From positions 9,507 to 73,506 of the forward strand of contig DASXXV010000079.1 of assembly GCA_036502905.1 (NCBI GenBank): a DNA stretch of 64,000 nucleotides, in the 5' to 3' direction. How positions within the stretch are numbered: position 1 is the stretch's first letter; each line of letters begins with the position of its first letter. The notes beneath the pieces were generated by a model. The model made no database searches. It was not told the DNA's origin and worked only from the letters and a program-made list of their open reading frames with translations. The translations under genes were made by a program, and so were the position numbers. The stretch is from Terracidiphilus sp. (GTDB taxonomy: Bacteria > Acidobacteriota > Terriglobia > Terriglobales > Acidobacteriaceae). Below, in pieces: positions 1 to 64,000 of the stretch.

Positions 1-32
1 CGGACACGGTGGATGACCTGATCTGCCTCTGA
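1..32 (+). CDS. 3' end of an upstream gene (…DTVDDLICL*), product unknown, possibly an acyl-carrier-like C-terminus
   Basis: Open frame from the window edge to TGA at 30-32; only 9 codons are visible. Confidence 0.3.
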   Translation, partial: DTVDDLICL

Positions 33-156
33 AACCGCCGCCGCCTCCGCTGGTCCGTTCTCCACGCCATCTTTTCTAATGCCCCCCTGTGTCCCGCCGA
101 TGATCTGCGTGGACGCATACCGTTGTGCGCCTGACTGGAAATAGGCGAGAGGTTCT

Positions 157-1017
157 GTGCGCAGGCTGGTCAAACACGCGGTTCGACTGATGATCACGCT
201 TTTGCTGGGCGGATTCCTGAGCGCCACGCTGGTGCGGCTGGCGCCGGGATACGGCGCGGGCGAAGAGGACCTGGATAGCCGGCTGAGCGGGGAGAGTCAC
301 GCCGCTCTTCGCCAGGCGCGCGGCCGAGAGGAGAGTCTGCCGAGATATTACCTGCGCTACCTGGAGCGGCTTATGCATGGCGACCTGGGAGAATCGTTGG
401 GCACCCATGAATCGGTGCGGCAACTTCTCGCGGATCGATTTCCCGAGACGTTTGCCACGGTTACGGCGGGACTTGCATTTGCATGGACGTTGGGGCTCGG
501 CCTTGCATTGCTGGCCGTGGCATCGCGTTGCGCGGTGATGCAATCGGCCGCCAACTTGGCGGCGGCCGTCGTGATCTGTATACCGGCGGCGGTGCTCGCG
601 CTGTTGTTCGTCATGGCGCGGGCGCCAGGGCGACTGGCCGTAGGGGTGATCGTGTTCCCCAAGCTCTATCAGTACGCGCGCAACCTGCTGGGCCGCAGTT
701 TCGCACTTCCGCATGTGTTGACGGCGCGCGCCAAGGGGCTGACTTCGCTACGCATCCTGGTGTGGCACGTTCTGCCGGTATCGGCGCGACCCTTGCTGGC
801 GCTGGCCGGCGTCAGTGTCTGCACGGCATTCGCCGCGGCCATTCCGGTAGAGGTGGTTTGCGATCTGCCAGGAATCGGCCAGCTCGCCTGGAAAGCGGCG
901 CTCAGCCGGGACCTGGGATTGCTGGTGAACCTGACGATGCTGGTCACGCTGATCGCGCTGGCGGCCAACGCCGCAGCCGACCTGCTCGGCCAGCCGACGC
1001 GCACGGAGCGATCATGA
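157..1017 (+). CDS. ABC transporter permease, DppB/OppB family
   Basis: YLERLMHGDLGESL N-terminal motif, TARAKGL EAA-like loop, LPGIGQL…RD motif, several TM helices; ATGA overlap with the next gene. Confidence 0.9.
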   Translation: MRRLVKHAVRLMITLLLGGFLSATLVRLAPGYGAGEEDLDSRLSGESHAALRQARGREESLPRYYLRYLERLMHGDLGESLGTHESVRQLLADRFPETFATVTAGLAFAWTLGLGLALLAVASRCAVMQSAANLAAAVVICIPAAVLALLFVMARAPGRLAVGVIVFPKLYQYARNLLGRSFALPHVLTARAKGLTSLRILVWHVLPVSARPLLALAGVSVCTAFAAAIPVEVVCDLPGIGQLAWKAALSRDLGLLVNLTMLVTLIALAANAAADLLGQPTRTERS

Positions 1018-1820
1018 AGCGCATCCGCACCGCTTCAATTCTCTTCCTGCTCGCGGTCGCGCTGGCGTGTGGCTTTGCAGATTTGATCGCGCCGAACGGC
1101 TACGCCCGGCAGTACCGCGATGCGCCGGAAGCGGCATGTTCGCGCCAACATTGGCTGGGCACCGACGACCTGGGCCGCGACCGTTTCGCGCGGCTGCTTT
1201 ACGGCACGCGCGTTTCGCTCACCCTGGCGCCCGCAGCGGCGCTGCTCTCCACATTGCTGGCCGCCCTCATCGGCGGCAGCGCGGGATTTGCGGGAGGCTG
1301 GTTCGCGACCCTGGTCATGAGCGCCACCGATCTGGTGCTCTCGCTGCCATGGTTCTTTCTGTTGATCACAGTACGCGCCCTGCTTCCGCTGAATGTCGAT
1401 CCGCGGGCATCGGTAGCCCTCACCTTCGCCTTGCTGGGATGCCTGGGATGGGCGGGGGCAGCGCGGGTTATCTGCGCCGATGCGCGCTCCCTCCGCTCTT
1501 CGGACATGATCCTCCTGGCGCGCGCCTCCGGAATTCCCCCCATCCGCCTGCTTATGCGCCACCTTCTCCCCAATCTGAAACCGGTGCTGTATGCGCAGTT
1601 CTGGATCTCGATCCCGGTGTTCATCCTGGCGGAAGCCAATCTCGGCATGCTCGGCCTGGGCGTGGCGGAGCCGCTGCCGTCGTGGGGCAGCCTGCTGCGC
1701 GAGCTCGAGAGCTTCACTACCGGCGGCGCTGGGCCGTGGCAGTTTGCGCCGCTGATATTGCTGGTTGCCACCATAAGCTGCTTCCACCTTGCGTTCGAAA
1801 AGGAGGATCAATGGGCCTGA
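1014..1820 (+). CDS. ABC transporter permease, DppC/OppC family
   Basis: HWLGTDDLGRD…YGTRVSL, HLLPN, EANLGMLGLG…PSWG motifs. Start placed at ATG 1014 (ATGA overlap), not the longer ORF start at 483. Confidence 0.9.
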   Translation: MKRIRTASILFLLAVALACGFADLIAPNGYARQYRDAPEAACSRQHWLGTDDLGRDRFARLLYGTRVSLTLAPAAALLSTLLAALIGGSAGFAGGWFATLVMSATDLVLSLPWFFLLITVRALLPLNVDPRASVALTFALLGCLGWAGAARVICADARSLRSSDMILLARASGIPPIRLLMRHLLPNLKPVLYAQFWISIPVFILAEANLGMLGLGVAEPLPSWGSLLRELESFTTGGAGPWQFAPLILLVATISCFHLAFEKEDQWA

Positions 1821-3436
1821 AGGCACGTCTTTTCCTGTTTGTGATTACGAGCATTGGCGGTGCGATCGGGGCCGCGCAGGAGAAGAATCAGCTTCGCTTC
1901 TGCCTGGGCGCGCAACCGCGGACATTCAACCCGTTGCTGGTCGCCGATGAAGCCTCTGAGACGGTTCGTTATCTCACCGGGGGCGTGCTCATGCGGCTCA
2001 ATCGCGCCTCCCAGCAACTCGAGCCGGAATTGGCCACGGCGTGGAAGATCAACCATGCGGGCAATGCGATCGTCTTCACGCTGCGCGAAGGCTTGCGCTT
2101 TTCCGACGGCTCTTCGTTTTCTGCCGAAGACGTGGCCTACACCGTGCAGCAATTAATGGATCCCGCCCTGCACTCTCCGACCGGCGACTCGTTTCGTTCC
2201 GGGGAAGGCAAGGTGGTTACCCGCGTGGAAGGGAAATACAGCATCACGATCACATTTCCCTCGCCGGTGGTCGGCCTGGACAAACTGTTTGACCAGGTGG
2301 CGATTCTCTCGGCGACTTCGAAGCAGAAGGAAATGGCGGTACTCGGACCCTACTACGTGGAGAACAAATCGGGCTCGCATCTGGTGTTGCGGCGCAATCC
2401 GAATTACTGGAAACGCGACGCGGCCGGGCGGCAATTGCCATACATCGATTCGGTCCGGCTGGATATCCAGGAGAATCGCGACATGGAGATGCTCCGCCTC
2501 CAGCGGGGCGAAATCGATCTCATCAATTCGCTGAACGCCGAGTCCTTCGACCGCCTGAAGGCCGCGGCGCCGGAGATGGCACACGATGCGGGCGTGTCGC
2601 TCGATTCCGAGGAGATGTGGTTCAACCAGGTACCCTCGTCCCCACTGCCAGAGTACAAAAAGGCCTGGTTTCGATCTACGCGATTCCGCCGCGCCGTCTC
2701 CTCCGCTATTCGCCGCGATGATCTGGCCCGCGTAGTGTTTCGCGGACATGCGCAGGCGGCAGTGAGCTGGATATCGCCGGCCAATAAGTTTTGGTACAAC
2801 CAGCGTCTCCATCCGCATGGATTCGACCTCAAGAGCGCACTGGATCTCCTCGGCGCGGACGGCTTTCGCATCGACAGGCAGGTGCTGCGGGACCGTGCGG
2901 GGCATGCCGTCGAGTTCTCGGTCATCACCAATGCGGGCAACAAGGACCGCGAGCGCTTGGCGGCCATGATCCAGCAGGACCTGGCAGCCATCGGCATCCG
3001 CCTCAACGTGGTCACGCTGGATTTTATGTCGCTCATGGAGCGGATCACGCGCACATTCAACTACGAAGCCTGCCTGCTGGGGCTGGTGAACGACGAACTC
3101 GATCCCAATGCGCAAATGAACATCTGGCTGAGCTCGGCCGAGAACCACCAGTGGAACCCGCAGCAGAAAACGCCCGCCACCGCATGGGAGGCGGAGATCG
3201 ACCGCCTGATGCGTCTGCAGGCCTCGACACTCGATGGGAAAAGGCGAAAGCAGGCCGTAGATCGCGTGCAGGAGATTGTATGGGAGCAGGAGCCCTTTAT
3301 CTATCTCGTGAACAAGAATGCGTTGTCGGCCGTCTCCCCCAATGTGCATCACGCGCGCCCGGTGGCGCTGCGGCCGCAGACATTCTGGAACATCGATGAA
3401 CTCACGCTGGAAAACGAGAACGCGAGCAGGCGATGA
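1811..3436 (+). CDS. ABC transporter substrate-binding protein, family 5 (peptide/nickel type)
   Basis: AGGAGG RBS before ATG 1811, signal peptide, PELATAW…FTLREGLRFSDG…AEDV signature, GPY…RNPNYW. Confidence 0.9.
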   Translation: MGLKARLFLFVITSIGGAIGAAQEKNQLRFCLGAQPRTFNPLLVADEASETVRYLTGGVLMRLNRASQQLEPELATAWKINHAGNAIVFTLREGLRFSDGSSFSAEDVAYTVQQLMDPALHSPTGDSFRSGEGKVVTRVEGKYSITITFPSPVVGLDKLFDQVAILSATSKQKEMAVLGPYYVENKSGSHLVLRRNPNYWKRDAAGRQLPYIDSVRLDIQENRDMEMLRLQRGEIDLINSLNAESFDRLKAAAPEMAHDAGVSLDSEEMWFNQVPSSPLPEYKKAWFRSTRFRRAVSSAIRRDDLARVVFRGHAQAAVSWISPANKFWYNQRLHPHGFDLKSALDLLGADGFRIDRQVLRDRAGHAVEFSVITNAGNKDRERLAAMIQQDLAAIGIRLNVVTLDFMSLMERITRTFNYEACLLGLVNDELDPNAQMNIWLSSAENHQWNPQQKTPATAWEAEIDRLMRLQASTLDGKRRKQAVDRVQEIVWEQEPFIYLVNKNALSAVSPNVHHARPVALRPQTFWNIDELTLENENASRR

Positions 3437-4245
3437 AAGAAGCGCCCCTATTATCGGCCCGCATTTCGGCCAGTTATCCCAGCCGGCCGGAGGTGTTGCG
3501 CGGAGTCTGCCTCGAGGTGGGACGGGGTGAAGTGCTGGGCCTGGTGGGCGAAAGCGGCTGCGGCAAAAGCACGCTGGCGCTGGCGATTCTCCGGCTCCTG
3601 CACCTGAAACGCGGCCGCGCTGAGGGCAGCATCCGCTTCGACGACCGGGACTTGATGCTGCTTCGCGAGCGGGAGATGCGGAGTGTGCGCGGGCGCGGGA
3701 TCGGGCTGGTGCTGCAAAGTCCTATGTCCGCGCTCAATCCCGCACTGCGCGTGGGCACGCAACTGGAAGAAGCCTGGCGCGCTCACCGGCAATCGACGCG
3801 CGCCGAATGCGAACGCGCGGTTCTGGAGACGCTCGAAAGCGTAAGCCTCAGCGCCGGCCGCGACCTGCTGCGACGGTTTCCCCCGGAACTCAGCGTGGGC
3901 CAGGCGCAGCGCGTGCTCATCGGCATGGCCGTGCTGCACCGGCCGAAGCTGCTGATAGCCGATGAGGCTACCAGCGCGCTCGATCTGGTCACGCAAGCGG
4001 AAATTCTTTCCCTGTTTTCGTCTCTCAGCCGGAGGATGGGGATCGGCGTGCTCTACATCTCGCACGATCTATTGTCGGTCGCCACCATCAGCCATCGCGT
4101 TGCGGTGATGGATAAGGGCGAAATCGTGGAGTGCCGCGATACCCAGGATTTGTTCACATCGCCCGAACATGCCTACACGCGCAAGCTGATCGCCGCGCTC
4201 CCCGTGGTGCCAAAATTCGAACAGTCCCTGCGGGCGACGGTTTAA
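3433..4245 (+). CDS. ABC transporter ATP-binding protein, DppD/OppD family
   Basis: Walker A GESGCGKST, signature LSVGQ, Walker B LLIADEATSALD, ISHDL, HAYTRKL. Confidence 0.92.
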   Translation: MKEAPLLSARISASYPSRPEVLRGVCLEVGRGEVLGLVGESGCGKSTLALAILRLLHLKRGRAEGSIRFDDRDLMLLREREMRSVRGRGIGLVLQSPMSALNPALRVGTQLEEAWRAHRQSTRAECERAVLETLESVSLSAGRDLLRRFPPELSVGQAQRVLIGMAVLHRPKLLIADEATSALDLVTQAEILSLFSSLSRRMGIGVLYISHDLLSVATISHRVAVMDKGEIVECRDTQDLFTSPEHAYTRKLIAALPVVPKFEQSLRATV

Positions 4246-5780
4246 TCCCTGCGCCGGGCGCGGATCACGATGTCCTCCCGGAACGATGGCAACGTGAATG
4301 CGTTCCGGCCGCTTCCCTTCATCAGAAGGGCCGGTGACGATTCGCCGGTCACAGGCGAATAGAGCGAAACGTCGTAATCGCCGGCCGGCAGCGAGAGGGA
4401 AACGCTGCCCTCGATTGCATCTCCGGCCGACGGATCGGATAATTCGCGCCCATCGCCAAGATAGGCCACGTACTCGCGTCCGCCGATCGACAGCCCGGAG
4501 ATGACGGTGTTCTTGGGCGCATCCGCAATCCAGCCCGTGTCCGGCCTGGCGTGAACAAAATCCAGGGCGCTCATGAACTCGGAAAGATGCTGCATCCAGG
4601 TCCGAATGGCGCGCCGCGAGGCCGGCGTCCCTGCTTCGCTGCCCACCGTGATGGAGAAGTCGATGTAATCGTAATGGCAACCGTTCATGAGCGCCGTCCA
4701 CGCGCGCTTTCGGTGAATGGTCCAACCCGTCGCGTCACGATACATGCTGGCGGTGTTGTCTTCATCGAGGACGGTGGGCTTGGGGGACGAGTACGCGGCC
4801 TTGCAGAATCCCGCCACCTGGTCGAGCCGCAATTGCTTCGACATGAAGTTGCCCATGTCGAAGACATGTCCGCCGAATTGGGTCTCAGGCAAGGGATGAT
4901 CGTTCACGATATCGAACGTTTTGCCGGCGAAGCTCGCGTCCATGGGGAAATGGTTCTTCGCGCCGTAACTGAAGGCCTGCTGACCGGCGAGCAGATGAGG
5001 CCGGTTCTGACGCTGCAACTGGTCGCGCATCACGCGCGCCATCTCCTCCTGCCAGGCGTCCACGTCGGCCGGCGTCGCGTGGCCGGGAACGCCGCCTCCC
5101 GGCTCGTTGCAGATTTCGTAGTAGACGTTATCGAAGCTGCTGGTCTCCTCGATGATTTTGCGCGCGAATGTCTTCTGCCGCTCCACAAGGTCGCGATTTT
5201 TCAACGTGAGGTAATCTTCCCACTCGATATCGCCCACGCGCTGCCGGTTGTTCTCCTTGCGCAGAGGGTTGAGCGCCCAGATGTTCTCGGCGTAGGTATT
5301 GCTGAAGACGGTGAGCTCCACAACGATGCCTCGTTTCGAAGCTGCCTCGAGGAAGCGGTGCAGGCGATCGAAGTACTCCGGGTTCCAGCGGTCGAGGTCA
5401 TACATCGGCTCTCCGTCGAGCGCATTGCCAGGACCGGTGCGCACCCAGGGAGCAATGTAGTCGGGCGAATCGGGCTTGCACGGTGAGGATGGATTGCGCG
5501 CGCTCTGCAGTTCGCGAAAGAGCAGAAAGGTGCGCGTCATCGTCATTCCGTGGGCGGCCGCATCGTCAAGGTACTTCTCGAAATCGAAAGGCCGGTTGAT
5601 TACGGACCCGTAGTGTTCGCTGGCCGAGACGAGCACCAGCGGCTTGCCGCGAAAGAGGAGATACTTCGGGTTCTCCGGATCGATTTTCACCGCATCCTGT
5701 GTTTGCGCCCCCGCGGCCAGCGCCACGGTGAACGCCACTGCTGCTGCGCAGCCTCTCATTTCCATTTGCCAGTTCCGCAT
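4242..5780 (-). CDS. Secreted glycoside hydrolase, clan GH-A (GH5/cellulase-like) with C-terminal beta-sandwich domain
   Basis: Signal peptide, YYEICNEP acid/base motif, PTVLDED putative nucleophile. Start uncertain (5780, 5765 or 5759). Confidence 0.7.
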   Translation of the reverse strand: MRNWQMEMRGCAAAVAFTVALAAGAQTQDAVKIDPENPKYLLFRGKPLVLVSASEHYGSVINRPFDFEKYLDDAAAHGMTMTRTFLLFRELQSARNPSSPCKPDSPDYIAPWVRTGPGNALDGEPMYDLDRWNPEYFDRLHRFLEAASKRGIVVELTVFSNTYAENIWALNPLRKENNRQRVGDIEWEDYLTLKNRDLVERQKTFARKIIEETSSFDNVYYEICNEPGGGVPGHATPADVDAWQEEMARVMRDQLQRQNRPHLLAGQQAFSYGAKNHFPMDASFAGKTFDIVNDHPLPETQFGGHVFDMGNFMSKQLRLDQVAGFCKAAYSSPKPTVLDEDNTASMYRDATGWTIHRKRAWTALMNGCHYDYIDFSITVGSEAGTPASRRAIRTWMQHLSEFMSALDFVHARPDTGWIADAPKNTVISGLSIGGREYVAYLGDGRELSDPSAGDAIEGSVSLSLPAGDYDVSLYSPVTGESSPALLMKGSGRNAFTLPSFREDIVIRARRRD

Positions 5781-5893
5781 GCAATTGTTTCCGTCGTCCC
5801 GGTGGATCATAGCGACGGAGGCGAAGCCGGTCAACGGCAATCGCGGCTGCGATTCTGAGCGCCGCGCGCTCTCTGCTGCTACACTGTGCGGCA

Positions 5894-6781
5894 ATGAAGA
5901 CAATGGCCTTTCGAATGTTTTGCGCGGCGGCTCTGCTTTTTCTTACCCGCTCGGGTATCGCTCAGGATGTGATTCCACTCTACCCCGGCACGCCGCCCGG
6001 CTCTGCGCAGCAGAACTATCCGGAGAAGCAGTATTTTTCAAAGGCCTGGAATTCTCAAGTGGTCAGCAACGTCACCAAGCCGAGTTTGACGGTTTTCAAG
6101 CCTTCGCCCGAATTGAAGAACGGCACCGCCATCGTGATCTGTCCGGGCGGAGGATTTATGGCGCTCTCCATCGAAAGCGAGGGTTACGAGGTCGCGAAGT
6201 ACCTGGCTGCAAAAGGCGTGACCGCGTTCGTATTGAAGTATCGGCTGGCGCATACGGGCGAAGACGCGACCCAGGAGTTCAGCACGTTAATCGCCGACCA
6301 CGCCCGGTTTGCGGAGTTGCGCGACAAGATAGAACCACAGGCTGCCGCAGACGGACTGGCCGCCGTTGCCTACGTTCGCCAGCATGCGCCGGAGTGGGGA
6401 ATTGCGCAGGATCGAGTAGGCATTATCGGCTTCTCGGCCGGTGGAGCGGTCACATCCGAAGTGGCGTTTCACTACAAACCGGAGAGCCGGCCCGCATTTG
6501 TCGCACCCATATACGCGGGCGGCATGTCGATAAATGAGGCGACCGTTCCCGCGGATGCGCCTCCAATGTTCGTTGCGGCGGCCAGCGATGATCAACTCGG
6601 GCTGGCGCCGCTGAGCCTGGCCTTGTATCACAAGTGGACCCAGGCGCATAAGTCCGGCGAATTGCACATCTATGCGAAAGGCGGACATGGTTTCGGCATG
6701 CGCAAGCAGAATCTGCCCACGGATCACTGGATCGACCGGTTTTCTGATTGGCTGGAGCAGCAGGGATTTTTGAAGAAGTGA
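5894..6781 (+). CDS. Secreted alpha/beta hydrolase (carbohydrate esterase-like)
   Basis: Signal peptide, ICPGGGF oxyanion motif, GFSAGG nucleophile elbow, GGHGFG His motif. Confidence 0.85.
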   Translation: MKTMAFRMFCAAALLFLTRSGIAQDVIPLYPGTPPGSAQQNYPEKQYFSKAWNSQVVSNVTKPSLTVFKPSPELKNGTAIVICPGGGFMALSIESEGYEVAKYLAAKGVTAFVLKYRLAHTGEDATQEFSTLIADHARFAELRDKIEPQAAADGLAAVAYVRQHAPEWGIAQDRVGIIGFSAGGAVTSEVAFHYKPESRPAFVAPIYAGGMSINEATVPADAPPMFVAAASDDQLGLAPLSLALYHKWTQAHKSGELHIYAKGGHGFGMRKQNLPTDHWIDRFSDWLEQQGFLKK

Positions 6782-6818
6782 TCAGCGGCCGGTCGTCAAC
6801 GGTTGGTGGCCAGGTACA

Positions 6819-8450
6819 TCACTGCCCCGGATGTCCGAGCTTCTTCCGCGCGGTTATCAACTCGGGCAGGTCGGGGTCGGCGTGGCTCCAGTACTTCTCG
6901 GCGGCGGCGAACATCTGTTGCGAACCCTCGGCCTCGCCGGCGTGCTCGGCTACCAGGCCAAAAGCATAATGACCACCGGCGTAGTAGGGATCGTGTTGAA
7001 TCAGCTGCTGGGCGGTGTACTGGGCGAGCGGCCAGTCGTCGGACTCGCGGGCCAGGCGGGCGATCGAATCGAGCACAAAAATGGCGGCGACCCAGCCGTC
7101 CGGTCCGGGCATGGCCATCGCCGATTGTTCTACCTTGACGAAGATGGCCTCCCCTTCCTGCGTGCGGCCGTCGTGCAGCAGCAGCGCCGCCTCCAGGGCC
7201 GCGGGGTAGGGCAGCGCCGCCACCACCCGTTCCGGAATGTGCGCCGCTTCCTTCTGGGCTAGCGCGAGCTCCTGCTTTACCTCGTCGGCCCGGTTCAGAG
7301 CCAGGTCCGCTTCCCCCGCCAGGGTGTGCGCCGCCATGCGCGCCATGGGCCACTGGCTCTTGGCCAATTCCTGCGCGGCGGTGAGCGCCTCCTCGTACCG
7401 TGCGCGGCCGAGCAGGAACTCCGGCCATGCGCGGCGATTGTAAGCAAGGAATTCAGTGTAGGCGGGCAGCGCAAATGCCTCGCGCAGCAGCTTCTCCGCG
7501 GTCTTCATCTGTCCAAGCAGCTCGTAATTCATCGCCATGAGCTGCAGATTGTGCGCATGGTGCCAGTCATACTGGGCGGGGATACCTTCGGCCTTGTACT
7601 CGTTCTCTTCCAGCGTGTTGGTTTTGACGAATTCCTGGATGGCTTCCTCGGTTCGTCCCTCGCGCATCAGCTCGTGGCCGTGCATATGGTGGGCATGAGG
7701 AATGGCATACGCAAGCCGCGCATAAGTGGCGCTCTGCTCCAGCGCCGCCTTGATGTTGCCCAGGTTTTCATTGGCGTGGATCGCGTAGTGGAAGGCGGCG
7801 ATATTGCCGGCATCGAGGGCCAGCGCTTTTTTGTAGAAGGGCAGAGACTCGGCGCCGCTGGCCTGGCCGTGCGTAAACGGTGATGCCTCGGCAGCCAGGC
7901 CGCGCTGCACCAGCAGCCAGGGATCGCGAGGGTTCGCTGTGATGGCGTCGTCAATCGACTGGCGGTAGGCGGCATACTTCTCCGGATCGTTTCCGCTTTC
8001 TAGGGTTCTGATCTCGCGGTCGCGGATCGTCAGCCACGGGCGCTCGCTGGCGCTCATGAACTGAGCGAGTCCCTGCGCTTTTTGCCACGCAGACCGTGCC
8101 GAAGCGACGTCCTGAAGTCCGATGTACGCGTCGGCGAGCCCGATGCAGGCCATGGCGAGATGCGGATCGCTGCGAAGGGCCTGGCGGAAAGACCGGGCTG
8201 CGTCCACCCAGACATAGGAATGAAGGTAGGCAAGCCCCTGGTCATACATCCCCTGCGCCTGGACCGAGGAGGTGGAGACCTTCTGGTGCGCGTTGCCGAT
8301 GCCGGCGTGACGAGTGATGGGGCGCGAGAGGATCTCCTCCGGAACGGGACCGGCAGCAAGGTGATCGTGGGCGGCCTGCGCGGACAGCGTCAGAGCCGCA
8401 ACCAAAATCGCGGTCGAGCCAAAAACATACAGAGGACGGGGAGAAATCAT
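6819..8450 (-). CDS. Secreted TPR protein with His-rich motifs
   Basis: Signal peptide after ATG 8450, TPR-like helices, motifs HYAIH, HAHHMHGH, WHHAHN; 4-nt overlap with the upstream oxidoreductase stop. Confidence 0.8.
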   Translation of the reverse strand: MISPRPLYVFGSTAILVAALTLSAQAAHDHLAAGPVPEEILSRPITRHAGIGNAHQKVSTSSVQAQGMYDQGLAYLHSYVWVDAARSFRQALRSDPHLAMACIGLADAYIGLQDVASARSAWQKAQGLAQFMSASERPWLTIRDREIRTLESGNDPEKYAAYRQSIDDAITANPRDPWLLVQRGLAAEASPFTHGQASGAESLPFYKKALALDAGNIAAFHYAIHANENLGNIKAALEQSATYARLAYAIPHAHHMHGHELMREGRTEEAIQEFVKTNTLEENEYKAEGIPAQYDWHHAHNLQLMAMNYELLGQMKTAEKLLREAFALPAYTEFLAYNRRAWPEFLLGRARYEEALTAAQELAKSQWPMARMAAHTLAGEADLALNRADEVKQELALAQKEAAHIPERVVAALPYPAALEAALLLHDGRTQEGEAIFVKVEQSAMAMPGPDGWVAAIFVLDSIARLARESDDWPLAQYTAQQLIQHDPYYAGGHYAFGLVAEHAGEAEGSQQMFAAAEKYWSHADPDLPELITARKKLGHPGQ

Positions 8451-9670
8451 ATTTCGCTGATGTGTACAGTGCGATCGTACAATCCGAGATCCAATTTTCT
8501 GGCCTGCACCTCGGGGGCAGCTACGGCCATGCGAATGCGGTAGTCGCCCGGAGCGGAGGGCGTCCACGCATGGGTCCAGACCGTCCAGGGATCGGTTTTC
8601 CCCGGGCGAAAGCCAAACACAGGCACGAACTCTTCATCGGGATTGAAGCGAATTTTGAGGGCCGGGATGGGCTGCGCTCCGCTCCACGCAAGGCCGACGA
8701 TGCGGTAGCGCAGCTTGCCGCCCCCGATCCACTTTTCAATACGGGTGGGCAAGGCGGCGAGATCGACAACCGCCGAAGCGTACTCCCGCGCGAATTGTGG
8801 CCGTCCTTCCTGTAGAGTCCTCACCGCGTACTCCTGCATCTGCGAGCTCGCTTCGGCTCCTTCTGCCAGGAACGCGATGCGATTGACCCACTTGATGCAC
8901 GCGCAGCCATACCAGCCGGGTACGACGAGGCGGACCGGCGCTCCGTGATCGCGGGAGAGCGGCTGGCCATTCATTCCGGTAGCGAGGAAAGCTTCTTTCA
9001 ATGCATCCATCGGAAAAATCCAGCTCGCGCCGGGGATGGAGGTGTGCGAGGGCCCGGCGTAGTCGTCGAAGCCGGAGATCTCCACCCAGGCTGCACCGGG
9101 CCGGGGCTTTACGCGGGCCAGGACTTCCGTGACCGGCACGCCCGTCCAGCCGGCCACGCCGATCAGTCCAAAGCGCGTGAGGGCGACGTTGCCGGCGCAT
9201 TCCATCAGGTGAATGCCCATGGGCCGGGCGCCTTTTCGAAGGTGATCGATCGCGACCTCGGACGGCTGCTCCACCAGGCCATCGATTGCGATCTTCCAGT
9301 TGGCGGGACCGGGCAGCAGGCGCGACGTTGCGCTCCTGACGAAGAACTCGGCGTTGGGCGTCACCAGGTGGTCCACCGATACCTTAGCGAGATCCGTGAA
9401 CAGCCGTCCATCAAGTTCCGAGCCTGTCAGGGTACCAGCCGGAGCGACCTGTTCGTCCTCGAAGGGCACCAGGCCGACAAATTTTCCGTCCGGAGCGGGA
9501 TCAAGGGGGATCACCGCCCACGCGCGTTCCATTGCCAGGGAAAGGGCGGTCACCGTACCGGCTCGAAGGAAGTCGCGGCGCGTACGGTTTGGATCGGAAC
9601 GAACGGCATCCGGCGTGAAATTCCTGGCGGGAGTCATCGCACCGAAAAACGCTTCATCGCGATCTGGCAT
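8447..9670 (-). CDS. Tat-exported molybdopterin-dependent oxidoreductase (sulfite oxidase family)
   Basis: TRRDFLR twin-arginine signal, FFVR, LMECAGN (Mo-ligating Cys), WTGVP, MNGQPL…HGAPVRLVVPGWYG…KWV. Start uncertain (9670 or 9637). Confidence 0.85.
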   Translation of the reverse strand: MPDRDEAFFGAMTPARNFTPDAVRSDPNRTRRDFLRAGTVTALSLAMERAWAVIPLDPAPDGKFVGLVPFEDEQVAPAGTLTGSELDGRLFTDLAKVSVDHLVTPNAEFFVRSATSRLLPGPANWKIAIDGLVEQPSEVAIDHLRKGARPMGIHLMECAGNVALTRFGLIGVAGWTGVPVTEVLARVKPRPGAAWVEISGFDDYAGPSHTSIPGASWIFPMDALKEAFLATGMNGQPLSRDHGAPVRLVVPGWYGCACIKWVNRIAFLAEGAEASSQMQEYAVRTLQEGRPQFAREYASAVVDLAALPTRIEKWIGGGKLRYRIVGLAWSGAQPIPALKIRFNPDEEFVPVFGFRPGKTDPWTVWTHAWTPSAPGDYRIRMAVAAPEVQARKLDLGLYDRTVHISEI

Positions 9671-9801
9671 GGGATCGTTTCCAAGGTAAGTCGTGGGGCC
9701 GGCCTTTGGATTGCGCCAGCGCATCGGGCCGAGACCGTGGGACGAGTTGCCAGATAAATGCGATGGGAGGTCGTATTTTTGTGACGAACTGCATTTTCCC
9801 G

Positions 9802-9830
9802 TTGACACCATTTTTACACCCGATTTAACT
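9802..9830 (+). promoter_or_regulatory. Possible sigma70-type promoter for the TonB-dependent transporter
   Basis: Perfect TTGACA at 9802-9807 followed after 17 nt by a weak -10 (TTAACT). Confidence 0.35.
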
Positions 9831-10101
9831 TAGGCCTACCTGCTGGTCCCCGGCAGGCCCCTTCTATGTCGGTCCAGGGCCTTCATGGCCTCTTGTTCGT
9901 GGCTTTTTAGTGGTCTTCTGTAGCTCGCTTTCGCGTAGTTGCTGTACCGCTTCTTAACGGCCTGCTCTCAAGTGATCGGTAGCCGATACCCCAAAGAAAC
10001 GAACGACTTGAAACTTGCCCGGCGAAAGACCCCTGTTTCGTGGCGGAATGCACTTCCGCTGAACTGCACCCCTTTCTCTTCATCCCATGGAGGAATCAGT
10101 G

Positions 10102-13100
10102 ATGCTCAGGAAAAATTTCGTGTACCTGTTGTTCGCGTGCCTCTGTACGATGTTTCCCCTCGGCGCGCGTGCCCAGACTGTGAATGGCGTGATTACGGGG
10201 ACCATTACCGATCCCAGCGGAGCGGTCGTGCCCAACGCCAAGGTGACCATCACCAACACCGGCACCGGGTTGACGCAAAACACCACCACCGGCGCAGGGG
10301 GCGATTATCGCTTCCAGCTTGTCCCGCCGGGAGTCTACACCGTGCAGCTTGAAGCCAGCGGATTCGGCACAGAGAAGGCCAACAACGTCGTGGTGCAGGC
10401 CAGCCAGACGGTTCCCTTCAGCGTCAAGTTAAAGGTCGCCTCGCAATCGCAGCTGATTGAGGTCACCGGACAGGCGCCGCTGGTGCAGACGGAAAGCTCC
10501 GACCTGAACATGCAGGTGGACAACACCACCATTCAGAACATGGCCCTGGTCGATCGTGACGTATTCAGTGAGCTTCCCTTCCTTGCGCCGCAAGCCATGC
10601 CTGGCCTGGACACCACAATCACTGCCGGGGGCGCCCGCGAATCCGGCACTTCGTACATGCTGAACGGCGCCGAGGACAACGACAACTTCGGCGAAGGGTC
10701 GGCGAACATTCACCCTCCGCTCGAGTCCGTGCAGGACTTCTCCGTTCTCACCAACAATATGAGCGCCGAATTCGGCCGCGGCATGGGCGCACTCATTACT
10801 GCGAACCAGAAAGCGGGCAGCAACAAGTTTCACGGCGTGGTGTATGAATTCAATCGCAATGCTTCGTTAAACGCCAACGACTACTTCTACAACCAGAATT
10901 ACAGCTCCGATCCGACCACTTTTCCCAAGAAGCCCAAATACATCCGCAACCAGTTCGGGGGTGAAGTCGACGGCCCGATCTACAAGGATCGGACATTTTT
11001 TGCCGGCGCCTACGATCGCACCAAGCTACTGTCGGGCTACACCGCGGCTCATACCTTTGTGCCCACGACGGCGGCCATCGCTTTTCTGCAGGCCAATGGG
11101 GGACCGCTCGCGCAGGAAGTCCTCGGCGCACGACCCCCAGTTACCTCCGACAATGCATGTCCGGGGCTCGATGGAACGGGGGTCGGCACAGACGCCTCCG
11201 GGCTCCCGTTTACGGTGGGCTGCCTGTCGTTCTTCGACCCGCAGAACGACACCATCGATGCCTATTTCGGCCGGGTGGATCAAAACTTCGGCCACGCCGA
11301 TCGCCTGAGCTTCATTGCCAACATCTACCGCGAGTTCTATAACGATCAGTTCGGCGGCGGACCCCTTACCACCAAAGGGGCGATTGCAAACAACACGACC
11401 AACCACTTTCACAATCTGACCCTCGTTGAGACCCATACTTTCGGAACCAGGGTGGTGAATGAGGCGACCCTCGGTCACAACCGGCACTACAACGTCGCGG
11501 TTGAAGGCAGCGGCGTCAAGGACACGCTTCCCAACATTTACGTGGACGAACAGAACGAAGGGTACTTGTCCTACCAAATCGGAGGCAACTACGAGGGCGG
11601 AAACCTTTCCAACTTCACGCAGGACCGGTGGAGTTTCCAGGACAACCTGTCGGTGCTGATGGGCAAGCACTCGTTCAAGTTCGGGGGCGGAACCCAGTAT
11701 GGAATTCTCTATCGTGACTGGGACCTGGGCTCGCCCGGACAGTACGAATTTGGAGAACTGATTTCGGTCAACGGCACGTGCCCGGCCTGCTCGGTGATTA
11801 CGCCGGCGACCGACCCCAACGGAAGCACGCTGCAGCCGGACGGCTCCATCGCCAACTTGCAGGATGAAACTCTCACCAGCTTCGCCGGCGATTATCCATA
11901 TTTTTCGGAGACGTCGATCGATCCACGCACCGGCGGCACGGCGAACGCCTATCGGCATTATATGAACCACGACTATTATGTGTTTGTGCAGGACGACTGG
12001 AAGGCCACGCCCCGGCTGACCCTGAACCTCGGGTTGCGCTGGGACCGTTATGGGGCTCCCACCGAGGCGCACAACATCATTTCCCAGTTAATCAATTTCA
12101 ACAGCTGCAACTATCTCGAGGCGTCCTGCCTGGCAACTCTGCGGGTGGGCCCCGTTTCCAGCATGTGGCCGACGAAGAACCATGACTTCGGTCCGCGCAT
12201 CGGTTTTGCCTTCGACCCCTCCGGCAATCACAAAATGGCGATCCGCGGCGGTTGGGGCGTCATGTACGACCGCATCTTCGATAACATCTGGTCCAACGGG
12301 GCCTGGAACCCGCCGTTTTATGCCCTGGCCGATTTTCAAGGTGATGCCGGCGACGCCATTTACTACTCCAATCCCGCGTCCATCGGGCCCACCTACAATC
12401 CCAACGGCCCATGCGGCCAGATTCCGAACGCCGCAACCGACACCTGCACCGGCCACCGCGCCGCTCTTCGAACTATGGACCGCAACATGCACGACTCCTC
12501 CGGGCAGAGCTTTTATCTCAGCGTGGAGCGCGAGGTTCCCGGCAACCTGCTGGGGCGAATCCAGTACCAGGCAGAGCTGGGAAGACACCTGCCCATGCTT
12601 CAGAACCTGAACAGGGTGGACGGCGACGCCGCCAACTCCAGGCTTTCTCCGGTGCCGCCCAACCCACTCTATAACGGGTTCAACTACCGCTCCAACAGCG
12701 TCTCCTCCAACTACCACTCGCTCATCCTGCAGGCCCAGAAGCGCATGAGCAATGGCCTCCAGTTCGACACCAGCTACACCTATTCGAAATTGCTGGACGT
12801 GAACTCCGAGCTGTTCGCCGGCTGCTCTACCATCGGCGGTCAGAGCGCACCGTACTACTACATCACCAACAAGAACACCAAAACCGAGTACGGACGCGGT
12901 TCCTTTGATCATCGCGGCGCATTCAAGCTGAACGCGGTGTACGAATTGCCGTTCTTCAAGGCGGAAAAAGGCATTGTGGGACACGCGCTCGGCGGCTGGC
13001 ATATGGGAGGTTTCTACCAGTTCTACACGGGTCACCCGGTTGAGGTCTGGGACGGACGTTCTCGGAAAGCCGCCCGCGATGCCAACGGTGCAAAGGTGCT

Positions 13101-13620
13101 GGATCGCAACGGAATTCCGTACAACATCGGCGGTGATTACAACCTGGATGGCACGGCCAACGATCGCCCCGACTTTATCGGCACCAACCTGAAGAGCGTC
13201 TATACCCACGGCGATCCGGCTAAAGGCATTTTCAAGGACGGCAGCCCCATCGGATCCTGCGCTTCCTGGGTTCCTTCAAATGTGGCCAACTGCTCGAGCG
13301 GAAACTCCTTGTTCGAGACGCCGCCGTATCCGTCGTCGGGACCGACCTACGAGCGCTTCGGCACGCTGGGCCGAGACGTCTTTACGGGGCCGAGCTTTGC
13401 GCAGATAGATCTGAGCGTGGGCAAATCGTTCAAGCTGACCGAGCGCACGGTCCTGGACTTCCGCGGTCAGGCCCAGAACCTGGCCAATCATCCCAATTTC
13501 GATGCCGTCACCGGAAACCTAAGCAGCTCGAAATTCGGTCAGGCGCAGCAACTGGTGCCCTTCGGACTCGGTGAGCCCAAATCTCGCGTGATGTCCCTCG
13601 GCGCCCGACTCGCTTTCTGA
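10102..13620 (+). CDS. TonB-dependent transporter with N-terminal carboxypeptidase-regulatory-like domain (Oar-like)
   Basis: GGAGG RBS, signal peptide, GTITDPSGAVVPNAKV, NKFHG, RNQFGG, QDDWK…LNLGLRWD, C-terminal aromatic residue (…ARLAF). Confidence 0.93.
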   Translation: MLRKNFVYLLFACLCTMFPLGARAQTVNGVITGTITDPSGAVVPNAKVTITNTGTGLTQNTTTGAGGDYRFQLVPPGVYTVQLEASGFGTEKANNVVVQASQTVPFSVKLKVASQSQLIEVTGQAPLVQTESSDLNMQVDNTTIQNMALVDRDVFSELPFLAPQAMPGLDTTITAGGARESGTSYMLNGAEDNDNFGEGSANIHPPLESVQDFSVLTNNMSAEFGRGMGALITANQKAGSNKFHGVVYEFNRNASLNANDYFYNQNYSSDPTTFPKKPKYIRNQFGGEVDGPIYKDRTFFAGAYDRTKLLSGYTAAHTFVPTTAAIAFLQANGGPLAQEVLGARPPVTSDNACPGLDGTGVGTDASGLPFTVGCLSFFDPQNDTIDAYFGRVDQNFGHADRLSFIANIYREFYNDQFGGGPLTTKGAIANNTTNHFHNLTLVETHTFGTRVVNEATLGHNRHYNVAVEGSGVKDTLPNIYVDEQNEGYLSYQIGGNYEGGNLSNFTQDRWSFQDNLSVLMGKHSFKFGGGTQYGILYRDWDLGSPGQYEFGELISVNGTCPACSVITPATDPNGSTLQPDGSIANLQDETLTSFAGDYPYFSETSIDPRTGGTANAYRHYMNHDYYVFVQDDWKATPRLTLNLGLRWDRYGAPTEAHNIISQLINFNSCNYLEASCLATLRVGPVSSMWPTKNHDFGPRIGFAFDPSGNHKMAIRGGWGVMYDRIFDNIWSNGAWNPPFYALADFQGDAGDAIYYSNPASIGPTYNPNGPCGQIPNAATDTCTGHRAALRTMDRNMHDSSGQSFYLSVEREVPGNLLGRIQYQAELGRHLPMLQNLNRVDGDAANSRLSPVPPNPLYNGFNYRSNSVSSNYHSLILQAQKRMSNGLQFDTSYTYSKLLDVNSELFAGCSTIGGQSAPYYYITNKNTKTEYGRGSFDHRGAFKLNAVYELPFFKAEKGIVGHALGGWHMGGFYQFYTGHPVEVWDGRSRKAARDANGAKVLDRNGIPYNIGGDYNLDGTANDRPDFIGTNLKSVYTHGDPAKGIFKDGSPIGSCASWVPSNVANCSSGNSLFETPPYPSSGPTYERFGTLGRDVFTGPSFAQIDLSVGKSFKLTERTVLDFRGQAQNLANHPNFDAVTGNLSSSKFGQAQQLVPFGLGEPKSRVMSLGARLAF

Positions 13621-13651
13621 GGCGAATCGCAACCGGCCAGTGACTCAACTG

Positions 13652-13683
13652 CGAAGCCCCAGGGGGGAACCCCTGGGGCTTCG
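13652..13683. terminator. GC-rich hairpin, probably a bidirectional terminator between convergent genes
   Basis: CGAAGCCCCAGGGG-loop-CCCCTGGGGCTTCG. Confidence 0.75.
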
Positions 13684-13736
13684 GTCTTAGTGCGCAAAAA
13701 GGCGCCATCGGCTTTGAAGTTCAGATCGGATGCCGC

Positions 13737-14360
13737 TCAGGCGGTCATGACGACTTCGCGCAGCGTGACTGTCCCGATGCCACGAGTCGCCGGTCTCGCC
13801 ATGGTCTGCACTCCTGGCGGGAAGAGAAGCTCCTCGATCCGCACCATGGAGAACAGCCAGTTCGAGGGCAGAGCCTCGATGGACGTGGCGTCGGTTTCCG
13901 GCGAGGTCCAGTCGTATTGCTCTTGCAGGACCGGCTGGCCGGTGCGCTCGGCGCTTTCGCGCATGCGGCGCGCGATGTCCGCCGGCGTTGCCAGGTAAAT
14001 CCGCGGCAACTGGTTCAGGCTGACGCCCTCAAACTGAACCAGGCAATAGACGGTGCGCTCGCCATGCGTGTCCAGCCACATGCGGATGGCATGGGGAACG
14101 TCGGGCTTTTTGGTGTTGGCATGCGCCGCCCGCAGTAAATAGGATTCGGCCAGTCCCCAGCGGCCATCGTCGCTGGCTTTCACCCCGATCTTCAGGAGGT
14201 TTCCTCCCTTGGTAATGACCAGGTCATACCAGGGCTTGTCGGGACCGGCCTGGATCATCACATCGAATCCGCAGCGGGCAAACTGGGCGGCAGCTACTCC
14301 CGTGGCTGCCACCGTCAGCCAAGAACCGGGCTTGACCGGCGAGGCGACTTGGAACGGCAT
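13737..14360 (-). CDS. Hypothetical protein, PD-(D/E)XK nuclease-like fold with apparently degenerate active site
   Basis: Helix-GFDV…PWYDLVITKG…KIGVKAS pattern; RBS GAGGAG upstream of ATG 14360. Confidence 0.55.
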   Translation of the reverse strand: MPFQVASPVKPGSWLTVAATGVAAAQFARCGFDVMIQAGPDKPWYDLVITKGGNLLKIGVKASDDGRWGLAESYLLRAAHANTKKPDVPHAIRMWLDTHGERTVYCLVQFEGVSLNQLPRIYLATPADIARRMRESAERTGQPVLQEQYDWTSPETDATSIEALPSNWLFSMVRIEELLFPPGVQTMARPATRGIGTVTLREVVMTA

Positions 14361-14854
14361 CTTTACTCTCCTCGGATGGGCGGTGGGGCACCGATGGCCA
14401 AGCTTTTGACCGGTTTTCGCTTCGCGGAATCTGTCCGGCCGGGCGGGACCACCGCAAAGCAAAGAGCCCTTAAGACCCATGAAACCACTAAGTTAATTTG
14501 CTCCCCGAGCAGGACCGTATTACCGCACCCGAACGCATATCCCGCCACTCCCTCCGGATTAGGTACATGTGTCCTGATCAGATAGTTTTTTATAGACATG
14601 TTCTTTCTTTGGTGTATGTGCGATTAGTCACATAGTCAGATAACTAATGCAACGTTACCAAAGGCACTCCCGGTTGGGAATACCCTTTTCGGTAATCCCC
14701 GGACGCTCTTCCCGCGCAATTCATTTCCAATTCATCTTGGTCGTGTATCCGTTGCTAGTCCGGCATTCCCGGCGGCTCCGAGTGCCCACGGTTGCCGGGC
14801 TTTGCCCCTTTGCCTTCCGGACTCAATTCCATTCCTTCCCCTGGAGCTTCCCAC

Positions 14855-16480
14855 ATGGCTGATATCGCAACGTCGGTAGAAGTTCACCCTCAGGGAGCAT
14901 CGCTCCTTGACAAGAAGATGAAGAAGACGCCGGGTTGGATCAGCGGCGCTATCGTCCTGGTCGCTCTGGCGGGCGGGCTGGCCTACGTCGGCTTTCACGT
15001 GGCCGGAGACCTGGGCAATGTGACCCTGGGCAGCGCGTGGCCGTATGTGCTGCTGGCAACGGCGCTGGCCATCGCCCTGGCATTCGAGTTTGTGAACGGG
15101 TTCCACGACACGGCGAATGCGGTCGCCACCGTGATCTACACCCATTCGCTGGAGCCCAACATAGCGGTAGTGTGGTCGGGGCTGTGCAACCTGACGGGCG
15201 TTCTAACCTCGGCGGGGACTGTGGCTTTCACGATCATCACTCTTTTGCCGGTGGAGCTGATTTTGAAGGTAAGCTCCGGTGCCGGCTTCGCCATGGTCTT
15301 CTCGCTGCTGATCGCGGCGATCCTGTGGAACCTGGGCACGTGGTACCTGGGCCTGCCGGCCTCCAGCACGCATACCATGACCGGCTCCATCATCGGGGTG
15401 GGCGTGGCCAACCAGTTGCTCGCGAATTCCGCCGAGGGCACATCGGGGGTCGACTGGGAACAGGCAATGAAGGTATTCAAGGTGCTGCTGATCTCTCCGC
15501 TGGTCGGGTTCGGATGTGCGGCACTGCTCTTCCTGATCTCGAAGGCGCTGATCAAGTATCCCGAGCTCTACACCGCCCCCAAGGACAACACGCCCCCGCC
15601 GTTCCCCATCCGCGTGCTCCTGGTGCTCACCTGCACCGGAGTGAGCTTCTTCCACGGCTCGAACGACGGCCAGAAGGGCATGGGCCTGATCATGCTGATC
15701 CTGATCGGCACCGTTCCGACGGCCTACGCGCTGAACCATGCCGTGACCCCGCATGACATCCAGGATTTTATCGCTGCGTCGGAGAGGGCCGTCTCGATCG
15801 TTGACGCACACGTGGACCGCGAGGCGATTCTCGGACCGGATGCGCGCGCAGAATTGACTGACTATCTCCGCACCAAGAAGGTCCAGCCAGTGACCATGAC
15901 GGCCCTGCGTGAGCTGATCCGCGATCTCGAGGGAGACGTGAGGGCTTACGGAGATTACAAAAGCGTTCCGGCGGGACAGCAGACCAACGTCCGGAACGAC
16001 ATGTATGTCACCAGCGAAGCGCTGCGCCTGATGGCCAAGAACCACCAGGGGAATTTCAGCGCCGACGAAACCGCCGCGCTGAAGAACTACAAATCGAAGG
16101 TGGACAAGGCCACCAAGTTCATTCCGTCCTGGGTCAAGGTGGCGGTAGCCCTGGCTCTTGGATTAGGCACAATGGTGGGTTGGAAGCGCATCGTGGTCAC
16201 GGTAGGCGAGCGCATCGGCAAGGAGCACCTGACCTACGCTCAGGGCGCGACCGCGGAGTTGGTAGCGATGGTCACTATTTTCGCCGCGGACAACTGGGGA
16301 TTGCCGGTCAGCACCACGCACGTGTTGAGCTCTGGGGTGGCGGGCACTATGGCCGCCAACAAGAGCGGCCTGCAGTTTTCCACGATCCGGAACATTGCCG
16401 CGGCCTGGGTCTTCACCCTGCCGGCGGCAGCATTGCTGTCTGGCCTCCTGTTCGCGCTATTCCGCAGCTTCGCCGGCTAG
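14855..16480 (+). CDS. pitA: Inorganic phosphate transporter, PiT family (PitA-like)
   Basis: NGFHDTANAVAT and HGSNDGQKGMG signatures, GLPASSTH, LPVSTTHVLSSG. Confidence 0.93.
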   Translation: MADIATSVEVHPQGASLLDKKMKKTPGWISGAIVLVALAGGLAYVGFHVAGDLGNVTLGSAWPYVLLATALAIALAFEFVNGFHDTANAVATVIYTHSLEPNIAVVWSGLCNLTGVLTSAGTVAFTIITLLPVELILKVSSGAGFAMVFSLLIAAILWNLGTWYLGLPASSTHTMTGSIIGVGVANQLLANSAEGTSGVDWEQAMKVFKVLLISPLVGFGCAALLFLISKALIKYPELYTAPKDNTPPPFPIRVLLVLTCTGVSFFHGSNDGQKGMGLIMLILIGTVPTAYALNHAVTPHDIQDFIAASERAVSIVDAHVDREAILGPDARAELTDYLRTKKVQPVTMTALRELIRDLEGDVRAYGDYKSVPAGQQTNVRNDMYVTSEALRLMAKNHQGNFSADETAALKNYKSKVDKATKFIPSWVKVAVALALGLGTMVGWKRIVVTVGERIGKEHLTYAQGATAELVAMVTIFAADNWGLPVSTTHVLSSGVAGTMAANKSGLQFSTIRNIAAAWVFTLPAAALLSGLLFALFRSFAG

Positions 16481-16503
16481 AAGGTACCCGCCGATTTTTC
16501 CTG

Positions 16504-16539
16504 AGAAGGCGTCCGCACCTGCGGGCGCCTTCTTGTTTC
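16504..16539 (+). terminator. Rho-independent terminator after pit
   Basis: AGAAGGCGTCCGCA-loop-TGCGGGCGCCTTCT followed by TGTTT. Confidence 0.7.
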
Positions 16540-16633
16540 CTCCTAGCTTCGATCTCGGCGGCGAATTGCACCGCTCCATGGCGCACCCGGGGGCACCGCG
16601 TTCCGTTACCATAACGGAGGTGCCTACTGCGGA

Positions 16634-17914
16634 ATGAGCCTGAAAGCCAAGCTGGAAGCTGTGATTTATGCTGCGGACGAGCCGGTCACCCTGAACCAGC
16701 TCGCCGCCTTGTTTGCTGCCGACGCCCTGGAATGGAAAGCGGCGCAGGAGGCCGCTGCCGCCGAGCAAACGGCAGAAGTGGCCGGAGTTTTGCCTGATGC
16801 CGCGCAACCGTTGCCGCTGATCGTGCAGGTCCAGGAAGGGGCGCCGTCCGCTGAACCCGGGACTGAGCGAGAGGCAGAGCCCGTTTCAAGAAACGGTGAG
16901 TCCCAGCCTCGAACCGAGAAGGCCTGGGAAGCCCCGGGTGCGCCCGAGTCCGACGCGCCAGAAGCCAACGAAGTGGTATCGATCGGCGAGGCAGAGGCTT
17001 ACCCCTCCATCCCGGTGGAGCCCGAAGAAACCGCGCCTCCCTCGGATGCCGTACCCGACTCGGCCCCCCCAGACCCCGAGAGTGAAGCCAGGCGCCTGAC
17101 CCGGCAGAAGGATCGCGAAGTCAAGGTGGTTCTCAAGCAATTGCTCGACGAGCTGATTGCCGGATTCCAGGCCGACAGTCGCGGGGTGGAGATACGCGAG
17201 ATCGCGGGTGGTTATCGCATGGCCACCAAGCCAGAATGCCATGACGCCGTGCGCCTGTTCGTAAAGAGCCTGAAGCCGCCGCTTAAGCTCTCCCTGCCGG
17301 CCCTGGAAACCCTTGCCGTGATCGCCTACAAGCAGCCCGTGACCTCACCCGAGGTCAGCGAGATCCGCGGCGTGGAGTCGGCCGGGGTGCTCGGCTCACT
17401 TCTGGCGCGAAAACTCATCGCCACAGCGGGACGAAAGCCGGTCATCGGGCGTCCCATACTTTATAAGACGACCAAGGAGTTCCTGCTCCGATTCGGGCTG
17501 AAGGACGTCTCCGAGCTGCCCTCGATGGAGGAATTCGAGAAGATGGCGGCCACCGAACTGGACATGGAGCCGGAAGTTGCCGAGGCCGAAAGGACGGCTG
17601 AGAGCGCGGAGGCCTTCTCAATAGAGTCCCCGACTGCGGAGCAAAACGAAGAAGCAAATCTGGAATCCAATTCGCTGAGCGGAGAGGAGCGCGCCGGCGC
17701 CGCCGAAACCGCTGACGAGCCCGAAAGCGCAGTCCCTGAAGCAACCGGCCTGGCGACTCCGGAGCCTTCGGAAACTTCTGCAATGACGGTAAACGCGCAG
17801 GCTGATAAGAGCGCACAGGCTGAGTCCGGAGCGGCCGAATCCGGCGGAGAACAGGAAATCGAGGCGACATCCCATGCCCAGGAAAGCCACCAGCAAAGCG
17901 AAAAAGAAGGCTGA
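16634..17914 (+). CDS. scpB: SMC-Scp complex subunit ScpB with long acidic insertion and tail
   Basis: LEAVIYAADEPV, REIAGGYRMAT, LSLPALETLAVIAYKQPVT…IRGV, GRPILYKTTKEFLLRFGL. Confidence 0.93.
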   Translation: MSLKAKLEAVIYAADEPVTLNQLAALFAADALEWKAAQEAAAAEQTAEVAGVLPDAAQPLPLIVQVQEGAPSAEPGTEREAEPVSRNGESQPRTEKAWEAPGAPESDAPEANEVVSIGEAEAYPSIPVEPEETAPPSDAVPDSAPPDPESEARRLTRQKDREVKVVLKQLLDELIAGFQADSRGVEIREIAGGYRMATKPECHDAVRLFVKSLKPPLKLSLPALETLAVIAYKQPVTSPEVSEIRGVESAGVLGSLLARKLIATAGRKPVIGRPILYKTTKEFLLRFGLKDVSELPSMEEFEKMAATELDMEPEVAEAERTAESAEAFSIESPTAEQNEEANLESNSLSGEERAGAAETADEPESAVPEATGLATPEPSETSAMTVNAQADKSAQAESGAAESGGEQEIEATSHAQESHQQSEKEG

Positions 17915-19877
17915 TGTAGAGGCGATCGAAATAGACATCGCCGAACTTCCCACCCCGCACGAGCCAGACGAACCCGAAATGAGTGCCGCGTCGAGTTCGG
18001 GAAGCGCCGCGCTCGGTGAACCGCCGGCAAAAGCCATGACCCCGATTGCTTCGCACGGCGAGGCTGAGGCGATTGCCGAGGCTGCAGATACGTTCGAACA
18101 GGCTTACGAGGATCGTCTGCCTCTGGAACGGCATGAGCCGCCTGCCGAGGATGTGGATGCGCCGGAGTTGAAAGTGGCGGAATCAGGGCGAGCCCGCCAG
18201 AAAACCAAAGCTCCCAAACCGGTGCCAGTCGGCGACACTTCACCTCCCAAACCGGTGCCGACCGGCGACACTGCGGAGGAATTCACGCCGGAGGAGCGCC
18301 CACCTGTCCGACTCGAACGCCTGCAGAAGATCCTTTCCCAGGCAGGCATTGCCAGCCGTCGTCATGCGGAAGAAATGATCGCAGAGGGACGGGTACAGGT
18401 GAACGGCAAGGTTGTTACCGAGCTGGGCACCAAGGCCGACGCCGGCCGGGACCACATTCGCGTGGATGGAAAGCTCATCCAAGGCGCTGAACGCCAGCGC
18501 TATTTCGTTCTCAACAAGCCGCGCGGATACGTGACCACCGTGAGCGACCCAGAGGGCCGGCCCACGGTGATGGAGTTCTTCAAGAAGATGGGCGAACGGC
18601 TCTACCCGGTCGGACGGCTGGATTACCAGAGTGAAGGGCTCCTGCTTGTAACCAACGACGGCGACCTGGCCAACAAGCTGACCAAGGCCGCAACCGGCGT
18701 GGAGAAGACTTACCTGGTAAAAGTCAGCGGCCAGCCAACCGCCGAAGAGCTCGACCAACTGCGCGAGGGTGTAGCCATCGATCGCACGCAGCCAGGAGGA
18801 GACCGGGTGCAAACCGCGCCCGCGGCCATTCGGGAGGTCCGCAGCGGCGACAATCCCTGGTACGAAGTGGTGCTCACGGAGGGCCGCAATCGCGAACTGC
18901 GCAAGATGTTCGAGGAGATCGGGCATCGTGTGGAAAAAATCCGGCGCGTCGGGTACGGGCCGCTGGTGCTGGACGTGGAGCCCGGCCAGTTGCGCGAGCT
19001 CGATGCCGACGAACTGGCAAAACTGCGGCTCGCGGCCGACGGCAAATGGCGCAAGCCCAAGCCCAGACCCAATCCGAAAGAGGATCGGCGGGAAGCCGGC
19101 CGCCGCGGGTCACCGCGCGAAGCAAAATTTGGCAGACCGGGCAGGCCCGAGGAGCGAGGCCGCGCACGGCCGGACGATCGCGCCGGAGTGCGTCAGGATC
19201 GCAGAAGACCGCCGCAGCGCACCGGAGAGTGGAAAAGGCCGGCAGCGCAGGGCGAGAACTTACAACGCTCCCGCCCGAAGGTTTCCGACCGGGCACAGGA
19301 TTCCGTTCGTCCGCCCAGAGGCGAGTGGCGACCTGGCGGGGGCAAGCCGGATCGGCAGCGCCAGGCGGACAGGGGAGGCGCCGTTCGCCGGGATCGCCCC
19401 AGAGAAGACGCTGGTCGGCGGGAAGCCGGTTCGCGTCCCGCGGAAAGTCGGCCTCGCTTTGAAGATCGTTCCAGGTTCCAGGATCGTGCGAGACAGGATC
19501 GTGCGAGACAGGACCGCCCGAGAGCGAACCGTGCCAGATTTGACAGTCGCGAGGACCGGCGCAAGCCGGGTGACCGGACAACCTCACGGCCGCCCCGGCC
19601 CGAAGCCACCGGTTCCAGTGAGCGGTTCGCGCCTTCGCGGCCAAGCACATCGAGACCCGGAGGGGCAACCGGAAGGAAGGACGGCGAATTGCGAGGCGCG
19701 CGCACCGGCACGTCCCGAGGCGGTACGCCCCGAAGCGGTGGGCGCAATGCCGGCAGGCCAAATCGCGCCTCCGGAACTGGTAGCGGCAGGCCACCGTTTA
19801 AAAAGCCATCAGGGAGAAGCGGCTCGGCTCGGGAAAGGTCGAATCCCCGGGGCGGCCCGCGCAAGCGGCGGGATTGA
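17874..19877 (+). CDS. rluB: 23S rRNA pseudouridine synthase (RluB/RsuA family) with S4 domain and long disordered termini
   Basis: RLQKILSQAGIASRR S4 domain, LNKPRG, VGRLDYQSEGLLLVTNDG, EGRNRELRKM; follows scpB. Confidence 0.88.
   Translation: MPRKATSKAKKKADVEAIEIDIAELPTPHEPDEPEMSAASSSGSAALGEPPAKAMTPIASHGEAEAIAEAADTFEQAYEDRLPLERHEPPAEDVDAPELKVAESGRARQKTKAPKPVPVGDTSPPKPVPTGDTAEEFTPEERPPVRLERLQKILSQAGIASRRHAEEMIAEGRVQVNGKVVTELGTKADAGRDHIRVDGKLIQGAERQRYFVLNKPRGYVTTVSDPEGRPTVMEFFKKMGERLYPVGRLDYQSEGLLLVTNDGDLANKLTKAATGVEKTYLVKVSGQPTAEELDQLREGVAIDRTQPGGDRVQTAPAAIREVRSGDNPWYEVVLTEGRNRELRKMFEEIGHRVEKIRRVGYGPLVLDVEPGQLRELDADELAKLRLAADGKWRKPKPRPNPKEDRREAGRRGSPREAKFGRPGRPEERGRARPDDRAGVRQDRRRPPQRTGEWKRPAAQGENLQRSRPKVSDRAQDSVRPPRGEWRPGGGKPDRQRQADRGGAVRRDRPREDAGRREAGSRPAESRPRFEDRSRFQDRARQDRARQDRPRANRARFDSREDRRKPGDRTTSRPPRPEATGSSERFAPSRPSTSRPGGATGRKDGELRGARTGTSRGGTPRSGGRNAGRPNRASGTGSGRPPFKKPSGRSGSARERSNPRGGPRKRRD
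18211..18272 (+). repeat. 33-bp tandem duplication in the rluB N-terminal extension (PKPVPxGDT x2)
   Basis: CTCCCAAACCGGTGCC…GGCGACACT at 18211 and 18244. Confidence 0.85.
19479..19523 (+). repeat. 15-bp tandem repeat x3 in the rluB C-terminal tail (QDRAR)
   Basis: CAGGATCGTGCGAGA x2 plus CAGGACCGCCCGAGA. Confidence 0.85.
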
Positions 19878-19889
19878 GGGCGCCGAACA

Positions 19890-20789
19890 TCAGGCTTCGG
19901 CGCGGGCCATTGCCGGGGTGATGTCCCGGGCCGAAACGGGCTGCATGAAATCCAGGGCGCGAAGGAGATAATTCTTCAGGTCGCGGCGATGGACCACGGC
20001 ATCCAGGAAGCCCTTCTCGAGCAGAAACTCCGAACGCTGAAAGCCTTCAGGCAGTTTCTGGCGGATGGTCTGCTCGATCACGCGCGGACCGGCAAAGCCA
20101 ATGAGCGCGCCCGGCTCGGCGATATTCAGATCGCCCAGCATGGCGAAGCTGGCCGTCACGCCCCCCGTGGTGGGATCGGTGAGCACGCAGATATACGGCA
20201 CGCGCGCGTCATCCAGCTGCCCCAGCGCCGTGGATATCTTGGCCATCTGCATGAGGCTCACTACGCCCTCCATCATGCGGGCGCCGCCGGATGCGGCCAC
20301 AATGATAAGGGGCCTGCGGTGCATGCGGGCGCGGTCCACAGCGCGCGCAATGGTCTCGCCCACAACCGCGCCCATCGAGCCGCCGATGAACGCGTACTCC
20401 ATCGCGCTGAGCACCACGTTGTGCGGACCCAGGGCGCCGACCGCGTTGAGAATCGCGTCGTCCAGCCCGGTATCTTCCTGGGCTTTGCGCAGGCGCTGCT
20501 TGTAAGGCTTCACGTCGTGGAAATTGAGGGGATCGGTGGAGCGCAGGCCCTGGTCGACCAGCTCATACCCGGGTTCCAGCAGCAGCTCGATACGTTGGCG
20601 AGCGCCGATTTTGAAGTGATGCTGGCACTTCGGACAGACGTTCAGGTTGGCCTCGAGATCCGGCCTGTAGATCGGCTGGCGGCAGCCGAGGCACTTGACC
20701 CAAAGGCCCTCGGTACGAACTCTCCGCTCGCCATCCCCGTTTTCCGGGGCGGTCGCAACCTCTCCGTTCTCGCGTTTAAACCAGGACAT
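19890..20789 (-). CDS. accD: Acetyl-CoA carboxylase carboxyltransferase beta subunit
   Basis: LWVKC..C zinc finger, FIGGSMG, SGGARMMEG, PTTGGVTASFA, GFQRSEFL. Confidence 0.97.
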   Translation of the reverse strand: MSWFKRENGEVATAPENGDGERRVRTEGLWVKCLGCRQPIYRPDLEANLNVCPKCQHHFKIGARQRIELLLEPGYELVDQGLRSTDPLNFHDVKPYKQRLRKAQEDTGLDDAILNAVGALGPHNVVLSAMEYAFIGGSMGAVVGETIARAVDRARMHRRPLIIVAASGGARMMEGVVSLMQMAKISTALGQLDDARVPYICVLTDPTTGGVTASFAMLGDLNIAEPGALIGFAGPRVIEQTIRQKLPEGFQRSEFLLEKGFLDAVVHRRDLKNYLLRALDFMQPVSARDITPAMARAEA

Positions 20790-20825
20790 AGGCCACGGCT
20801 ATTGTAAATGACGGAAGTCGTAACC

Positions 20826-20915
20826 GAGGGAACTGGCAATAGGGAACAGGGAATAGAAAAACTGCGACAATTCGGCCTGATTGGGATTTCTGTCGCCGGT
20901 TCCCTGTATTCCCTC
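20826..20915. repeat. Intergenic heptamer repeats (AGGGAAC/AGGGAAT) in inverted arrangement
   Basis: AGGGAAC-AGGGAAT at 20841-20854; complementary GTTCCCT and ATTCCCTC at 20899-20915. Confidence 0.55.
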
Positions 20916-20946
20916 TTCTGCTTGTTTAGGGCCTGAAACTTCACAC

Positions 20947-21483
20947 CTAGTACTCAATCCCTTTTTGCGCCAGGATGCCTTTCTGATAGGCATGCTTCAC
21001 CTCGCGCATCTCGGTCACGGTGTCGGCGAGCTCGACCAGAAGGGGATGAGCATTTCTGCCTGTCAGGACCACGTGCACCATCTCTGGCCGGTTGCGGAGA
21101 GTCTCCGCGACGATAGCCGGATCCAGCATTCCATAGCCGATCGCATAATTAATCTCGTCCAGCACCACCACGTCCCATTCTCCGGAGTTGATGGCCTCGC
21201 GGGCCTCGGTCCAGGCTGCTTCCACCATGCGGATGTCTTCGGGATCGGTCTCCGCCCCGCCCACTTTCACAAATCCGCGACCCATCTGCTTCATTACGAA
21301 ATTCTGGCCGAAGGCCAGGACCGCATCGAGTTCTCCATAATGCCAGGAACCCTTGAGAAACTGCAGCATCAGCACGCGCATGCCGTTGCCTACGGCGCGC
21401 AGGGCCGTGCCCATCGCAGCGGTGGTTTTTCCCTTGCCGGGACCAGTATTGATGAGCATCAATCCGCGACGCGAAGAAGTCAT
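20947..21483 (-). CDS. cobO: Cob(I)alamin adenosyltransferase (CobO/BtuR)
   Basis: TGPGKGKTTAAMG, QFLKG, VVLDEINYA, VLTGR, ADTVTEM…KH…AQKGIEY. Confidence 0.95.
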   Translation of the reverse strand: MTSSRRGLMLINTGPGKGKTTAAMGTALRAVGNGMRVLMLQFLKGSWHYGELDAVLAFGQNFVMKQMGRGFVKVGGAETDPEDIRMVEAAWTEAREAINSGEWDVVVLDEINYAIGYGMLDPAIVAETLRNRPEMVHVVLTGRNAHPLLVELADTVTEMREVKHAYQKGILAQKGIEY

Positions 21484-21492
21484 GGGGGAAGT

Positions 21493-21571
21493 AGGGAGCG
21501 GGGGATCAGGGCTCAGGGTCGCTTCCGGCGCGGTTCTCTACTTCCCTGATGGCTGACTCCTGTTCCCTGCC
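21493..21571. repeat. Intergenic degenerate heptamer repeats in inverted arrangement
   Basis: AGGGAGC GGGGGAT CAGGGCT CAGGGTC, then CCCTGAT GGCTGAC TCCTGTT CCCTGCC (period 7). Confidence 0.55.
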
Positions 21572-21575
21572 TTTC

Positions 21576-22025
21576 TCAGTGTCCTGAGTGATATGGATGT
21601 CCAGCCAGAATTGTACATGCGCGATAGATCTGCTCGGCCAGGACCAGTCGGGCAAGCGCATGAGCCATGGTGAATGGGCCGAAGGACAGCAGCAGTTGGG
21701 CGCGCCGCCGGGTTTCGTCGCTCCAGCCGCTGGCCGGTCCGATGACGAAGACTATTTCGCGGGCTCCCTGGTCTCGTCTCTCGCCGATCCATGCCGCAAA
21801 TCCCTCGGAGGTCATCTGGCGTCCTCTCGAATCGAGCAAAACCGCGACGGGAGCGGTCCGGCCGGTCTTCCGGTCAAGCCAGTCCATCAAGTCCTGTTCG
21901 CTGCGGAATCCCAGAGCTTCGGCTGGCAGAAACGCCGAGGCTCGTTTGAGATAGAGCTCACTCAAACTATTGAATTTGTCTCCGCCGGGGATGCGCGCTC
22001 CGACGTGGGCCAGTATCAACTGCAT
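21576..22025 (-). CDS. rlmH: 23S rRNA (pseudouridine1915-N3)-methyltransferase
   Basis: LDSRGRQMTSE, FVIGPASG, LSFGPFTMAHALAR…EQIYRA…GHPYH SPOUT motifs. Confidence 0.95.
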   Translation of the reverse strand: MQLILAHVGARIPGGDKFNSLSELYLKRASAFLPAEALGFRSEQDLMDWLDRKTGRTAPVAVLLDSRGRQMTSEGFAAWIGERRDQGAREIVFVIGPASGWSDETRRRAQLLLSFGPFTMAHALARLVLAEQIYRACTILAGHPYHSGH

Positions 22026-22126
22026 GGAAAGCAGGATAGCGCCGCCCGCCAGTCAGCCTGGGTGAAATGCGTCCCCTCGCCAGATTCCTGGATATATCGG
22101 CCCCAGTATTCTGTTTTTCATATCCA

Positions 22127-22155
22127 TTTTGGGACGAATGGCCGTTCGTCACAAA
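22127..22155. promoter_or_regulatory. Palindromic putative operator upstream of the TonB-dependent transporter
   Basis: TTTTGGGACGAA-N6-TTCGTCACAAA; a half-site recurs at 9777-9788. Confidence 0.45.
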
Positions 22156-22468
22156 TAACTTGTTAATTTTGTTGGTGTTTGCCGACCGAGGTACACAAAC
22201 ACAATTGGCCATCGCCATGCATTCAGAAGGAATGCGGCATCTCTTACTTCTTCCGTTCCGGTACGATGCACCGCCGGGCACAAATCGGGTTTTCGGCTTC
22301 TTGTTTGCCACAGTCGGGCCGTTTTCTTTGTGATGACTTACTTGTTGCATCATGCGTGCGAGTTATGGGCCTACCCCAGGCCTGAGCGTTGATCAGACAC
22401 AGAAAACAGACGGATCGGGTCCCTTTTTAAACGCGAGAGATCCTTTCCCACTTGTGGAGGAGTCCCTC

Positions 22469-25400
22469 ATGCGAAAGCTCAGTTTTAAGAGCGCACTTCT
22501 GCTGATGTTGGCGACGGCCGCTCTTGTGTTCACATCAATCGTGGTGGAGAAACCCGCTTATTGCCAGGAAACCACAGGCGGGCTGCAGGGCACGATAAAG
22601 GATCCATCGGGCGCCGTTGTGCCCAAGACCAAAGTGGTCCTTACCAGCCCGTCAATGGTAGGCAGCAAAGAGTTGGTGACCGACTCCAGCGGGTACTACC
22701 GGTTCGCCAACCTGCCGCCGGGCACCTACACCCTGACCATCACCGCGCAGGGGTTCAAGACGGAAAAGCGGGAGGGCATAAACATTGGCATAGGCCGCCT
22801 GCCCACCCTGGATCTCGCCCTGCAGATCGGAGCTGAGACTGCCACCGTGGAAGTCAGCACGGAGGCCCCGGTCATCGACACGACCACAACTGTGAACATG
22901 ACCAACGTCAGCACCGAGGCGCTTCAACTGCTTCCCACCGGCACCACCTACCAGTCGGTGATCCAGTTTGCCCCGATGGCGCGCAATGAGCCCCTGGCGG
23001 GATTGTCGGTGCGCGGCCAGGGCAGTGGCGGCAGCGGCGGCTCGATGCCGGGCTCGAGCGGTAACGGTCTGGGCTTTGGTTATTCCATCGGCGGCGCGGC
23101 CGACTCGGAGAGCAGCTACCTCGTCGAAGGCCAGGACACCGAAAACATCTCGGGCGGCTATTCCAAGGCCAATGTGCCCATGGAGTTCATCCAGGAAGTC
23201 CAGATGAAGACCTCCGGGGTTTCTGCAGAATATGGAGGCGCGCTGGGCGGCGTGGTCAACGTGGTCATGAAGAAGGGTGGGAACGACTTCCATGGCCAGT
23301 TCTTTGGGACCTACGAATCCAGCGGTACGGACGCCAACCCGGTGAACGCGTACCTGCGCTATGATCCGCTCGACGCGGGCCAATTCGACAACAACGGCAA
23401 TGCCATTGGCGATCCGGCTGCTCAGCTCTATCAGGCGAAGAAGGACCACTTCCGCACTCTGTTTCCTGGTGTCATCGTGGGCGGACCCATCAAGAAAGAC
23501 CGCCTCTGGTTCTTTGTGGGTTTCGAACCCCAGATCAACAGCCGTTCGCGGACGGTCGATTTCACCCCCAGCACCTCGCCCTCGAACGCTGGCCTGGGCG
23601 TTCAGTACTTCACCCAGGACCGGCAAACCTATTTTGGGTCACTGCGCTTTGATGCCGCCGTGACGAGCAAGATTCGCGTGTTCGGTTCGTGGCTGTACCA
23701 GTATGCTCGCGAAACCGGCGACTCCATTCCGACCGGCGACCCGATCAAGCAGGAAGCGGGCTACCAGAACCCGGACATCAACACGCCGATCTCCAACTTC
23801 TTCCACGGCCTCGGCTGGTCGGCCCCGAACGCCACGTATAACACGGGCGCGGACATCACCCTGACCCAGAACCTGGTAGCCACCACCAAGTACGGCTACT
23901 TCTTCGAGAACTACCACGACTTCGGCTGGCCCACGACGCTGCCGAACGTGGTCTGGAGGACCAACGGCATCGCCCAGAACGATAGAAACGGCAACCCGTT
24001 GCCGTCGACCCTGCAGTTCTCGAGCGGCACCTCGACCACCCCGTACAATTCCACATACACGTTGTTCAACGCCAGCAAGCACTACCAGTTCAACCAGGAC
24101 CTGGCCTTCTTCAAGGGCGGCTGGGCTGGCACTCACAACTTCAAGTTCGGGTACCAGCTCAACCACCTGGTAAACGTCATCTCACAAAACGGCAACGTGC
24201 CCCTCGCGAGGATCTACCCGGGCGTCCACCACTACACCCCGAGCACAGATTTCGGAATTAGCAACTGCGGGACCCTGAAGGGAGCCTGGGGCGCCTGCAC
24301 CGGCCAGTATGGCTATATGTACGTGCTGGACTTCGCCACTGTGCTGCCCACCCCCGCCAGCGACTATAACCACGCTCTTTACGTCCAGGATTCCTGGCAG
24401 GTCGGCAAAGGTCTCACCATCGATGCCGGACTGCGGATCGAAAGAGAGCACCTGCCCGCTCCGGGCGGCATTAAGGTCAGTTCCATCGATTTCCCGTGGA
24501 GCGACAAGATCGAACCCCGGCTGGGCGCTGCCTGGGATCCCACCCGCAAGGGAAGGATGAAGATCTTCGGCAGCTACGGCATAGTCAACGACGTCATGAA
24601 ACTTTTGCTGGCCCAGACCTCTTGGGGCGCGCAGGCGTATGAGGAGTGCGTTTACCCGCTCGGCCCCGACGGCAGCGGGTCCTTCAACGTCAACGATCTC
24701 GACCTGGTCTTCAAGGGAGGACGAGCCTGCCCCAGCGCGGCATCCAACGTGGGGGCCAACTTTGCCAATGGGCAGGTGCCCGCCTCGCTGACAGACAAGT
24801 CGGGCGTTTCCTTGATCGAAAACGTCAATTACCGACCCTGGGAGCCGGTGGCGCCGGGTGTCAAGCCCTATCGGCAGCATGAGTACGTAGCCGGCTGGGA
24901 CTACGAGATCAAGCCCGGCTGGGCCTTTGAGGCACGCTACGATCGCCGCCGCCTCGATCACGTCATCGAAGACGCGTCGCTGGCCGATCCGGCGAACTTT
25001 GAGCTTTACACCATCGTCAATCCGGGAGAGGGCGTCAACCGGACCATCGACGGCTATGCCAATTACCTGACGTCCATCGGGGATGCTTATGGCGTTCCGG
25101 GTGTGTCATTCAACACCGCGGCGCCCTTCGGCACCTGCCCGTCGTGTCCGCCCAATCCCAAGGCGATCCGCAATTACGACGGCTTCGAAGTGCGCCTGAC
25201 CTTGACCGCAAAGCGCGGCCTGATGGGCATGTTCAGTTATACCTGGAGCAGCCTTTGGGGCAACTACACCGGCCTGACCACCACCGACCAAAGCGACGGC
25301 GGCAGCACCGGACGGAACTCGCCCGACACCACCCGCTCCTTTGACGAGCCGTTCTACTATTTCGGCCAGAACGGCAAATCCAACAACGGGGCACTCCCCA

Positions 25401-26023
25401 CCGACCGGCCCAACGTGCTGAAGGGCTACGTCTACTACGCGTTGCCCACCTTTAAGCACCAGACCACGAACATTGGCCTTGTGCAGTATGCATACCAGGG
25501 CACCCCGTTGGGGTCCTACGCTGACCTGGCCCTTGGAAGCGCAGGTGGTCCGATCGAGGCGACATACTTGTTCGGCCGCGACAAGTGGGTGGACATGACC
25601 ACCGACGCGAACGGAAACATCACCCTGAGCAACCCCTACACCAAGCGGACTCCCTGGTTCATCCAGTCCGACCTGAACGCGTCGCACCAGATCAAGGTGG
25701 GCGATCACCAGAATCTCACCTTTGAAGCCACCGCGCTGAACGCCTTGAACCAGCGTTCCGTGACCGCGTACGGCATGGCCATGAATTCGTGGAACTTCGG
25801 CACCCCGCTGTATCCGGGTCTCGATAGCTCCGGCAATCCCGTCAACTTCGGCGACGGTGCCGAGCTCTACCAGATCCTGGAAGGCGGATATAACACCCAG
25901 CAGTTCATCAACGGAGTCCCCGGTTTCAGCGGTACCAACGTGATCAAGAACTCGCAGTACAAGCAGCCCTACCTGTTCCAGAACGGGCGCACCCTCCGCC
26001 TCGCGGTGCGCTTCACCTTCTAA
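22469..26023 (+). CDS. TonB-dependent transporter with carboxypeptidase-regulatory-like domain
   Basis: GGAGGAG RBS, signal peptide, GTIKDPSGAVVP, SAEYGGALGGVVN, IKKDRLWFF, YVQDSWQ, C-terminal …VRFTF. Confidence 0.93.
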   Translation: MRKLSFKSALLLMLATAALVFTSIVVEKPAYCQETTGGLQGTIKDPSGAVVPKTKVVLTSPSMVGSKELVTDSSGYYRFANLPPGTYTLTITAQGFKTEKREGINIGIGRLPTLDLALQIGAETATVEVSTEAPVIDTTTTVNMTNVSTEALQLLPTGTTYQSVIQFAPMARNEPLAGLSVRGQGSGGSGGSMPGSSGNGLGFGYSIGGAADSESSYLVEGQDTENISGGYSKANVPMEFIQEVQMKTSGVSAEYGGALGGVVNVVMKKGGNDFHGQFFGTYESSGTDANPVNAYLRYDPLDAGQFDNNGNAIGDPAAQLYQAKKDHFRTLFPGVIVGGPIKKDRLWFFVGFEPQINSRSRTVDFTPSTSPSNAGLGVQYFTQDRQTYFGSLRFDAAVTSKIRVFGSWLYQYARETGDSIPTGDPIKQEAGYQNPDINTPISNFFHGLGWSAPNATYNTGADITLTQNLVATTKYGYFFENYHDFGWPTTLPNVVWRTNGIAQNDRNGNPLPSTLQFSSGTSTTPYNSTYTLFNASKHYQFNQDLAFFKGGWAGTHNFKFGYQLNHLVNVISQNGNVPLARIYPGVHHYTPSTDFGISNCGTLKGAWGACTGQYGYMYVLDFATVLPTPASDYNHALYVQDSWQVGKGLTIDAGLRIEREHLPAPGGIKVSSIDFPWSDKIEPRLGAAWDPTRKGRMKIFGSYGIVNDVMKLLLAQTSWGAQAYEECVYPLGPDGSGSFNVNDLDLVFKGGRACPSAASNVGANFANGQVPASLTDKSGVSLIENVNYRPWEPVAPGVKPYRQHEYVAGWDYEIKPGWAFEARYDRRRLDHVIEDASLADPANFELYTIVNPGEGVNRTIDGYANYLTSIGDAYGVPGVSFNTAAPFGTCPSCPPNPKAIRNYDGFEVRLTLTAKRGLMGMFSYTWSSLWGNYTGLTTTDQSDGGSTGRNSPDTTRSFDEPFYYFGQNGKSNNGALPTDRPNVLKGYVYYALPTFKHQTTNIGLVQYAYQGTPLGSYADLALGSAGGPIEATYLFGRDKWVDMTTDANGNITLSNPYTKRTPWFIQSDLNASHQIKVGDHQNLTFEATALNALNQRSVTAYGMAMNSWNFGTPLYPGLDSSGNPVNFGDGAELYQILEGGYNTQQFINGVPGFSGTNVIKNSQYKQPYLFQNGRTLRLAVRFTF

Positions 26024-26043
26024 ACTCAGCCTTTCCGTTCATC

Positions 26044-26076
26044 AAGGGACCTGGTTCGCCGGGTCCCTTCGCTTTT
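26044..26076 (+). terminator. Rho-independent terminator
   Basis: AAGGGACCTGG-TTCG-CCGGGTCCCTT followed by CGCTTTT. Confidence 0.75.
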
Positions 26077-26182
26077 GCGGAAGCTCCGAGGGACGGAGAA
26101 TGGGGGTGAACCGGCTGGAAACAACCGGGCCAGCCTGCCGAGGCATCCAATCCTCGCCGCGATCGCGGCAGGGAGGAACGTG

Positions 26183-26428
26183 ATGGCAAACGAAGCGGAA
26201 TCGCGCGAAAGCGGATCGCAGGGCGAGCGTCAATCGGGAGGCGGGACAGGCAATCCGCGCACAGAACGACGCCAACCAATCGGCGGCGGGCAGATTTCCC
26301 GCGAGGAAGAGAGACGTGGCCAGGCAGGCGGCGAAGGACATGTCAGCCAGCAGTCGGATGCTGAAACCGATGGCGGCGAGCCGTCAACCCAGACCAGCAC
26401 CGCCCAGGACGAGTCTGGCCAGCTCTAG
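26183..26428 (+). CDS. Small hydrophilic, probably disordered protein (81 aa)
   Basis: GGAGGA RBS shortly before ATG 26183; rich in Gly/Glu/Ser/Gln, no Cys or aromatic residues. Confidence 0.55.
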   Translation: MANEAESRESGSQGERQSGGGTGNPRTERRQPIGGGQISREEERRGQAGGEGHVSQQSDAETDGGEPSTQTSTAQDESGQL

Positions 26429-26500
26429 ACAAGAGTGAACGAGTGAAGAGCGGCCGGGGTGTCCGGGCTCCGGCGCACCTTTCTCCACCAACCGCCCTGT

Positions 26501-27145
26501 TCAGGACTTCGGGGATTTCTTCTTGGCGGCAGGTTTAGCGGTGGACTTTCTGGCGGCAGACTTGGCCGGGGACTTCTTCGCCGGCGATTTTGCGGCCGCC
26601 TTCTTTGCGGGCGTGCGCCGGGTCGCCGGAGCGTGGGATGTCGCGGCGGACTGTGATCCGGCGGCGGACTGTGATCCGGCAGCGGACCGCGAGCCGGCAG
26701 CGGAGTGTGATCCGGCAGCTTTGCTGCGTGCGCTGCGCGTCTTCTCGGCAAGCGCAGCTTTCAGTTCCCCTTCGAATTCGGAAGCACTCAGGGGGCGCGC
26801 TGACTTGCGCAGCCGCTCGATGTCATAGAAAGCGCGGCGCTCGGCAAGGAAGACGTGCACCACGAAATCGACATAGTCCAGCAGGACCCATTCGCCCTGG
26901 CGCCGGCCTTCCACCGAGTTGGGCAGGACGCCGAATTCGCGCTTGAGCCGCATCTCCACTTCGTCGGCAATGGCGACGGCTTGGCGATCGTTGGTGGCGG
27001 ATGTAACCAGGAAAAAGTCCGAGAGGCCGGAATCCACCGGGTCGAGTTCCAGGATTCGGGTGTCCTCGCCTTTCTTGTCTTCGCATGCCGCGGCTGCGGC
27101 CTGAACCAGAATGCGGGTCTGCTGGTGGGTATGGGCTGTTGCCAT
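26501..27145 (-). CDS. rsfS: Ribosome silencing factor with Ala/Lys-rich C-terminal extension
   Basis: EDKKGED, DFFLVTS, WVLLDYVDFVVHVF…RAFYDIERL; downstream of nadD. Confidence 0.93.
   Translation of the reverse strand: MATAHTHQQTRILVQAAAAACEDKKGEDTRILELDPVDSGLSDFFLVTSATNDRQAVAIADEVEMRLKREFGVLPNSVEGRRQGEWVLLDYVDFVVHVFLAERRAFYDIERLRKSARPLSASEFEGELKAALAEKTRSARSKAAGSHSAAGSRSAAGSQSAAGSQSAATSHAPATRRTPAKKAAAKSPAKKSPAKSAARKSTAKPAAKKKSPKS
26643..26714. repeat. 18-bp tandem repeat x4 in the rsfS tail (GSxSAA)
   Basis: GCGGCGGACTGTGATCCG x2, GCAGCGGACCGCGAGCCG, GCAGCGGAGTGTGATCCG. Confidence 0.9.
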
Positions 27146-27217
27146 TCTTCCGATACGTCTCCGGGATTCATCGTAACAGCGGACAGCGAACGCTGGACAG
27201 GGCCAGCCATGGCCGAC

Positions 27218-27268
27218 GCCGGACGCGGCTAACGGCCGGATGCGGCTAACGGCCGGACGCGGCTAACG
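27218..27268. repeat. 17-bp tandem repeat x3 overlapping the nadD stop codon
   Basis: GCCGGAYGCGGCTAACG at 27218, 27235 and 27252. Confidence 0.9.
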
Positions 27269-28027
27269 ATAGAGGCCGCGCATGCGGATGTAGTCGGCAA
27301 CGCGGACAGGAAGGGACTGGGATACAGCGGCTTCCCGCGACGAGGAGCGGATCTGGGACCGGATGTCCGATGCGCTAATCTCCACGTCCAGGTCCGGAAG
27401 AATGTAGAAGGGCGCCGTCTCGCCAGCGGGATTCCGAATGAGATAGGAACGAAGCTCGATGGTACCGCGGCTGTCCTCCTGTTCTTTTGCTGAGGGGGAG
27501 CCAAGGGCAAGGCCCTCGGGCAGGCAGCAAGCCAGGTGGTTGAGATCCTGTCCCGGCCGCGAAGCAACCACGATCGACGCGACGAAGGGAATTCTCTCTG
27601 CCCCGTGCCAGCGCCGCAGGCCGGCAAAGGAGTCGGCCCCCATCAGGCAAAACAGGCACCCGGATTCAGAAAGACCGGCGCGCAATTTGTGCAGGGTTTC
27701 CAGGGTGTAGTTCGGTTGGCCGCCGGCGCTGGGCACGTCCGCCAGCGAGATTTCGAACCCCGTCTCGCCGGCGATGGCAAGCTCCGTCATGGCCAGGCGA
27801 TCCGGAAACGGGGCGGTCGAGCCTTCCGGCTTAAGCGGCTGCGCGCCAACGGGAGCAAACAATACGCGGTCCAGCCCCAGCGCCTCGCGGGCAGCCCGGG
27901 CCACTGCAAGGTGGCCGAGGTGCGGAGGATCGAAACTACCCCCGAAGAACGCCACCCGGCCGCCCCGACACTGGGGGTCGCCCGTCCATCTGGGATCATT
28001 GCTTCCGGAAGGCGCCGGTTTCTTCAT
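27263..28027 (-). CDS. nadD: Nicotinate-nucleotide adenylyltransferase
   Basis: FGGSFDPPHLGH, YTLETL, LMGADSF…WH, ISASDIR, VADYI…GLY. Confidence 0.95.
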   Translation of the reverse strand: MKKPAPSGSNDPRWTGDPQCRGGRVAFFGGSFDPPHLGHLAVARAAREALGLDRVLFAPVGAQPLKPEGSTAPFPDRLAMTELAIAGETGFEISLADVPSAGGQPNYTLETLHKLRAGLSESGCLFCLMGADSFAGLRRWHGAERIPFVASIVVASRPGQDLNHLACCLPEGLALGSPSAKEQEDSRGTIELRSYLIRNPAGETAPFYILPDLDVEISASDIRSQIRSSSREAAVSQSLPVRVADYIRMRGLYR

Positions 28028-28076
28028 TGATTTATCGTAAAGTGCTCGAATTGGGCACGCAGTACAATCGCAATCA

Positions 28077-28493
28077 ATGCGCTACATCATTGCACTGTTT
28101 GCCCTCGCCGGCATCTACGTCTCCTGGCTCGCCCTACGGGTTCACTACTCCACCGAAACGCAGCCCTGCTCGATCAATGAGAAGTGGGATTGCGGGATCG
28201 TGAACCACAGCCCCTATGCTGTGATCGGGCCGATCCCCGTGGCGGCGATCGGCATCGCCGGATATGTGGCCATGGCCGTCCTCTCGCTGGCGCGGCGGAG
28301 ATGGCTGCTCGCCGGCGCGGCGGTGATCGGGCTGGCATTCTCGCTCTACCTCACCCATGTTGAAAAGGATCTGCTCATGGTGTGGTGCCTATATTGCGTG
28401 ATTTCGCTGGGCATCGTTTCCCTGATCACGCTTTTGAGCGTGTTGTGGGCCGCTTTAGGGCGTTCGAACCGCCGGCGACCGATCGGCACGTAG
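28077..28493 (+). CDS. Vitamin K epoxide reductase family protein (disulfide-bond formation)
   Basis: Loop Cys pair (C…WDC…V..S.Y), GPIPVA, CLYC active-site motif, 4 TM helices. Confidence 0.9.
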   Translation: MRYIIALFALAGIYVSWLALRVHYSTETQPCSINEKWDCGIVNHSPYAVIGPIPVAAIGIAGYVAMAVLSLARRRWLLAGAAVIGLAFSLYLTHVEKDLLMVWCLYCVISLGIVSLITLLSVLWAALGRSNRRRPIGT

Positions 28494-28564
28494 TTGGTAA
28501 TCCGCGGTGTCTCGGCCCCGGCCGGCTGCCGACTGGCCGCGCTGATAAACTCTTAAATGGATCG

Positions 28565-29848
28565 ATGTTAAGGAAAGCTTACGCGCGTTGGATGTACCGC
28601 TGGGAAACGCGGCTCACGACGCGGGATGAAAATCGTGTGGTGCGTCCGCTGGAGTGGGGCTTCGAGTGGATTGCGCCTTTTCTGGAGGCCCATAACCTGG
28701 CATCCGCGGATTTGCTCCTCGCCGAGCGGCGCGGCAATGAAGCTGCCGAAGCGGCGATGGCTCGGATCAACCAGGTTCTCATCCGGAACAGTGAGATTTT
28801 TTTTGGATACGAGCGTCCTACCGATTTCCGCCTCGAGGAGCGCCATCCCCAACTGTTTCCCACCAATGTGCGCCCCGAGACGCTGGCCCAGGAAGCGGCG
28901 TTGAAACAGCAGGCTGAAGACGGGTTGGTCCCGCGGGCGCAGTTTCTCCGTTTCACCTCGCCGGAGCGTACTCCCTATCCCGAAAACGATCTGGTCAATG
29001 CACGCTGGTTTCCGGCGCCCGCGCACAAGGATGCTGCGCGGCCCAGGCAGGCGATCGTCATTCTGCCGCAGTGGAACGCCGATGCTTTCAGCCACAACGC
29101 GCTGGCCACGATGTTCAACCGCATGGGCATCTCGGCGCTGCGGCTCTCAAAGCCGTATCACGACATTCGCCGGCCCACCGAGTTGGAGCGTTCGGACTAC
29201 GCCGTAAGCGCAAACCTCGGACGCACACTCTCTGCCTGCCGCCAGGCCGTGGTCGATATCCGCTGCTGCATCGACTGGCTCGAAGAGCAAGGCTACGAGC
29301 ACTTCGGCGTTCTGGGTACCAGCCTGGGATCTTGCTACGGGTTCCTGGCCAGCGCGCACGACAAGCGCATTCGCGTGAATGCGTTCAATCACGCGTCGAC
29401 TGCATTCGGCGACGTGGTGTGGAAGGGACAGAGCACGCGCCACATCCGCCAGGGCCTGGTAGAAGCCGGCCTCACGCAAGAGCGGCTGCGTGCGCTTTGG
29501 GCGTCCGTCTCGCCGGTGAACTACTACGACAAGTTCGTGAGCGAAGCGGTGGAGGGACGCAAAAAGAAAGTGCTGGTGGTGTACGCCGATTACGACCTGA
29601 CGTTTCCGCGCGAGTACTCGCTGCAGGTGGTGGAGGCGTTTCGACGGTCGGGCGTGAATTTTGAAGAGCGGGTTCTGCCCTGCGGCCACTACACCACCGG
29701 CGAGACCCCATTTAAATACATGGACGGGTGGCACCTGGGCTGGTTCGTGTACCGCGCGTTCAAGGCGCTGCGTGCCGAGAAGGGGTTGGGCACGCCGGAC
29801 GCCGCAAAGAATCCAGCGACGCAGGAAGAAGATCTGGTGTCGCGGTAA
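28565..29848 (+). CDS. Alpha/beta hydrolase family protein
   Basis: GTSLGS nucleophile elbow, YADYD, PCGHYT. Start placed at ATG 28565 (uncertain). Confidence 0.75.
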   Translation: MLRKAYARWMYRWETRLTTRDENRVVRPLEWGFEWIAPFLEAHNLASADLLLAERRGNEAAEAAMARINQVLIRNSEIFFGYERPTDFRLEERHPQLFPTNVRPETLAQEAALKQQAEDGLVPRAQFLRFTSPERTPYPENDLVNARWFPAPAHKDAARPRQAIVILPQWNADAFSHNALATMFNRMGISALRLSKPYHDIRRPTELERSDYAVSANLGRTLSACRQAVVDIRCCIDWLEEQGYEHFGVLGTSLGSCYGFLASAHDKRIRVNAFNHASTAFGDVVWKGQSTRHIRQGLVEAGLTQERLRALWASVSPVNYYDKFVSEAVEGRKKKVLVVYADYDLTFPREYSLQVVEAFRRSGVNFEERVLPCGHYTTGETPFKYMDGWHLGWFVYRAFKALRAEKGLGTPDAAKNPATQEEDLVSR

Positions 29849-30075
29849 GTTCCTTCGAGGGCCGATCATCCAAAGCTCGCTTCCATGCGTACTATCCCGC
29901 GTTCGCACCGCCTGCGGGTGCAGCGAAGGCAGGGCACCGGCAGCCACGCGGCCGGGGAAGTCCGACGCGAACAGGCCGGTTGTCCTGCATCGTTCGGGGC
30001 ATGGTTTTGGTTTGTCGCTCAGCGTACAATCAGGCTAATTTTCCCAATTCCCTGTGATCGACCAGAGGGTTAGCC

Positions 30076-31809
30076 ATGGTCTCCGAGCTCAAGCGGCTGC
30101 TCCACCCGTTTCGGCGGGGCTTTGCCTTTTATATATTTTTTACGTTGATCCGGCAGGGACTGGTGGTAGGCGGCGGGTACGGGCTCGTTCTGCTGATCCG
30201 CTCCTACGAACACCGGCCCGCGCAGTCCGCGTTGCTGGCCCTTGCCGTGCTGATCGGGTACAAGCTGCTGCTCGACACCATCGACCAGCTGATGGGCTGG
30301 AAATTCGCCAAGCACGTCAGCTACCCCATGTTCCGACAGCTCAGCGTGAACGTATTCGCCAAGCTGCTCAGCCTGGACCAGGGCTGGCACCAGGCCGGCT
30401 CAAGCGGCGCGCGCCGCGGCGAGATAACCAACGGTCTGAGCAAGTTCGCGCAGACCAGCGACAGCCTGGCGCGAGAAGTCTGCCCCCTGCTGGCAGGCGC
30501 GCTTCTGAGCTTGTTCCTGCTGCGTTCTTACGTAGGAATGCCGTTCTGGCTGGCCATTCTTCCGGCGGCCGCGGCGGCCTTCTTCTGGCTCTCATATGAA
30601 GAGAATCGGCGCTGTGTGAAGTTCCGGGAGACGCGCTATCGGCATTATGCGTCGGACTACTCGCTGAGTATTGAGTGCATGGAGATGCACGCCGACGTAG
30701 TGCGTTACAACCAGGAGCAACGGATCGAGGACCACTATCGCCGCATCCATCACGGCATTGAACGCAACGGACTGGCGGAAGCGCGGATCCAGGGCTGGTT
30801 CGGCTTGTCGAAGGGAATTGTGATCCTGGCCATGCAGGCTTACCTTCTGTCGCACTGGATCGGGATGCTAACCGTGCATAGTCTCGATGGCGCAATGCTC
30901 GTTTACCTCTACATGCTCTCTGACCAGTTGTGCGGCTCGCTTTGGGGATACGCGGGCATGTGGGGCCGCATCAGCGAGGCGTGGGAGCCCATCAAGCTGT
31001 TCCTCAAGATAAGCTCGGCCAAGCCCGCAGTAGCCGATGCGGCTGAAAACTCCGCGATCCGTATCCCGGAGCAGGTGAGCCTGCAGTTCTGTGACGTCGA
31101 ATTCAGCTATCGCCCGGAAGAGCCGGTGCTGAACAAGCTCAGCCTTTCTGTGGAAGCCGGAAAGAAAGTCGGACTGGTGGGTCGCACCGGGTGCGGCAAG
31201 TCAACCCTGCTGAACCTGGTAGCACGCCTCTATGATGCGCACCGGGGCAGCGTGTACGTAGGGGGAGAGGACGTGCGGCGCTGGCCCCTGAAGAAGCTTC
31301 AGCGAATGTGCACTTGCCTTTCGCAGAATGGCGGCGTGTTCTTCTCCGAAGCCACGCTGCTCGACACTATCCGTTTCGCCCAGCCCGATGCATCGTTCTG
31401 CGAAGTAGTGGAGGCGGCACGCCGGGCCTGCATTCACGACGAGATCATGAACCTGCAGGATGGTTACCAGACAAAGGCAGGGGAACACGGCAAGAACTTG
31501 TCCGGCGGGCAGCGGCAGCGCGTCGCCATTGCGCAGGCGTTGCTGAGCCTGAATGATCCGGGCAAGAAGGTTGTACTGCTGGACGAGTGCACCAGCAATC
31601 TGGATACGGAGACCGAGGCGACCATCCTGCGTAACATGTGGCCGCTGCTCGACGGCAAAACCGTGGTGCTGGTGACCCACCGGGTTGAGGCCATCCAGGG
31701 ATTGGTGGATGAAGTCGTGGCCATCAGTGAAGGCCGCGTGGCCTCGCAGCTTGCCGGCCGCGAACTGGGTTTCTATACGCCGCAACTGGAAGCGCAACCG
31801 GTGGCATGA
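30076..31809 (+). CDS. ABC exporter, fused permease and ATPase (MsbA/Sav1866-like)
   Basis: N-terminal TM domain, GRTGCGKST, LSGGQRQR, VLLDECTSNLD, VTHR. Confidence 0.88.
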   Translation: MVSELKRLLHPFRRGFAFYIFFTLIRQGLVVGGGYGLVLLIRSYEHRPAQSALLALAVLIGYKLLLDTIDQLMGWKFAKHVSYPMFRQLSVNVFAKLLSLDQGWHQAGSSGARRGEITNGLSKFAQTSDSLAREVCPLLAGALLSLFLLRSYVGMPFWLAILPAAAAAFFWLSYEENRRCVKFRETRYRHYASDYSLSIECMEMHADVVRYNQEQRIEDHYRRIHHGIERNGLAEARIQGWFGLSKGIVILAMQAYLLSHWIGMLTVHSLDGAMLVYLYMLSDQLCGSLWGYAGMWGRISEAWEPIKLFLKISSAKPAVADAAENSAIRIPEQVSLQFCDVEFSYRPEEPVLNKLSLSVEAGKKVGLVGRTGCGKSTLLNLVARLYDAHRGSVYVGGEDVRRWPLKKLQRMCTCLSQNGGVFFSEATLLDTIRFAQPDASFCEVVEAARRACIHDEIMNLQDGYQTKAGEHGKNLSGGQRQRVAIAQALLSLNDPGKKVVLLDECTSNLDTETEATILRNMWPLLDGKTVVLVTHRVEAIQGLVDEVVAISEGRVASQLAGRELGFYTPQLEAQPVA

Positions 31810-31989
31810 TCCGGTTCATCCGGCGCGCCGCGCAGAGTCAAGGATCGCAGAAAAGTCGCGAATCAGGCGCCTACCGTCAAAGCTAACAATGCGGACCGCG
31901 CGCCTTTCCACCAGCCAACTGCGAGTTTCACATTGGCGCCGATCGGCTTGAACGTCGCTCCCTCATCAATGCTGTAGGAAACCTGCAAA

Positions 31990-34900
31990 TCATTGCCCAA
32001 GAATGACAGGCTGGGCGCAGGTCAAACCGGTGAATCCGTCCCCGACGAGCAAATCCGCGCCAGGGCCGGAAAGTTCAAAGGTTGCCATCCGCGACGAACT
32101 GCCTGTTCCGGTTGCGGCACGTCCCTGCAGGGTGAGCGCGTTGTTCAGGATGTAATCCAACCGGTATCCGCCCCCGGTATGGGTGATCTGCGCGCTCCGG
32201 ACCAGTTGGAAGATCGACCATGTGCCCTGCCAGGGCTGGAACCCCTGGCCATCGACGAGAAGCGAGGCGGATTGCGCGTTGGCGCCGTTCCAGGTAAGAG
32301 TCTGGGGAGTAGACCCGGATGGCATTTTCAAGCCGTCCATGACTACCGTGGCGTTGTTGACGCCGTTGCCGGAAATGAAGCGCAAATTGAAGCTAAAAGA
32401 TGCGGATTTTGCGCCGCCCTGGTACAGAGAGGTGCTGAGGTGCGCGGCCCGATTGAAGTACGAAAGGAATTTCTGGTTCACGGGACCAGGCGCAGCGGGG
32501 GCGGCAACGTATTGCGTGCCGGACAGTGCGAGCGTGTCCTTCAGGTCGCCGGCCAAGGCCGTCCAGATTACGCCGGTTCCGGGCGCAAAGACCCTATCGA
32601 CGTCGGACAAGGCAGCCTGCGGCGCATTGACATTGGAAACGAAGGGGAATTTTGAGAGCAGCGGATTGATGTTGTTGCAGATATTCTTACCGGCTCCGTT
32701 GGCGGCCCCCCCTTTTTGGGGCTTGCGGCCATCGACACAGTCGATCGGCTGTTTCAACAGGTTGATCACCAGTTTCTCAACATGGCCGTCCGGATCGACA
32801 TTAAAGCCCTGTTGGACCTGCTGAACGGCGCCGTTTGCCGCTGTGACCTGCACGGAAATCGGTGCGAAATCGACAGGATCCGTGATGACAGGTTTGGTCG
32901 CTGTGGCAAGGTCGATCGCCCCGCCCAGGTTCGACAACGCTGTGATGTAAGTCTTGTTGCCGTCGCCTATAAGGCGATCAGTGGAGTTCGCGTCCACAAA
33001 GGCCTGGGCGGGCTGGAAAACTTTCTTGATCTGCGGGTCATTGACGGCAGTGTTGTGTGAAACCAGGTAAAAGAGTTCCAAAAGTGGCGACGCAGGTTCC
33101 GTCAGTTTCCCGAGGCGCATGGATGCATCTTTCAGGCTGGTGCAGTTCACTACCCGTGCAGAACTAAGATAGGCGCGCCACTCCTTCAGGAAATCGGCGG
33201 AGTACTGCGACCAGAGAGCGCTGCCGCTGACGGCGGAACTCAGTGCCTGCCCGCCTGCATCACCCAGGACCCAGGTTTCCCCGGCGGCGTACTTGTCCGG
33301 ATGCTGAACCGCATTTTGCATAAATGCGAAGCCATCCTTGGAGAAGGCGCCGCGCACAATCTTGGGGTCCACCACGTAGGAAGCGCTTCCGGGGTATTGC
33401 TTGTTGAAGTCGATGGTTTGACCGGCCTTGTCGCCATCCGCCAGCATGGCCTGGTATACGCGCGTCACGCCCAGAAAATTGTGGAGATACGAACGGGTGT
33501 GGTCGCGCGCCACCGAATCCACGGTGATGGAGTAGGGCGGATGGTGCAGCAATTCGTTCCCGTAGAAATCGATCTGCTTCTTGGCCAGGTCCTGCTGTTC
33601 CGGGTTAAGGTCTGTCCGCGATCCGATCCAATACTGAAAAAACGCCGGGGTAAGGAATTTCGGATCGCACTTGTCGGGGTTGCTTGTGGTAACGAGATAC
33701 GCTTTCAGCGGGTTGTAGGCCGCGTTGTAAAGGCTGAAGTCGCTGGCGTTGGCAGGCGCATCAGGCAGGCCGCGCATGCTCGCCAGGAATCCGTTCTGTG
33801 CCGGATTGAGCAGCATGGGCCGGAAGCGATCGAAGTAGACCTTGCGCGCCTCGTCCTCGAGCTTGTCGCCCTGGTAGAGGCCGAACCGGTAACTCAGATG
33901 GGGGCCGTTCTGCCGCCAGTCATCGAGTTGCAGAATGGTCAGGCGCAGATCGTCGAGTGCGCTGAGCTCTTTCGGTCCGGCCATGGAGGTCCCGGTGGCG
34001 TCGGTCACCGGCAGAGCGCGCGCGTCGTCTTGAATGCGGTGCTCGATAGCCGCGTTATTTATGTAGGAAACGATGAGGAAGATGGTGTAGAGCGCAAAGA
34101 GAAACGCCAGGGTCCCGTAGAGAATGCGGCGGAAAAGCCTGGCGGGCGCGCTCTGCCTGGTCGCAGTGAGCGCGCTTCGATCTCCCAGGATCACCTCGGG
34201 CAGCAGGCGGGGCAGGAACGTCCATTGCGGCACGCGCGCCTGGGTCATCACTGGCGCGGGGGCGGCGGCGGGGGCGGCAGCTCTTCCCATGGAGAGGTTG
34301 ATGTACTGGGTGGCGCCGGCATCCTGGGGGGTGTGCCGGGGCTCCGCCGCAGCCGGGGCGCTCACCGCCCGCTCCACGATGCGCGCGCGAATACCGGTGA
34401 AATAGAAGCCGCGCAGGTAGGGATTGGCGCTTAGCTGGGAGGGCTTGCAGAGCTCCACCAGATACTGGTTGAGATTCTTGCGAACCTTGCCGAGCTCGCG
34501 GGGGAACTCGTATACGCCGGAAACATTTCTGGGGTCGTTTTCGCGGTCCAGCATCTCCACCCGGAATTCGCCCAGCTGGTAAACCAGGCCATCGATGATC
34601 CCGGCCAGCAGGCGCGAAGCCTGTTCGGCGTATACGCCCGCGGAGGCATCACTGCGCGGCAACGGCACGCCCAGCACCTGGCGCACTTCGGCGTCGGAAA
34701 GATTGCGCACGTATTCGGCAAAGTGAGGCACGCGATCGAGCTTGGTGACGATCACGTACACCGGCAGAGGCATCCCGAGGATCCGGCTGACCTCGCGTAG
34801 TTGCGCTCCGGTAGCGCGCGCCGAGGCCATGAGCGACTGGCCCGCATCGCCAACGAGGAGCTGGTCCGCGCTCACGCAAACGATGACTGCCCGGGGCGCG

Positions 34901-35460
34901 GCACCGCTGCCGAATGCGGAGCGATAGGCCCGGGCCCGAGTTCGATGGACCAGCCTGCCGAGAAGAGTGTTGTTGGGTCGCACCGAGGCGCCAATCTCGA
35001 GGAGCGCGGCGGCCTTGGTGAACCACAGATTGATTACGTTTGTGGGCACCTGGTCGCCATCGAGCGTCGCCGTTCCGGCCAGCAGTTCGGGATCCAGGCC
35101 GGACTTCAGCACGGTGGTGGTCTTAGCGGAGCCGGAATCGCCAAGAATGTAGAGCAGGGGCAGCGCATCGATCGCTTTGGCTCCCTGTTGAGAGGAGCGC
35201 AGCTTGCGGTTGGCATCGTTGAGCATCAGGTCCAGCTCCGCGGTGGCGGCGGTGCCAGCCTCTTCGCCCTGCTGCCCCTTTTCTTTTTTGGCGCGCAGGT
35301 GCATCACCACGATGGTGATGGCGGCGGCAATGCCGATCAGCAGAACAAGGATGACAAAGACCAGGTACGCCGCACCCTGAAGGTGGAGCAGGGCCGCAAG
35401 GCCGAACGCCAGCAGCGCGGCCACCAGTAGCACGACGACGGCGAGTATGTAGGCAAGCAA
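31990..35460 (-). CDS. tssM: T6SS membrane complex protein TssM/IcmF
   Basis: Two N-terminal TMs, P-loop-like GDSGSAKT, PVYVIVTKLD, LRGFYFTG, third TM, FGLYQG, KFPF, GTWSIFQL; TTG start. Confidence 0.9.
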   Translation of the reverse strand: MLAYILAVVVLLVAALLAFGLAALLHLQGAAYLVFVILVLLIGIAAAITIVVMHLRAKKEKGQQGEEAGTAATAELDLMLNDANRKLRSSQQGAKAIDALPLLYILGDSGSAKTTTVLKSGLDPELLAGTATLDGDQVPTNVINLWFTKAAALLEIGASVRPNNTLLGRLVHRTRARAYRSAFGSGAAPRAVIVCVSADQLLVGDAGQSLMASARATGAQLREVSRILGMPLPVYVIVTKLDRVPHFAEYVRNLSDAEVRQVLGVPLPRSDASAGVYAEQASRLLAGIIDGLVYQLGEFRVEMLDRENDPRNVSGVYEFPRELGKVRKNLNQYLVELCKPSQLSANPYLRGFYFTGIRARIVERAVSAPAAAEPRHTPQDAGATQYINLSMGRAAAPAAAPAPVMTQARVPQWTFLPRLLPEVILGDRSALTATRQSAPARLFRRILYGTLAFLFALYTIFLIVSYINNAAIEHRIQDDARALPVTDATGTSMAGPKELSALDDLRLTILQLDDWRQNGPHLSYRFGLYQGDKLEDEARKVYFDRFRPMLLNPAQNGFLASMRGLPDAPANASDFSLYNAAYNPLKAYLVTTSNPDKCDPKFLTPAFFQYWIGSRTDLNPEQQDLAKKQIDFYGNELLHHPPYSITVDSVARDHTRSYLHNFLGVTRVYQAMLADGDKAGQTIDFNKQYPGSASYVVDPKIVRGAFSKDGFAFMQNAVQHPDKYAAGETWVLGDAGGQALSSAVSGSALWSQYSADFLKEWRAYLSSARVVNCTSLKDASMRLGKLTEPASPLLELFYLVSHNTAVNDPQIKKVFQPAQAFVDANSTDRLIGDGNKTYITALSNLGGAIDLATATKPVITDPVDFAPISVQVTAANGAVQQVQQGFNVDPDGHVEKLVINLLKQPIDCVDGRKPQKGGAANGAGKNICNNINPLLSKFPFVSNVNAPQAALSDVDRVFAPGTGVIWTALAGDLKDTLALSGTQYVAAPAAPGPVNQKFLSYFNRAAHLSTSLYQGGAKSASFSFNLRFISGNGVNNATVVMDGLKMPSGSTPQTLTWNGANAQSASLLVDGQGFQPWQGTWSIFQLVRSAQITHTGGGYRLDYILNNALTLQGRAATGTGSSSRMATFELSGPGADLLVGDGFTGLTCAQPVILGQ

Positions 35461-35575
35461 GGTGTTCCCCCGAAATATCTTTCCTGTCGCATGAGTGCGG
35501 CGCTAAGTATAGCTTCCCAACATGTCTCCAGCCCGCGAAACCTGCGGCACCGGGTGAGTGGATTCCATCATCTCT

Positions 35576-35607
35576 CCCACCTCTCAAACTCGAGAGGAGG
35601 AGCACCC
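35576..35607. repeat. REP-like palindrome in the tssL-tssM spacer
   Basis: CCCACCTCTC-AAACTC-GAGAGGAGGAGCACCC, nested within the inverted pair ACCGGGTG…CACCCGGT. Confidence 0.45.
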
Positions 35608-35631
35608 GGTTTGAGCAAGCTCAAGCGAAAG

Positions 35632-36357
35632 CTAGCTGATGTGCGAAGCTCCCGCGCTCAGGGCGAACCAGAATCCGCCGAAGGCCAGGAGCGTGATCAC
35701 GAACAGGACCACGGCCGCGATACCCAGAGCGCGGCTCCAGGGGTCCACGGTGGCAATCTGTTTTACTTGGGGCGCGGGAGCGTCGGGCAAGAAGCTGGCC
35801 TGCCCGCGGACGCGATCGATCTTTTCCCGTGCCTGGCGAACCAGGGTCTGGATCTCTCCGCCGGGGCGCTGGCCCCACTGTCCCCCGTTGCCCTGGCCCG
35901 ACACATACGTACTGGCCGCCAGAGCGTACTTTCCTTTGAAGCCCAGCAGCATGCACAAGCAGTAGACTTCAAGGCAATCGGCCGTTTCCTGGGAGTCCTG
36001 GCGAGCCAGCAGCGTACGCAGATGCTCGAAGAAGATCTCGCCTGCGAGGTGGTGGCCGAACATCTCGTCCTGCATGGGACGCTGCGCCCAATCGGCGAAT
36101 GCCGGGCTCTGCAGCTTGAGGACACTCTCATCGAGAAGCGAGACCACCGCGAAGAAGGCGAGCTGATTGATTTCGCTCGAATAGCCCAGCCCCTTGGCGT
36201 GTTCCATGGCGGCTTTCAGGGCGGCACGGATGCTGGTGCGGAAGTCCTGCGAGTTGGCGGCGGACTGCTGGTTCAGCACCGACAATCGCACGATAATGGT
36301 GAGCGCGTTTTCATAGCAGGACGCAAGGCTCTGCGTGCGCGTTGGAATTTGTGTCAT
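35632..36357 (-). CDS. tssL: T6SS protein TssL/DotU (no OmpA domain)
   Basis: FAVVSLLDESVL, W..RPMQ..MFG…AGEIFF, LEVYCLCMLLGFKGKY, single C-terminal TM. Confidence 0.92.
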   Translation of the reverse strand: MTQIPTRTQSLASCYENALTIIVRLSVLNQQSAANSQDFRTSIRAALKAAMEHAKGLGYSSEINQLAFFAVVSLLDESVLKLQSPAFADWAQRPMQDEMFGHHLAGEIFFEHLRTLLARQDSQETADCLEVYCLCMLLGFKGKYALAASTYVSGQGNGGQWGQRPGGEIQTLVRQAREKIDRVRGQASFLPDAPAPQVKQIATVDPWSRALGIAAVVLFVITLLAFGGFWFALSAGASHIS

Positions 36358-36800
36358 CGAATGGCTCCGATTGAGCGGAGTAATGAAAAACCCCGGGGAC
36401 GAATCACCCGTCCGCGGGAGCACGTTCTGTCACCTTGTATGGGCCCCAGAGGAAGTCCCCGGATCACAGCGTCATCAGCCCTCAAGCTCAGGCGACAAAA
36501 TAAGGACTGTTGCGTAAACCACTAAGAGCATACCTCAAGAGCGGAAGAAGCGAAGGAGAAGTTATCCCCCAACGTAATCGCAGAAGCTGATTCTGTGAGT
36601 GAAGCGGATGCGGGCGAATCCGGCCGGACCCTTTACGGCGAAGAAGCATAAGTGTAAGCTAGCTTGGCAATATACCCCCAAGCTTCCGGGGTCTCCGCGG
36701 AGAGGTCGTGGTGCGTGGGGTGGAAGCCTCCAGGGGTTCCCTGTGGACAAATCAATCGTCCCTGGGATGACGGCCCACGCGGGGAACAGGACCGCTTTCA

Positions 36801-38207
36801 ATGAGCAATAAAAATTCCAGTTCGGGGCCGGAGCAGCCCGACCCGCTCAGCGCGACAGGCATGTTCCTGCGCGCCTTCGAGCAAGAAGGAAAGAGCGAGG
36901 CAAAGCCGGCGGATGTATTTCCGCCCCAGCCCGGGAAACCTGCATCGCCGCTCGCGGCCGGGCCGGGAGCGGGAATGCCGTCGAGTGCTTCCGCGCCTCC
37001 GGGCGAGTTCACACAGGTCTTCAGCAGCGCGGCCCAGCGTCCCGCGGCCACTCCGCCGGCCCGGGAGGCTCCGCCCCAGCTTGCTACACAGGTGGTAAGG
37101 GGACCGGCGCAACCATCGCCCGAAGGGGCTCCGGGGGAGTTCACCAGGATTTTCGTCCCGGGAACGCCATCGTATACTCCGCCGGCCCGCCCCTCAGAAG
37201 AATCTCCGCGCCCTGGAACGCCCGCAGGGCCCTCCCGCTCCAAGGGATTTTCCTCACCTGGAGTATCCGATTCGGCTTCTGGCGAAGGAGGTTTGACCCA
37301 GTTCTTCAGCAGTCCCCTCCGGCCCCCTGTACCCGCGCCTTCTCCTGCGCCTGCAACCGCACCGGCTTCGTCGGAGGGAAGTTTCACGCAATTCTTCACC
37401 AGTCCATCGCGCCCCGCGGTGCCGGCGCCTTCTCCCGCACCGGCAGCACCGGCGGCTGCGTCGGAGGGAGGGTTCACGCAGTTCTTCAATGACCCTTCGC
37501 GGCCCGCAGTTTCAGCGCCATCCGCTCCGCCGCCGCCGGCGGACAACTCGTGGAAGGACGACGACCCATTTTTCCGGCCCCCGCAGAAAAGCTCCGTGCC
37601 GGAAGGGCCGTCTCCCAGCGTAACGGGCATTCTTTCCTCCTTGTCAGGATCCGGGGCGGGCACGTCCACGCCCAAAGCGCCGGAGCCTGGACCATATCGG
37701 CCCGATCCACTGTCCTCGTACGCTCCACCCAAGGCCGCCGAAGATCCAGGCGGAGTGACGCAATTGATTCATCGACTGGCTCAGCAGCCGCCCGTTGAGG
37801 CTGCGCAACCAGCGGCGCCGGCCCCTCCGCCTCCGAGTCCGGAGATGGGGGAATTCACCCGCATTATGTCCCGGTTTGACGCGAAGCCGGCCGCAGCAGC
37901 TCCCCCACCGCCGCCGGCGCCGCCCGCGCCCGTGGCGCAGCCATGGGCGGCACCACCACCCATACCGCCGGTGCCTCCGGCACCGCACCTTGTGCAGCCA
38001 CCTTTGCCGCTGCCGCATACTCCTGCGCCGGCACCAGCGCCGGTGTTCGTCGCTCCCCCAATTCCTAAGCCCGCGCCTCCGCCCATGCCGGCGCTCGCAC
38101 CGCCCAAAAGCAAGCTCGAGGCCATGGTGCCGATCTTGCTGGTAATCAACACATTTCTGCTGGTGCTTTTGCTGGTGGTGGTGATCTTCCTGATCAAGGC
38201 GAAGTGA
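36801..38207 (+). CDS. Tail-anchored proline-rich protein with nine Thr-centred motifs, T6SS-associated, function unknown
   Basis: Pro/Ala/Ser-rich, repeated GEFTxxF-like motifs, one C-terminal TM (VPILLVINTFLLVLLLVVVIFLI-KAK), no signal peptide; divergent from tssL. Confidence 0.8.
   Translation: MSNKNSSSGPEQPDPLSATGMFLRAFEQEGKSEAKPADVFPPQPGKPASPLAAGPGAGMPSSASAPPGEFTQVFSSAAQRPAATPPAREAPPQLATQVVRGPAQPSPEGAPGEFTRIFVPGTPSYTPPARPSEESPRPGTPAGPSRSKGFSSPGVSDSASGEGGLTQFFSSPLRPPVPAPSPAPATAPASSEGSFTQFFTSPSRPAVPAPSPAPAAPAAASEGGFTQFFNDPSRPAVSAPSAPPPPADNSWKDDDPFFRPPQKSSVPEGPSPSVTGILSSLSGSGAGTSTPKAPEPGPYRPDPLSSYAPPKAAEDPGGVTQLIHRLAQQPPVEAAQPAAPAPPPPSPEMGEFTRIMSRFDAKPAAAAPPPPPAPPAPVAQPWAAPPPIPPVPPAPHLVQPPLPLPHTPAPAPAPVFVAPPIPKPAPPPMPALAPPKSKLEAMVPILLVINTFLLVLLLVVVIFLIKAK
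37284..37520 (+). repeat. 90-bp (30 aa) internal tandem repeat, about 2.6 copies
   Basis: EGGLTQFFSSP, EGSFTQFFTSP and EGGFTQFFNDP units start at 37284, 37374 and 37464. Confidence 0.85.
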
Positions 38208-38261
38208 GAGGGCGGGAACAGGGAACGAGAAGCCGGGGCCTGCCTCCGGACTATGCCAACC

Positions 38262-38543
38262 CTAAGCCAACAGCCCCTTTTCGCGGAGCAGGCTGTCGGG
38301 ACGTTCGAAGCTGTCGATGATGATGACGCCCTGGGAGCGTGCTTTTCCGGCCCAGCGGGTGGCCTCGTCTTCGTTGAATTTCAAGTCCTGGAGCAGTGTC
38401 ACGAGGTCGTCGTAGCTCGCGGCCTGGGCTGGACGGCTATTCGTCCGGCCCGCGTAGGGCTTGAAGGTCACCTCGAAGTGCGCCTTCGTTCCTTCAGAGG
38501 CGGGTTTGGCGGTAATCAGCAGGTTCCCGATGAGCTTGGGCAT
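38262..38543 (-). CDS. Small hypothetical protein (93 aa)
   Basis: GGGGAGGAG RBS before ATG 38543; globular-looking composition. Confidence 0.7.
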   Translation of the reverse strand: MPKLIGNLLITAKPASEGTKAHFEVTFKPYAGRTNSRPAQAASYDDLVTLLQDLKFNEDEATRWAGKARSQGVIIIDSFERPDSLLREKGLLA

Positions 38544-38645
38544 GCACTCCTCCCCTGCGCACTTGTTTATAAGTCTGCCACACTCCAATGGACAGACAAC
38601 GTTAATGGGGCGAAGCGCTCACTTGGGTTCCCGTGGTGGGAATCG

Positions 38646-40109
38646 CTACGCTGCCACCATGAACCCGCGCTCGAGCAGCTTGCGGATGATGCCCAGACAC
38701 TCCGTCTGAACTGCCTCGACGGGCGCGTTGGCCTGGGCTGAAAACCCCTGGATGGCCTCCTCCGCGGTGCGGTTTCCATCGCACGTGACCAGGAATTCCG
38801 CCACCAGTGGCTGCACGTTCATATGGAACGGAAACCCGCTGACAAGGCGGAGGGTGAGAGCCTCGGCGCGCCATTCGCCCTGGTGCTGGGCGCACACCTG
38901 TTCCAGGCGCACGTTGGGCGCCATGCGCGGCTTTATCGCCAGCAGCTTCTCGTCGCTGTCGATCTGCTGCATCAGGGTATGGGCGGAAAATGTGGACACG
39001 ATCATGTCGCCGAGCTCGCCCTTGGGGGTGCTGGGCACTTCCTCGATCCGTACCCAGTTCCTGCCCTCGCGGCGGCGCATGACGATCAGTCCGTCGTGGA
39101 TGGCCTCCACGCCGCGGTGGCGATAGTAATCCATATACCCGGCGTAAGTAGCCGCGTCCTGAGATGGATCTTCCGATGTCTCCTTGATGCGCTGCTGGGC
39201 GTATTCCTCGGGGTCCTGCGTGAGCCCCTTCATCACCCATGCATCGCAGCCGGTGTCCTGCAGCCATTCGGCCACGCGTTCCTCCCAGGGCTGACCCTTG
39301 ATCTGCGCCCACTCGCACAGCATCTGCATGTAGCCTCCCTCGTTAAGGTGGTCGTGGGCTTCTTTCACCAGGCGCCGGCACAGGCTGTCGAGTTCCATGG
39401 GGTTTTCGCAAAACAGGTAGTCGCCCTGGGGGGTGATGAAGAACGGCGGATTGGAAAGGATGAGGTCGAAGCGTCGGCCGCTTACTGGCGCAAAGCAATC
39501 CCCGGCGAGCGCTTCGATGTTCTCGATACCATTCAGCCGCGCATTGAAGAGGGCGCAATCGACAGCACGCTGGTTCAGGTCTGTGGCCACGACGGCATCG
39601 CTGAACCGGGAGGCGCCCAGGCTCAGGATTCCGCTTCCCGTTCCCAGGTCGAGCGTAGCGCGGGAGTGCTGCCGCACCGCAAAACGGGCCAGGAATTTGC
39701 TGGTAGGGTTGGGCCAAAGAACCATCTCCACCTGCTTGCGGTCGATGGCCGATGCATGGTCCGATGCCACCAGAAATCCGTCGGTGTGGAGCAGCATGGC
39801 GCGGGGCTGGAGATCGTCCCCGTTTTGCCTCAACAGTCCTGACTGCAGCAGGAGGGAGAGAATGTCTCCGGGAATGAGATCTGTCACCCGCTTGCGGCTC
39901 AGGGGAAGCCCCAGCCAGAACCAGCGCAGCAGAGCGTTGATGGTGAGGGTCGCGGCAGTGCGGTCGAGCAGCCGGGCATGGTTGCGCAGGAAACGCGACG
40001 GCAACTCGGCGGCGCCCAGATGTTTGCGCAAATTGGTTTCGTTATAGCCGGCGTCCTCGAACCACGCGCGAAGGCGGTGGGATTCTTCAGCGGAAAGCAG
40101 GTTGAGCAT
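38646..40109 (-). CDS. Class I SAM-dependent N-methyltransferase (NPPF motif) with C-terminal PqqD-like winged-helix domain
   Basis: LDLGTGSG motif I, VATDLN, FDLILSNPPF motif IV; C-terminus …FLVTCDGNRT…IIRKLLERGFM. Confidence 0.8.
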   Translation of the reverse strand: MLNLLSAEESHRLRAWFEDAGYNETNLRKHLGAAELPSRFLRNHARLLDRTAATLTINALLRWFWLGLPLSRKRVTDLIPGDILSLLLQSGLLRQNGDDLQPRAMLLHTDGFLVASDHASAIDRKQVEMVLWPNPTSKFLARFAVRQHSRATLDLGTGSGILSLGASRFSDAVVATDLNQRAVDCALFNARLNGIENIEALAGDCFAPVSGRRFDLILSNPPFFITPQGDYLFCENPMELDSLCRRLVKEAHDHLNEGGYMQMLCEWAQIKGQPWEERVAEWLQDTGCDAWVMKGLTQDPEEYAQQRIKETSEDPSQDAATYAGYMDYYRHRGVEAIHDGLIVMRRREGRNWVRIEEVPSTPKGELGDMIVSTFSAHTLMQQIDSDEKLLAIKPRMAPNVRLEQVCAQHQGEWRAEALTLRLVSGFPFHMNVQPLVAEFLVTCDGNRTAEEAIQGFSAQANAPVEAVQTECLGIIRKLLERGFMVAA

Positions 40110-40125
40110 CAGGAGACAACGATAG

Positions 40126-40160
40126 CAGGTGTCAGGTTTCAGGAATCAGGGTTCAGGTGC
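40126..40160. repeat. Heptamer tandem repeat CAGGNNN x5
   Basis: CAGGTGT CAGGTTT CAGGAAT CAGGGTT CAGGTGC; complement CTGACACCTG at 40240-40249. Confidence 0.75.
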
Positions 40161-40311
40161 CTCGGAGATCTTTGCGGACCGCGACTCACAGCGTGCCTGC
40201 GGCTGATTTCCGATTCTCCGCAAATGTCACGCGCCAAGACTGACACCTGGAAGCAGAACCTGCCACGTCACGCAAGTTTGCTTTTGCCAAAGTTCGTGAA
40301 TGCTAATTATC

Positions 40312-40340
40312 TTGACCCCGAACGGGGCCTGTGTTATCAA
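40312..40340 (+). promoter_or_regulatory. Putative sigma70-like promoter of the main T6SS operon
   Basis: TTGACC-17 nt-TATCAA with an extended TG, preceded by AT-rich sequence, about 225 nt upstream of tssB. Confidence 0.4.
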
Positions 40341-40564
40341 CAGAAACGCACGGAAATGCGGGTCACAGATGTGGCTGGACGTTTCGGCGGATGCCGAGAC
40401 GCCGAAGTGTTTTGTGCGTCGGCCCATTATTCTCCAGGGGTTCCTCACATCTCGACAAGATAGTCTCGGCAGAGCGCAAGTCTCACCGGGGCGGTGACAG
40501 CGTAAGTCGGATTCTCGACGAAACGCCCGGCCGCCTCTGAACACAATCGTCTGAGGATTTCATC

Positions 40565-41083
40565 ATGGCTAAACAGAGTGCGCAGCATAAACTTGACCGG
40601 GTGCGTCCTCCCCGGGTGCAGATTACCTATGACGTCGAAGTCGGTGGCGCCATCGAGATCAAGGAATTGCCGTTCGTCGTGGGCGTGCTGGGAGACTTCA
40701 CCGGCAATCCGGAGCAGCCCCTGCCCAAGCTCAAGGAACGCAAGTTCGTCGAAGTAAATCCCGACAATTTTGACACCGTTCTGGAAGGCATGAAACCGCA
40801 CCTTTCCTTCTCGGTTGAAAACAAGTTGAGCGACGATCCCAACGCCGCGAATCTGAAGGTCGATTTAAAATTTCGCAAATTTGACGATTTTGAGCCGGCA
40901 AATGTCGCTAAACAGGTTAAGCCCCTGAAGGAGCTTCTGGACCTGCGCACGCGCCTGTCAGATTTGCGCGGTTCGCTGCAGGGCAACGACAAGCTCGAAG
41001 AGCTCCTGCTCGAGGCGGTGGGCAACACCGAAAAGCTGGACAAGTTGAAGGGCGAGATCGGCCCAGGAGGGTCCAATGCCTGA
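40565..41083 (+). CDS. tssB: T6SS contractile sheath small subunit
   Basis: RVRPPRVQITYDVE…ELPFVVGVLGDF, DDFEP…V..LKELLDLR. Confidence 0.97.
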   Translation: MAKQSAQHKLDRVRPPRVQITYDVEVGGAIEIKELPFVVGVLGDFTGNPEQPLPKLKERKFVEVNPDNFDTVLEGMKPHLSFSVENKLSDDPNAANLKVDLKFRKFDDFEPANVAKQVKPLKELLDLRTRLSDLRGSLQGNDKLEELLLEAVGNTEKLDKLKGEIGPGGSNA

Positions 41084-42554
41084 AGCAGTAGCAAACGCAG
41101 CGGCAGCAGCGGGAGTGGTTGAAACCCAGGAATCGAGCCTGCTCGATCAGATTGTCGAACAGGGCCGGTTTGGCGAAGCCAAGGAGCGCGGCAAGGACCT
41201 AGTCAAGGAGTTCGTTGCCCAGGTGCTCGAAGGCTCCATGACCATCGCCAAGGACGCCGAGATGATGATCAACGCGCGCATCGCGCAGATTGATCATCTG
41301 CTCTCCATCCAGTTAAACGAGATCCTGCACCACGCGGCGTTCCAGAAGCTGGAAGGTTCATGGCGCGGTCTCAAGTACCTGATGGATAACAGCGAGACGG
41401 GCGTGGGCCTGAAGATTCGCGTGTTGAACGTCACCAAGAAGGAATTGCTTCGCGACATCGAGAAGGCGCCGGAATTCGACCAGAGCGCGCTCTTCAAGAA
41501 GATCTACGAAGAAGAGTACGGCGTTTTCGGCGGCGCTCCTTTCGGCGCGCTGATCGGCGACTACGAATTCGGCAAGCATCCTGAAGACATGGCGCTGCTG
41601 GAAGGCGTGTCGCACGTGGCCGCCCAGGCGCATGCTCCATTCCTCAGCGCTGCCGCTTCCGACCTCTTCAACCTGGAGAGCTATACGTCGCTCGATGCTC
41701 CGCGCGATCTGGCCAAGATCTTTGACTCGACCGAATATGCGAAGTGGAAGTCGTTCCGGCAGAGCGAAGATTCGCGCTACGTGGGACTCACTTTACCCCG
41801 CACCCTCGCGCGCCTGCCTTATGGCGCCGACACCAAGCCCATCGACGAGTTCCGTTACGAAGAGCATGTCGACGGCACCGATCACAGCAAGTACCTGTGG
41901 ATGAACGCGGCCTACGCTCTGGGAAGCAAGATGACGCAATCCTACGCGCTATATGGCATGTGCGTAGCCATGCGCGGCGTGGAAGGCGGCGGGCTGGTGG
42001 AGGGTCTTCCGACTCACACCTTCGCGACCGATGAAGGCGACCAGGCGTTGAAGTGCCCGACCGAAGTGCCGATTACCGACCGCCGCGAAAAGGAACTCGC
42101 CGATCTGGGCTTCATTCCCCTGGTGCACTGCAAGGGCACGGATTACGCCGCGTTCTTCAGCGTGCAGAGCGCGCAGAAGGCGAAGACCTACGATGCCGAT
42201 GCGGCCAACGCCAATGCGCGGCTGTCCACGCAGCTTCCGTACATCATGGCGGTTTCCCGTTTCGCCCATTATCTGAAAGCCATGATGCGCGACAAGATCG
42301 GCAGCTTCATGTCGCGTGAAGAAGCGGAGAGATTCCTTAATCGCTGGATCACAAAGTATGTCACTCCCGACGATTCGGCATCCCCGGCAACCAAGGCAGA
42401 GCGGCCTCTGCGGGAAGCGCGCATCGACGTGAGCGAGGTTCCAGGAAAGCCGGGCGTCTATCGCGCGGTGGCTTTTCTTCGTCCTCACTTCCAGCTCGAC
42501 GAGCTTACGGTTTCACTTCGGTTGGTGGCAGAGTTGCCTGCGCCAGCGAAGTAA
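41076..42554 (+). CDS. tssC: T6SS contractile sheath large subunit
   Basis: FQKLEGSWRGL, FDQSALFKKIYEEEYG, KCPTEV.ITDRREKEL, SRFAHYLK, LRPHFQL. Confidence 0.97.
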   Translation: MPEAVANAAAAAGVVETQESSLLDQIVEQGRFGEAKERGKDLVKEFVAQVLEGSMTIAKDAEMMINARIAQIDHLLSIQLNEILHHAAFQKLEGSWRGLKYLMDNSETGVGLKIRVLNVTKKELLRDIEKAPEFDQSALFKKIYEEEYGVFGGAPFGALIGDYEFGKHPEDMALLEGVSHVAAQAHAPFLSAAASDLFNLESYTSLDAPRDLAKIFDSTEYAKWKSFRQSEDSRYVGLTLPRTLARLPYGADTKPIDEFRYEEHVDGTDHSKYLWMNAAYALGSKMTQSYALYGMCVAMRGVEGGGLVEGLPTHTFATDEGDQALKCPTEVPITDRREKELADLGFIPLVHCKGTDYAAFFSVQSAQKAKTYDADAANANARLSTQLPYIMAVSRFAHYLKAMMRDKIGSFMSREEAERFLNRWITKYVTPDDSASPATKAERPLREARIDVSEVPGKPGVYRAVAFLRPHFQLDELTVSLRLVAELPAPAK

Positions 42555-42986
42555 GGCGCAATCGTTGGATATCGCGCTGGGTGCGGGACACTGGGGGTCC
42601 GCACCCGCTGCGATCATCCGGCACCCGTCTACATGAGGTTGGGCCTGGGGCCTGAATTCTGTAATTTTTTTGCGGCGAGATGAGACTTTTCGCCGGCATA
42701 TAGCGCTGTAATAAGTGAATCTCTCTTTCCGGATTCTGGCCAGTCAGCGTAGTCATTTCGGGGTTTCCAGGCAATCCGAAATTCCCCGCGGTGGCGGCTT
42801 TTGGAATAGAGGGCTTTCGACCGGGGTTTCGACCTGTTCCAAAAGTCGGTCCCATACATAAGAGCGGCGCTATTGGCCTTTTGAGGCAGGCGTCAAGAAG
42901 TCTCCGATTCACAACTCTGGGCGGCAGCCTGCTGCCGTTCTCACCCGCACGTAGTATCGAACGGAACTCTCCAAGGAGAATTTGCA

Positions 42987-43466
42987 ATGGCAGTCAATGC
43001 ATACCTGATCATCGATGGCCGCCCCGGGCCGAGCACGAGCAAATCGGGCGCTATCGATATTCTCTCGTTCAGCTTCGGCGCCAGCCAGACCGCGGTCATC
43101 GGCGTTGGCTCGTCGGGCGGCGAAGCCCGCGCCGGACGCGCCAATCTTGCCGACGTTTCCATCATGAAGGTGGTGGACAAGGTCTCGCCCCTCCTCTTCG
43201 ATGATTGCGTTACCGGCAATTATCTGAAGAAGGTGGACATTATCTACGACAAGCCCATGGGCGACAACCAGGAAGAGTATTACAAGATTCACCTGGAAGA
43301 CGCGCTGATCACGTCTATCCAGCATTCCGGTTCCAATGAGAATCCGATGGAGTCGGTGACCTTCGCGTACAGCAAGATCAAGGTGAGCTACAACCCGGAA
43401 GAAGCCGGCGCACTGAAAGGCTTTATCGACAAGGGTTTTGACGTACTGAAGATCAAGCCGTGGTAA
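42987..43466 (+). CDS. hcp: T6SS tube protein Hcp
   Basis: IDILSFSFG, K.VDKVSP.L, EYYKIHLEDALITS, ESVTFAYSKIKVSY; AAGGAG RBS. Confidence 0.95.
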   Translation: MAVNAYLIIDGRPGPSTSKSGAIDILSFSFGASQTAVIGVGSSGGEARAGRANLADVSIMKVVDKVSPLLFDDCVTGNYLKKVDIIYDKPMGDNQEEYYKIHLEDALITSIQHSGSNENPMESVTFAYSKIKVSYNPEEAGALKGFIDKGFDVLKIKPW

Positions 43467-43489
43467 CCGACCAGGCAAGCAGGCAAACG

Positions 43490-44215
43490 GTGCCATCGAA
43501 TCCGAGAGAACTGTTCAAAGCAGGAAAGGTGCGCGAAGCCTGTCAGGTGCTCACGGCTCATCTCCGTGAGCACCCCAACGACACGGCCTCGCGCACATTC
43601 CTGTTCGAGCTTTTGTGTTTTTCCGGCGAGTTTACGCGGGCGGAGAAGCAACTGGCGGTGTTGGCCAGCGGCAGCCAGGATCGGGAAACGGGCGCCATTG
43701 TCTACTACGCGGCGTTGCACGCCGAGCGTACGCGCCACGAGCTGTTTGAGAAAGAGGAGTTTCCCGCCGATACCCCCGCATGCCCACCGGGGGAATTGAA
43801 CGGGAAGCCCTTCACCGATTTGCGCGACGCCGATCCCGATATCGGTGCGCGGCTGGAGGTTTTTGCCGCGGGATCCTACGTGTGGCTGCCGTTCGAGCAT
43901 GTCCAGAGCGTAGACATGGGGCCCCCGCAACGCTTGCGCGATATGATTTGGGCGCCGGCACTGGTGCAGGCGGCTCCGTCGTTTCGCGGCATGGATCTGG
44001 GAGAAGTATTGATCCCGGCCATTTACCCCTTCTCCTGGAAACAGGAGGATGAAGACGTGTGGCTGGGTCGAAAGACCGAATGGTTGGCGGATGATGCCGG
44101 CCGGGAATCCCCTACCGGTCAAAAAACATTGCTCGTGGACGGGGAGGAGTTTCCTTTCCTCGAAGTCCGTTCGTTGAAGTTCTTCCACCCTGCGCCTACA
44201 CCCACTGAGCAATGA
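43490..44215 (+). CDS. tagJ: T6SS accessory protein TagJ/ImpE
   Basis: LFELLCFSGEFTRAEKQL, DAD…GARLEV…G.YVWLPF, LRDMIWAP, LGRKTEW, GQKTL; GTG start inferred. Confidence 0.9.
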   Translation: MPSNPRELFKAGKVREACQVLTAHLREHPNDTASRTFLFELLCFSGEFTRAEKQLAVLASGSQDRETGAIVYYAALHAERTRHELFEKEEFPADTPACPPGELNGKPFTDLRDADPDIGARLEVFAAGSYVWLPFEHVQSVDMGPPQRLRDMIWAPALVQAAPSFRGMDLGEVLIPAIYPFSWKQEDEDVWLGRKTEWLADDAGRESPTGQKTLLVDGEEFPFLEVRSLKFFHPAPTPTEQ

Positions 44216-44245
44216 AGAAGAGTACAAACACAGGGGCCGCTCAAT

Positions 44246-46075
44246 ATGCCACTTCGCGAAGACATCCTTGCCCCCATTCCTGGTGAAAATCCCGGCGGCG
44301 CGGATCTGCGCTACGACACCAAGCTGCTGGTCATTGACAAACTCAAGGAATTTCGCCGCCAGGATGACCCCGGCGATAAGGGAGTCTGGCAGAGCGAGCT
44401 TAAAACCGCGAACTGGCCGCAGGCCATCAAGCTGGCCCAGGACACGCTCGCCACCACCTCCAAGAACCTGCAGGTAGCGGCCTATCTCACCGAGGCTCTG
44501 TTGCAGACCGAGAAGTTCGCGGGCCTGCGGCAGGGCCTTGATCTTGTGTACCGGCTGCTGACGGATTACTGGGACACGGTGTATCCCGTCATCGACCCCC
44601 AAGATCCGGAGACGCGCGAGGATCGCGCCACGCCGCTGGCGTGGATCAACACCCAGCTCGAGTTTCCGGTCCGTTCCACTCCGATCAACAACGCCGGCCA
44701 CTCCACCATCAATTACAAGGATTCGCGCCTCGTCGGCTACGAAGACCAGGTGAAGACCGACAAGGATCGCAAGACCCGCAGCACCATGATCGAAAACGGC
44801 AAAATGCCGCCTGAGGTCTTCGACAAGGCATTCAACGAAACCCCCAAAGCGTTTTACGCGCAGGCGGAAAAGGACCTGGATTCCTGCCTCGAGCTGGTTG
44901 CAAAGCTCGATGCCCTGTGCGACGAAAAGCTGGAAAACGATTCTCCGGGATTCGGCAAACTCAAGACCTCCCTGACCGAAGCGCGGCAGGTGGTGCACCA
45001 GCTACTCGACAGGAAGCGTGAAAAGGAGCCGGACCCGGTGGAAGCGCCGCCCGTGGAAGAGGCGGCGGCGGTAACGGAAGGCGCGAGTGCCGAAGTCGGC
45101 GAAGAACTCGCCCCCGGGGCAGCGGTCAGCGTCGGAATTTCCATCGTCGGCGAGCCGGCGGATCGCCGCCAGGCTGTGGGTGGAATCATCGCGGCGGCTG
45201 CATTCCTGCGCAAGCGCGAACCGCTCAGCCCCGCACCGTACTTGCTGCTGCGCGCGCTGCGCTGGGGCGAACTGAGAAGCGCTGCCCGCCTGGCGGACAG
45301 CCCTCTGCTCGAAGCACCGCCGACGGAGTTGCGGCAACAAATCAAGCGCCTCGCTCTGGGCAAACGCTGGGCCGAACTGCTGGATGCCGGCGAACAGGCC
45401 ATGGCGCACCCGGGCAGTCGCGCATGGCTCGATCTGCAGCGCCTCTCCGTGGCGGCCTGCCACGCGCTGGGGGCGGAATACGACGCGATCGCAACCGCCA
45501 TCCAGTCGGAACTACGCGCGTTGCTGAACGATTTGCCGGAACTGCTGGACACAACTTTGCTGGACGATACGCCGGCCGCCAACCCGGAAACGAAGGCGTG
45601 GCTGCAAAGCCTGAACTCGAGCCCGCAGTCCGCCTCGGCCGAGGAGACCGAACCAGCCGCGGAAGTGCCCGCCCACCTGAACGGCGCGCCCAGGTGGCTG
45701 GCGCCCGCGGTGGATGCGTACGCGCTGGCGCAGGAGGCGCTCAAGTCGGACAATCAAGGTAAAGCTTTCGGGATCATGCGCGCCGAGATCAGCCGGCAGC
45801 GTTCCGGACGGCGCCGCTTCCGCCGCATGATGCAAATGGTGGAGTTGGCCATCGAGGCCAAGCAGGACGGAATCGCACAGCCGCTGCTGGAAGACATCGC
45901 CGCCATCATCGAAAACCACAAGCTCGACGCATGGGAAGATCCCGAACGGATCGCCAGCGACCTCATTATTCTTCTGCGCTACAGCAAAAGGATCCAGGGG
46001 AGTTCGTCGGAAAAACAAAAGCTGTTTGAGCGCATCTGCCGCCTGGACCCGGCGCAGGCGCTGGGCGTGGGGTAA
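44246..46075 (+). CDS. tssA: T6SS protein TssA (ImpA N-terminal domain plus VasJ-like region)
   Basis: LAPIPGENPGGADLRY, SKNLQVAAYLTEAL, YWDTVYP, EPLSPAPYLLLRALRWG, WLDLQ. Confidence 0.9.
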   Translation: MPLREDILAPIPGENPGGADLRYDTKLLVIDKLKEFRRQDDPGDKGVWQSELKTANWPQAIKLAQDTLATTSKNLQVAAYLTEALLQTEKFAGLRQGLDLVYRLLTDYWDTVYPVIDPQDPETREDRATPLAWINTQLEFPVRSTPINNAGHSTINYKDSRLVGYEDQVKTDKDRKTRSTMIENGKMPPEVFDKAFNETPKAFYAQAEKDLDSCLELVAKLDALCDEKLENDSPGFGKLKTSLTEARQVVHQLLDRKREKEPDPVEAPPVEEAAAVTEGASAEVGEELAPGAAVSVGISIVGEPADRRQAVGGIIAAAAFLRKREPLSPAPYLLLRALRWGELRSAARLADSPLLEAPPTELRQQIKRLALGKRWAELLDAGEQAMAHPGSRAWLDLQRLSVAACHALGAEYDAIATAIQSELRALLNDLPELLDTTLLDDTPAANPETKAWLQSLNSSPQSASAEETEPAAEVPAHLNGAPRWLAPAVDAYALAQEALKSDNQGKAFGIMRAEISRQRSGRRRFRRMMQMVELAIEAKQDGIAQPLLEDIAAIIENHKLDAWEDPERIASDLIILLRYSKRIQGSSSEKQKLFERICRLDPAQALGVG

Positions 46076-46078
46076 ATC

Positions 46079-46579
46079 ATGGCGCGAGGTCAGGGCGAAA
46101 CCACCATCACCATCTCCGCGCTGGACCGGCTCATGGATCTGGAGCCGGAAAATCACCTGGAGAATCCCCTCAGCCGGGCACAGTCGTTGAAGCTGCTGAA
46201 GAGAGCCGTGCGCCGCGATCTCGAATGGCTGCTGAACTCGCGCCGCATCGCCGAAGTGCCCGACGAAGGACTCAAGGAACTGAACAGGTCGGTATACATG
46301 TATGGACTGCCCGACCTTTCGGCGATCAGCATGGGATCGGTGGCGGACCGCAACAAGCTGGTGCGCCAGGTGCTGGGCGCCATCACCATGTTCGAGCCTC
46401 GGCTCACGAACGTGCGCCTGGTGCTGGTGGAAACCCCGGATGCCGGCAAGAAGGACGTACGCCTGCGCATTGATGCCATGCTGCGGGTCGATCCAGTGCC
46501 CGAGCCGATTTCCTTTGACACCGTCATTGAGCTGAAGAGCGGCAATTGCCATCTGGCCGGAGGCGACGATGCGCGATGA
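46079..46579 (+). CDS. tssE: T6SS baseplate subunit TssE (gp25-like)
   Basis: SALDRL, VRRDLEWLLNSR, YGLPD, FEPRL. Confidence 0.95.
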   Translation: MARGQGETTITISALDRLMDLEPENHLENPLSRAQSLKLLKRAVRRDLEWLLNSRRIAEVPDEGLKELNRSVYMYGLPDLSAISMGSVADRNKLVRQVLGAITMFEPRLTNVRLVLVETPDAGKKDVRLRIDAMLRVDPVPEPISFDTVIELKSGNCHLAGGDDAR

Positions 46580-48413
46580 ACTGCTCCTTTATTACGAGCG
46601 CGAGCTCGACTACCTGCGCAAGTCGGCGGCGCAGTTTGCCGAAAAACATCCCAAGGTAGCTTCGCGCCTCGTCCTCGAGCCAACCAAGTGCGAGGACCCT
46701 CATGTCGAGCGGCTGCTGGAGGCATTCGCGTTTCTCGCTGCGCGCGTTCACCTCAAACTGGAGGACGAATTCCCGGAGATCACCGAGGCCCTGCTGAGCG
46801 TGGTGTATCCGCAACTGGTGCGGCCCATTCCTTCGATGTCCGTGGTTGAGTTCCAGCTCGACTCGGAAAAAGGCAAACTCGCCAGCGGACTCAAGATCGA
46901 GCGAAACTCGCAGCTCCTTTCCAAGCCCATCAGTGGAGTTCCGTGCACGTTCCGCACCTGCTACGACACCACTCTCTGGCCAATTTCGGTGGCCGCCGCG
47001 GCGCTCAGCCCGCCCAGCCGCCTGAATCCGCCGGTACGGGCAAGCGATTCAGAATGGGCCATCCGGCTGGAGCTGCGCTGCGCCAAGGACGTCACCTTCG
47101 TATCCTTGAAGCCCGATAAACTGCGCTTCTATCTGGACGGCGAAAGCGGGCTGGTAAACATCATTTACGAGCTGCTTTTCAGCCGTCTCAACCGAATCCA
47201 GATTCGCGACCTGACACCGGGCTCGAGGCTGGGTTCGCTGACTCTGCCCGCATCGGCGCTGAATGCAGTCGGATTCGGCCCCAACGAAGGTATGGTGCCG
47301 TACCCTTCTTCATCTTTCGCGGGCCACCGCCTGCTGATGGAGTATTTCTCCTTCCCCGAGAAGTTCTTCTTTGTTGACCTGTGCGGGCTGGAGGCCGCGT
47401 CGCAGGCGGGATTCAAAGACGCCATCGAAGTTATCTTTCTGTTGTCCCAAATCGAAGGCAGCGGACGGCAGCAGCGCCTGGAACTCGAGCTCTCAAAAAA
47501 GACATTCCGGCTGGGATGCACGCCTATCGTGAACCTTTTCACGCAAGTCGCCGAACCCATCCAGCTGAATCAGCGCAAGGCCGAGTACCCGCTGGTTCCC
47601 GACGTTCGCCGGCCGTTCTCGGTCGAGGTGTTCTCGGTGAACGAAGTAGCGGGCATCAACTCCGCCAATCAGAAGATCACCACTTACGAACCGTTCTACT
47701 CTCTGCGCCATTCATCGCGTCGCGACGACCGCTCGTGCTTCTGGCTGGCGCGACGCCGGCCTTCGACGCGGCCCAATGACGAGGGCACCGATATTTCGAT
47801 GTCCCTGCTGGACCTGAACCTTACCAATGCCGATCCCGATGCCACCGTCCTCTCGGTGAAGACCACGTGCACCAACCGCGATCTTCCCGCGCGCCTGCCG
47901 TTCGGCAATCAGGACAGCGACTTTGACCTGGAGGGCGGGGCGGCTCCCATGCGCCGCATCGTCGCTCTACGCAAGCCTACGGGACCGATACGCCCGCCCA
48001 TGGGCAAAAGCGTGCTGTGGCGGCTGGTGTCGCACTTGTCGCTCAATTACCTCTCCCTGGTGCAGGAGGGAAAAGACGCGCTACAGGAAATCCTGCGCCT
48101 TTACGACGTGGGCCGCACGGCCTACTCGCAAAACGTGATCCAGAGCATCGCGAATGTCAGCAGCCGGCCGCACTTTGCGCGCCTGGTCTCTGAGCAGGGC
48201 GTCAGCTTTGCGCGCGGTTTGCGCATCGAGATGGAAATCGATGAAGAACAGTTTACCGGCGGCGGAGCGTTTTTGTTTTGCGCCGTGCTGGAGCGGTTCT
48301 TCGGGCTGGCCGCTTCGCTGAACAGCTTTACCCAGTTGAGCGTCACCACTCCACAAAGAAGGGAGGGATTCCACGAATGGCCACCAAGATCGGGACGTCG
48401 CCTTCTGGTCTGA
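46569..48413 (+). CDS. tssF: T6SS baseplate subunit TssF
   Basis: YYERELDYLR…FAEKHPKVA, DPHVERLLEAFAFL, LLMEYFSFPEKF, WRLVSHLSLNYLSL, SLNSFTQL. Confidence 0.96.
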   Translation: MRDELLLYYERELDYLRKSAAQFAEKHPKVASRLVLEPTKCEDPHVERLLEAFAFLAARVHLKLEDEFPEITEALLSVVYPQLVRPIPSMSVVEFQLDSEKGKLASGLKIERNSQLLSKPISGVPCTFRTCYDTTLWPISVAAAALSPPSRLNPPVRASDSEWAIRLELRCAKDVTFVSLKPDKLRFYLDGESGLVNIIYELLFSRLNRIQIRDLTPGSRLGSLTLPASALNAVGFGPNEGMVPYPSSSFAGHRLLMEYFSFPEKFFFVDLCGLEAASQAGFKDAIEVIFLLSQIEGSGRQQRLELELSKKTFRLGCTPIVNLFTQVAEPIQLNQRKAEYPLVPDVRRPFSVEVFSVNEVAGINSANQKITTYEPFYSLRHSSRRDDRSCFWLARRRPSTRPNDEGTDISMSLLDLNLTNADPDATVLSVKTTCTNRDLPARLPFGNQDSDFDLEGGAAPMRRIVALRKPTGPIRPPMGKSVLWRLVSHLSLNYLSLVQEGKDALQEILRLYDVGRTAYSQNVIQSIANVSSRPHFARLVSEQGVSFARGLRIEMEIDEEQFTGGGAFLFCAVLERFFGLAASLNSFTQLSVTTPQRREGFHEWPPRSGRRLLV

Positions 48414-49501
48414 CCCCCACCTCCAGGCCGATGCAGCCTTCCGGACTGACCGACATTACGAAGCTGCCGGTGACGGGGGACGAGTCGCAGGAAACGGCAC
48501 TGGAGTCCTCGTCGCTGGGTATGGACCTGCACGACGATGCGCCTTCGTTTGAATTCTTCCAGGCGGTAGCGCTGCTGCAGCGCATGCAGAGCGACCGCCG
48601 GCCCGTGGGTCATTTCTTCAGTCCGGAAGACGAGACCGTCCGGTTCCATGTCAATCCGCGCATGGGATTTCCGGCCAGCGAAGTCCAGGAGTTGCAGGTC
48701 CACAAAGATGCGCCCGCCGACATGATGGTCAACTTTATGGGGTTGACCGGACCGCAGGGCGTGCTTCCTTACGTCTATAGCGAACAGCTCCTGGAGCGGC
48801 TGCGCGCCAAGGACCGAAGCCTGGCGTCGTTCCTCGACATTTTCAATCATCGCGCCATCTCGCTGTTTTATCGCGCCTGGCAGCGGACGCGGTTCCCCGT
48901 GAATTACGCATCCGGGTCGCTCGATTTCTTCAGCCAGTACCTGCGCGACCTTCTGGGCATCGGCACGGCGGGCCTATCGGATCGCCAGCGCCTTGAAGAC
49001 GAGGCCCTGATGCATTACATCGGGCTGGTCGCCATGCAGTCACGCTCCGCGGTGGCTCTGGAACAGATTCTGGCCGACTACTTCGAAGTACCGATCGAGA
49101 TCGAGCAGTTCACGGGAGCATGGTACTCGCTGGACCAGTCCACGCAGTGTGCCATGAACGAGAAGGATTCGATGTCGACGCAAATGGGCGCGGGCGCGGT
49201 GGTGGGGGACGCGGTGTGGGATCGCGGAGGGCGCGTACGCATTCGCATCGGCCCAATCAGCCTGCAACGCTACGACGATTTTCTGCCCGGCGGAAGCGCC
49301 AACGCGTCCCTGCGCGCCATCACCAGGTTCTTTTCCAACGGCTGCATGGATTTTGAAGCGCAACTGGTGCTCGATCGACGGGAAGTTCCACCGGTCGAGC
49401 TCGATTTCGACGCCAGGCACCCCGCGCGTCTGGGCTGGGTGTCGTGGGCCAGGACTGCGCCTATGGGCGCCGACCCGGACGATACGATTCTGGCGGTATA
49501 A
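48377..49501 (+). CDS. tssG: T6SS baseplate subunit TssG
   Basis: FEFFQAVALL, MGFPASEV, FMGLTGPQGVLP, FLDIFNHR..SLFYRAW, LGWVSW; start overlaps the end of tssF. Confidence 0.95.
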   Translation: MATKIGTSPSGLTPTSRPMQPSGLTDITKLPVTGDESQETALESSSLGMDLHDDAPSFEFFQAVALLQRMQSDRRPVGHFFSPEDETVRFHVNPRMGFPASEVQELQVHKDAPADMMVNFMGLTGPQGVLPYVYSEQLLERLRAKDRSLASFLDIFNHRAISLFYRAWQRTRFPVNYASGSLDFFSQYLRDLLGIGTAGLSDRQRLEDEALMHYIGLVAMQSRSAVALEQILADYFEVPIEIEQFTGAWYSLDQSTQCAMNEKDSMSTQMGAGAVVGDAVWDRGGRVRIRIGPISLQRYDDFLPGGSANASLRAITRFFSNGCMDFEAQLVLDRREVPPVELDFDARHPARLGWVSWARTAPMGADPDDTILAV

Positions 49502-49566
49502 GTTTCTCTCGAGCCCCGCGGCACATGGGTTATGGGGACGCACCACGATCTGGAGGTGAATTAAAA

Positions 49567-52329
49567 ATGGGACTGAACCTGAAAGCTCTAATCGGAAAGT
49601 TGAATGACCAGGCCCGCGCCGCCCTGGAAGGCGCTGCCGGCCTTTGCCTATCCCGTACCCACTACGACATTGAAGTGGAGCACTTCATCAGCAAGCTTCT
49701 GGATTCGTCCTCCAATGATTTCGCGTGCATCATCAAGCACTTCGAAATTGACAAGTCCCGTCTCACCGCCGAGCTGACGCGCAGCCTGGACAAGTTGAAA
49801 TCGGGCAATGCGCGCACTCCGGCGATCAGCCCGACGGTCATGAAGATGCTGACCACCGCGTGGACCATCGGATCCATCGATTTCAACGCGGGATCGGTGC
49901 GCACCGGGTTCATCATTCTCGCGCTGGCCTCCGATGAAGACCTTTCGCGGCTGATGCGCGAAGTGAGCAGCCGGGAATTTCCGAAGATCAATGCCGATGC
50001 GCTGAAGAAGGATCTCCTGGCCATTTGCGCGCTCTCCCAGGAGACCACCGCCAGCGGGGCGGCAATCGGCGCCGCTGCCGGTGCGTCGGGTGAGGGTGCG
50101 AAACCACTCGGCGGCAAGACGCCCAATCTTGACTCCTACACGGTTGACCTGACGGGCAACGCGAAGCGGGGCAAGATCGACCCGGTGCTTGGCCGCGACC
50201 CGGAGATCCGCCAGGTGATAGATATTCTCACCCGCCGGCGGCAGAACAATCCGATCCTTACCGGCGAAGCGGGCGTGGGCAAGACCGCGGTGGTGGAGGG
50301 CTTCGCGCTGCGGGTTGCGAATGGCGATGTGCCGCCGCCCCTCAAGAACGTCACCATCCGCACGCTCGACCTGGCCCTGCTGCAGGCCGGGGCGGGCGTC
50401 AAGGGTGAGTTCGAGAACCGGCTCAAGGGCCTCATCGAAGAAGTGAAGAATTCTCCCACTCCCATCATTCTGTTCATTGACGAGGCGCACACCATGATCG
50501 GCGCCGGCGGGCAGGCGGGACAGGGCGATGCCGCCAACCTGCTGAAGCCGGCGCTGGCGCGCGGCGAGCTCCGCACCATCGCTGCGACCACGTGGTCTGA
50601 ATACAAGAAGTACTTCGAGAAGGATGCGGCGCTGGCCAGGCGCTTCCAGGTCGTCAAGGTGGAAGAGCCGAGCGAGCCGCAATGCATGATCATGATGCGC
50701 GGCCTGGTCGCCTCCCTGGAGAAGCACCACAATGTGCGCATCCTCGACGAGGCGGTGTTCGCGGGAGTGAAGCTCACCCATCGTTATCTGGCGGGACGCC
50801 AGTTGCCCGACAAGGCGGTAAGCATTCTCGATACGGCTTGCGCGCGCCTGGCGCTGGGGCAGAATACTACGCCGCCTGCCATTGAAGACCTGCACCGCGA
50901 GATCGACGCGCTGGAGGTGCAGACGCGCATTCTAAATCGGGAGGAAAGCGTGGGCGCCGATCACCAGGAGAAGCTGGCCGAGATCGCCGCCCAGAGGGAG
51001 AAGGCGCAGACCCGGCTGGCCGCGCTCGAGGGCCGCTGGGACAAGGAAAAAGAGCTGGTCGGGAAGATCCGGGAACTGCGGAGCAAGCTGGAGAATGTGG
51101 GCAAGCCCGCGCCCCCGCCGGCTGCGGACGCAGCTGCCGCAACCATGCCGGCCGGCAGCCCTGTCCAACAGAATGGCCATGCGGCTGCAGCCGAAGCACC
51201 TGCGACTCCTGAAGATACCAAGGCGCAGTTGCAGGCTCTGGAAGCCGAGTTGTCCGCTCTGCAGGGTGAGACCGGCCTTATCCGGGTTTGTGTCGATGCG
51301 CAGATCGTGGGCGAGGTCCTGTCTGCGTGGACAGGCATTCCGGCCGGCAAGATGCTCAAAGATGAGATCACCACGGTGCTGGCGCTGAAGGACCATCTGG
51401 CCAGGCGCGTCATCGGCCAGGATCATGCGATGGAGATCATCTCGCAGCGTGTGCAGACTTCGCGCGCCTCGCTCGATGATCCCAACAAGCCGGTGGGCGT
51501 CTTTATGCTCGTGGGTCCCAGCGGCGTGGGCAAGACGGAGACGGCGCTGGCGCTGTCCGACCTGCTCTATGGCGGCGAGCACAACCTGATCACCATCAAC
51601 ATGTCGGAGTTCCAGGAGCCGCATACGGTGTCCACGCTGAAAGGCTCGCCGCCCGGATATGTGGGGTACGGCGAGGGCGGAGTGCTGACCGAGGCTGTTC
51701 GCCGGCGGCCCTACTCCTGCGTGCTGCTGGATGAGGTCGAGAAAGCCCATCCCGACGTCCTGGAGCTCTTTTTCCAGGTGTTCGACAAAGGCCAGATGGA
51801 AGACGGTGAAGGACGCGAGATCAATTTCAAGAACAACATCATCATCCTCACCACCAACGCCTGCACGGACGAGATGATGAAGCTGGTGGCCGATCCGGAG
51901 ACCGCGCCCGGGCCGCGCGCGCTGGTTGAGGCCCTGAAGCCTGGATTGAACAAGATCTTCAAGCCGGCGTTTCTGGGACGCATGGTTATCATCCCCTATT
52001 TCCCGGTACGCGATGAGGCGCTGAAGCAGATTATTCGCCTTAAACTGGGCAAGATTCAGCGCCGGCTGCAGGAAAACCACAAGATCAAACTCACCTACGA
52101 CGATGCCTTCCTGGAAGCGGTGGCGGCGCGATGCACCGAGGTGGAGAGCGGCGCGCGCAACGTCGACAACATCCTTACCAACTCGCTGTTACCCGACATA
52201 TCGCGCAAGATCCTGGGCAGCATGGCGGAAGGAGAGAAGATGAGCGCCATCCATGTAAGCATGGGCGAGAACGGGGAATTCAGCTACGGCGACCCGGCCG
52301 CCGCGCTGGTGGAAGAGACAGTGTCGTAG
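49567..52329 (+). CDS. tssH: T6SS AAA+ ATPase ClpV
   Basis: LIGKLN…[27 protein letters not shown], second Walker [25 protein letters not shown]. Confidence 0.97.
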
Positions 52330-52478
52330 CGCTGTTGTCGCGGTTGGTGACGAGCTACCGTCTTTTTCAGGCGGCTTCGCGGAAGCGAGTACGATGCGAT
52401 CACGATGGCGCTGCGAGTCAACCACGAAGTCTCGCAGCGCCGCTTGTTAACCGGCGTGTTCGCAGGAGATTTTTTTAT

Positions 52479-54629
52479 ATGGCACTGTACACACAAGCCG
52501 GACGTCTCATTTCATTGAAGACTCCGCTGGGCGAGGATAAGCTGCTGCTCACCGGCTTCACCGGCCAGGAAGCGATTTCGCGCCTGTTCCATTTCCATCT
52601 CACCACGCTGTCTGAAGACACGGCCATCGATTTCACCCAGATCGTCGGCCAGAACGTTACCGTCAATGTGAACAAGGCTGATGATTCGCAGCGATATTTC
52701 AATGGCATCGTCAGCCACTTCGCGTGCACCGGCAAAGAAGGCGATATGGTGCGGTACGAGTTGCAGGTGGTGCCGAACCTGTGGACGCTCTCGCGCTATG
52801 CTGACTGCCGGATCTATCACAACAAGGACGTCACCGAGATCGTGAAGGCGGTGCTTGACGAACGGAGTATTGAATACCAGGCTTCGTTTACCGCGGGATA
52901 TAACAAGCTCGAGTACTGCGTGCAGTATCGCGAGACGGATCTCAATTTTATCTCCCGGCTGATGGAGCATTTCGGAATCTTCTACTTCTTCAAGCACGAG
53001 GACAGCTCGCACACCATGATGCTGGGCGACTCAACCAGCGCGCACCAGGAGTGCCCGGGGCAGAGCAGCGCCAGTTTCAACCTGGCCGGGGGCGGCCTTG
53101 ATGCCGGCGACGTAGTCAACGCATGGAGCATCGGGCAGGAGCTGCGCAGCGGAAAGCATTCGCTGACTGACTATAACTTCACCACCTCAACGACCGATCT
53201 GCTGTCTCAGGAATCCACGATCTACACGGTGGCGAACAACGCCGGCATGGAAATCTTCGATTATCCCGGTCCGCATCTCACCACGTCGGACGGATCGGTG
53301 CTTGCCAAGCTGCGCATGGAGGAGGACGAGGCCGTCCACAAGATCGCTCGCGGAGGGAGCGTATGCCGATGCTTCACCACGGGCTACAAGTTTGACCTGC
53401 AGGAGCATCCGCTGGATGCGATGAACGCTACCTATCTTCTGACCGAAATCCAGCACGTTGCGACCGTTGCCGGCACGTACCGCGATGACGCCGGCGTGGG
53501 GTCGGCGGTAGCCGCGGCCGCTGCGGCGGCCGGGGGAGAGGACACTTACTCGAATCATTTCACCTGCATTCCTTCGGACGTTCCATTCCGGCCGGCGCGG
53601 GTGACGCCCAAGCCCTTCGTGCAAGGTCCGCAGACCGCCACCGTCGTGGGCAAGGGCGACGACAAGGACTCTGACGACGATCAGGAAGCGGGCGGCGACG
53701 GCGAGGAGATCTGGGTAGACAAATTTGGCCGCGTCCTGGTGCACTTCCCATGGGATCGCGGGAGAGACATGTCGTGCTGGATGCGGGTCTCGCAGGACTG
53801 GGCCGGGCAGGGCTGGGGCATGATCAATATCCCGCGCGTGGGCCAGGAGGTGATCGTCAGCTTTCTGGAAGGCGACCCGGACCGGCCCATCATCACCGGG
53901 CGGGTGTACAACGACGTTCAGACGGTGCCCTACAGCCTGCCCGAAAACGGCACGCGCACCACCCTCCGGACCTCCACGTCCACCGGGGGCGGCACGGCGC
54001 ACTATAACGAGCTCCGGTTCGAGGATAAGCAGGGCAGTGAACAGGTGTTCGTCCGCGGCGAAAAAGACTACGACACCCGAATTGTGAACGACTCGCGCGA
54101 GTGGATTGGGAATAATCGCAGCCTGATGGTGGTCAAGGACCAGATGGAGAAGGTCAGCGGAGACCTTCACCTGCAGGTGGAAGGAAAAAAATTCGAGAAG
54201 GTAACCAAGGAAGCCCACCTCACGGTGGAGGACAAAACATTCGAGAAGTTCAACGCCGACTTCAATCAACATGTGCAGACTAACTGGAATCACAAGTCCG
54301 ACCAGAATGTTTCCATCCAGGCCGGGCAGAACATGTATGAGAAGTCGGGCATGAACTACGCCCACGAAGCGGGAATGGAGATTCACCTGAAGGCGGGCAT
54401 GACAATGGTGCTGGAGGCCGGCGTACAGCTCTCGCTGAAGGTGGGGGGCAGCTTTGTGGATATCGGACCGGCGGGCGTCTCGATCTCCGGGCCGATGGTG
54501 ATGATCAACAGCGGCGGCGCGGCAGGCTCCGGAAGCGGCTCAAGCCCGACCAGCCCGACCGATGCCCAAGCTCCCAAGGACCCGGACGAAGCCGACGACG
54601 GCAGCAAGGGAACCAAAATGAACGGCTAG
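52479..54629 (+). CDS. vgrG: T6SS spike protein VgrG (no C-terminal effector extension)
   Basis: EAISRLF, YCVQYRETDLNFISRLME..GIFYFF, GPQTATVVG, PRVGQEVIVSFLEGDPDRPIITGRVYN, NELRFEDK. Confidence 0.96.
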   Translation: MALYTQAGRLISLKTPLGEDKLLLTGFTGQEAISRLFHFHLTTLSEDTAIDFTQIVGQNVTVNVNKADDSQRYFNGIVSHFACTGKEGDMVRYELQVVPNLWTLSRYADCRIYHNKDVTEIVKAVLDERSIEYQASFTAGYNKLEYCVQYRETDLNFISRLMEHFGIFYFFKHEDSSHTMMLGDSTSAHQECPGQSSASFNLAGGGLDAGDVVNAWSIGQELRSGKHSLTDYNFTTSTTDLLSQESTIYTVANNAGMEIFDYPGPHLTTSDGSVLAKLRMEEDEAVHKIARGGSVCRCFTTGYKFDLQEHPLDAMNATYLLTEIQHVATVAGTYRDDAGVGSAVAAAAAAAGGEDTYSNHFTCIPSDVPFRPARVTPKPFVQGPQTATVVGKGDDKDSDDDQEAGGDGEEIWVDKFGRVLVHFPWDRGRDMSCWMRVSQDWAGQGWGMINIPRVGQEVIVSFLEGDPDRPIITGRVYNDVQTVPYSLPENGTRTTLRTSTSTGGGTAHYNELRFEDKQGSEQVFVRGEKDYDTRIVNDSREWIGNNRSLMVVKDQMEKVSGDLHLQVEGKKFEKVTKEAHLTVEDKTFEKFNADFNQHVQTNWNHKSDQNVSIQAGQNMYEKSGMNYAHEAGMEIHLKAGMTMVLEAGVQLSLKVGGSFVDIGPAGVSISGPMVMINSGGAAGSGSGSSPTSPTDAQAPKDPDEADDGSKGTKMNG

Positions 54630-54782
54630 GATGCTCAGAAAGGCTCCCGTTGCGCGCTCCCAGCTGACTTAGTATTTTAATGAGCATTGAAATCGATCGA
54701 TTCGGGCGGCCGGGGTTCCGGGATTGGGAACGTGGGCGCGCCTGAAAATTTCACTCAATCGGAACCGCGCCGGTTATCGACC

Positions 54783-56153
54783 ATGAAACAATTACAGCCC
54801 GTTCTTTGGAGCAAAGGCACCTTTCTGACGCCCCAGCATATGCAGCTCCAGGACAAGTTCCTGGAAGACAGCATGAACTTCCGCGTGCAATCGCTGAAGT
54901 TCTGCGCGTGGGGTTTCAACGAAGTCGTGCTCGACCAGGAACTGCTGGCGGACGGGCAGCTGGCCGTTTCCCGCGCTTCCGGCATCTTTCCCGATGGACT
55001 GCTGTTTGATATTCCCGGTCCGGACCAGCCGCCGCCCTCCAAGGCCATCGCCGAGTACTTCGATCAGGATGTAAAGAGCCTGGACTTCTACCTGACCGTC
55101 CCCGACTACAAAGACAAGGGCTTGAATGTCGCCGGCCTGGGGCGCACCGCGAGTTCCCGCTACCTGGCGGAGATCGCCAGCGTGCGCGACGACAACACCG
55201 GCCAGGGCGAAAAGCCGATTCAGATTGCGCGCAAGAATCTGCGCATCCTGGCGGAGAACGAGACGCGCGAAGGAAGCTCGGCGCTGCGCATTGCCAATGT
55301 CGCGAAGACCGACACCGGCGGATTCCAGCTGAATCCCCGCTTCGTTCCGCCGCTGCTTGAAGTCCGCGCCAGCGATTACGTCCGCAATCTCGTCAACGGG
55401 ATTCTCGAACTTCTTTCCGCCAAAAGCACGCAGCTCTCGGGAACCCGCCGCGAAAAGAACCAGAGCCTGGCCGACTTCACCACCATGGATATCGCCGATT
55501 TTTGGCTCCTTTACACGGTCAATTCCAGCATCCCGGTGCTGAATCACCTGCTCCAGGGTCAGCGCTGCCATCCCGAAGACCTTTTTTCGACGCTCACCGG
55601 GCTCGGCGCATCGCTCACCACGTTTCACCCCACCATCCGCCCGCGCGACCTCCCGCCTTACGATCATGCGGAACTGGGCGACGTATTTCGCGAGCTCGAT
55701 CAAAAACTGCGCATCCTGATTGACACCAGCATTCCGCGCAATGCGGTTTCGCTGCCCCTCAAGCAGGTGAACAGCACTATTTATGCCGCCGCCCTGGACC
55801 ATGACAAGTACCTGGTGAACACCCGCATGTACCTCGCGATTGCCGCCGACGCCAGCAAGGACACCATCATTCGGCGCGTGCCCCAGCTCGTGAAGGTTTG
55901 CTCCGCGACGCACATTGATCAGTTGGTGAACTCGGCCCTGCCGGGCATGGTGCTCACTCACGTTCCCAGCCCGCCCAGCGCCATTCCCATCAAGATGAAG
56001 TACCAGTACTTCAGCCTGACGCAGAGCGGCGCAGCCTGGGACACGGTGCCGCGCGCGCGCAACTTTGCCGCATACGTGCCGGCCGATATCGCCAATCCGC
56101 AGATGGAGTTGGTGATCCTGCTCCCCCAGGCGCAGACAGGCGAATCGCTATGA
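54783..56153 (+). CDS. tssK: T6SS baseplate subunit TssK, paralogue 1
   Basis: VLWSKGTFLTPQHMQLQD, GIFPDG, FVPPLL, HPEDLF, YDH, NSALPG. Confidence 0.93.
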   Translation: MKQLQPVLWSKGTFLTPQHMQLQDKFLEDSMNFRVQSLKFCAWGFNEVVLDQELLADGQLAVSRASGIFPDGLLFDIPGPDQPPPSKAIAEYFDQDVKSLDFYLTVPDYKDKGLNVAGLGRTASSRYLAEIASVRDDNTGQGEKPIQIARKNLRILAENETREGSSALRIANVAKTDTGGFQLNPRFVPPLLEVRASDYVRNLVNGILELLSAKSTQLSGTRREKNQSLADFTTMDIADFWLLYTVNSSIPVLNHLLQGQRCHPEDLFSTLTGLGASLTTFHPTIRPRDLPPYDHAELGDVFRELDQKLRILIDTSIPRNAVSLPLKQVNSTIYAAALDHDKYLVNTRMYLAIAADASKDTIIRRVPQLVKVCSATHIDQLVNSALPGMVLTHVPSPPSAIPIKMKYQYFSLTQSGAAWDTVPRARNFAAYVPADIANPQMELVILLPQAQTGESL

Positions 56154-57502
56154 GATCGCTCACCAGACCGGTGTGGTGGGAGGGCATGTACCTGGGGCCG
56201 CATCATTTCCAGGCCCAGAACCGCTATTTCGAGGATGCGCTCAACTTCGTCACCGCCAGCCTGTGGCGCGATGCGTGCGGATTTGCCGGACTGCAGTTCG
56301 ATGCCGACGCGCTGCGCAACGGCACCCTGGTATTGACGCATGCGCGCGGGCTCTTCGCGGACGGGCTGGCCTTCGATCTGCCCGATTCCGACCCGCCCCC
56401 CGCGCCTAAAGCGTTCGCGGCGCTGTTCTCTCCGGTGGCCGATCATCTCGACCTGTTTCTCGCGGTTCCCGCGGTGGTGCGCGACGGACAAAACACTACT
56501 CTGAATGGAACCGTCAATGGAACCCGGTATGTCGCCACGGATCAGAATCTCGCCGACCAGAACACCGGGCTCGACGAAAAGGCCATCAAAGTCGGGCGCA
56601 AAAACCTCCAGATCCTCGCCGAGTCCGAGCTGTCGGAGCGCTACGTGCATTTGCCAGTCGTACGGCTCATGCGCGACGGCACGGGCCGATTCGAAGCCGA
56701 TCCCACCTTTGTTCCGCCGTGCATCAACATCAGCGCCATCCCCGCGCTCACCGGCATGCTGCGCCGGTTGCTCGACATCCTCGACGAGAAAAGCACCGTG
56801 TTCACGCAGGAACAGGAACAGCGCAATGGCGTCTTCCAGGCGGGCATGTCGCCCCGCAACGTGGCGCAGTTCTGGTTTCTGCACGCGCTGAATTCGAGCA
56901 TTCCCACCCTGCGGCACTTGCTGCTCTGCCAGCACGCGCATCCGCAGGATCTGTTCCGGGAGATGTCGCGGCTGGCAGGTGCGCTGTGCACCTTCGTGCT
57001 CGACGTGCATCCCCGCTCCCTGCCGCAGTACGACCACTGGAATCTCGGCAAGTGTTTTGCCGAACTCGACGAGCAACTTCGCCGGCTTCTGGAAATTGTG
57101 ATTCCACAGAAGGCCATCAAGATCCCCCTGCGCGCGGTGGAGAGCTTCCTGTACAACGGCGACGTCAAGGACGAGCGCTGCCTCGGCCCGGGACGCTGGA
57201 TTCTCGAGATCCAGTCGCCCATCGGCGAAGCCGACCTGATCGCCAATGTTCCCCGGCTCACCAAGGTGTGCTCGGCGCGCTTCGTGGTAGAGCTGATCAA
57301 GCGCGCGCTGCCCGGCCTGTTGCTGACCCATCTTCCGGTTCCGCCGGTGCAGATCATGGCGCGCGTGGAGAGCCATTACTTTTCGATTCAGCGCACCGGG
57401 CCTTGCTGGGAGCACATTGTGCAGACCCGCCAGGTGGGCGTCTATGTCCCGGCCGAGATTCCGACTCCGCAGCTCGGCCTGATCGTGCTGCTCGACGAGT
57501 AA
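56150..57502 (+). CDS. tssK: T6SS baseplate subunit TssK, paralogue 2
   Basis: VWWEGMYLGPHHFQAQ, GLFADG, FVPPC, HPQDLF, YDH, ALPGL; ATGA overlap with paralogue 1. Confidence 0.93.
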   Translation: MRSLTRPVWWEGMYLGPHHFQAQNRYFEDALNFVTASLWRDACGFAGLQFDADALRNGTLVLTHARGLFADGLAFDLPDSDPPPAPKAFAALFSPVADHLDLFLAVPAVVRDGQNTTLNGTVNGTRYVATDQNLADQNTGLDEKAIKVGRKNLQILAESELSERYVHLPVVRLMRDGTGRFEADPTFVPPCINISAIPALTGMLRRLLDILDEKSTVFTQEQEQRNGVFQAGMSPRNVAQFWFLHALNSSIPTLRHLLLCQHAHPQDLFREMSRLAGALCTFVLDVHPRSLPQYDHWNLGKCFAELDEQLRRLLEIVIPQKAIKIPLRAVESFLYNGDVKDERCLGPGRWILEIQSPIGEADLIANVPRLTKVCSARFVVELIKRALPGLLLTHLPVPPVQIMARVESHYFSIQRTGPCWEHIVQTRQVGVYVPAEIPTPQLGLIVLLDE

Positions 57503-57592
57503 CACCGCGGGCCGGCGCATCCAGCCTCTACAATTGACCTTATCGCCGGAGCTTCCGGCCATGATTCCCGCACGCCGCAGGGTTTAGCGAAG

Positions 57593-58750
57593 ATGGCATT
57601 CCAACCAGGCCAGAGGATCGGCGATTACGATGTCGTGGCAAAGCTGGGCGCCGGCGGTCTGGGCGAGGTGTACGAGGTGCAACACCTCATCTCGCAGCGG
57701 CGCGAAGCCATGAAGATCCTGCTACCCGACCAGGGCTCTCCTGACATGGTCGAACGCTTCCGGCGGGAAGTGCAAACGCTGGCTACGCTCAACCACATCC
57801 ATATCGCCCAGCTGCACACCGCGTTTTACTTCGAAAACCAGCTCGCCATGATCATGGAGCTGGTCCACGGGGAAACCCTGCGCGATCTGCGCCTGCGCAT
57901 GGCCATTTCTCTGTCCCAGGCATTGGAGTATATGGCGCAGACGCTGAACGCCCTGGCCTACGCGCACCGCCTGGGGGTGGTTCACCGCGATATCAAGCCG
58001 TCCAACATCATGATCACCGAGGGCGGATTCGTGAAACTGCTGGACTTCGGTATCGCGCTGACCGGGCACGGCACTGAATTGACACGCGCCGGCTACCTGC
58101 TGGGTTCACTCAATTACATGTCCCCCGAGCAGGTGGGAGGAAGCAAGGCCACGTCGCGTTCGGACCTCTACTCAGTTGGGGTAACGCTGTATGAGCTGCT
58201 CACCGGGTCGCTGCCTATCAAGGGCGCGAACAATTACGAGATCATGATGGGGCACATCAACCAGGTTCCCGTGCCGCCACACCAGCTTGACCCGCAAGTG
58301 CCGATCGCCGTTTCTGAAGCCGTATTGCGCGCCCTGAGCAAGGATCCGGCGCAGCGATTCGGCAGCGCGGAAGAATTCCTTGATGCGCTCCGGCTCACTC
58401 CCGCAACCAGCGAGGAGGGACACACCTACGCTGCGCCGCTGCCGGTTCCGCCGATGGCGAGCGCTCGCATTCCGGCGCCTCCGGTCCCGCTCCCGATTCC
58501 TTCACCGTCGCACACGCAAATGGCCGCGCACCCGGTCCAGACCAAGTCGGGCTCCTCGAGCGGATTCCAGAATCTTTCCCTTGAGGAGATCAGTCGCAAG
58601 TTGGCCGTCTATATCGGGCCGGTGGCCAAGTTCGTGGTGAAGAAACTGGCCGCGCAGTCAGAGGATCTCGACTTCATTTACCGCGAAGCCGCGAAGCAGA
58701 TTCCGTCGGACTCGGACCGGGCCGCCTTCCTGAAGGCGCGGCGCCAATAG
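57593..58750 (+). CDS. Hanks-type Ser/Thr protein kinase, soluble, with Pro-rich linker and small C-terminal helical domain
   Basis: GAGGLGEVY, AMK, HRDIKPSN, DFG, YMSPEQ, SDLYSVG; no TM segment. Confidence 0.92.
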   Translation: MAFQPGQRIGDYDVVAKLGAGGLGEVYEVQHLISQRREAMKILLPDQGSPDMVERFRREVQTLATLNHIHIAQLHTAFYFENQLAMIMELVHGETLRDLRLRMAISLSQALEYMAQTLNALAYAHRLGVVHRDIKPSNIMITEGGFVKLLDFGIALTGHGTELTRAGYLLGSLNYMSPEQVGGSKATSRSDLYSVGVTLYELLTGSLPIKGANNYEIMMGHINQVPVPPHQLDPQVPIAVSEAVLRALSKDPAQRFGSAEEFLDALRLTPATSEEGHTYAAPLPVPPMASARIPAPPVPLPIPSPSHTQMAAHPVQTKSGSSSGFQNLSLEEISRKLAVYIGPVAKFVVKKLAAQSEDLDFIYREAAKQIPSDSDRAAFLKARRQ

Positions 58751-58771
58751 AGTTTTCCGGGTGGCCGGAGG

Positions 58772-60646
58772 CTATTTCTGCTTCTCCACTTCATCCGCCT
58801 TGGCCCGCTCGGCAGCAGCCTCCTGGGTTCGCCCCTGGCGCTCATAAGCGATCGCAAGCTGGCGGTGCGGCTCGGCGAATGTAGCATCTGCGGCGATCGA
58901 GTCCTGGTATCGCGAAGCGGCTTCCGCGATCTGGCCGCGCAGCATGGACTGGTTCCCCGCATTCAACGAGAAATTCGCTCGCTGGCGGTTGACCGCCGCG
59001 CGGCTCAATTCTGCCCCTTGCCGCCGGTACTCGGCAGCTCGTGCGCGGAGATCTTTCACCTGGGCTCGTAATTGTGCGGCTTTCTGCGGGTCCCCCGCGG
59101 CATCGGACGCATCGGCCTGCGAGGAGAGGGTAGCCGCCTGTTCGGAGAGCACACCGGCCAGCGTGACCCGCGGCCCCGGCTGCCCCGTTTGCAGTGGAAT
59201 CGCCTTCTCCAGCGCCTCGGCCGCTTCGTCCAGCTTGCCATCCTGCTTGAGCGTGCTCCCCAGGATGGCCCAGGCGTTGCCGTTGTCGGGGCGCAGGGCA
59301 ACTGCCTTCCGCAATTCCACGACCGCTTCGTCCAGCTTGCCCATCAGCATGTAGGTGATGCCCAGAGTATAGGGCGGGTCTTCGAGGTTTGGGTCCATCT
59401 CGCCGGCGCGCTTCAACTCGGCAATCGCCTCATCCAGCCGATCCTTGAACTTGTACGCGAGGCCAAGATCATAGTGGACCTGCGGATCGTTGGGATCGAG
59501 CGCGAGCGCGGACTTGAAGTCGCCGATAGCCTCGTCGAATGCGGCTAACTGCACGTGCGCGACGCCCCGGTTTTTGAAAACGGCGGGATCCTCCGGGTTT
59601 TCGGCCTGCGCGCGCTGGAGATACTCCAGCGCTTCTTTCGCCTTCCCGGTGAGGATCAATGCCAAGGCCGAATTGGTCAACAAGCTTTCGTTGTGGGGGT
59701 CCGCCGCCAGCGCCTTATCGAACCAGGGGATCGCCTCCTGCTGCCGGCCAAGCCGCTGCAGGCTCATGGCCAGGTCGGCGGCGGCACCCGCCAGTCCCGG
59801 GTTCAGCTTGAGTGCCTGCTCGAACGCCGGTTCGGCGGATTCATCCCGCCCCGCGGCCGCAAGGGTGCGCCCGTATTCCAAAAATGCCTCCGGGCTGGGA
59901 GGCTCCGCGCGCGTGGCGGCTTCAAGCGCGTCGACGGACGCGGCGAGATCGTTCTGCTGCCGGTACAGAGCTCCGAGATGCACGCGGGCGCGAGTGTAGG
60001 AAGCATCGGCCGCGAGGGCCCTTTCGAACGACTGTCGAGCTTCCGCCCAGTTGCCCATCTGCGCCTGCACGGTCCCTATCGCGTCCTCGAGGTCAGCGCG
60101 CGGCCCAACGATTTTCTCTTCGGCAGCGAACCGCTCCAGCGCCTCAGCTCGTCTTCCGGTCGCGGCCAGCGCGCGCGCGTAGCTGTCGTAGAACGAGGCT
60201 TCCAACGCTGGATGACCGGGGTGAGCCGATAGGCGGGTTGCCGCCTCGAAGTGAGGAATGGCCTTCGCCGGCTGACCCGATTGCGCGAAGGCATACGCCA
60301 GGTTTGTCTCCATGCCCGGATCGTTTGGTTTCAAACGCGCGGCGGCTTCCAGCTCCGGGACGGCTTCCGCCGCCCTGCTCAACTCGAGCAGGACAACGCC
60401 CAGGGCTTCGCGGCCCTCCGCGATCTGCGGGGCGAGGCGCACCACCTCGGCAAACTGCGCACGCGCCTCTTCGAGCTGGCCGGCCTTTTGTGCGGCATAC
60501 CCGGCACGAAACACGGCGTCCGCCTTCTTGAGAGCGTCAGTATTGGCTGTCCTTGGTTGCTGTCCTGACAAGATGGATGCAACGAGCAACAGAGCGGCCA
60601 GCGGAATGACAGGCGCGGATGACATGGACAGGTTCCTCGGACGCAC
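58772..60646 (-). CDS. Secreted multi-TPR protein
   Basis: Signal peptide and many TPR repeats (e.g. VHYDLGLAYK, AWAILGSTL); start uncertain. Confidence 0.85.
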   Translation of the reverse strand: MRPRNLSMSSAPVIPLAALLLVASILSGQQPRTANTDALKKADAVFRAGYAAQKAGQLEEARAQFAEVVRLAPQIAEGREALGVVLLELSRAAEAVPELEAAARLKPNDPGMETNLAYAFAQSGQPAKAIPHFEAATRLSAHPGHPALEASFYDSYARALAATGRRAEALERFAAEEKIVGPRADLEDAIGTVQAQMGNWAEARQSFERALAADASYTRARVHLGALYRQQNDLAASVDALEAATRAEPPSPEAFLEYGRTLAAAGRDESAEPAFEQALKLNPGLAGAAADLAMSLQRLGRQQEAIPWFDKALAADPHNESLLTNSALALILTGKAKEALEYLQRAQAENPEDPAVFKNRGVAHVQLAAFDEAIGDFKSALALDPNDPQVHYDLGLAYKFKDRLDEAIAELKRAGEMDPNLEDPPYTLGITYMLMGKLDEAVVELRKAVALRPDNGNAWAILGSTLKQDGKLDEAAEALEKAIPLQTGQPGPRVTLAGVLSEQAATLSSQADASDAAGDPQKAAQLRAQVKDLRARAAEYRRQGAELSRAAVNRQRANFSLNAGNQSMLRGQIAEAASRYQDSIAADATFAEPHRQLAIAYERQGRTQEAAAERAKADEVEKQK

Positions 60647-60647
60647 T

Positions 60648-61688
60648 CTATTTCCCCGCCGGCTTGGGATCGCCCTGATGCTGGAGCTCGACCACCAATT
60701 TGAACTGGCGGTTGGCCTCCGCGACTTGACCGATCGCCTTGTATGCCTGGCCCAGCAGGTTGTGCGTGATGTAGTTGGAGGGATCCATCTTCTCCGCGCG
60801 ATCGAGATAATGCAGTGCCTGGATGGGCTGTTCCATCTTGAGAAACGTCTGTCCCAGCAGGATGTAAGGGCCGGTCGAATTGGGCTGTAGCAGTACAGCG
60901 CGATTGAGCGCCTGCTGAGCGTCGGGGTATTGCCCGTTGAGCAAGTAGGCGTCGCCCAAGCGGCTGTACGTTTCCCCGTCGAGAGGATTGATCTTGCGCT
61001 CGCTTTCGAGTTCGCGAATGGCTCCGGGAAGGTCGCCCCTGGCCAGCGCCGCCTCCCCCAGCAGCTCGTGGGCGAGTGGCAGGGACGGATTCAGCTCCAG
61101 CGCCTTGTTGGCCTGCACGGAGGCCTGGTCGCGCATCTCCCGGCGCAGAAAGAGGCGGCCGGCGAGCAGGTAAGCCTCCGCCGAATCAGGCGCAAAACCG
61201 TACTGGACTGCAAAGGCGCGGCGCGCGTCATCGTAGCGCGCTACATCGGCATAGCACAGGCCCAGCACGTACTCGGGATCGATATTCGCGCGCTCGACCG
61301 AGACGCGCGCTTTTTCGAGGAGCGGGATTGCCTCCGCGGAATGGCCGGTGCGGAACAGGCTGACGCCGTGCATCTCCGTCGACTCGCGGTCGTTGGGGTC
61401 CGCAGCCGCCGCCTTTGTGAATGCCTCGATCGCCTGCGCGAACTGCTCGCGCTGGTAGAAAATGATGCCGCGCAGCCGCTCCACGCCGGCGGGTTCCGGG
61501 TTTTCAGCAGCCAGCTGGTTCAGCATCGCCATGGCCTGGTCGAGACGGCCGCGGCCGGCAAGATCCTGCGCGGTTTCAAATGTGGGGGTTTGATTTGCTG
61601 CAGCGGGAGCGGGGGTCTTCGCTTCCTGCGCCGACCCGGAAATCGCCAAACAGATGAGAACCACTGCAATCAACCACACGCGTTGCAT
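60648..61688 (-). CDS. Secreted TPR protein
   Basis: Signal peptide and TPR repeats (AHELLGEA, TYSRLGDAY, THNLLGQAY). Confidence 0.85.
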   Translation of the reverse strand: MQRVWLIAVVLICLAISGSAQEAKTPAPAAANQTPTFETAQDLAGRGRLDQAMAMLNQLAAENPEPAGVERLRGIIFYQREQFAQAIEAFTKAAAADPNDRESTEMHGVSLFRTGHSAEAIPLLEKARVSVERANIDPEYVLGLCYADVARYDDARRAFAVQYGFAPDSAEAYLLAGRLFLRREMRDQASVQANKALELNPSLPLAHELLGEAALARGDLPGAIRELESERKINPLDGETYSRLGDAYLLNGQYPDAQQALNRAVLLQPNSTGPYILLGQTFLKMEQPIQALHYLDRAEKMDPSNYITHNLLGQAYKAIGQVAEANRQFKLVVELQHQGDPKPAGK

Positions 61689-61754
61689 ACAGGAAGACCT
61701 GTTTTCCAGTTTAGTGCTTCGGGGGTTCTTCCTTATCTTTCGCTGGACGAAACT

Positions 61755-61778
61755 GAGGGGGAGCCGAAGCTCCCCCTC
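61755..61778 (-). terminator. Hairpin (terminator or mRNA stabiliser) after the TonB-dependent transporter
   Basis: GAGGGGGAGC-CGAA-GCTCCCCCTC. Confidence 0.7.
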
Positions 61779-61797
61779 TGATGCGGTTCCCAGTGGT

Positions 61798-64000
61798 TTA
61801 GAACTGGAAGCGCAGATTGAACTCGAGCTGACGTGGCGCGCAATCGCTACCTACACCTGCCTGGCAACCCGGCGCGATGCCCGTGATTGTGCCGTCCGAC
61901 TCGATGTTTCCACCCGGGTTACCGGGGTTGATATGGTTGAACCCGTTGAACGCATCCATGCGGAACTTGATTGCATAGCTCTCGTGGATGGTGATGGTTT
62001 TGGCGATGGCCAGATCGGCATTAAAGAACGAAGGGCCGAAGTATGTATTACGGCCCACGTTGCCAACCGTGTCCGGTCCGGGATTTTTGAAGATTCCGGA
62101 GCCGGGATCGCTGATCAGGTTCGACGTCTGTTTGGTATACAAGGTCCTCTGGACCTTGCCGTTGGCCTGCGGCTTGGCGCCGGTCAGGTTGGTCTTCATT
62201 TTGGAGCTGCCGGTATAGCTCGGAAAAGTCGGAGCGCTGCCGGGCAGGTTGGTGCTTGCTTCGTTGTAGTTCAGCGTAAACGGCAAGCCGCCGGACCAGT
62301 TGAGGACACTGGAGAGCTGCCATCCGCCGATCAGGGCATTCGCAATCCCGTTCACGCCAGCCGCGTACTGCTTGCCGTGGCCGAACGGAAGCTCATAGGT
62401 GCCATACCAGGTCATCTGTTGCAGGCGCACCCAGCTGTCACGCCCATGGTTGATATGACGATTCCAGCTCGCGTACCCCGTGGCGTCGTTAAATGCGCTC
62501 GCCCACTGGTAATTCATGGTGTAGTCCAGGCCCTTCCACGTGTTCTGGGTCAGGGTGACCTGCAGGGCGTTGAAGTTGGTGTTCAAGTTGTCGCTGTAGT
62601 AGGTAATGTCGTTGGTCCAGCCGCACTGGCCAGGCGAAACACCGGTGGGCGTTTTGTAGTTGGCGTCGCGGCAAGCCGGCAGCGATGCGCCGTAATAGCG
62701 GCGGAGGAAGTTGTTGGTTTGCGTTCCGCCATTGGGCGCGATTGTCCCGGCGGGGACGCTGTGATCGTAATGCAGCGTTTGCCCGTTCACACTGAGCGAT
62801 GCAGGCAGAACGATCGCCGCTTCGTTCGGGTTGATGGTGTTGCCGCTGGCATCACCCAGCGTGTAGGTGCCCTTGTTGCCCACGTAGGCGAGGGTCAACG
62901 ACAGGGCGGGCGTCACAGAGCGCTGCCAGGCCAGGTTCCACGCGTCGATCTCGGGGAACTTCAGCGGGTTGGGACGAGCGCGGGAGTTGACCGTGGCTCC
63001 CGGATTCGGCAGCAGGCCGTTAGACGGAACCGTTACCGGGGTCGGCCCCGGGGGTCCGGCATCCAGGGTGAATGCGGAGGTATTGAAAGTGGCGTTGTTG
63101 ATGTTCTGGTTGGCCAGCACGGGCAGGTTCTGGGTGGCGCTGTGACCGAAGATCGATCCGAATACGCCGATATCGAAGCTGCGGCCATACCCGGCGCGAA
63201 TCACGGTCTTCTCGTTAAGTCCATACGTCAGTCCGATGCGGGGTGCGAACATGTGAGTCTTGTTGATATCCCAGCCCATGTTGGTGTCGATACCGCCCAC
63301 GCCGGCGACATGCAGGTAACCGTCATTCAGGTTCAGGAGAGCGCCGTTTTGTGCCGCATTCACCTTCTCCGGGAAGTACAACTCCCAGCGCAGACCGAGG
63401 TTCAAGGTCAGATTGTGGGTCGCTCGCCACGTATCCTGCCCGTAGAAGAAGGTTCGCTTCTGGAATTCCTTGGCGTTGGTGGAAGTGGAGACGTAGCGCT
63501 TGAAGGTCGTGACATCTCCCAGCAGCCATGTCGCAAATCCAAGTCCGCCTGCGCCTGCGGTGTTTTTCGGATTGGAGGTTTCGTCGGCATTGGCCGCCAG
63601 AATGCCCGTGCGGTTGTTATCCGACGGTACCCGGAGGTTGCGGGCATAACGCAGGTCGGTGCCAACTTTGATGGAGTGATTGCCGAAGATCTTGGTCCAG
63701 TTGTTCACGAACTGGAACTGGTCTTCCTTCTCGGTCAGCGGGCAGTTGCAGCGGTTGACGTTCAGGTCCGACCCGTAAACCGGCTGGGTGCTGCCGCCCG
63801 GCAGGGTGGAAAAGTCATAGCCCGGCGAACCACCGGTATAAAAGTCGCCCGTGTTCAACCCGGGGATACCGAGTTGAGTGGCCGATTGCTGGCTCTGATC
63901 GAACTTGGCGGTTTTGATGTTGTAGCGGTAATAGGCGAGACGGAAGTCGGTCAGCAGACTGGAGTTGAGCGCGATATCCATGCCCGATGCGAGGCTGTCG
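61798..64000 (-). CDS. TonB-dependent transporter, 5' part outside the window
   Basis: QDTWR…LNLGLRWE, FAPRIG, YVGNKG, RMDAFN..NH.N, C-terminal PRQLEFNLRFQF; frame open to the window edge. Confidence 0.92.
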   Translation of the reverse strand, partial: DSLASGMDIALNSSLLTDFRLAYYRYNIKTAKFDQSQQSATQLGIPGLNTGDFYTGGSPGYDFSTLPGGSTQPVYGSDLNVNRCNCPLTEKEDQFQFVNNWTKIFGNHSIKVGTDLRYARNLRVPSDNNRTGILAANADETSNPKNTAGAGGLGFATWLLGDVTTFKRYVSTSTNAKEFQKRTFFYGQDTWRATHNLTLNLGLRWELYFPEKVNAAQNGALLNLNDGYLHVAGVGGIDTNMGWDINKTHMFAPRIGLTYGLNEKTVIRAGYGRSFDIGVFGSIFGHSATQNLPVLANQNINNATFNTSAFTLDAGPPGPTPVTVPSNGLLPNPGATVNSRARPNPLKFPEIDAWNLAWQRSVTPALSLTLAYVGNKGTYTLGDASGNTINPNEAAIVLPASLSVNGQTLHYDHSVPAGTIAPNGGTQTNNFLRRYYGASLPACRDANYKTPTGVSPGQCGWTNDITYYSDNLNTNFNALQVTLTQNTWKGLDYTMNYQWASAFNDATGYASWNRHINHGRDSWVRLQQMTWYGTYELPFGHGKQYAAGVNGIANALIGGWQLSSVLNWSGGLPFTLNYNEASTNLPGSAPTFPSYTGSSKMKTNLTGAKPQANGKVQRTLYTKQTSNLISDPGSGIFKNPGPDTVGNVGRNTYFGPSFFNADLAIAKTITIHESYAIKFRMDAFNGFNHINPGNPGGNIESDGTITGIAPGCQAGVGSDCAPRQLEFNLRFQF

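What the first reader, a model, noticed from the sequence alone, without database searches (positions are those of the whole stretch)
31990..58750. Atypical split T6SS locus with no recognisable TssJ, PAAR, Fha or phosphatase
Seen: tssM and tssL on the minus strand, then tssB, tssC, hcp, tagJ, tssA, tssE, tssF, tssG, clpV, vgrG, tssK, tssK and a kinase on the plus strand, separated by three unassigned genes. Both borders are inside the window (ABC exporter left, TPR/TonB genes right), so the absences hold for this locus. No lipoprotein resembling TssJ is present and TssL has no OmpA domain. Established: canonical T6SS-i membrane complexes use TssJ-TssL-TssM. Inference: a lineage-specific T6SS subtype with a different outer-membrane anchoring solution, in a group where I know of little functional T6SS work.
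Basis: partly seen in the sequence, partly recalled or inferred. Interest (0 to 1): 0.78.

Follow-up and report, generated by a model that had tools for sequence, protein, structure and literature searches.

The report
Soil-bacterial injector lacking its outer anchor

Summary
All 13 gene calls are confirmed. TssJ was not detected in this genome (89% complete; Pfam and a custom profile) or in 62 of 62 T6SS-positive relatives searched, while the same search found it in 8 of 33 T6SS-positive genomes of a phylum-wide sample. The PAAR and phosphatase absences are only local. A PAAR-like DUF4280 gene and a PP2C gene lie on contig C71, in a block that directly abuts tssM in the three closest relatives. 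TssC groups with the Granulicella and Gemmatirosa systems already assigned to subtype i4b. The TssM C-terminal domain has the canonical fold (Z 19.5 to EAEC TssM), so this is not a new subtype, and TssJ loss has a precedent in Acinetobacter. The new part is the three 'unassigned' genes, which are conserved members of the locus: a tail-anchored proline-rich protein with GEFT(R/Q)hF repeats, a 93-aa protein with a weak ClpS-like fold, and a PrmC-like methyltransferase. The locus also has two TssK paralogues and a recurrently linked exported 920-aa TPR protein. How the outer membrane is crossed stays inferred. Verdict: new variant of a known kind.

The parts
31990..35460 (-). tssM, 1156 aa, three TM helices; C-terminal domain with canonical fold, no fused TssJ
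   Evidence: PF14331/PF06761, TIGR03348 E 3.6e-94, below its cut-off; TM scan; model of residues 781-1156 pLDDT 92.7, Z 19.5, rmsd 3.0 over 220 residues to 4y7o
35632..36357 (-). tssL, short form without OmpA domain (open frame extends to 36423)
   Evidence: PF09850 E 1e-38, no OmpA hit; likely ATG
36801..38207 (+). lineage-specific proline-rich protein (468 aa, 25% Pro), seven G-x-[FLV]-T-[RQ]-h-h repeats and a C-terminal TM helix with conserved Pro/Asn; conserved T6SS-locus gene
38262..38543 (-). 93-aa cytoplasmic protein confined to this T6SS branch; weak ClpS-like fold
   Evidence: 60 of 66 loci; model pLDDT 95; best folds ClpS, Z 4.6, Foldseek E about 0.3; distribution
38646..40109 (-). 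SAM-dependent PrmC/HemK-like methyltransferase (DUF7059-MTS-DUF7782; DLGTGSG and NPPF motifs), conserved next to tssB
   Evidence: 59 of 66 loci
40565..41083 (+). tssB
   Evidence: TIGR03358
41076..42554 (+). tssC
   Evidence: TIGR03355; trees
42987..43466 (+). hcp
   Evidence: PF05638, TIGR03344
43460..44215 (+). tagJ
   Evidence: PF07024
44246..46075 (+). tssA (ImpA_N + VasJ domains)
46079..46579 (+). tssE
   Evidence: TIGR03357
46569..48413 (+). tssF
   Evidence: TIGR03359
48377..49501 (+). tssG
   Evidence: TIGR03347; likely start
49567..52329 (+). clpV/tssH
   Evidence: TIGR03345; likely start
52479..54629 (+). vgrG, the only copy found in the genome, no C-terminal effector domain
   Evidence: TIGR03361; C-terminus read
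54783..56153 (+). tssK paralogue 1
   Evidence: TIGR03353; likely start
56150..57502 (+). tssK paralogue 2
   Evidence: TIGR03353
57593..58750 (+). cytoplasmic Ser/Thr kinase (385 aa, no TM helix); orthologues lie in relatives' T6SS loci
   Evidence: PF00069; TM scan

Best explanation
This is a T6SS-i of the Terriglobia/Gemmatirosa branch placed in i4b, with no detectable TssJ across the lineage, so TssM and a short TssL likely build the envelope channel without a lipoprotein, as proposed for Acinetobacter, and the sheath likely fires an Hcp tube tipped by VgrG and the DUF4280 PAAR-like protein encoded on a relocated block. Shown: gene content, conservation, relocation of the DUF4280/PP2C block, canonical TssM fold, and absence of TssJ by profile searches. 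Inferred: the tail-anchored proline-rich protein is an inner-membrane scaffold that would tie the two-TssK baseplate to TssL/TssM through its threonine-centred repeats. Those repeats would be the targets of the locus kinase and PP2C in place of an Fha protein. The 93-aa ClpS-like protein and the methyltransferase would act on sheath recycling or on T6SS subunits.
For: Core families all hit. TssJ: 0 of 1 own, 0 of 12 and 0 of 50 T6SS-positive relatives over cut-off, against 8 of 33 in the phylum sample; the custom profile finds a held-out TssJ at E 6e-17 but nothing here. Conserved order DUF4280>PP2C><tssM<tssL PR><s93<MTase tssB>...; in three closest relatives the C71 block abuts tssM. The TssM model aligns over residues 914-1154 to EAEC 869-1107. 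TssC clade with Granulicella and Gemmatirosa, SH-aLRT 99; these two were assigned to i4b (PMC9113992). Acinetobacter precedent: its TssM domain alone permeabilised the E. coli outer membrane (PMC10564176 passage). PR protein: TM helix at 445-463, 3-11 repeats in 48 orthologues, found between the two tssK genes in six family-level relatives; the strict repeat occurs more than once in no other frame of this genome. Both kinases lack TM helices.
Against: No expression, secretion or interaction data. The Acinetobacter GS-linker pattern is absent from this TssM. An extended C-terminal hairpin that might replace TssJ is short in TssJ-less G431 and G304 and long in TssJ-positive G474, so it is not diagnostic. 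The roles of PR, s93 and the methyltransferase are inferred from gene context and motifs only; threonine is built into the repeat pattern I searched with. s93 and the methyltransferase were not seen in the loci read from one sub-branch (G059, G057, G026, G431, Granulicella plasmid), so they cannot be essential for all. The genome is 89% complete and most relatives are MAGs. No effector gene lies in the locus and no Rhs core was found.
Confidence: 0.55

Rival explanations
1. An exported ring-forming protein replaces TssJ: the 920-aa signal-peptide TPR protein on C71 (7732-10494, minus), whose features resemble CsgG-family proteins, or in other members a plain CsgG-family protein, anchors TssM to the outer membrane or forms the exit pore.
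For: Homologue in 31 of 50 T6SS-positive relatives. 21 of those 31 lie within 35 kb of tssB, at two different positions (8 on the tssM side, 13 on the vgrG side). Family sample: 4 of 12 T6SS-positive against 8 of 138 T6SS-negative genomes. Plain CsgG genes lie beside the locus in 5 of 19 T6SS-positive genomes that carry one. ESM Atlas lists CsgG and TPR-CsgG clusters at 0.85-0.86, a lead only.
Against: Not found in 19 of 50 T6SS-positive relatives, including the isolate Acidicapsa dinghuensis, and present in 8 T6SS-negative genomes. G059 (98% complete) has neither gene, though its vgrG is in pieces. CsgG likeness has no sequence support. In the loci read, the gene lies beside the 887-aa kinase, so it may be a sensor of a signalling module. 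Kin are not independent.
Confidence: 0.2
2. A highly divergent TssJ exists elsewhere in these genomes, or on unassembled DNA here, and the membrane complex is ordinary TssJLM.
For: TssJ is among the fastest-evolving core genes (PMC2660368 passage). The genome is 89% complete. No structure-based genome-wide screen of lipoproteins was possible. Kandolo et al. found no TssJ in 27.5% of non-Acinetobacter T6SS genomes by their search, which may include detection failures.
Against: None over cut-off in 63 genomes, several 97-100% complete. The same searches detect TssJ in other Acidobacteriota clades and a held-out TssJ. A lipobox pattern scan of the genes called in relatives' loci returned only one, unrelated, hit; the scan is crude and missed a non-conserved lipoprotein-like gene in G154.
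Confidence: 0.12
3. The system does not secrete across the outer membrane in the usual way, or is decaying in this genome; the split of the locus is a step of that decay.
For: One vgrG without effector domain and no effector gene in the locus, no Rhs core. Patchy distribution: 12 of 150 family genomes. Several relatives' loci show genes in pieces, though these may be assembly errors.
Against: All 18 genes in the window are intact reading frames. Accessory genes are well conserved (median 58-82% identity). An orphan DUF4123 effector-chaperone gene lies at the end of contig C228. Relatives carry PAAR, DUF4123 and further genes behind vgrG.
Confidence: 0.13

Closest known systems
T6SS-i subtype i4b, Acidobacteriaceae/Gemmatimonadaceae branch (Granulicella tundricola pACIX901; PMC9113992, passages seen)
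   Same: TssC 73% identical, same SH-99 clade, same layout with PP2C, tssM, tssL, two tssK and a proline-rich gene, no tssJ annotated
   Different: In the passages I saw the paper classifies by TssB and does not remark on TssJ or the accessory genes. This genome adds s93 and the methyltransferase, uses DUF4280, and has the locus split.
Acinetobacter non-canonical membrane complex (TsmK, TssM GS-linker, no TssJ; PMC10564176, passages seen)
   Same: TssJ absent across a lineage; TssM and TssL retained; lineage-specific inner-membrane accessory protein
   Different: No GS-linker pattern in this TssM; no locus gene hits a ketoacyl-synthase family; the accessory set is different (PR, s93, methyltransferase, two TssK).
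Solibacter usitatus T6SS (listed in PMC2660368 and PMC4239648, passages seen)
   Same: Acidobacterial T6SS with TagJ. Forster et al. note it as the exception combining TagJ with an LLDEII-type TssC motif; this TssC has SSLLDQIV. Solibacteraceae loci L128/L137 share tssM-tssL-tssK-PR-tssK-MTase-tssB.
   Different: I saw no remark on TssJ loss or these accessory genes in the passages read; figures and supplements were not seen.
Pseudomonas aeruginosa H1-T6SS threonine phosphorylation pathway (PpkA, PppA, Fha1; PMC2660368 and PMC13584744 passages, otherwise recalled)
   Same: Ser/Thr kinase and PP2C phosphatase linked to the T6SS; TagJ; similar tssB-to-vgrG order (order recalled)
   Different: Both kinases lack a TM helix; no T6SS-linked FHA gene in this genome; TssC does not group with presumed i3 references (p-AU 0.008).

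Membership tests
T6SS-i | Sheath, tube, baseplate, ATPase, spike: TssA, B, C, Hcp, E, F, G, K, ClpV, VgrG | tested here: met
T6SS-i | Inner-membrane TssL and TssM with canonical periplasmic C-terminal domain | tested here: met
   (Z 19.5, rmsd 3.0, 220 residues)
T6SS-i (canonical TssJLM complex) | TssJ lipoprotein | tested here: not met
   No match in own genome or over cut-off in 12 + 50 relatives; positive control 8 of 33. Sequence profiles only; genome 89% complete.
T6SS-i | PAAR or PAAR-like spike tip | tested here: met
   DUF4280, E 7.7e-33, on C71; in-locus in 42 of 66 relatives; DUF4280 as PAAR-like from PMC5014421
T6SS-i | Hcp/VgrG secretion | not testable with these tools
   needs culture
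subtype i4b | Sheath phylogeny groups with i4b references | tested here: met
   TssC in one clade (SH-aLRT 99) with the Granulicella and Gemmatirosa systems called i4b in PMC9113992, inside a larger group (96) with Ralstonia. Quick trees, TssC not TssB, branch order inside the group open.
Acinetobacter-type TssJ-less complex | [quoted passage not shown] | tested here: not met
   Absent here; 33 of 107 aligned homologues match the pattern
Acinetobacter-type TssJ-less complex | TsmK pseudo-ketoacyl synthase | tested here: inconclusive
   No locus gene hits such a family; no TsmK profile was searched genome-wide
Acinetobacter-type TssJ-less complex | TslA, TagX | not tested
   no search run
H1-type threonine phosphorylation pathway | Membrane-spanning PpkA kinase | tested here: not met
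   No TM helix in the 385-aa or 887-aa kinase
H1-type threonine phosphorylation pathway | PppA-like PP2C phosphatase | tested here: met
   PF00481 on C71; in-locus in 44 of 66 relatives
H1-type threonine phosphorylation pathway | T6SS-linked Fha | tested here: not met
   One FHA gene in the genome, on C103, no T6SS neighbours. Single relatives carry FHA-SLT or FHA-DUF4123 genes at the locus.
ClpS adaptors (for the 93-aa protein) | ClpS fold and binding to a Clp N-domain | tested here: inconclusive
   Top fold hits are ClpS in both searches but weak: Z 4.6, rmsd 2.9, 62 residues; Foldseek E about 0.3. Binding not tested.
CsgG family (for the 920-aa protein) | CsgG domain | tested here: inconclusive
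   Atlas feature score 0.85-0.86; no Pfam, PDB-sequence or hhalign support; not folded

The most novel reading that the evidence does not exclude
A widespread soil-Acidobacteria T6SS branch has replaced TssJ with a CsgG-like exported ring protein and replaced Fha with a tail-anchored, multiply phosphorylated repeat scaffold that docks a two-TssK baseplate, with a ClpS-like ClpV adaptor and a dedicated protein methyltransferase as further control layers: a new membrane-complex and regulatory architecture within T6SS-i.
Probability: 0.2. Interest if true: 0.8.

Novelty: new variant of a known kind. Interest (0 to 1): 0.52.

Why it matters
How a T6SS membrane complex reaches and crosses the outer membrane without TssJ is open even in Acinetobacter (PMC10564176). 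This is a further lineage-wide case, in abundant soil bacteria, with a different accessory set, and cultured carriers exist (Acidicapsa dinghuensis, Acidobacteria bacterium AB60, Granulicella tundricola). It yields four concrete candidate T6SS accessory proteins. I found no paper on them in the searches run: open-access library only. A 2026 review of T6SS accessory factors has no occurrence of 'Acidobacter' or 'proline-rich' in its main text.

Tried and rejected
Complex prediction of the TssM C-terminal domain with the 920-aa protein's C-terminal domain gave 'no answer' (score 0.00); it is not evidence either way. No RNA holder was listed for the locus; this says nothing on expression. Classic PAAR (PF05488) and Tox-PAAR (PF13665) searches gave nothing over cut-off in the own genome. 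The idea that an extended TssM hairpin (about residues 1107-1124) replaces TssJ was weakened by controls. Misassembly as the cause of the split was considered: one contig of run X3 spans 31500-32617 across the ABC-exporter|tssM junction; that run may be the source sample or the same campaign. No repeat shared by the two junctions was found. The ABC gene was found in only 1 of 5 relatives, so breakpoints could not be reconstructed. The ESM Atlas gave no usable hit for s93. CsgG homology of the 920-aa protein was not confirmed by sequence. A lipoprotein-like gene after tssK2 in G154 has no homologue in this genome or the other loci. OmpA-domain lipoproteins near the loci of G284 and G436 belong to other T6SS clades. 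The careful tree did not finish; both trees are quick trees. The paper search for PDB 9N4V, the best TssC match, found nothing.
Full report
OBSERVATION. The ORF list and family scans confirm every gene call between 31990 and 58750. TssL has a DotU domain and one C-terminal TM helix but no OmpA domain, TssM has three TM helices, and the two TssK copies share 171 of 450 aligned columns. The three unassigned genes are a 468-aa proline-rich protein (PR), a 93-aa protein (s93) and a 487-aa PrmC/HemK-like methyltransferase. The window is G000:C79; the genome is 88.96% complete. Its closest tssB relatives are Acidobacteriaceae such as Terracidiphilus, Acidicapsa dinghuensis and strain AB60.

WHICH ABSENCES HOLD. 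TssJ: no PF12790 match at E<=1 in the genome. A profile built from 10 TssJ sequences (8 from this phylum, plus Ralstonia and Cronobacter) gave best E 1.2 on all six frames, while it found a held-out TssJ at E 6e-17. None over cut-off in 12 of 12 T6SS-positive family genomes (4 weak hits, E 0.33-0.59), nor in 50 of 50 genomes behind the tssB loci (50 of the 80 loci given; one weak hit, E 0.026). As a control, 8 of the 33 T6SS-positive genomes in a 300-genome phylum sample had TssJ over cut-off; the four of these placed in the tree fall outside this clade. PAAR: no PF05488 or PF13665 over cut-off, but a DUF4280 gene at C71:4439-4828 (E 7.7e-33); DUF4280 is described as PAAR-like (PMC5014421, passages). 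Next to it lie a PP2C gene, an 887-aa kinase with TPR-like repeats and a 920-aa protein with an N-terminal signal-peptide-like stretch, read by eye. FHA: one gene, on C103, with no T6SS neighbours.

THE LOCUS IS SPLIT BY A REARRANGEMENT. Among 66 of 80 related loci with at least 9 kb upstream of tssB, DUF4280 was present in 42 and PP2C in 44, converging on tssM. In G151, G152 and G154 the whole block (920-aa gene, kinase, DUF4280, PP2C) directly abuts tssM. Here the block lies beside aspS on C71 and continues on C20 with the neighbours it has in G151. One contig of another public run bridges the ABC-exporter|tssM junction, which argues against misassembly, though that run may not be independent. 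The functional gene set is therefore larger than the window shows.

THE UNASSIGNED GENES BELONG TO THE SYSTEM. In those 66 loci the methyltransferase was found in 59 and s93 in 60. PR was found in 48 by its tail (one hit at E 0.67 is doubtful) and in 52 by an internal motif. In more distant relatives PR lies between the two tssK genes on the opposite strand (G059, G057, G062, G026, G027, G144, G431, Granulicella pACIX901). PR has seven repeats here and 3-11 in 48 orthologues, consensus PG(E/S/G)FT(R/Q)hF, then a TM helix with conserved Pro and Asn and a basic C-terminus. This suggests a tail-anchored protein facing the cytoplasm (inference). s93 is a narrow family of 20 clusters at 50% identity; in the phylum sample it was found in 1 of 300 other genomes, weakly. 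Its model (pLDDT 95) matches ClpS best in two fold searches, but weakly (Z 4.6; Foldseek E about 0.3). The methyltransferase was found in 4 of 12 T6SS-positive and 2 of 138 T6SS-negative family genomes (kin not independent). s93 and the methyltransferase were not seen in the loci read from the G059/G057/G026/G431/Granulicella sub-branch.

TSSM AND THE OUTER MEMBRANE. A profile of 107 TssM sequences aligns collinearly with EAEC TssM from the third TM helix to EAEC residue 1071 (E 1.5e-43). The model of residues 781-1156 (pLDDT 92.7) superposes on EAEC 869-1107 with Z 19.5, rmsd 3.0 over 220 residues. There is no fused TssJ or extra domain. The Acinetobacter GS-linker pattern is absent here (33 of 107 homologues match it). 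A Thr/Val-rich hairpin extension near residues 1107-1124 is conserved in close homologues, but it is short in two TssJ-less systems and long in one TssJ-positive system. The 920-aa protein is the main candidate partner. It was found in 31 of 50 T6SS-positive relatives, 21 of them within 35 kb of tssB at two different positions, and in 4 of 12 T6SS-positive against 8 of 138 T6SS-negative family genomes. The Atlas places CsgG clusters near it at 0.85-0.86, a lead only, without sequence support. Plain CsgG genes flank the locus in 5 of 19 T6SS-positive genomes that have one, and occur in 4 of 11 T6SS-negative genomes. Against an essential role, 19 of 50 T6SS-positive genomes gave no hit, including the isolate A. 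dinghuensis.

PHYLOGENY. In quick TssC trees of 49 and 30 rows (Cronobacter and redundant rows left out of the second), this system sits in a Terriglobia plus Gemmatirosa clade (SH-aLRT 99), inside a larger group (96 in the second tree) with Ralstonia, Azospirillum and Rahnella/E. coli plasmid systems. Holding it together with presumed i3 references is rejected (p-AU 0.008). PMC9113992 classed the Acidobacteriaceae and Gemmatimonadaceae plasmid systems as one clade in a branch of i4b (passages). Subtype labels of my other references were not checked individually.

MECHANISM. Most likely (0.55): a working contractile T6SS. TssA-primed TssB/C sheath and Hcp tube, VgrG capped by DUF4280, TagJ/ClpV recycling (established T6SS biology), docked on a TssL-TssM complex that reaches the outer membrane without TssJ. 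Support for the last step is by analogy: in Acinetobacter, none of 893 complete operons had TssJ and the TssM domain alone permeabilised the E. coli outer membrane (PMC10564176, passages). PR would be the lineage's compensating inner-membrane scaffold and the kinase/PP2C target; both kinases are cytoplasmic and no T6SS-linked Fha exists here. These roles are inferred. Rivals: an exported CsgG-like anchor (0.2), an undetected TssJ (0.12), a non-secreting or decaying system (0.13). Cargo is unknown: one vgrG without effector domain, no Rhs core, one orphan DUF4123 chaperone gene at a contig end.

NOVELTY. Acidobacterial T6SS loci have been listed since 2009 (PMC2660368; PMC4239648), and TssJ-less systems are known: the Acinetobacter paper found 27.5% of non-Acinetobacter T6SS genomes without TssJ, TsmK or GS-linker. 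Searches for papers joining Acidobacteria with TssJ, CsgG with TssJ, two tssK with a methyltransferase, or ClpS-like with ClpV gave nothing on this system (listings, open-access library only). Of all papers I saw passages only; figures and supplements were not seen and could show the TssJ gap for Solibacter or Granulicella. Verdict: new variant of a known kind, interest 0.52.

Noticed in passing
G000:C228:7924-8935 (+): Orphan DUF4123 effector-chaperone gene at the contig end, preceded by a 176-aa gene; a cargo gene may follow on another contig
   Followed up: partly
window 41076-41150: TssC N-terminus has SSLLDQIV, an LLDEII-like motif, together with TagJ; Forster et al. 2014 call this combination an exception seen in Solibacter
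   Followed up: no
L201:14331-15755 (G247): A different methyltransferase (PF10119 + PKMT winged helix) sits between tssE and tssF in a TssJ-less T6SS of another family, so methyltransferases recur in these loci
   Followed up: no
L041:14474-16048, L194:11403-12812: FHA-lytic transglycosylase (SLT) fusion genes next to TssJ-less T6SS genes in G087 and G304
   Followed up: no
L026:7359-8234, L035:11740-12657, L207:11367-12242; own C20:5012-5902: A Tll0287-like/HAMP membrane sensor gene recurs beside the T6SS kinase or the relocated block
   Followed up: no
L033:15245-16975: The PR orthologue in G062 carries an N-terminal stretch that looks like a degenerate kinase N-lobe, read by eye
   Followed up: no
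L030:17207-18751: A TssB-TssC fusion gene upstream of the normal tssB/tssC pair in G016
   Followed up: no
L197:5383-6174, L191:15974-16801: OmpA-domain lipoproteins beside T6SS loci of two other TssJ-less Acidobacteriota clades
   Followed up: no
G000:C71:10693-11321 and C20:5962-6255: A roughly 400-aa membrane protein gene divergent from the 920-aa gene is split across two contig ends, so C71 and C20 are likely adjacent
   Followed up: partly

Follow-up and report, generated by a model that had tools for sequence, protein, structure and literature searches.

A Thr-motif array protein linked to a two-TssK type VI secretion system of Acidobacteria shares its motif with a cytoplasmic loop of TssM

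What is the role of a proline-rich protein that is encoded beside tssL and tssM in a type VI secretion system (T6SS) locus and resembles no known component of that system? The gene was encountered in a 64,000-nucleotide stretch of Terracidiphilus sp. DNA (the window). By Pfam matches, its minus strand encodes tssM and tssL, and its plus strand carries tssB, tssC, hcp, tagJ, tssA, tssE, tssF, tssG, clpV, vgrG, two tssK genes and a kinase gene (Table 1). A first-pass annotation had described the product as a low-complexity protein of 468 residues with a single C-terminal membrane helix, unlike any Tss or Tag component and encoded divergently from tssL-tssM, and all of these features were borne out. 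Pro makes up 25% of the translated residues, the N-terminus is polar by inspection, the top-scoring hydrophobic segment is residues 443-465, and the query has no Pfam or NCBIfam match. A promoter scan found no sigma-70-like site, and candidate terminators scored no better than chance.

Table 1. Features of the T6SS locus, with positions in the window.
Feature	Position	Strand	Basis
tssM (IcmF-related)	31990..35460	-	Pfam
TssM cytoplasmic-loop motif DAGATQYI, loop predicted disordered	34300..34323	-	TssM alignment, structure model
tssL (DotU)	35632..36423	-	Pfam
Motif-array tether gene (putative tether), 468-aa product (P0001)	36801..38207	+	ORF translation; no Pfam/NCBIfam match
Motif 1 LSATGMF (Thr19), A-T type, the copy most like the TssM loop motif	36846..36866	+	alignment
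Motif 2 GEFTQVF (Thr71, invariant)	37002..37022	+	alignment
Motif 3 GEFTRIF (Thr115, invariant)	37134..37154	+	alignment
Conserved block KGFSxPGxSDSAS, KGFSSPGVSDSAS, only in the close clade	37242..37280	+	alignment of homologues
90-bp tandem repeat with GGLTQFF, GSFTQFF, GGFTQFF (Thr166, 196, 226)	37287..37488	+	TRF
Motif PSVTGIL (Thr275, conserved in at least 90%)	37614..37634	+	alignment
Motif GGVTQLI (Thr320, invariant)	37749..37769	+	alignment
Last motif GEFTRIM (Thr353)	37848..37868	+	alignment
Predicted C-terminal transmembrane helix (tail anchor) and 3-residue basic tail	38127..38195	+	hydrophobicity
tssK1, probable start 54783	54687..56153	+	Pfam, locus comparison
tssK2, candidate motif reader	56150..57502	+	Pfam, locus comparison
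Ser/Thr kinase, 385 aa, at locus end, candidate writer	57593..58750	+	Pfam/NCBIfam

The nine Thr-centred motifs listed by the first-pass annotation are all present as spelled (Thr19, 71, 115, 166, 196, 226, 275, 320 and 353), and a tenth, QLATQVV (Thr96), occurs in the query and is not retained in most relatives. The query contains the pattern h-T-x-h-h 10 times; 10,000 shuffles gave it 0.13 times on average and 3 times at most. A tandem duplication of 90 bp had been proposed as the origin of three motifs, and TRF recovered it (2.2 copies, 77% matches); Thr166, Thr196 and Thr226 are therefore spaced exactly 30 residues apart. The triplication is lineage-specific, with a single copy at that place and 7 motifs in total in most close relatives. 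The statement that the hydrophobic patches are mostly these motifs held in part: within the first 440 residues, 16 of 21 Phe fall in the motifs or the four residues after them, and for large hydrophobic residues as a whole the figure is 35 of 72. Weaker conserved blocks, W-x-x-x-P-x-F and YRPEP, and the close-clade block in Table 1 were absent from that annotation.

Conservation of the central Thr had also been claimed, and it is pronounced. Among 48 aligned close homologues Thr19, 71, 115, 320 and 353 are unvarying, and in motif 1 A18, T19 and F22 occur without exception across 48 homologues. When 215 sites from 50 locus proteins were scored with a pattern blind to the centre (G/S/A-x-F/Y-X-[RQKE]-h-h, no Thr demanded), the central residue was Thr at 211 and Ser at 2; the same scoring of the protein-search set gave Thr at 854 of 864 sites and Ser at 5. 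The overall composition of these proteins runs the other way, with Ser at 10% exceeding Thr at 5-6%. Copies range from 2 to about 19 per protein, and the profile from 392 copies is G-[SEG]-F-T-[QR]-[LMIV]-F, with Thr rather than Ser at the centre and F/L/I/M/V at +3, a position set by the search pattern. The form GP[SG]E[FY]TRII of the last motif is the most widely shared in the family and lies about 80-165 residues before the C-terminus. No other protein of the same genome carried two or more strict copies among the 8,043 of 25,374 ORFs that passed a composition filter, which removed the query itself and by which similar low-complexity proteins could also escape.

The motifs might act without phosphorylation, as a spacer of short amphipathic helices that rest against the membrane or one another and use the Thr for helix capping or packing. 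Most motifs, taken with the residues after them, score about 0.45-0.65 in hydrophobic moment (raw values, without background), as this reading would have it. Ser is the usual residue for capping, yet it is nearly missing here, and a spacer leaves the TssM copy of the motif, the phosphatase linkage and the kinase relic described below unexplained. We regard this explanation as very improbable.

The motif-array family was unnamed until now and is limited to one two-TssK T6SS clade of Acidobacteria. A word-indexed search returned 214 homologues; with a profile, 845 representatives were recovered at E ≤0.001 and 392 at 1e-10. The named relatives are Acidobacteriaceae. Upstream of the motif gene and on the opposite strand, 47 of 49 related loci carry tssL and tssM; the remaining two are truncated contigs. 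Order-level distribution was determined from 301 evenly drawn genomes, 49 of them TssM-positive and 252 TssM-negative, with the unpublished genome G259 counted in the tallies; no conclusion depends on that genome by itself. Reading the loci revealed a Pro-rich motif protein with a helix at its C-terminus in 47 of the TssM-positive genomes; in the other two (G120 and G046) the loci stop at contig breaks. A broad model found nothing better than E=2e-5 in the TssM-negative genomes, where weak matches in 10 were confined to the Pro-rich/helix end; its 47 matches elsewhere are by construction, because it was made from those 47 proteins. The proposed linkage of homologues to the T6SS is thus upheld, and the gene shows the distribution of a T6SS accessory, linked to core genes (47 of 49) and missing without them (no strong match in 252). 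One match in a genome without TssM (G302, E 9e-4) was rejected as low-complexity noise, the site having no motif ORF and being unmatched by the broad model.

At the phylum level TssM was found in 33 of 401 genomes. Outside the host order, the motif protein was present in 2 of 21 loci read (the first locus of G575, and G583), which come from 19 of the 30 TssM genomes there, and the remaining 19 loci lacked it within up to 40 kb. A TssM tree built by a quick method has a branch (SH-aLRT 99) with every motif-bearing system to one side of it. Because the genomes are kin, these counts measure tight linkage and not independent events, and within this single clade the joint distribution of motif, array and second TssK may stem from one ancestral event. 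We found neither this family nor acidobacterial T6SSs with two TssKs described in the open-access literature without supplements; the accessory-factor table of a 2026 review has no matching entry, and the review is silent on Acidobacteria.

A scan of 12 locus gene families for the shared motif showed it to recur in TssM alone, with a weak YTELL-type pattern in TssG. The copy in TssM had escaped the first-pass annotation. It lies in a cytoplasmic loop, one copy per TssM, with the family consensus DAGAT[RQ][IMV]F (short form GAT[RQ]hF). A324 and T325 are unvarying in 51 of 51 sequences, +1 is R/Q/G, +2 is I/M/V and +3 is F in 46 of 51; the whole pattern is fitted by 50 of 51. Among 49 close loci the loop motif was seen in 44, two being without tssM and three not settled by patterns, and it was found in none of 18 TssMs from motif-less acidobacterial systems. 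AlphaFold2 modelled the TssM cytoplasmic domain with a mean pLDDT of 84, while residues 315-338, which hold the motif between two strands, fell below 50, and we therefore read the loop as an exposed linear motif. Docking of the loop onto TssM itself was considered and is unsupported, the loop being of low confidence in the monomer model. Array and loop agree at -3/-2 (small or Gly), 0, +1, +2 and +3. They differ at -1, which is mostly Phe in the array and Ala in TssM, although A-T forms such as SATGMF occur in the array as well. In sequence, the array looks like a multiplied copy of the TssM loop site.

Which protein could recognize both? TssK is the natural candidate, since its head contacts TssL and TssM at their cytoplasmic domains and two TssK trimers occupy each baseplate wedge, according to the structural reports PMC6300606 and PMC6730261 in the parts available. 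Paired TssK paralogues were found solely in motif-bearing systems. The usual gene order is tssK1, the convergent motif gene, and then tssK2-tssL-tssM pointing away from the motif gene, and tssK1 adjoins the 3' end of the motif gene in many relatives; in the clade of the query tssK2 has been relocated behind tssK1. The TssK2 head has many invariant residues that are not in TssK1 or in 16 single TssKs. We rejected the idea that tssK2-L-M forms a tail-less module of its own, since 5 of 5 genomes with a split locus encode TssC in another place. No TssJ was detected in 5 genomes, where the positive control worked.

We hypothesized that a single binding site, most likely in the head of one TssK paralogue, accepts the TssM loop as well as the array, with TssK2 as the probable partner. 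The array would then be a T6SS accessory that presents many copies of the TssM-loop Thr motif and is held at the inner membrane by its C-terminal helix. As a multivalent tether, it would gather baseplates at the membrane through the avidity of many weak sites, and phosphorylation of the Thr would switch the contact between array and partner. We give this proposal somewhat less than an even chance. It retains from the first-pass annotation the cytoplasm-facing membrane tether, which the present data support by inference, and also direct binding of TssK, which is a better lead than docking of FHA proteins because TssM has the same motif. The difference at -1 between array and loop counts against a common site, and the shared motif could also be a plain recognition sequence for kinase and phosphatase, without a common structural partner.

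A motif common to array and TssM would also suit a negative regulator or a threshold device. Here the array would be a decoy that absorbs the partner of TssM, or the kinase and phosphatase, until it is saturated by a signal, in the role of TagF, which represses membrane-complex assembly in Serratia (PMC6082577, in the part seen). A copy number of 2 to about 19 is what a tunable sink might have. The TagF_N model was unmatched in 5 genomes, as were its positive controls, and the query has no TagF_N Pfam match. Retention of the gene, in 47 of 49 genomes, exceeds that of the phosphatase (40 of 48) or the locus kinase (37 of 48), and this presumably suits a required component better than a dispensable brake; we think a decoy unlikely.

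Phe-rich stickers separated by Pro/Ala/Ser spacers would also be expected of a scaffold for a membrane-bound condensate, which would concentrate T6SS parts with no single specific partner and stand in for the condensates of Fha or PpkA. The layout of the array is of this sticker-and-spacer kind, with most Phe in or right after the motifs. Acidovorax PpkA condensates recruit TssL and Fha (PMC12607579) and Vibrio Fha condensates drive assembly (PMC13389060), as far as the available text of each source goes. Generic stickers would not require the Thr to be invariant, or TssM to contain a single exact copy, and as a complete account a condensate scaffold seems to us quite unlikely. It is compatible with the TssM-loop proposal and could form a second layer of it.

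The first-pass annotation had tied the array to Thr phosphorylation, and at the level of genes this was well founded. A PP2C phosphatase gene lies directly 3' of tssM in 37 of 48 genomes and inside the retrieved T6SS region in 40 of 48, and among the close loci it is present in 44 of 49; a kinase gene is found within the region in 37 of 48 genomes. Neither gene occurs in the retrieved region of G142, G218 (where the contig ends) or G306. In the query genome, an orthologous PP2C-kinase cassette has moved to another contig (C71), with about 78% DNA identity to the post-tssM stretch of relatives. The displaced cassette weighs against a phosphorylation-gated tether, as do G142 and G306, which still have 9 and 11 motifs. 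PpkA, PppA and Fha form the known Thr-phosphorylation pathway of T6SSs (PMC13584744 and PMC6082577, in the parts accessible), and the genes of such a pathway are largely present in this clade, the reader excepted.

FHA proteins had been put forward as candidates for that reader, with co-location of kinase and FHA genes as a check. Co-location was common for the kinase and rare for FHA, genes for which lie inside the retrieved T6SS regions of only 9 of 48 genomes. In its full form, the FHA reading is that the locus kinase marks the array and the TssM loop, that the phospho-Thr array docks FHA proteins, and that FHA-effector-chaperone fusions load effectors in some lineages. The ratio of Thr to Ser, 211 to 2, suits readers that accept only phospho-Thr, and some FHA gene occurs in 43 of 49 TssM genomes; FHA is as common without a T6SS (238 of 301 genomes). 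In the T6SS regions of seven genomes, mostly right after vgrG, FHA is fused to a Tla1-like chaperone domain, and these fusions have the usual FHA residues (GR, SxxH, SxNGT). G225 and G314 have genes for FHA-SLT proteins near tssM, and G299 has one for a similar FHA protein.

Against docking of this kind, PF00498 had no match in 6 of 48 genomes that still have 5-12 motifs, and four of five of these were blank for PF16697 as well when re-tested, including the single-contig, 99%-complete genomes G096 and G139. No TagH scored above the cut-off in 5 of 5 genomes, and in the query genome (89% complete) the sole FHA match is an unlinked FHA-GAF-SpoIIE protein. Agrobacterium Fha binds pThr14 of TssL, a precedent for the reading, and its ligand pT-V-V-E has an acidic +3, unlike the array motif (PMC3953482, in the part available). 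FHA-blank complete genomes that carry an array, together with the lack of a TagH match in the 5 genomes searched, weaken FHA docking; it may operate in some lineages and cannot be the general function. Overall we consider it doubtful.

A second line of evidence for a link to phosphorylation came from relatives of the query. In 15 genomes of the order, and in G575 and G583, the motif protein begins with an additional domain of about 100 residues. A profile of this domain matched 309 proteins, with a Pfam domain on none among the 120 matches listed. Its model (pLDDT 91.6) has the order strand-strand-strand-helix-strand-strand-helix. The Foldseek matches listed were all protein kinases, with a best E of 4e-3 and none below 0.001. 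By VIA, the best 50 were protein kinases or kinase-bearing chains but for one or two (Z 7.3-5.9); the top match had Z 7.3, rmsd 3.6 and 88 aligned residues, and PknB had Z 6.7, rmsd 4.0 and 84 aligned. One of these 50 is a chain from an axonemal map, with the protein unnamed. The relic came to light through folding; it escaped both pairwise BLAST and Pfam, and a PDB sequence search with it gave only sub-threshold CK2 matches (E ~0.7). These fold scores are modest but unanimous. The domain ends where the C-lobe of a kinase would be expected to start, and without a C-lobe the N-lobe relic is probably non-catalytic.

The motif protein may accordingly be viewed as a descendant of a degraded PpkA-like kinase, a suggestion that rests on the fold model. 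Such an ancestor would have had an N-lobe, a Pro-rich linker bearing Thr and a membrane helix; it would have dropped the catalytic lobe and then, in the lineage of the query, the N-lobe too. Pkinase had no match in the query or in 45 distant members without TIR. N-lobe forms sit in two lineages at the base of the clade, which is unsettled in the TssM tree, and an ancestral N-lobe that was later lost is likely on grounds of parsimony. The modest scores, and the lack of an N-lobe in the query itself, detract from this part of the TssM-loop proposal.

An extension of the proposal is a T6SS subtype whose Thr-phosphorylation switch works without Fha, in which a decayed kinase gene became a membrane-tethered array of TssM-loop motifs, TssK was duplicated, the head of the new TssK2 reads Thr or phospho-Thr, array length tunes the firing threshold, and the N-lobe, in members that still have it, recruits an active kinase by N-lobe pairing. 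We offer this as a speculation with a minor chance of being right. If true, TssK2 would be a non-FHA bacterial phospho-Thr reader inside the baseplate.

Among known proteins, the closest likeness is to PpkA/TagE, which is T6SS-linked and encoded near tssM and PP2C, and whose N-terminal kinase fold (as in the array relatives) leads through a linker to one membrane helix. The PpkA of Acidovorax is likewise a scaffold that recruits T6SS parts (PMC12607579, in the part consulted). The array family differs in having no complete kinase domain, only the relic in some members, no periplasmic domain (the helix is followed by few residues in 49 of 49 members among those listed), and a linker expanded to carry the many Thr motifs. 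Fha/TagH (Fha1, ImpI) is similarly a cytoplasmic assembly scaffold of the Thr-phosphorylation pathway (PMC13584744 and PMC3953482, as far as their available text goes); no FHA domain was found in the query or in five homologues with Pfam and NCBIfam, and the array is membrane-anchored with many Thr sites against one. The pThr14 site of Agrobacterium TssL is also a Thr-centred linear motif on the cytoplasmic side of the membrane complex, but it is single, on TssL and read by Fha, whereas here the motif is on TssM and multiplied on a separate protein. In its presumed function the array family resembles PpkA and Fha in their scaffolding roles, and it belongs to neither family.

Two further comparisons concern accessories and pseudokinases. 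TsmK (AsaB) of Acinetobacter is a lineage-specific accessory that joins membrane complex and baseplate, and in the accessible description it has no repeated Thr motif or kinase relic (PMC13584744). EssB/YukC of type VIIb systems and the MviN pseudokinase are likewise membrane proteins in which a degenerate kinase fold serves a non-catalytic purpose. They are described as having pseudokinase domains, whereas the array family has at most an N-lobe, and what it conserves is the motifs. The MviN pseudokinase dimerises via its N-lobe (PMC12599244, in the part available).

What is new here is the copy of the motif in the TssM loop, the kinase N-lobe relic in relatives and the PP2C gene after tssM. 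Docking of baseplates to TssM and gating by Thr phosphorylation are known in outline, and through Fha alone. TssM in this clade has one short, invariant motif and the array naturally repeats it in multivalent form, which makes the docking contact directly testable with peptides. The family marks a T6SS subtype of abundant soil Acidobacteria with two TssKs, in which TssJ and TagH were not found (5 genomes each), and it suggests a possible path from signalling kinase to structural scaffold. Distant family members include TIR fusions, and a cultured carrier of the locus is Acidicapsa dinghuensis 4GSKX (locus L027).

Between the motif gene, which encodes the membrane tether with nine Thr motifs, and tssB lie a small ORF (~93-108 aa across loci) and a HemK-like methyltransferase gene, an arrangement found in 43 of the 49 close loci. 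The methyltransferase recurs in distant T6SS loci of five genomes (G218, G294, G299, G331, and G583). Together the two genes possibly constitute a T6SS-linked protein methylation module.

Coordinates of the genes described, in the window and in other loci
Feature	Location	Strand	Remarks
Small ORF	window 38262-38588	(-)	no Pfam or NCBIfam match
HemK-like methyltransferase	window 38646-40109	(-)	DUF7059/DUF7782
Ser/Thr kinase	window 57593-58750		385 aa
FHA-Tla1-like fusion	L149:10502-11482
FHA-Tla1-like fusion	L141:8307-9302
FHA-Tla1-like fusion	L153:8518-9615
FHA-Tla1-like fusion	L107:14555-15661
FHA-Tla1-like fusion	L114:8300-9160
FHA-Tla1-like fusion	L111:7820-8683
FHA-Tla1-like fusion	L112:10398-11258
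FHA-GAF-SpoIIE protein	L060:8922-10655		G000:C103
PP2C-kinase cassette	L211 (G000:C71:3447-10503)
VipA-VipB (TssB-TssC) fusion-like gene	L142:3363-4907		G196; 515 aa

In seven genomes an FHA domain was fused to a Tla1-like effector-chaperone domain of the DUF4123 type, and the fusion gene mostly lay directly 3' of vgrG. These fusions suggest that effector loading is phospho-dependent. The genome of origin (G000) yielded a single FHA match, the FHA-GAF-SpoIIE protein, at an E-value of 8e-11, far weaker than the ~1e-20 of most relatives' best matches. A Cys occupies the FHA motif position where His is usual, and this protein may be unable to bind pThr.

No membrane helix was evident in the 385-aa window kinase. 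It terminates in a domain of ~60 aa (…YIGPVAKFVV…) that also occurs in the kinases encoded at the T6SS loci of G190 and G192; the G190 kinase gene is apparently split over two frames. A second kinase, of 895 aa, belongs to a cassette that also comprises a PP2C gene, a short conserved gene, and a 923-aa ORF. In relatives this set follows tssM, whereas in G000 it resides on the separate contig C71, adjoining two tRNA synthetase-like genes. The gene after tssM in the window is now an ABC transporter.

Several genomes contained extra copies of T6SS genes. In G196 the VipA-VipB fusion-like gene lies 5' of a normal tssB-tssC pair, and partial additional sheath copies were present in G294 and G307. 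Two tssL-tssM units per genome were observed in G299 (C91) and G331, at loci L075, L105, L084, and L101, each unit with a separate motif protein, and motif counts were 3 and 9-10.

In two homologues of the motif protein (P0095 and P0117), TIR_2 and an unknown domain are joined to the family's C-terminal half, membrane helix included. In this architecture an NADase-type or signalling domain would have captured the T6SS tether.

Motif-less T6SSs with a single TssK, in another taxonomic class (L192, L194, L196, L205, and L207; family f32), carried two or three tandem FHA-linker-membrane-helix genes 5' of tssK. The position is the same, but the accessory genes differ.
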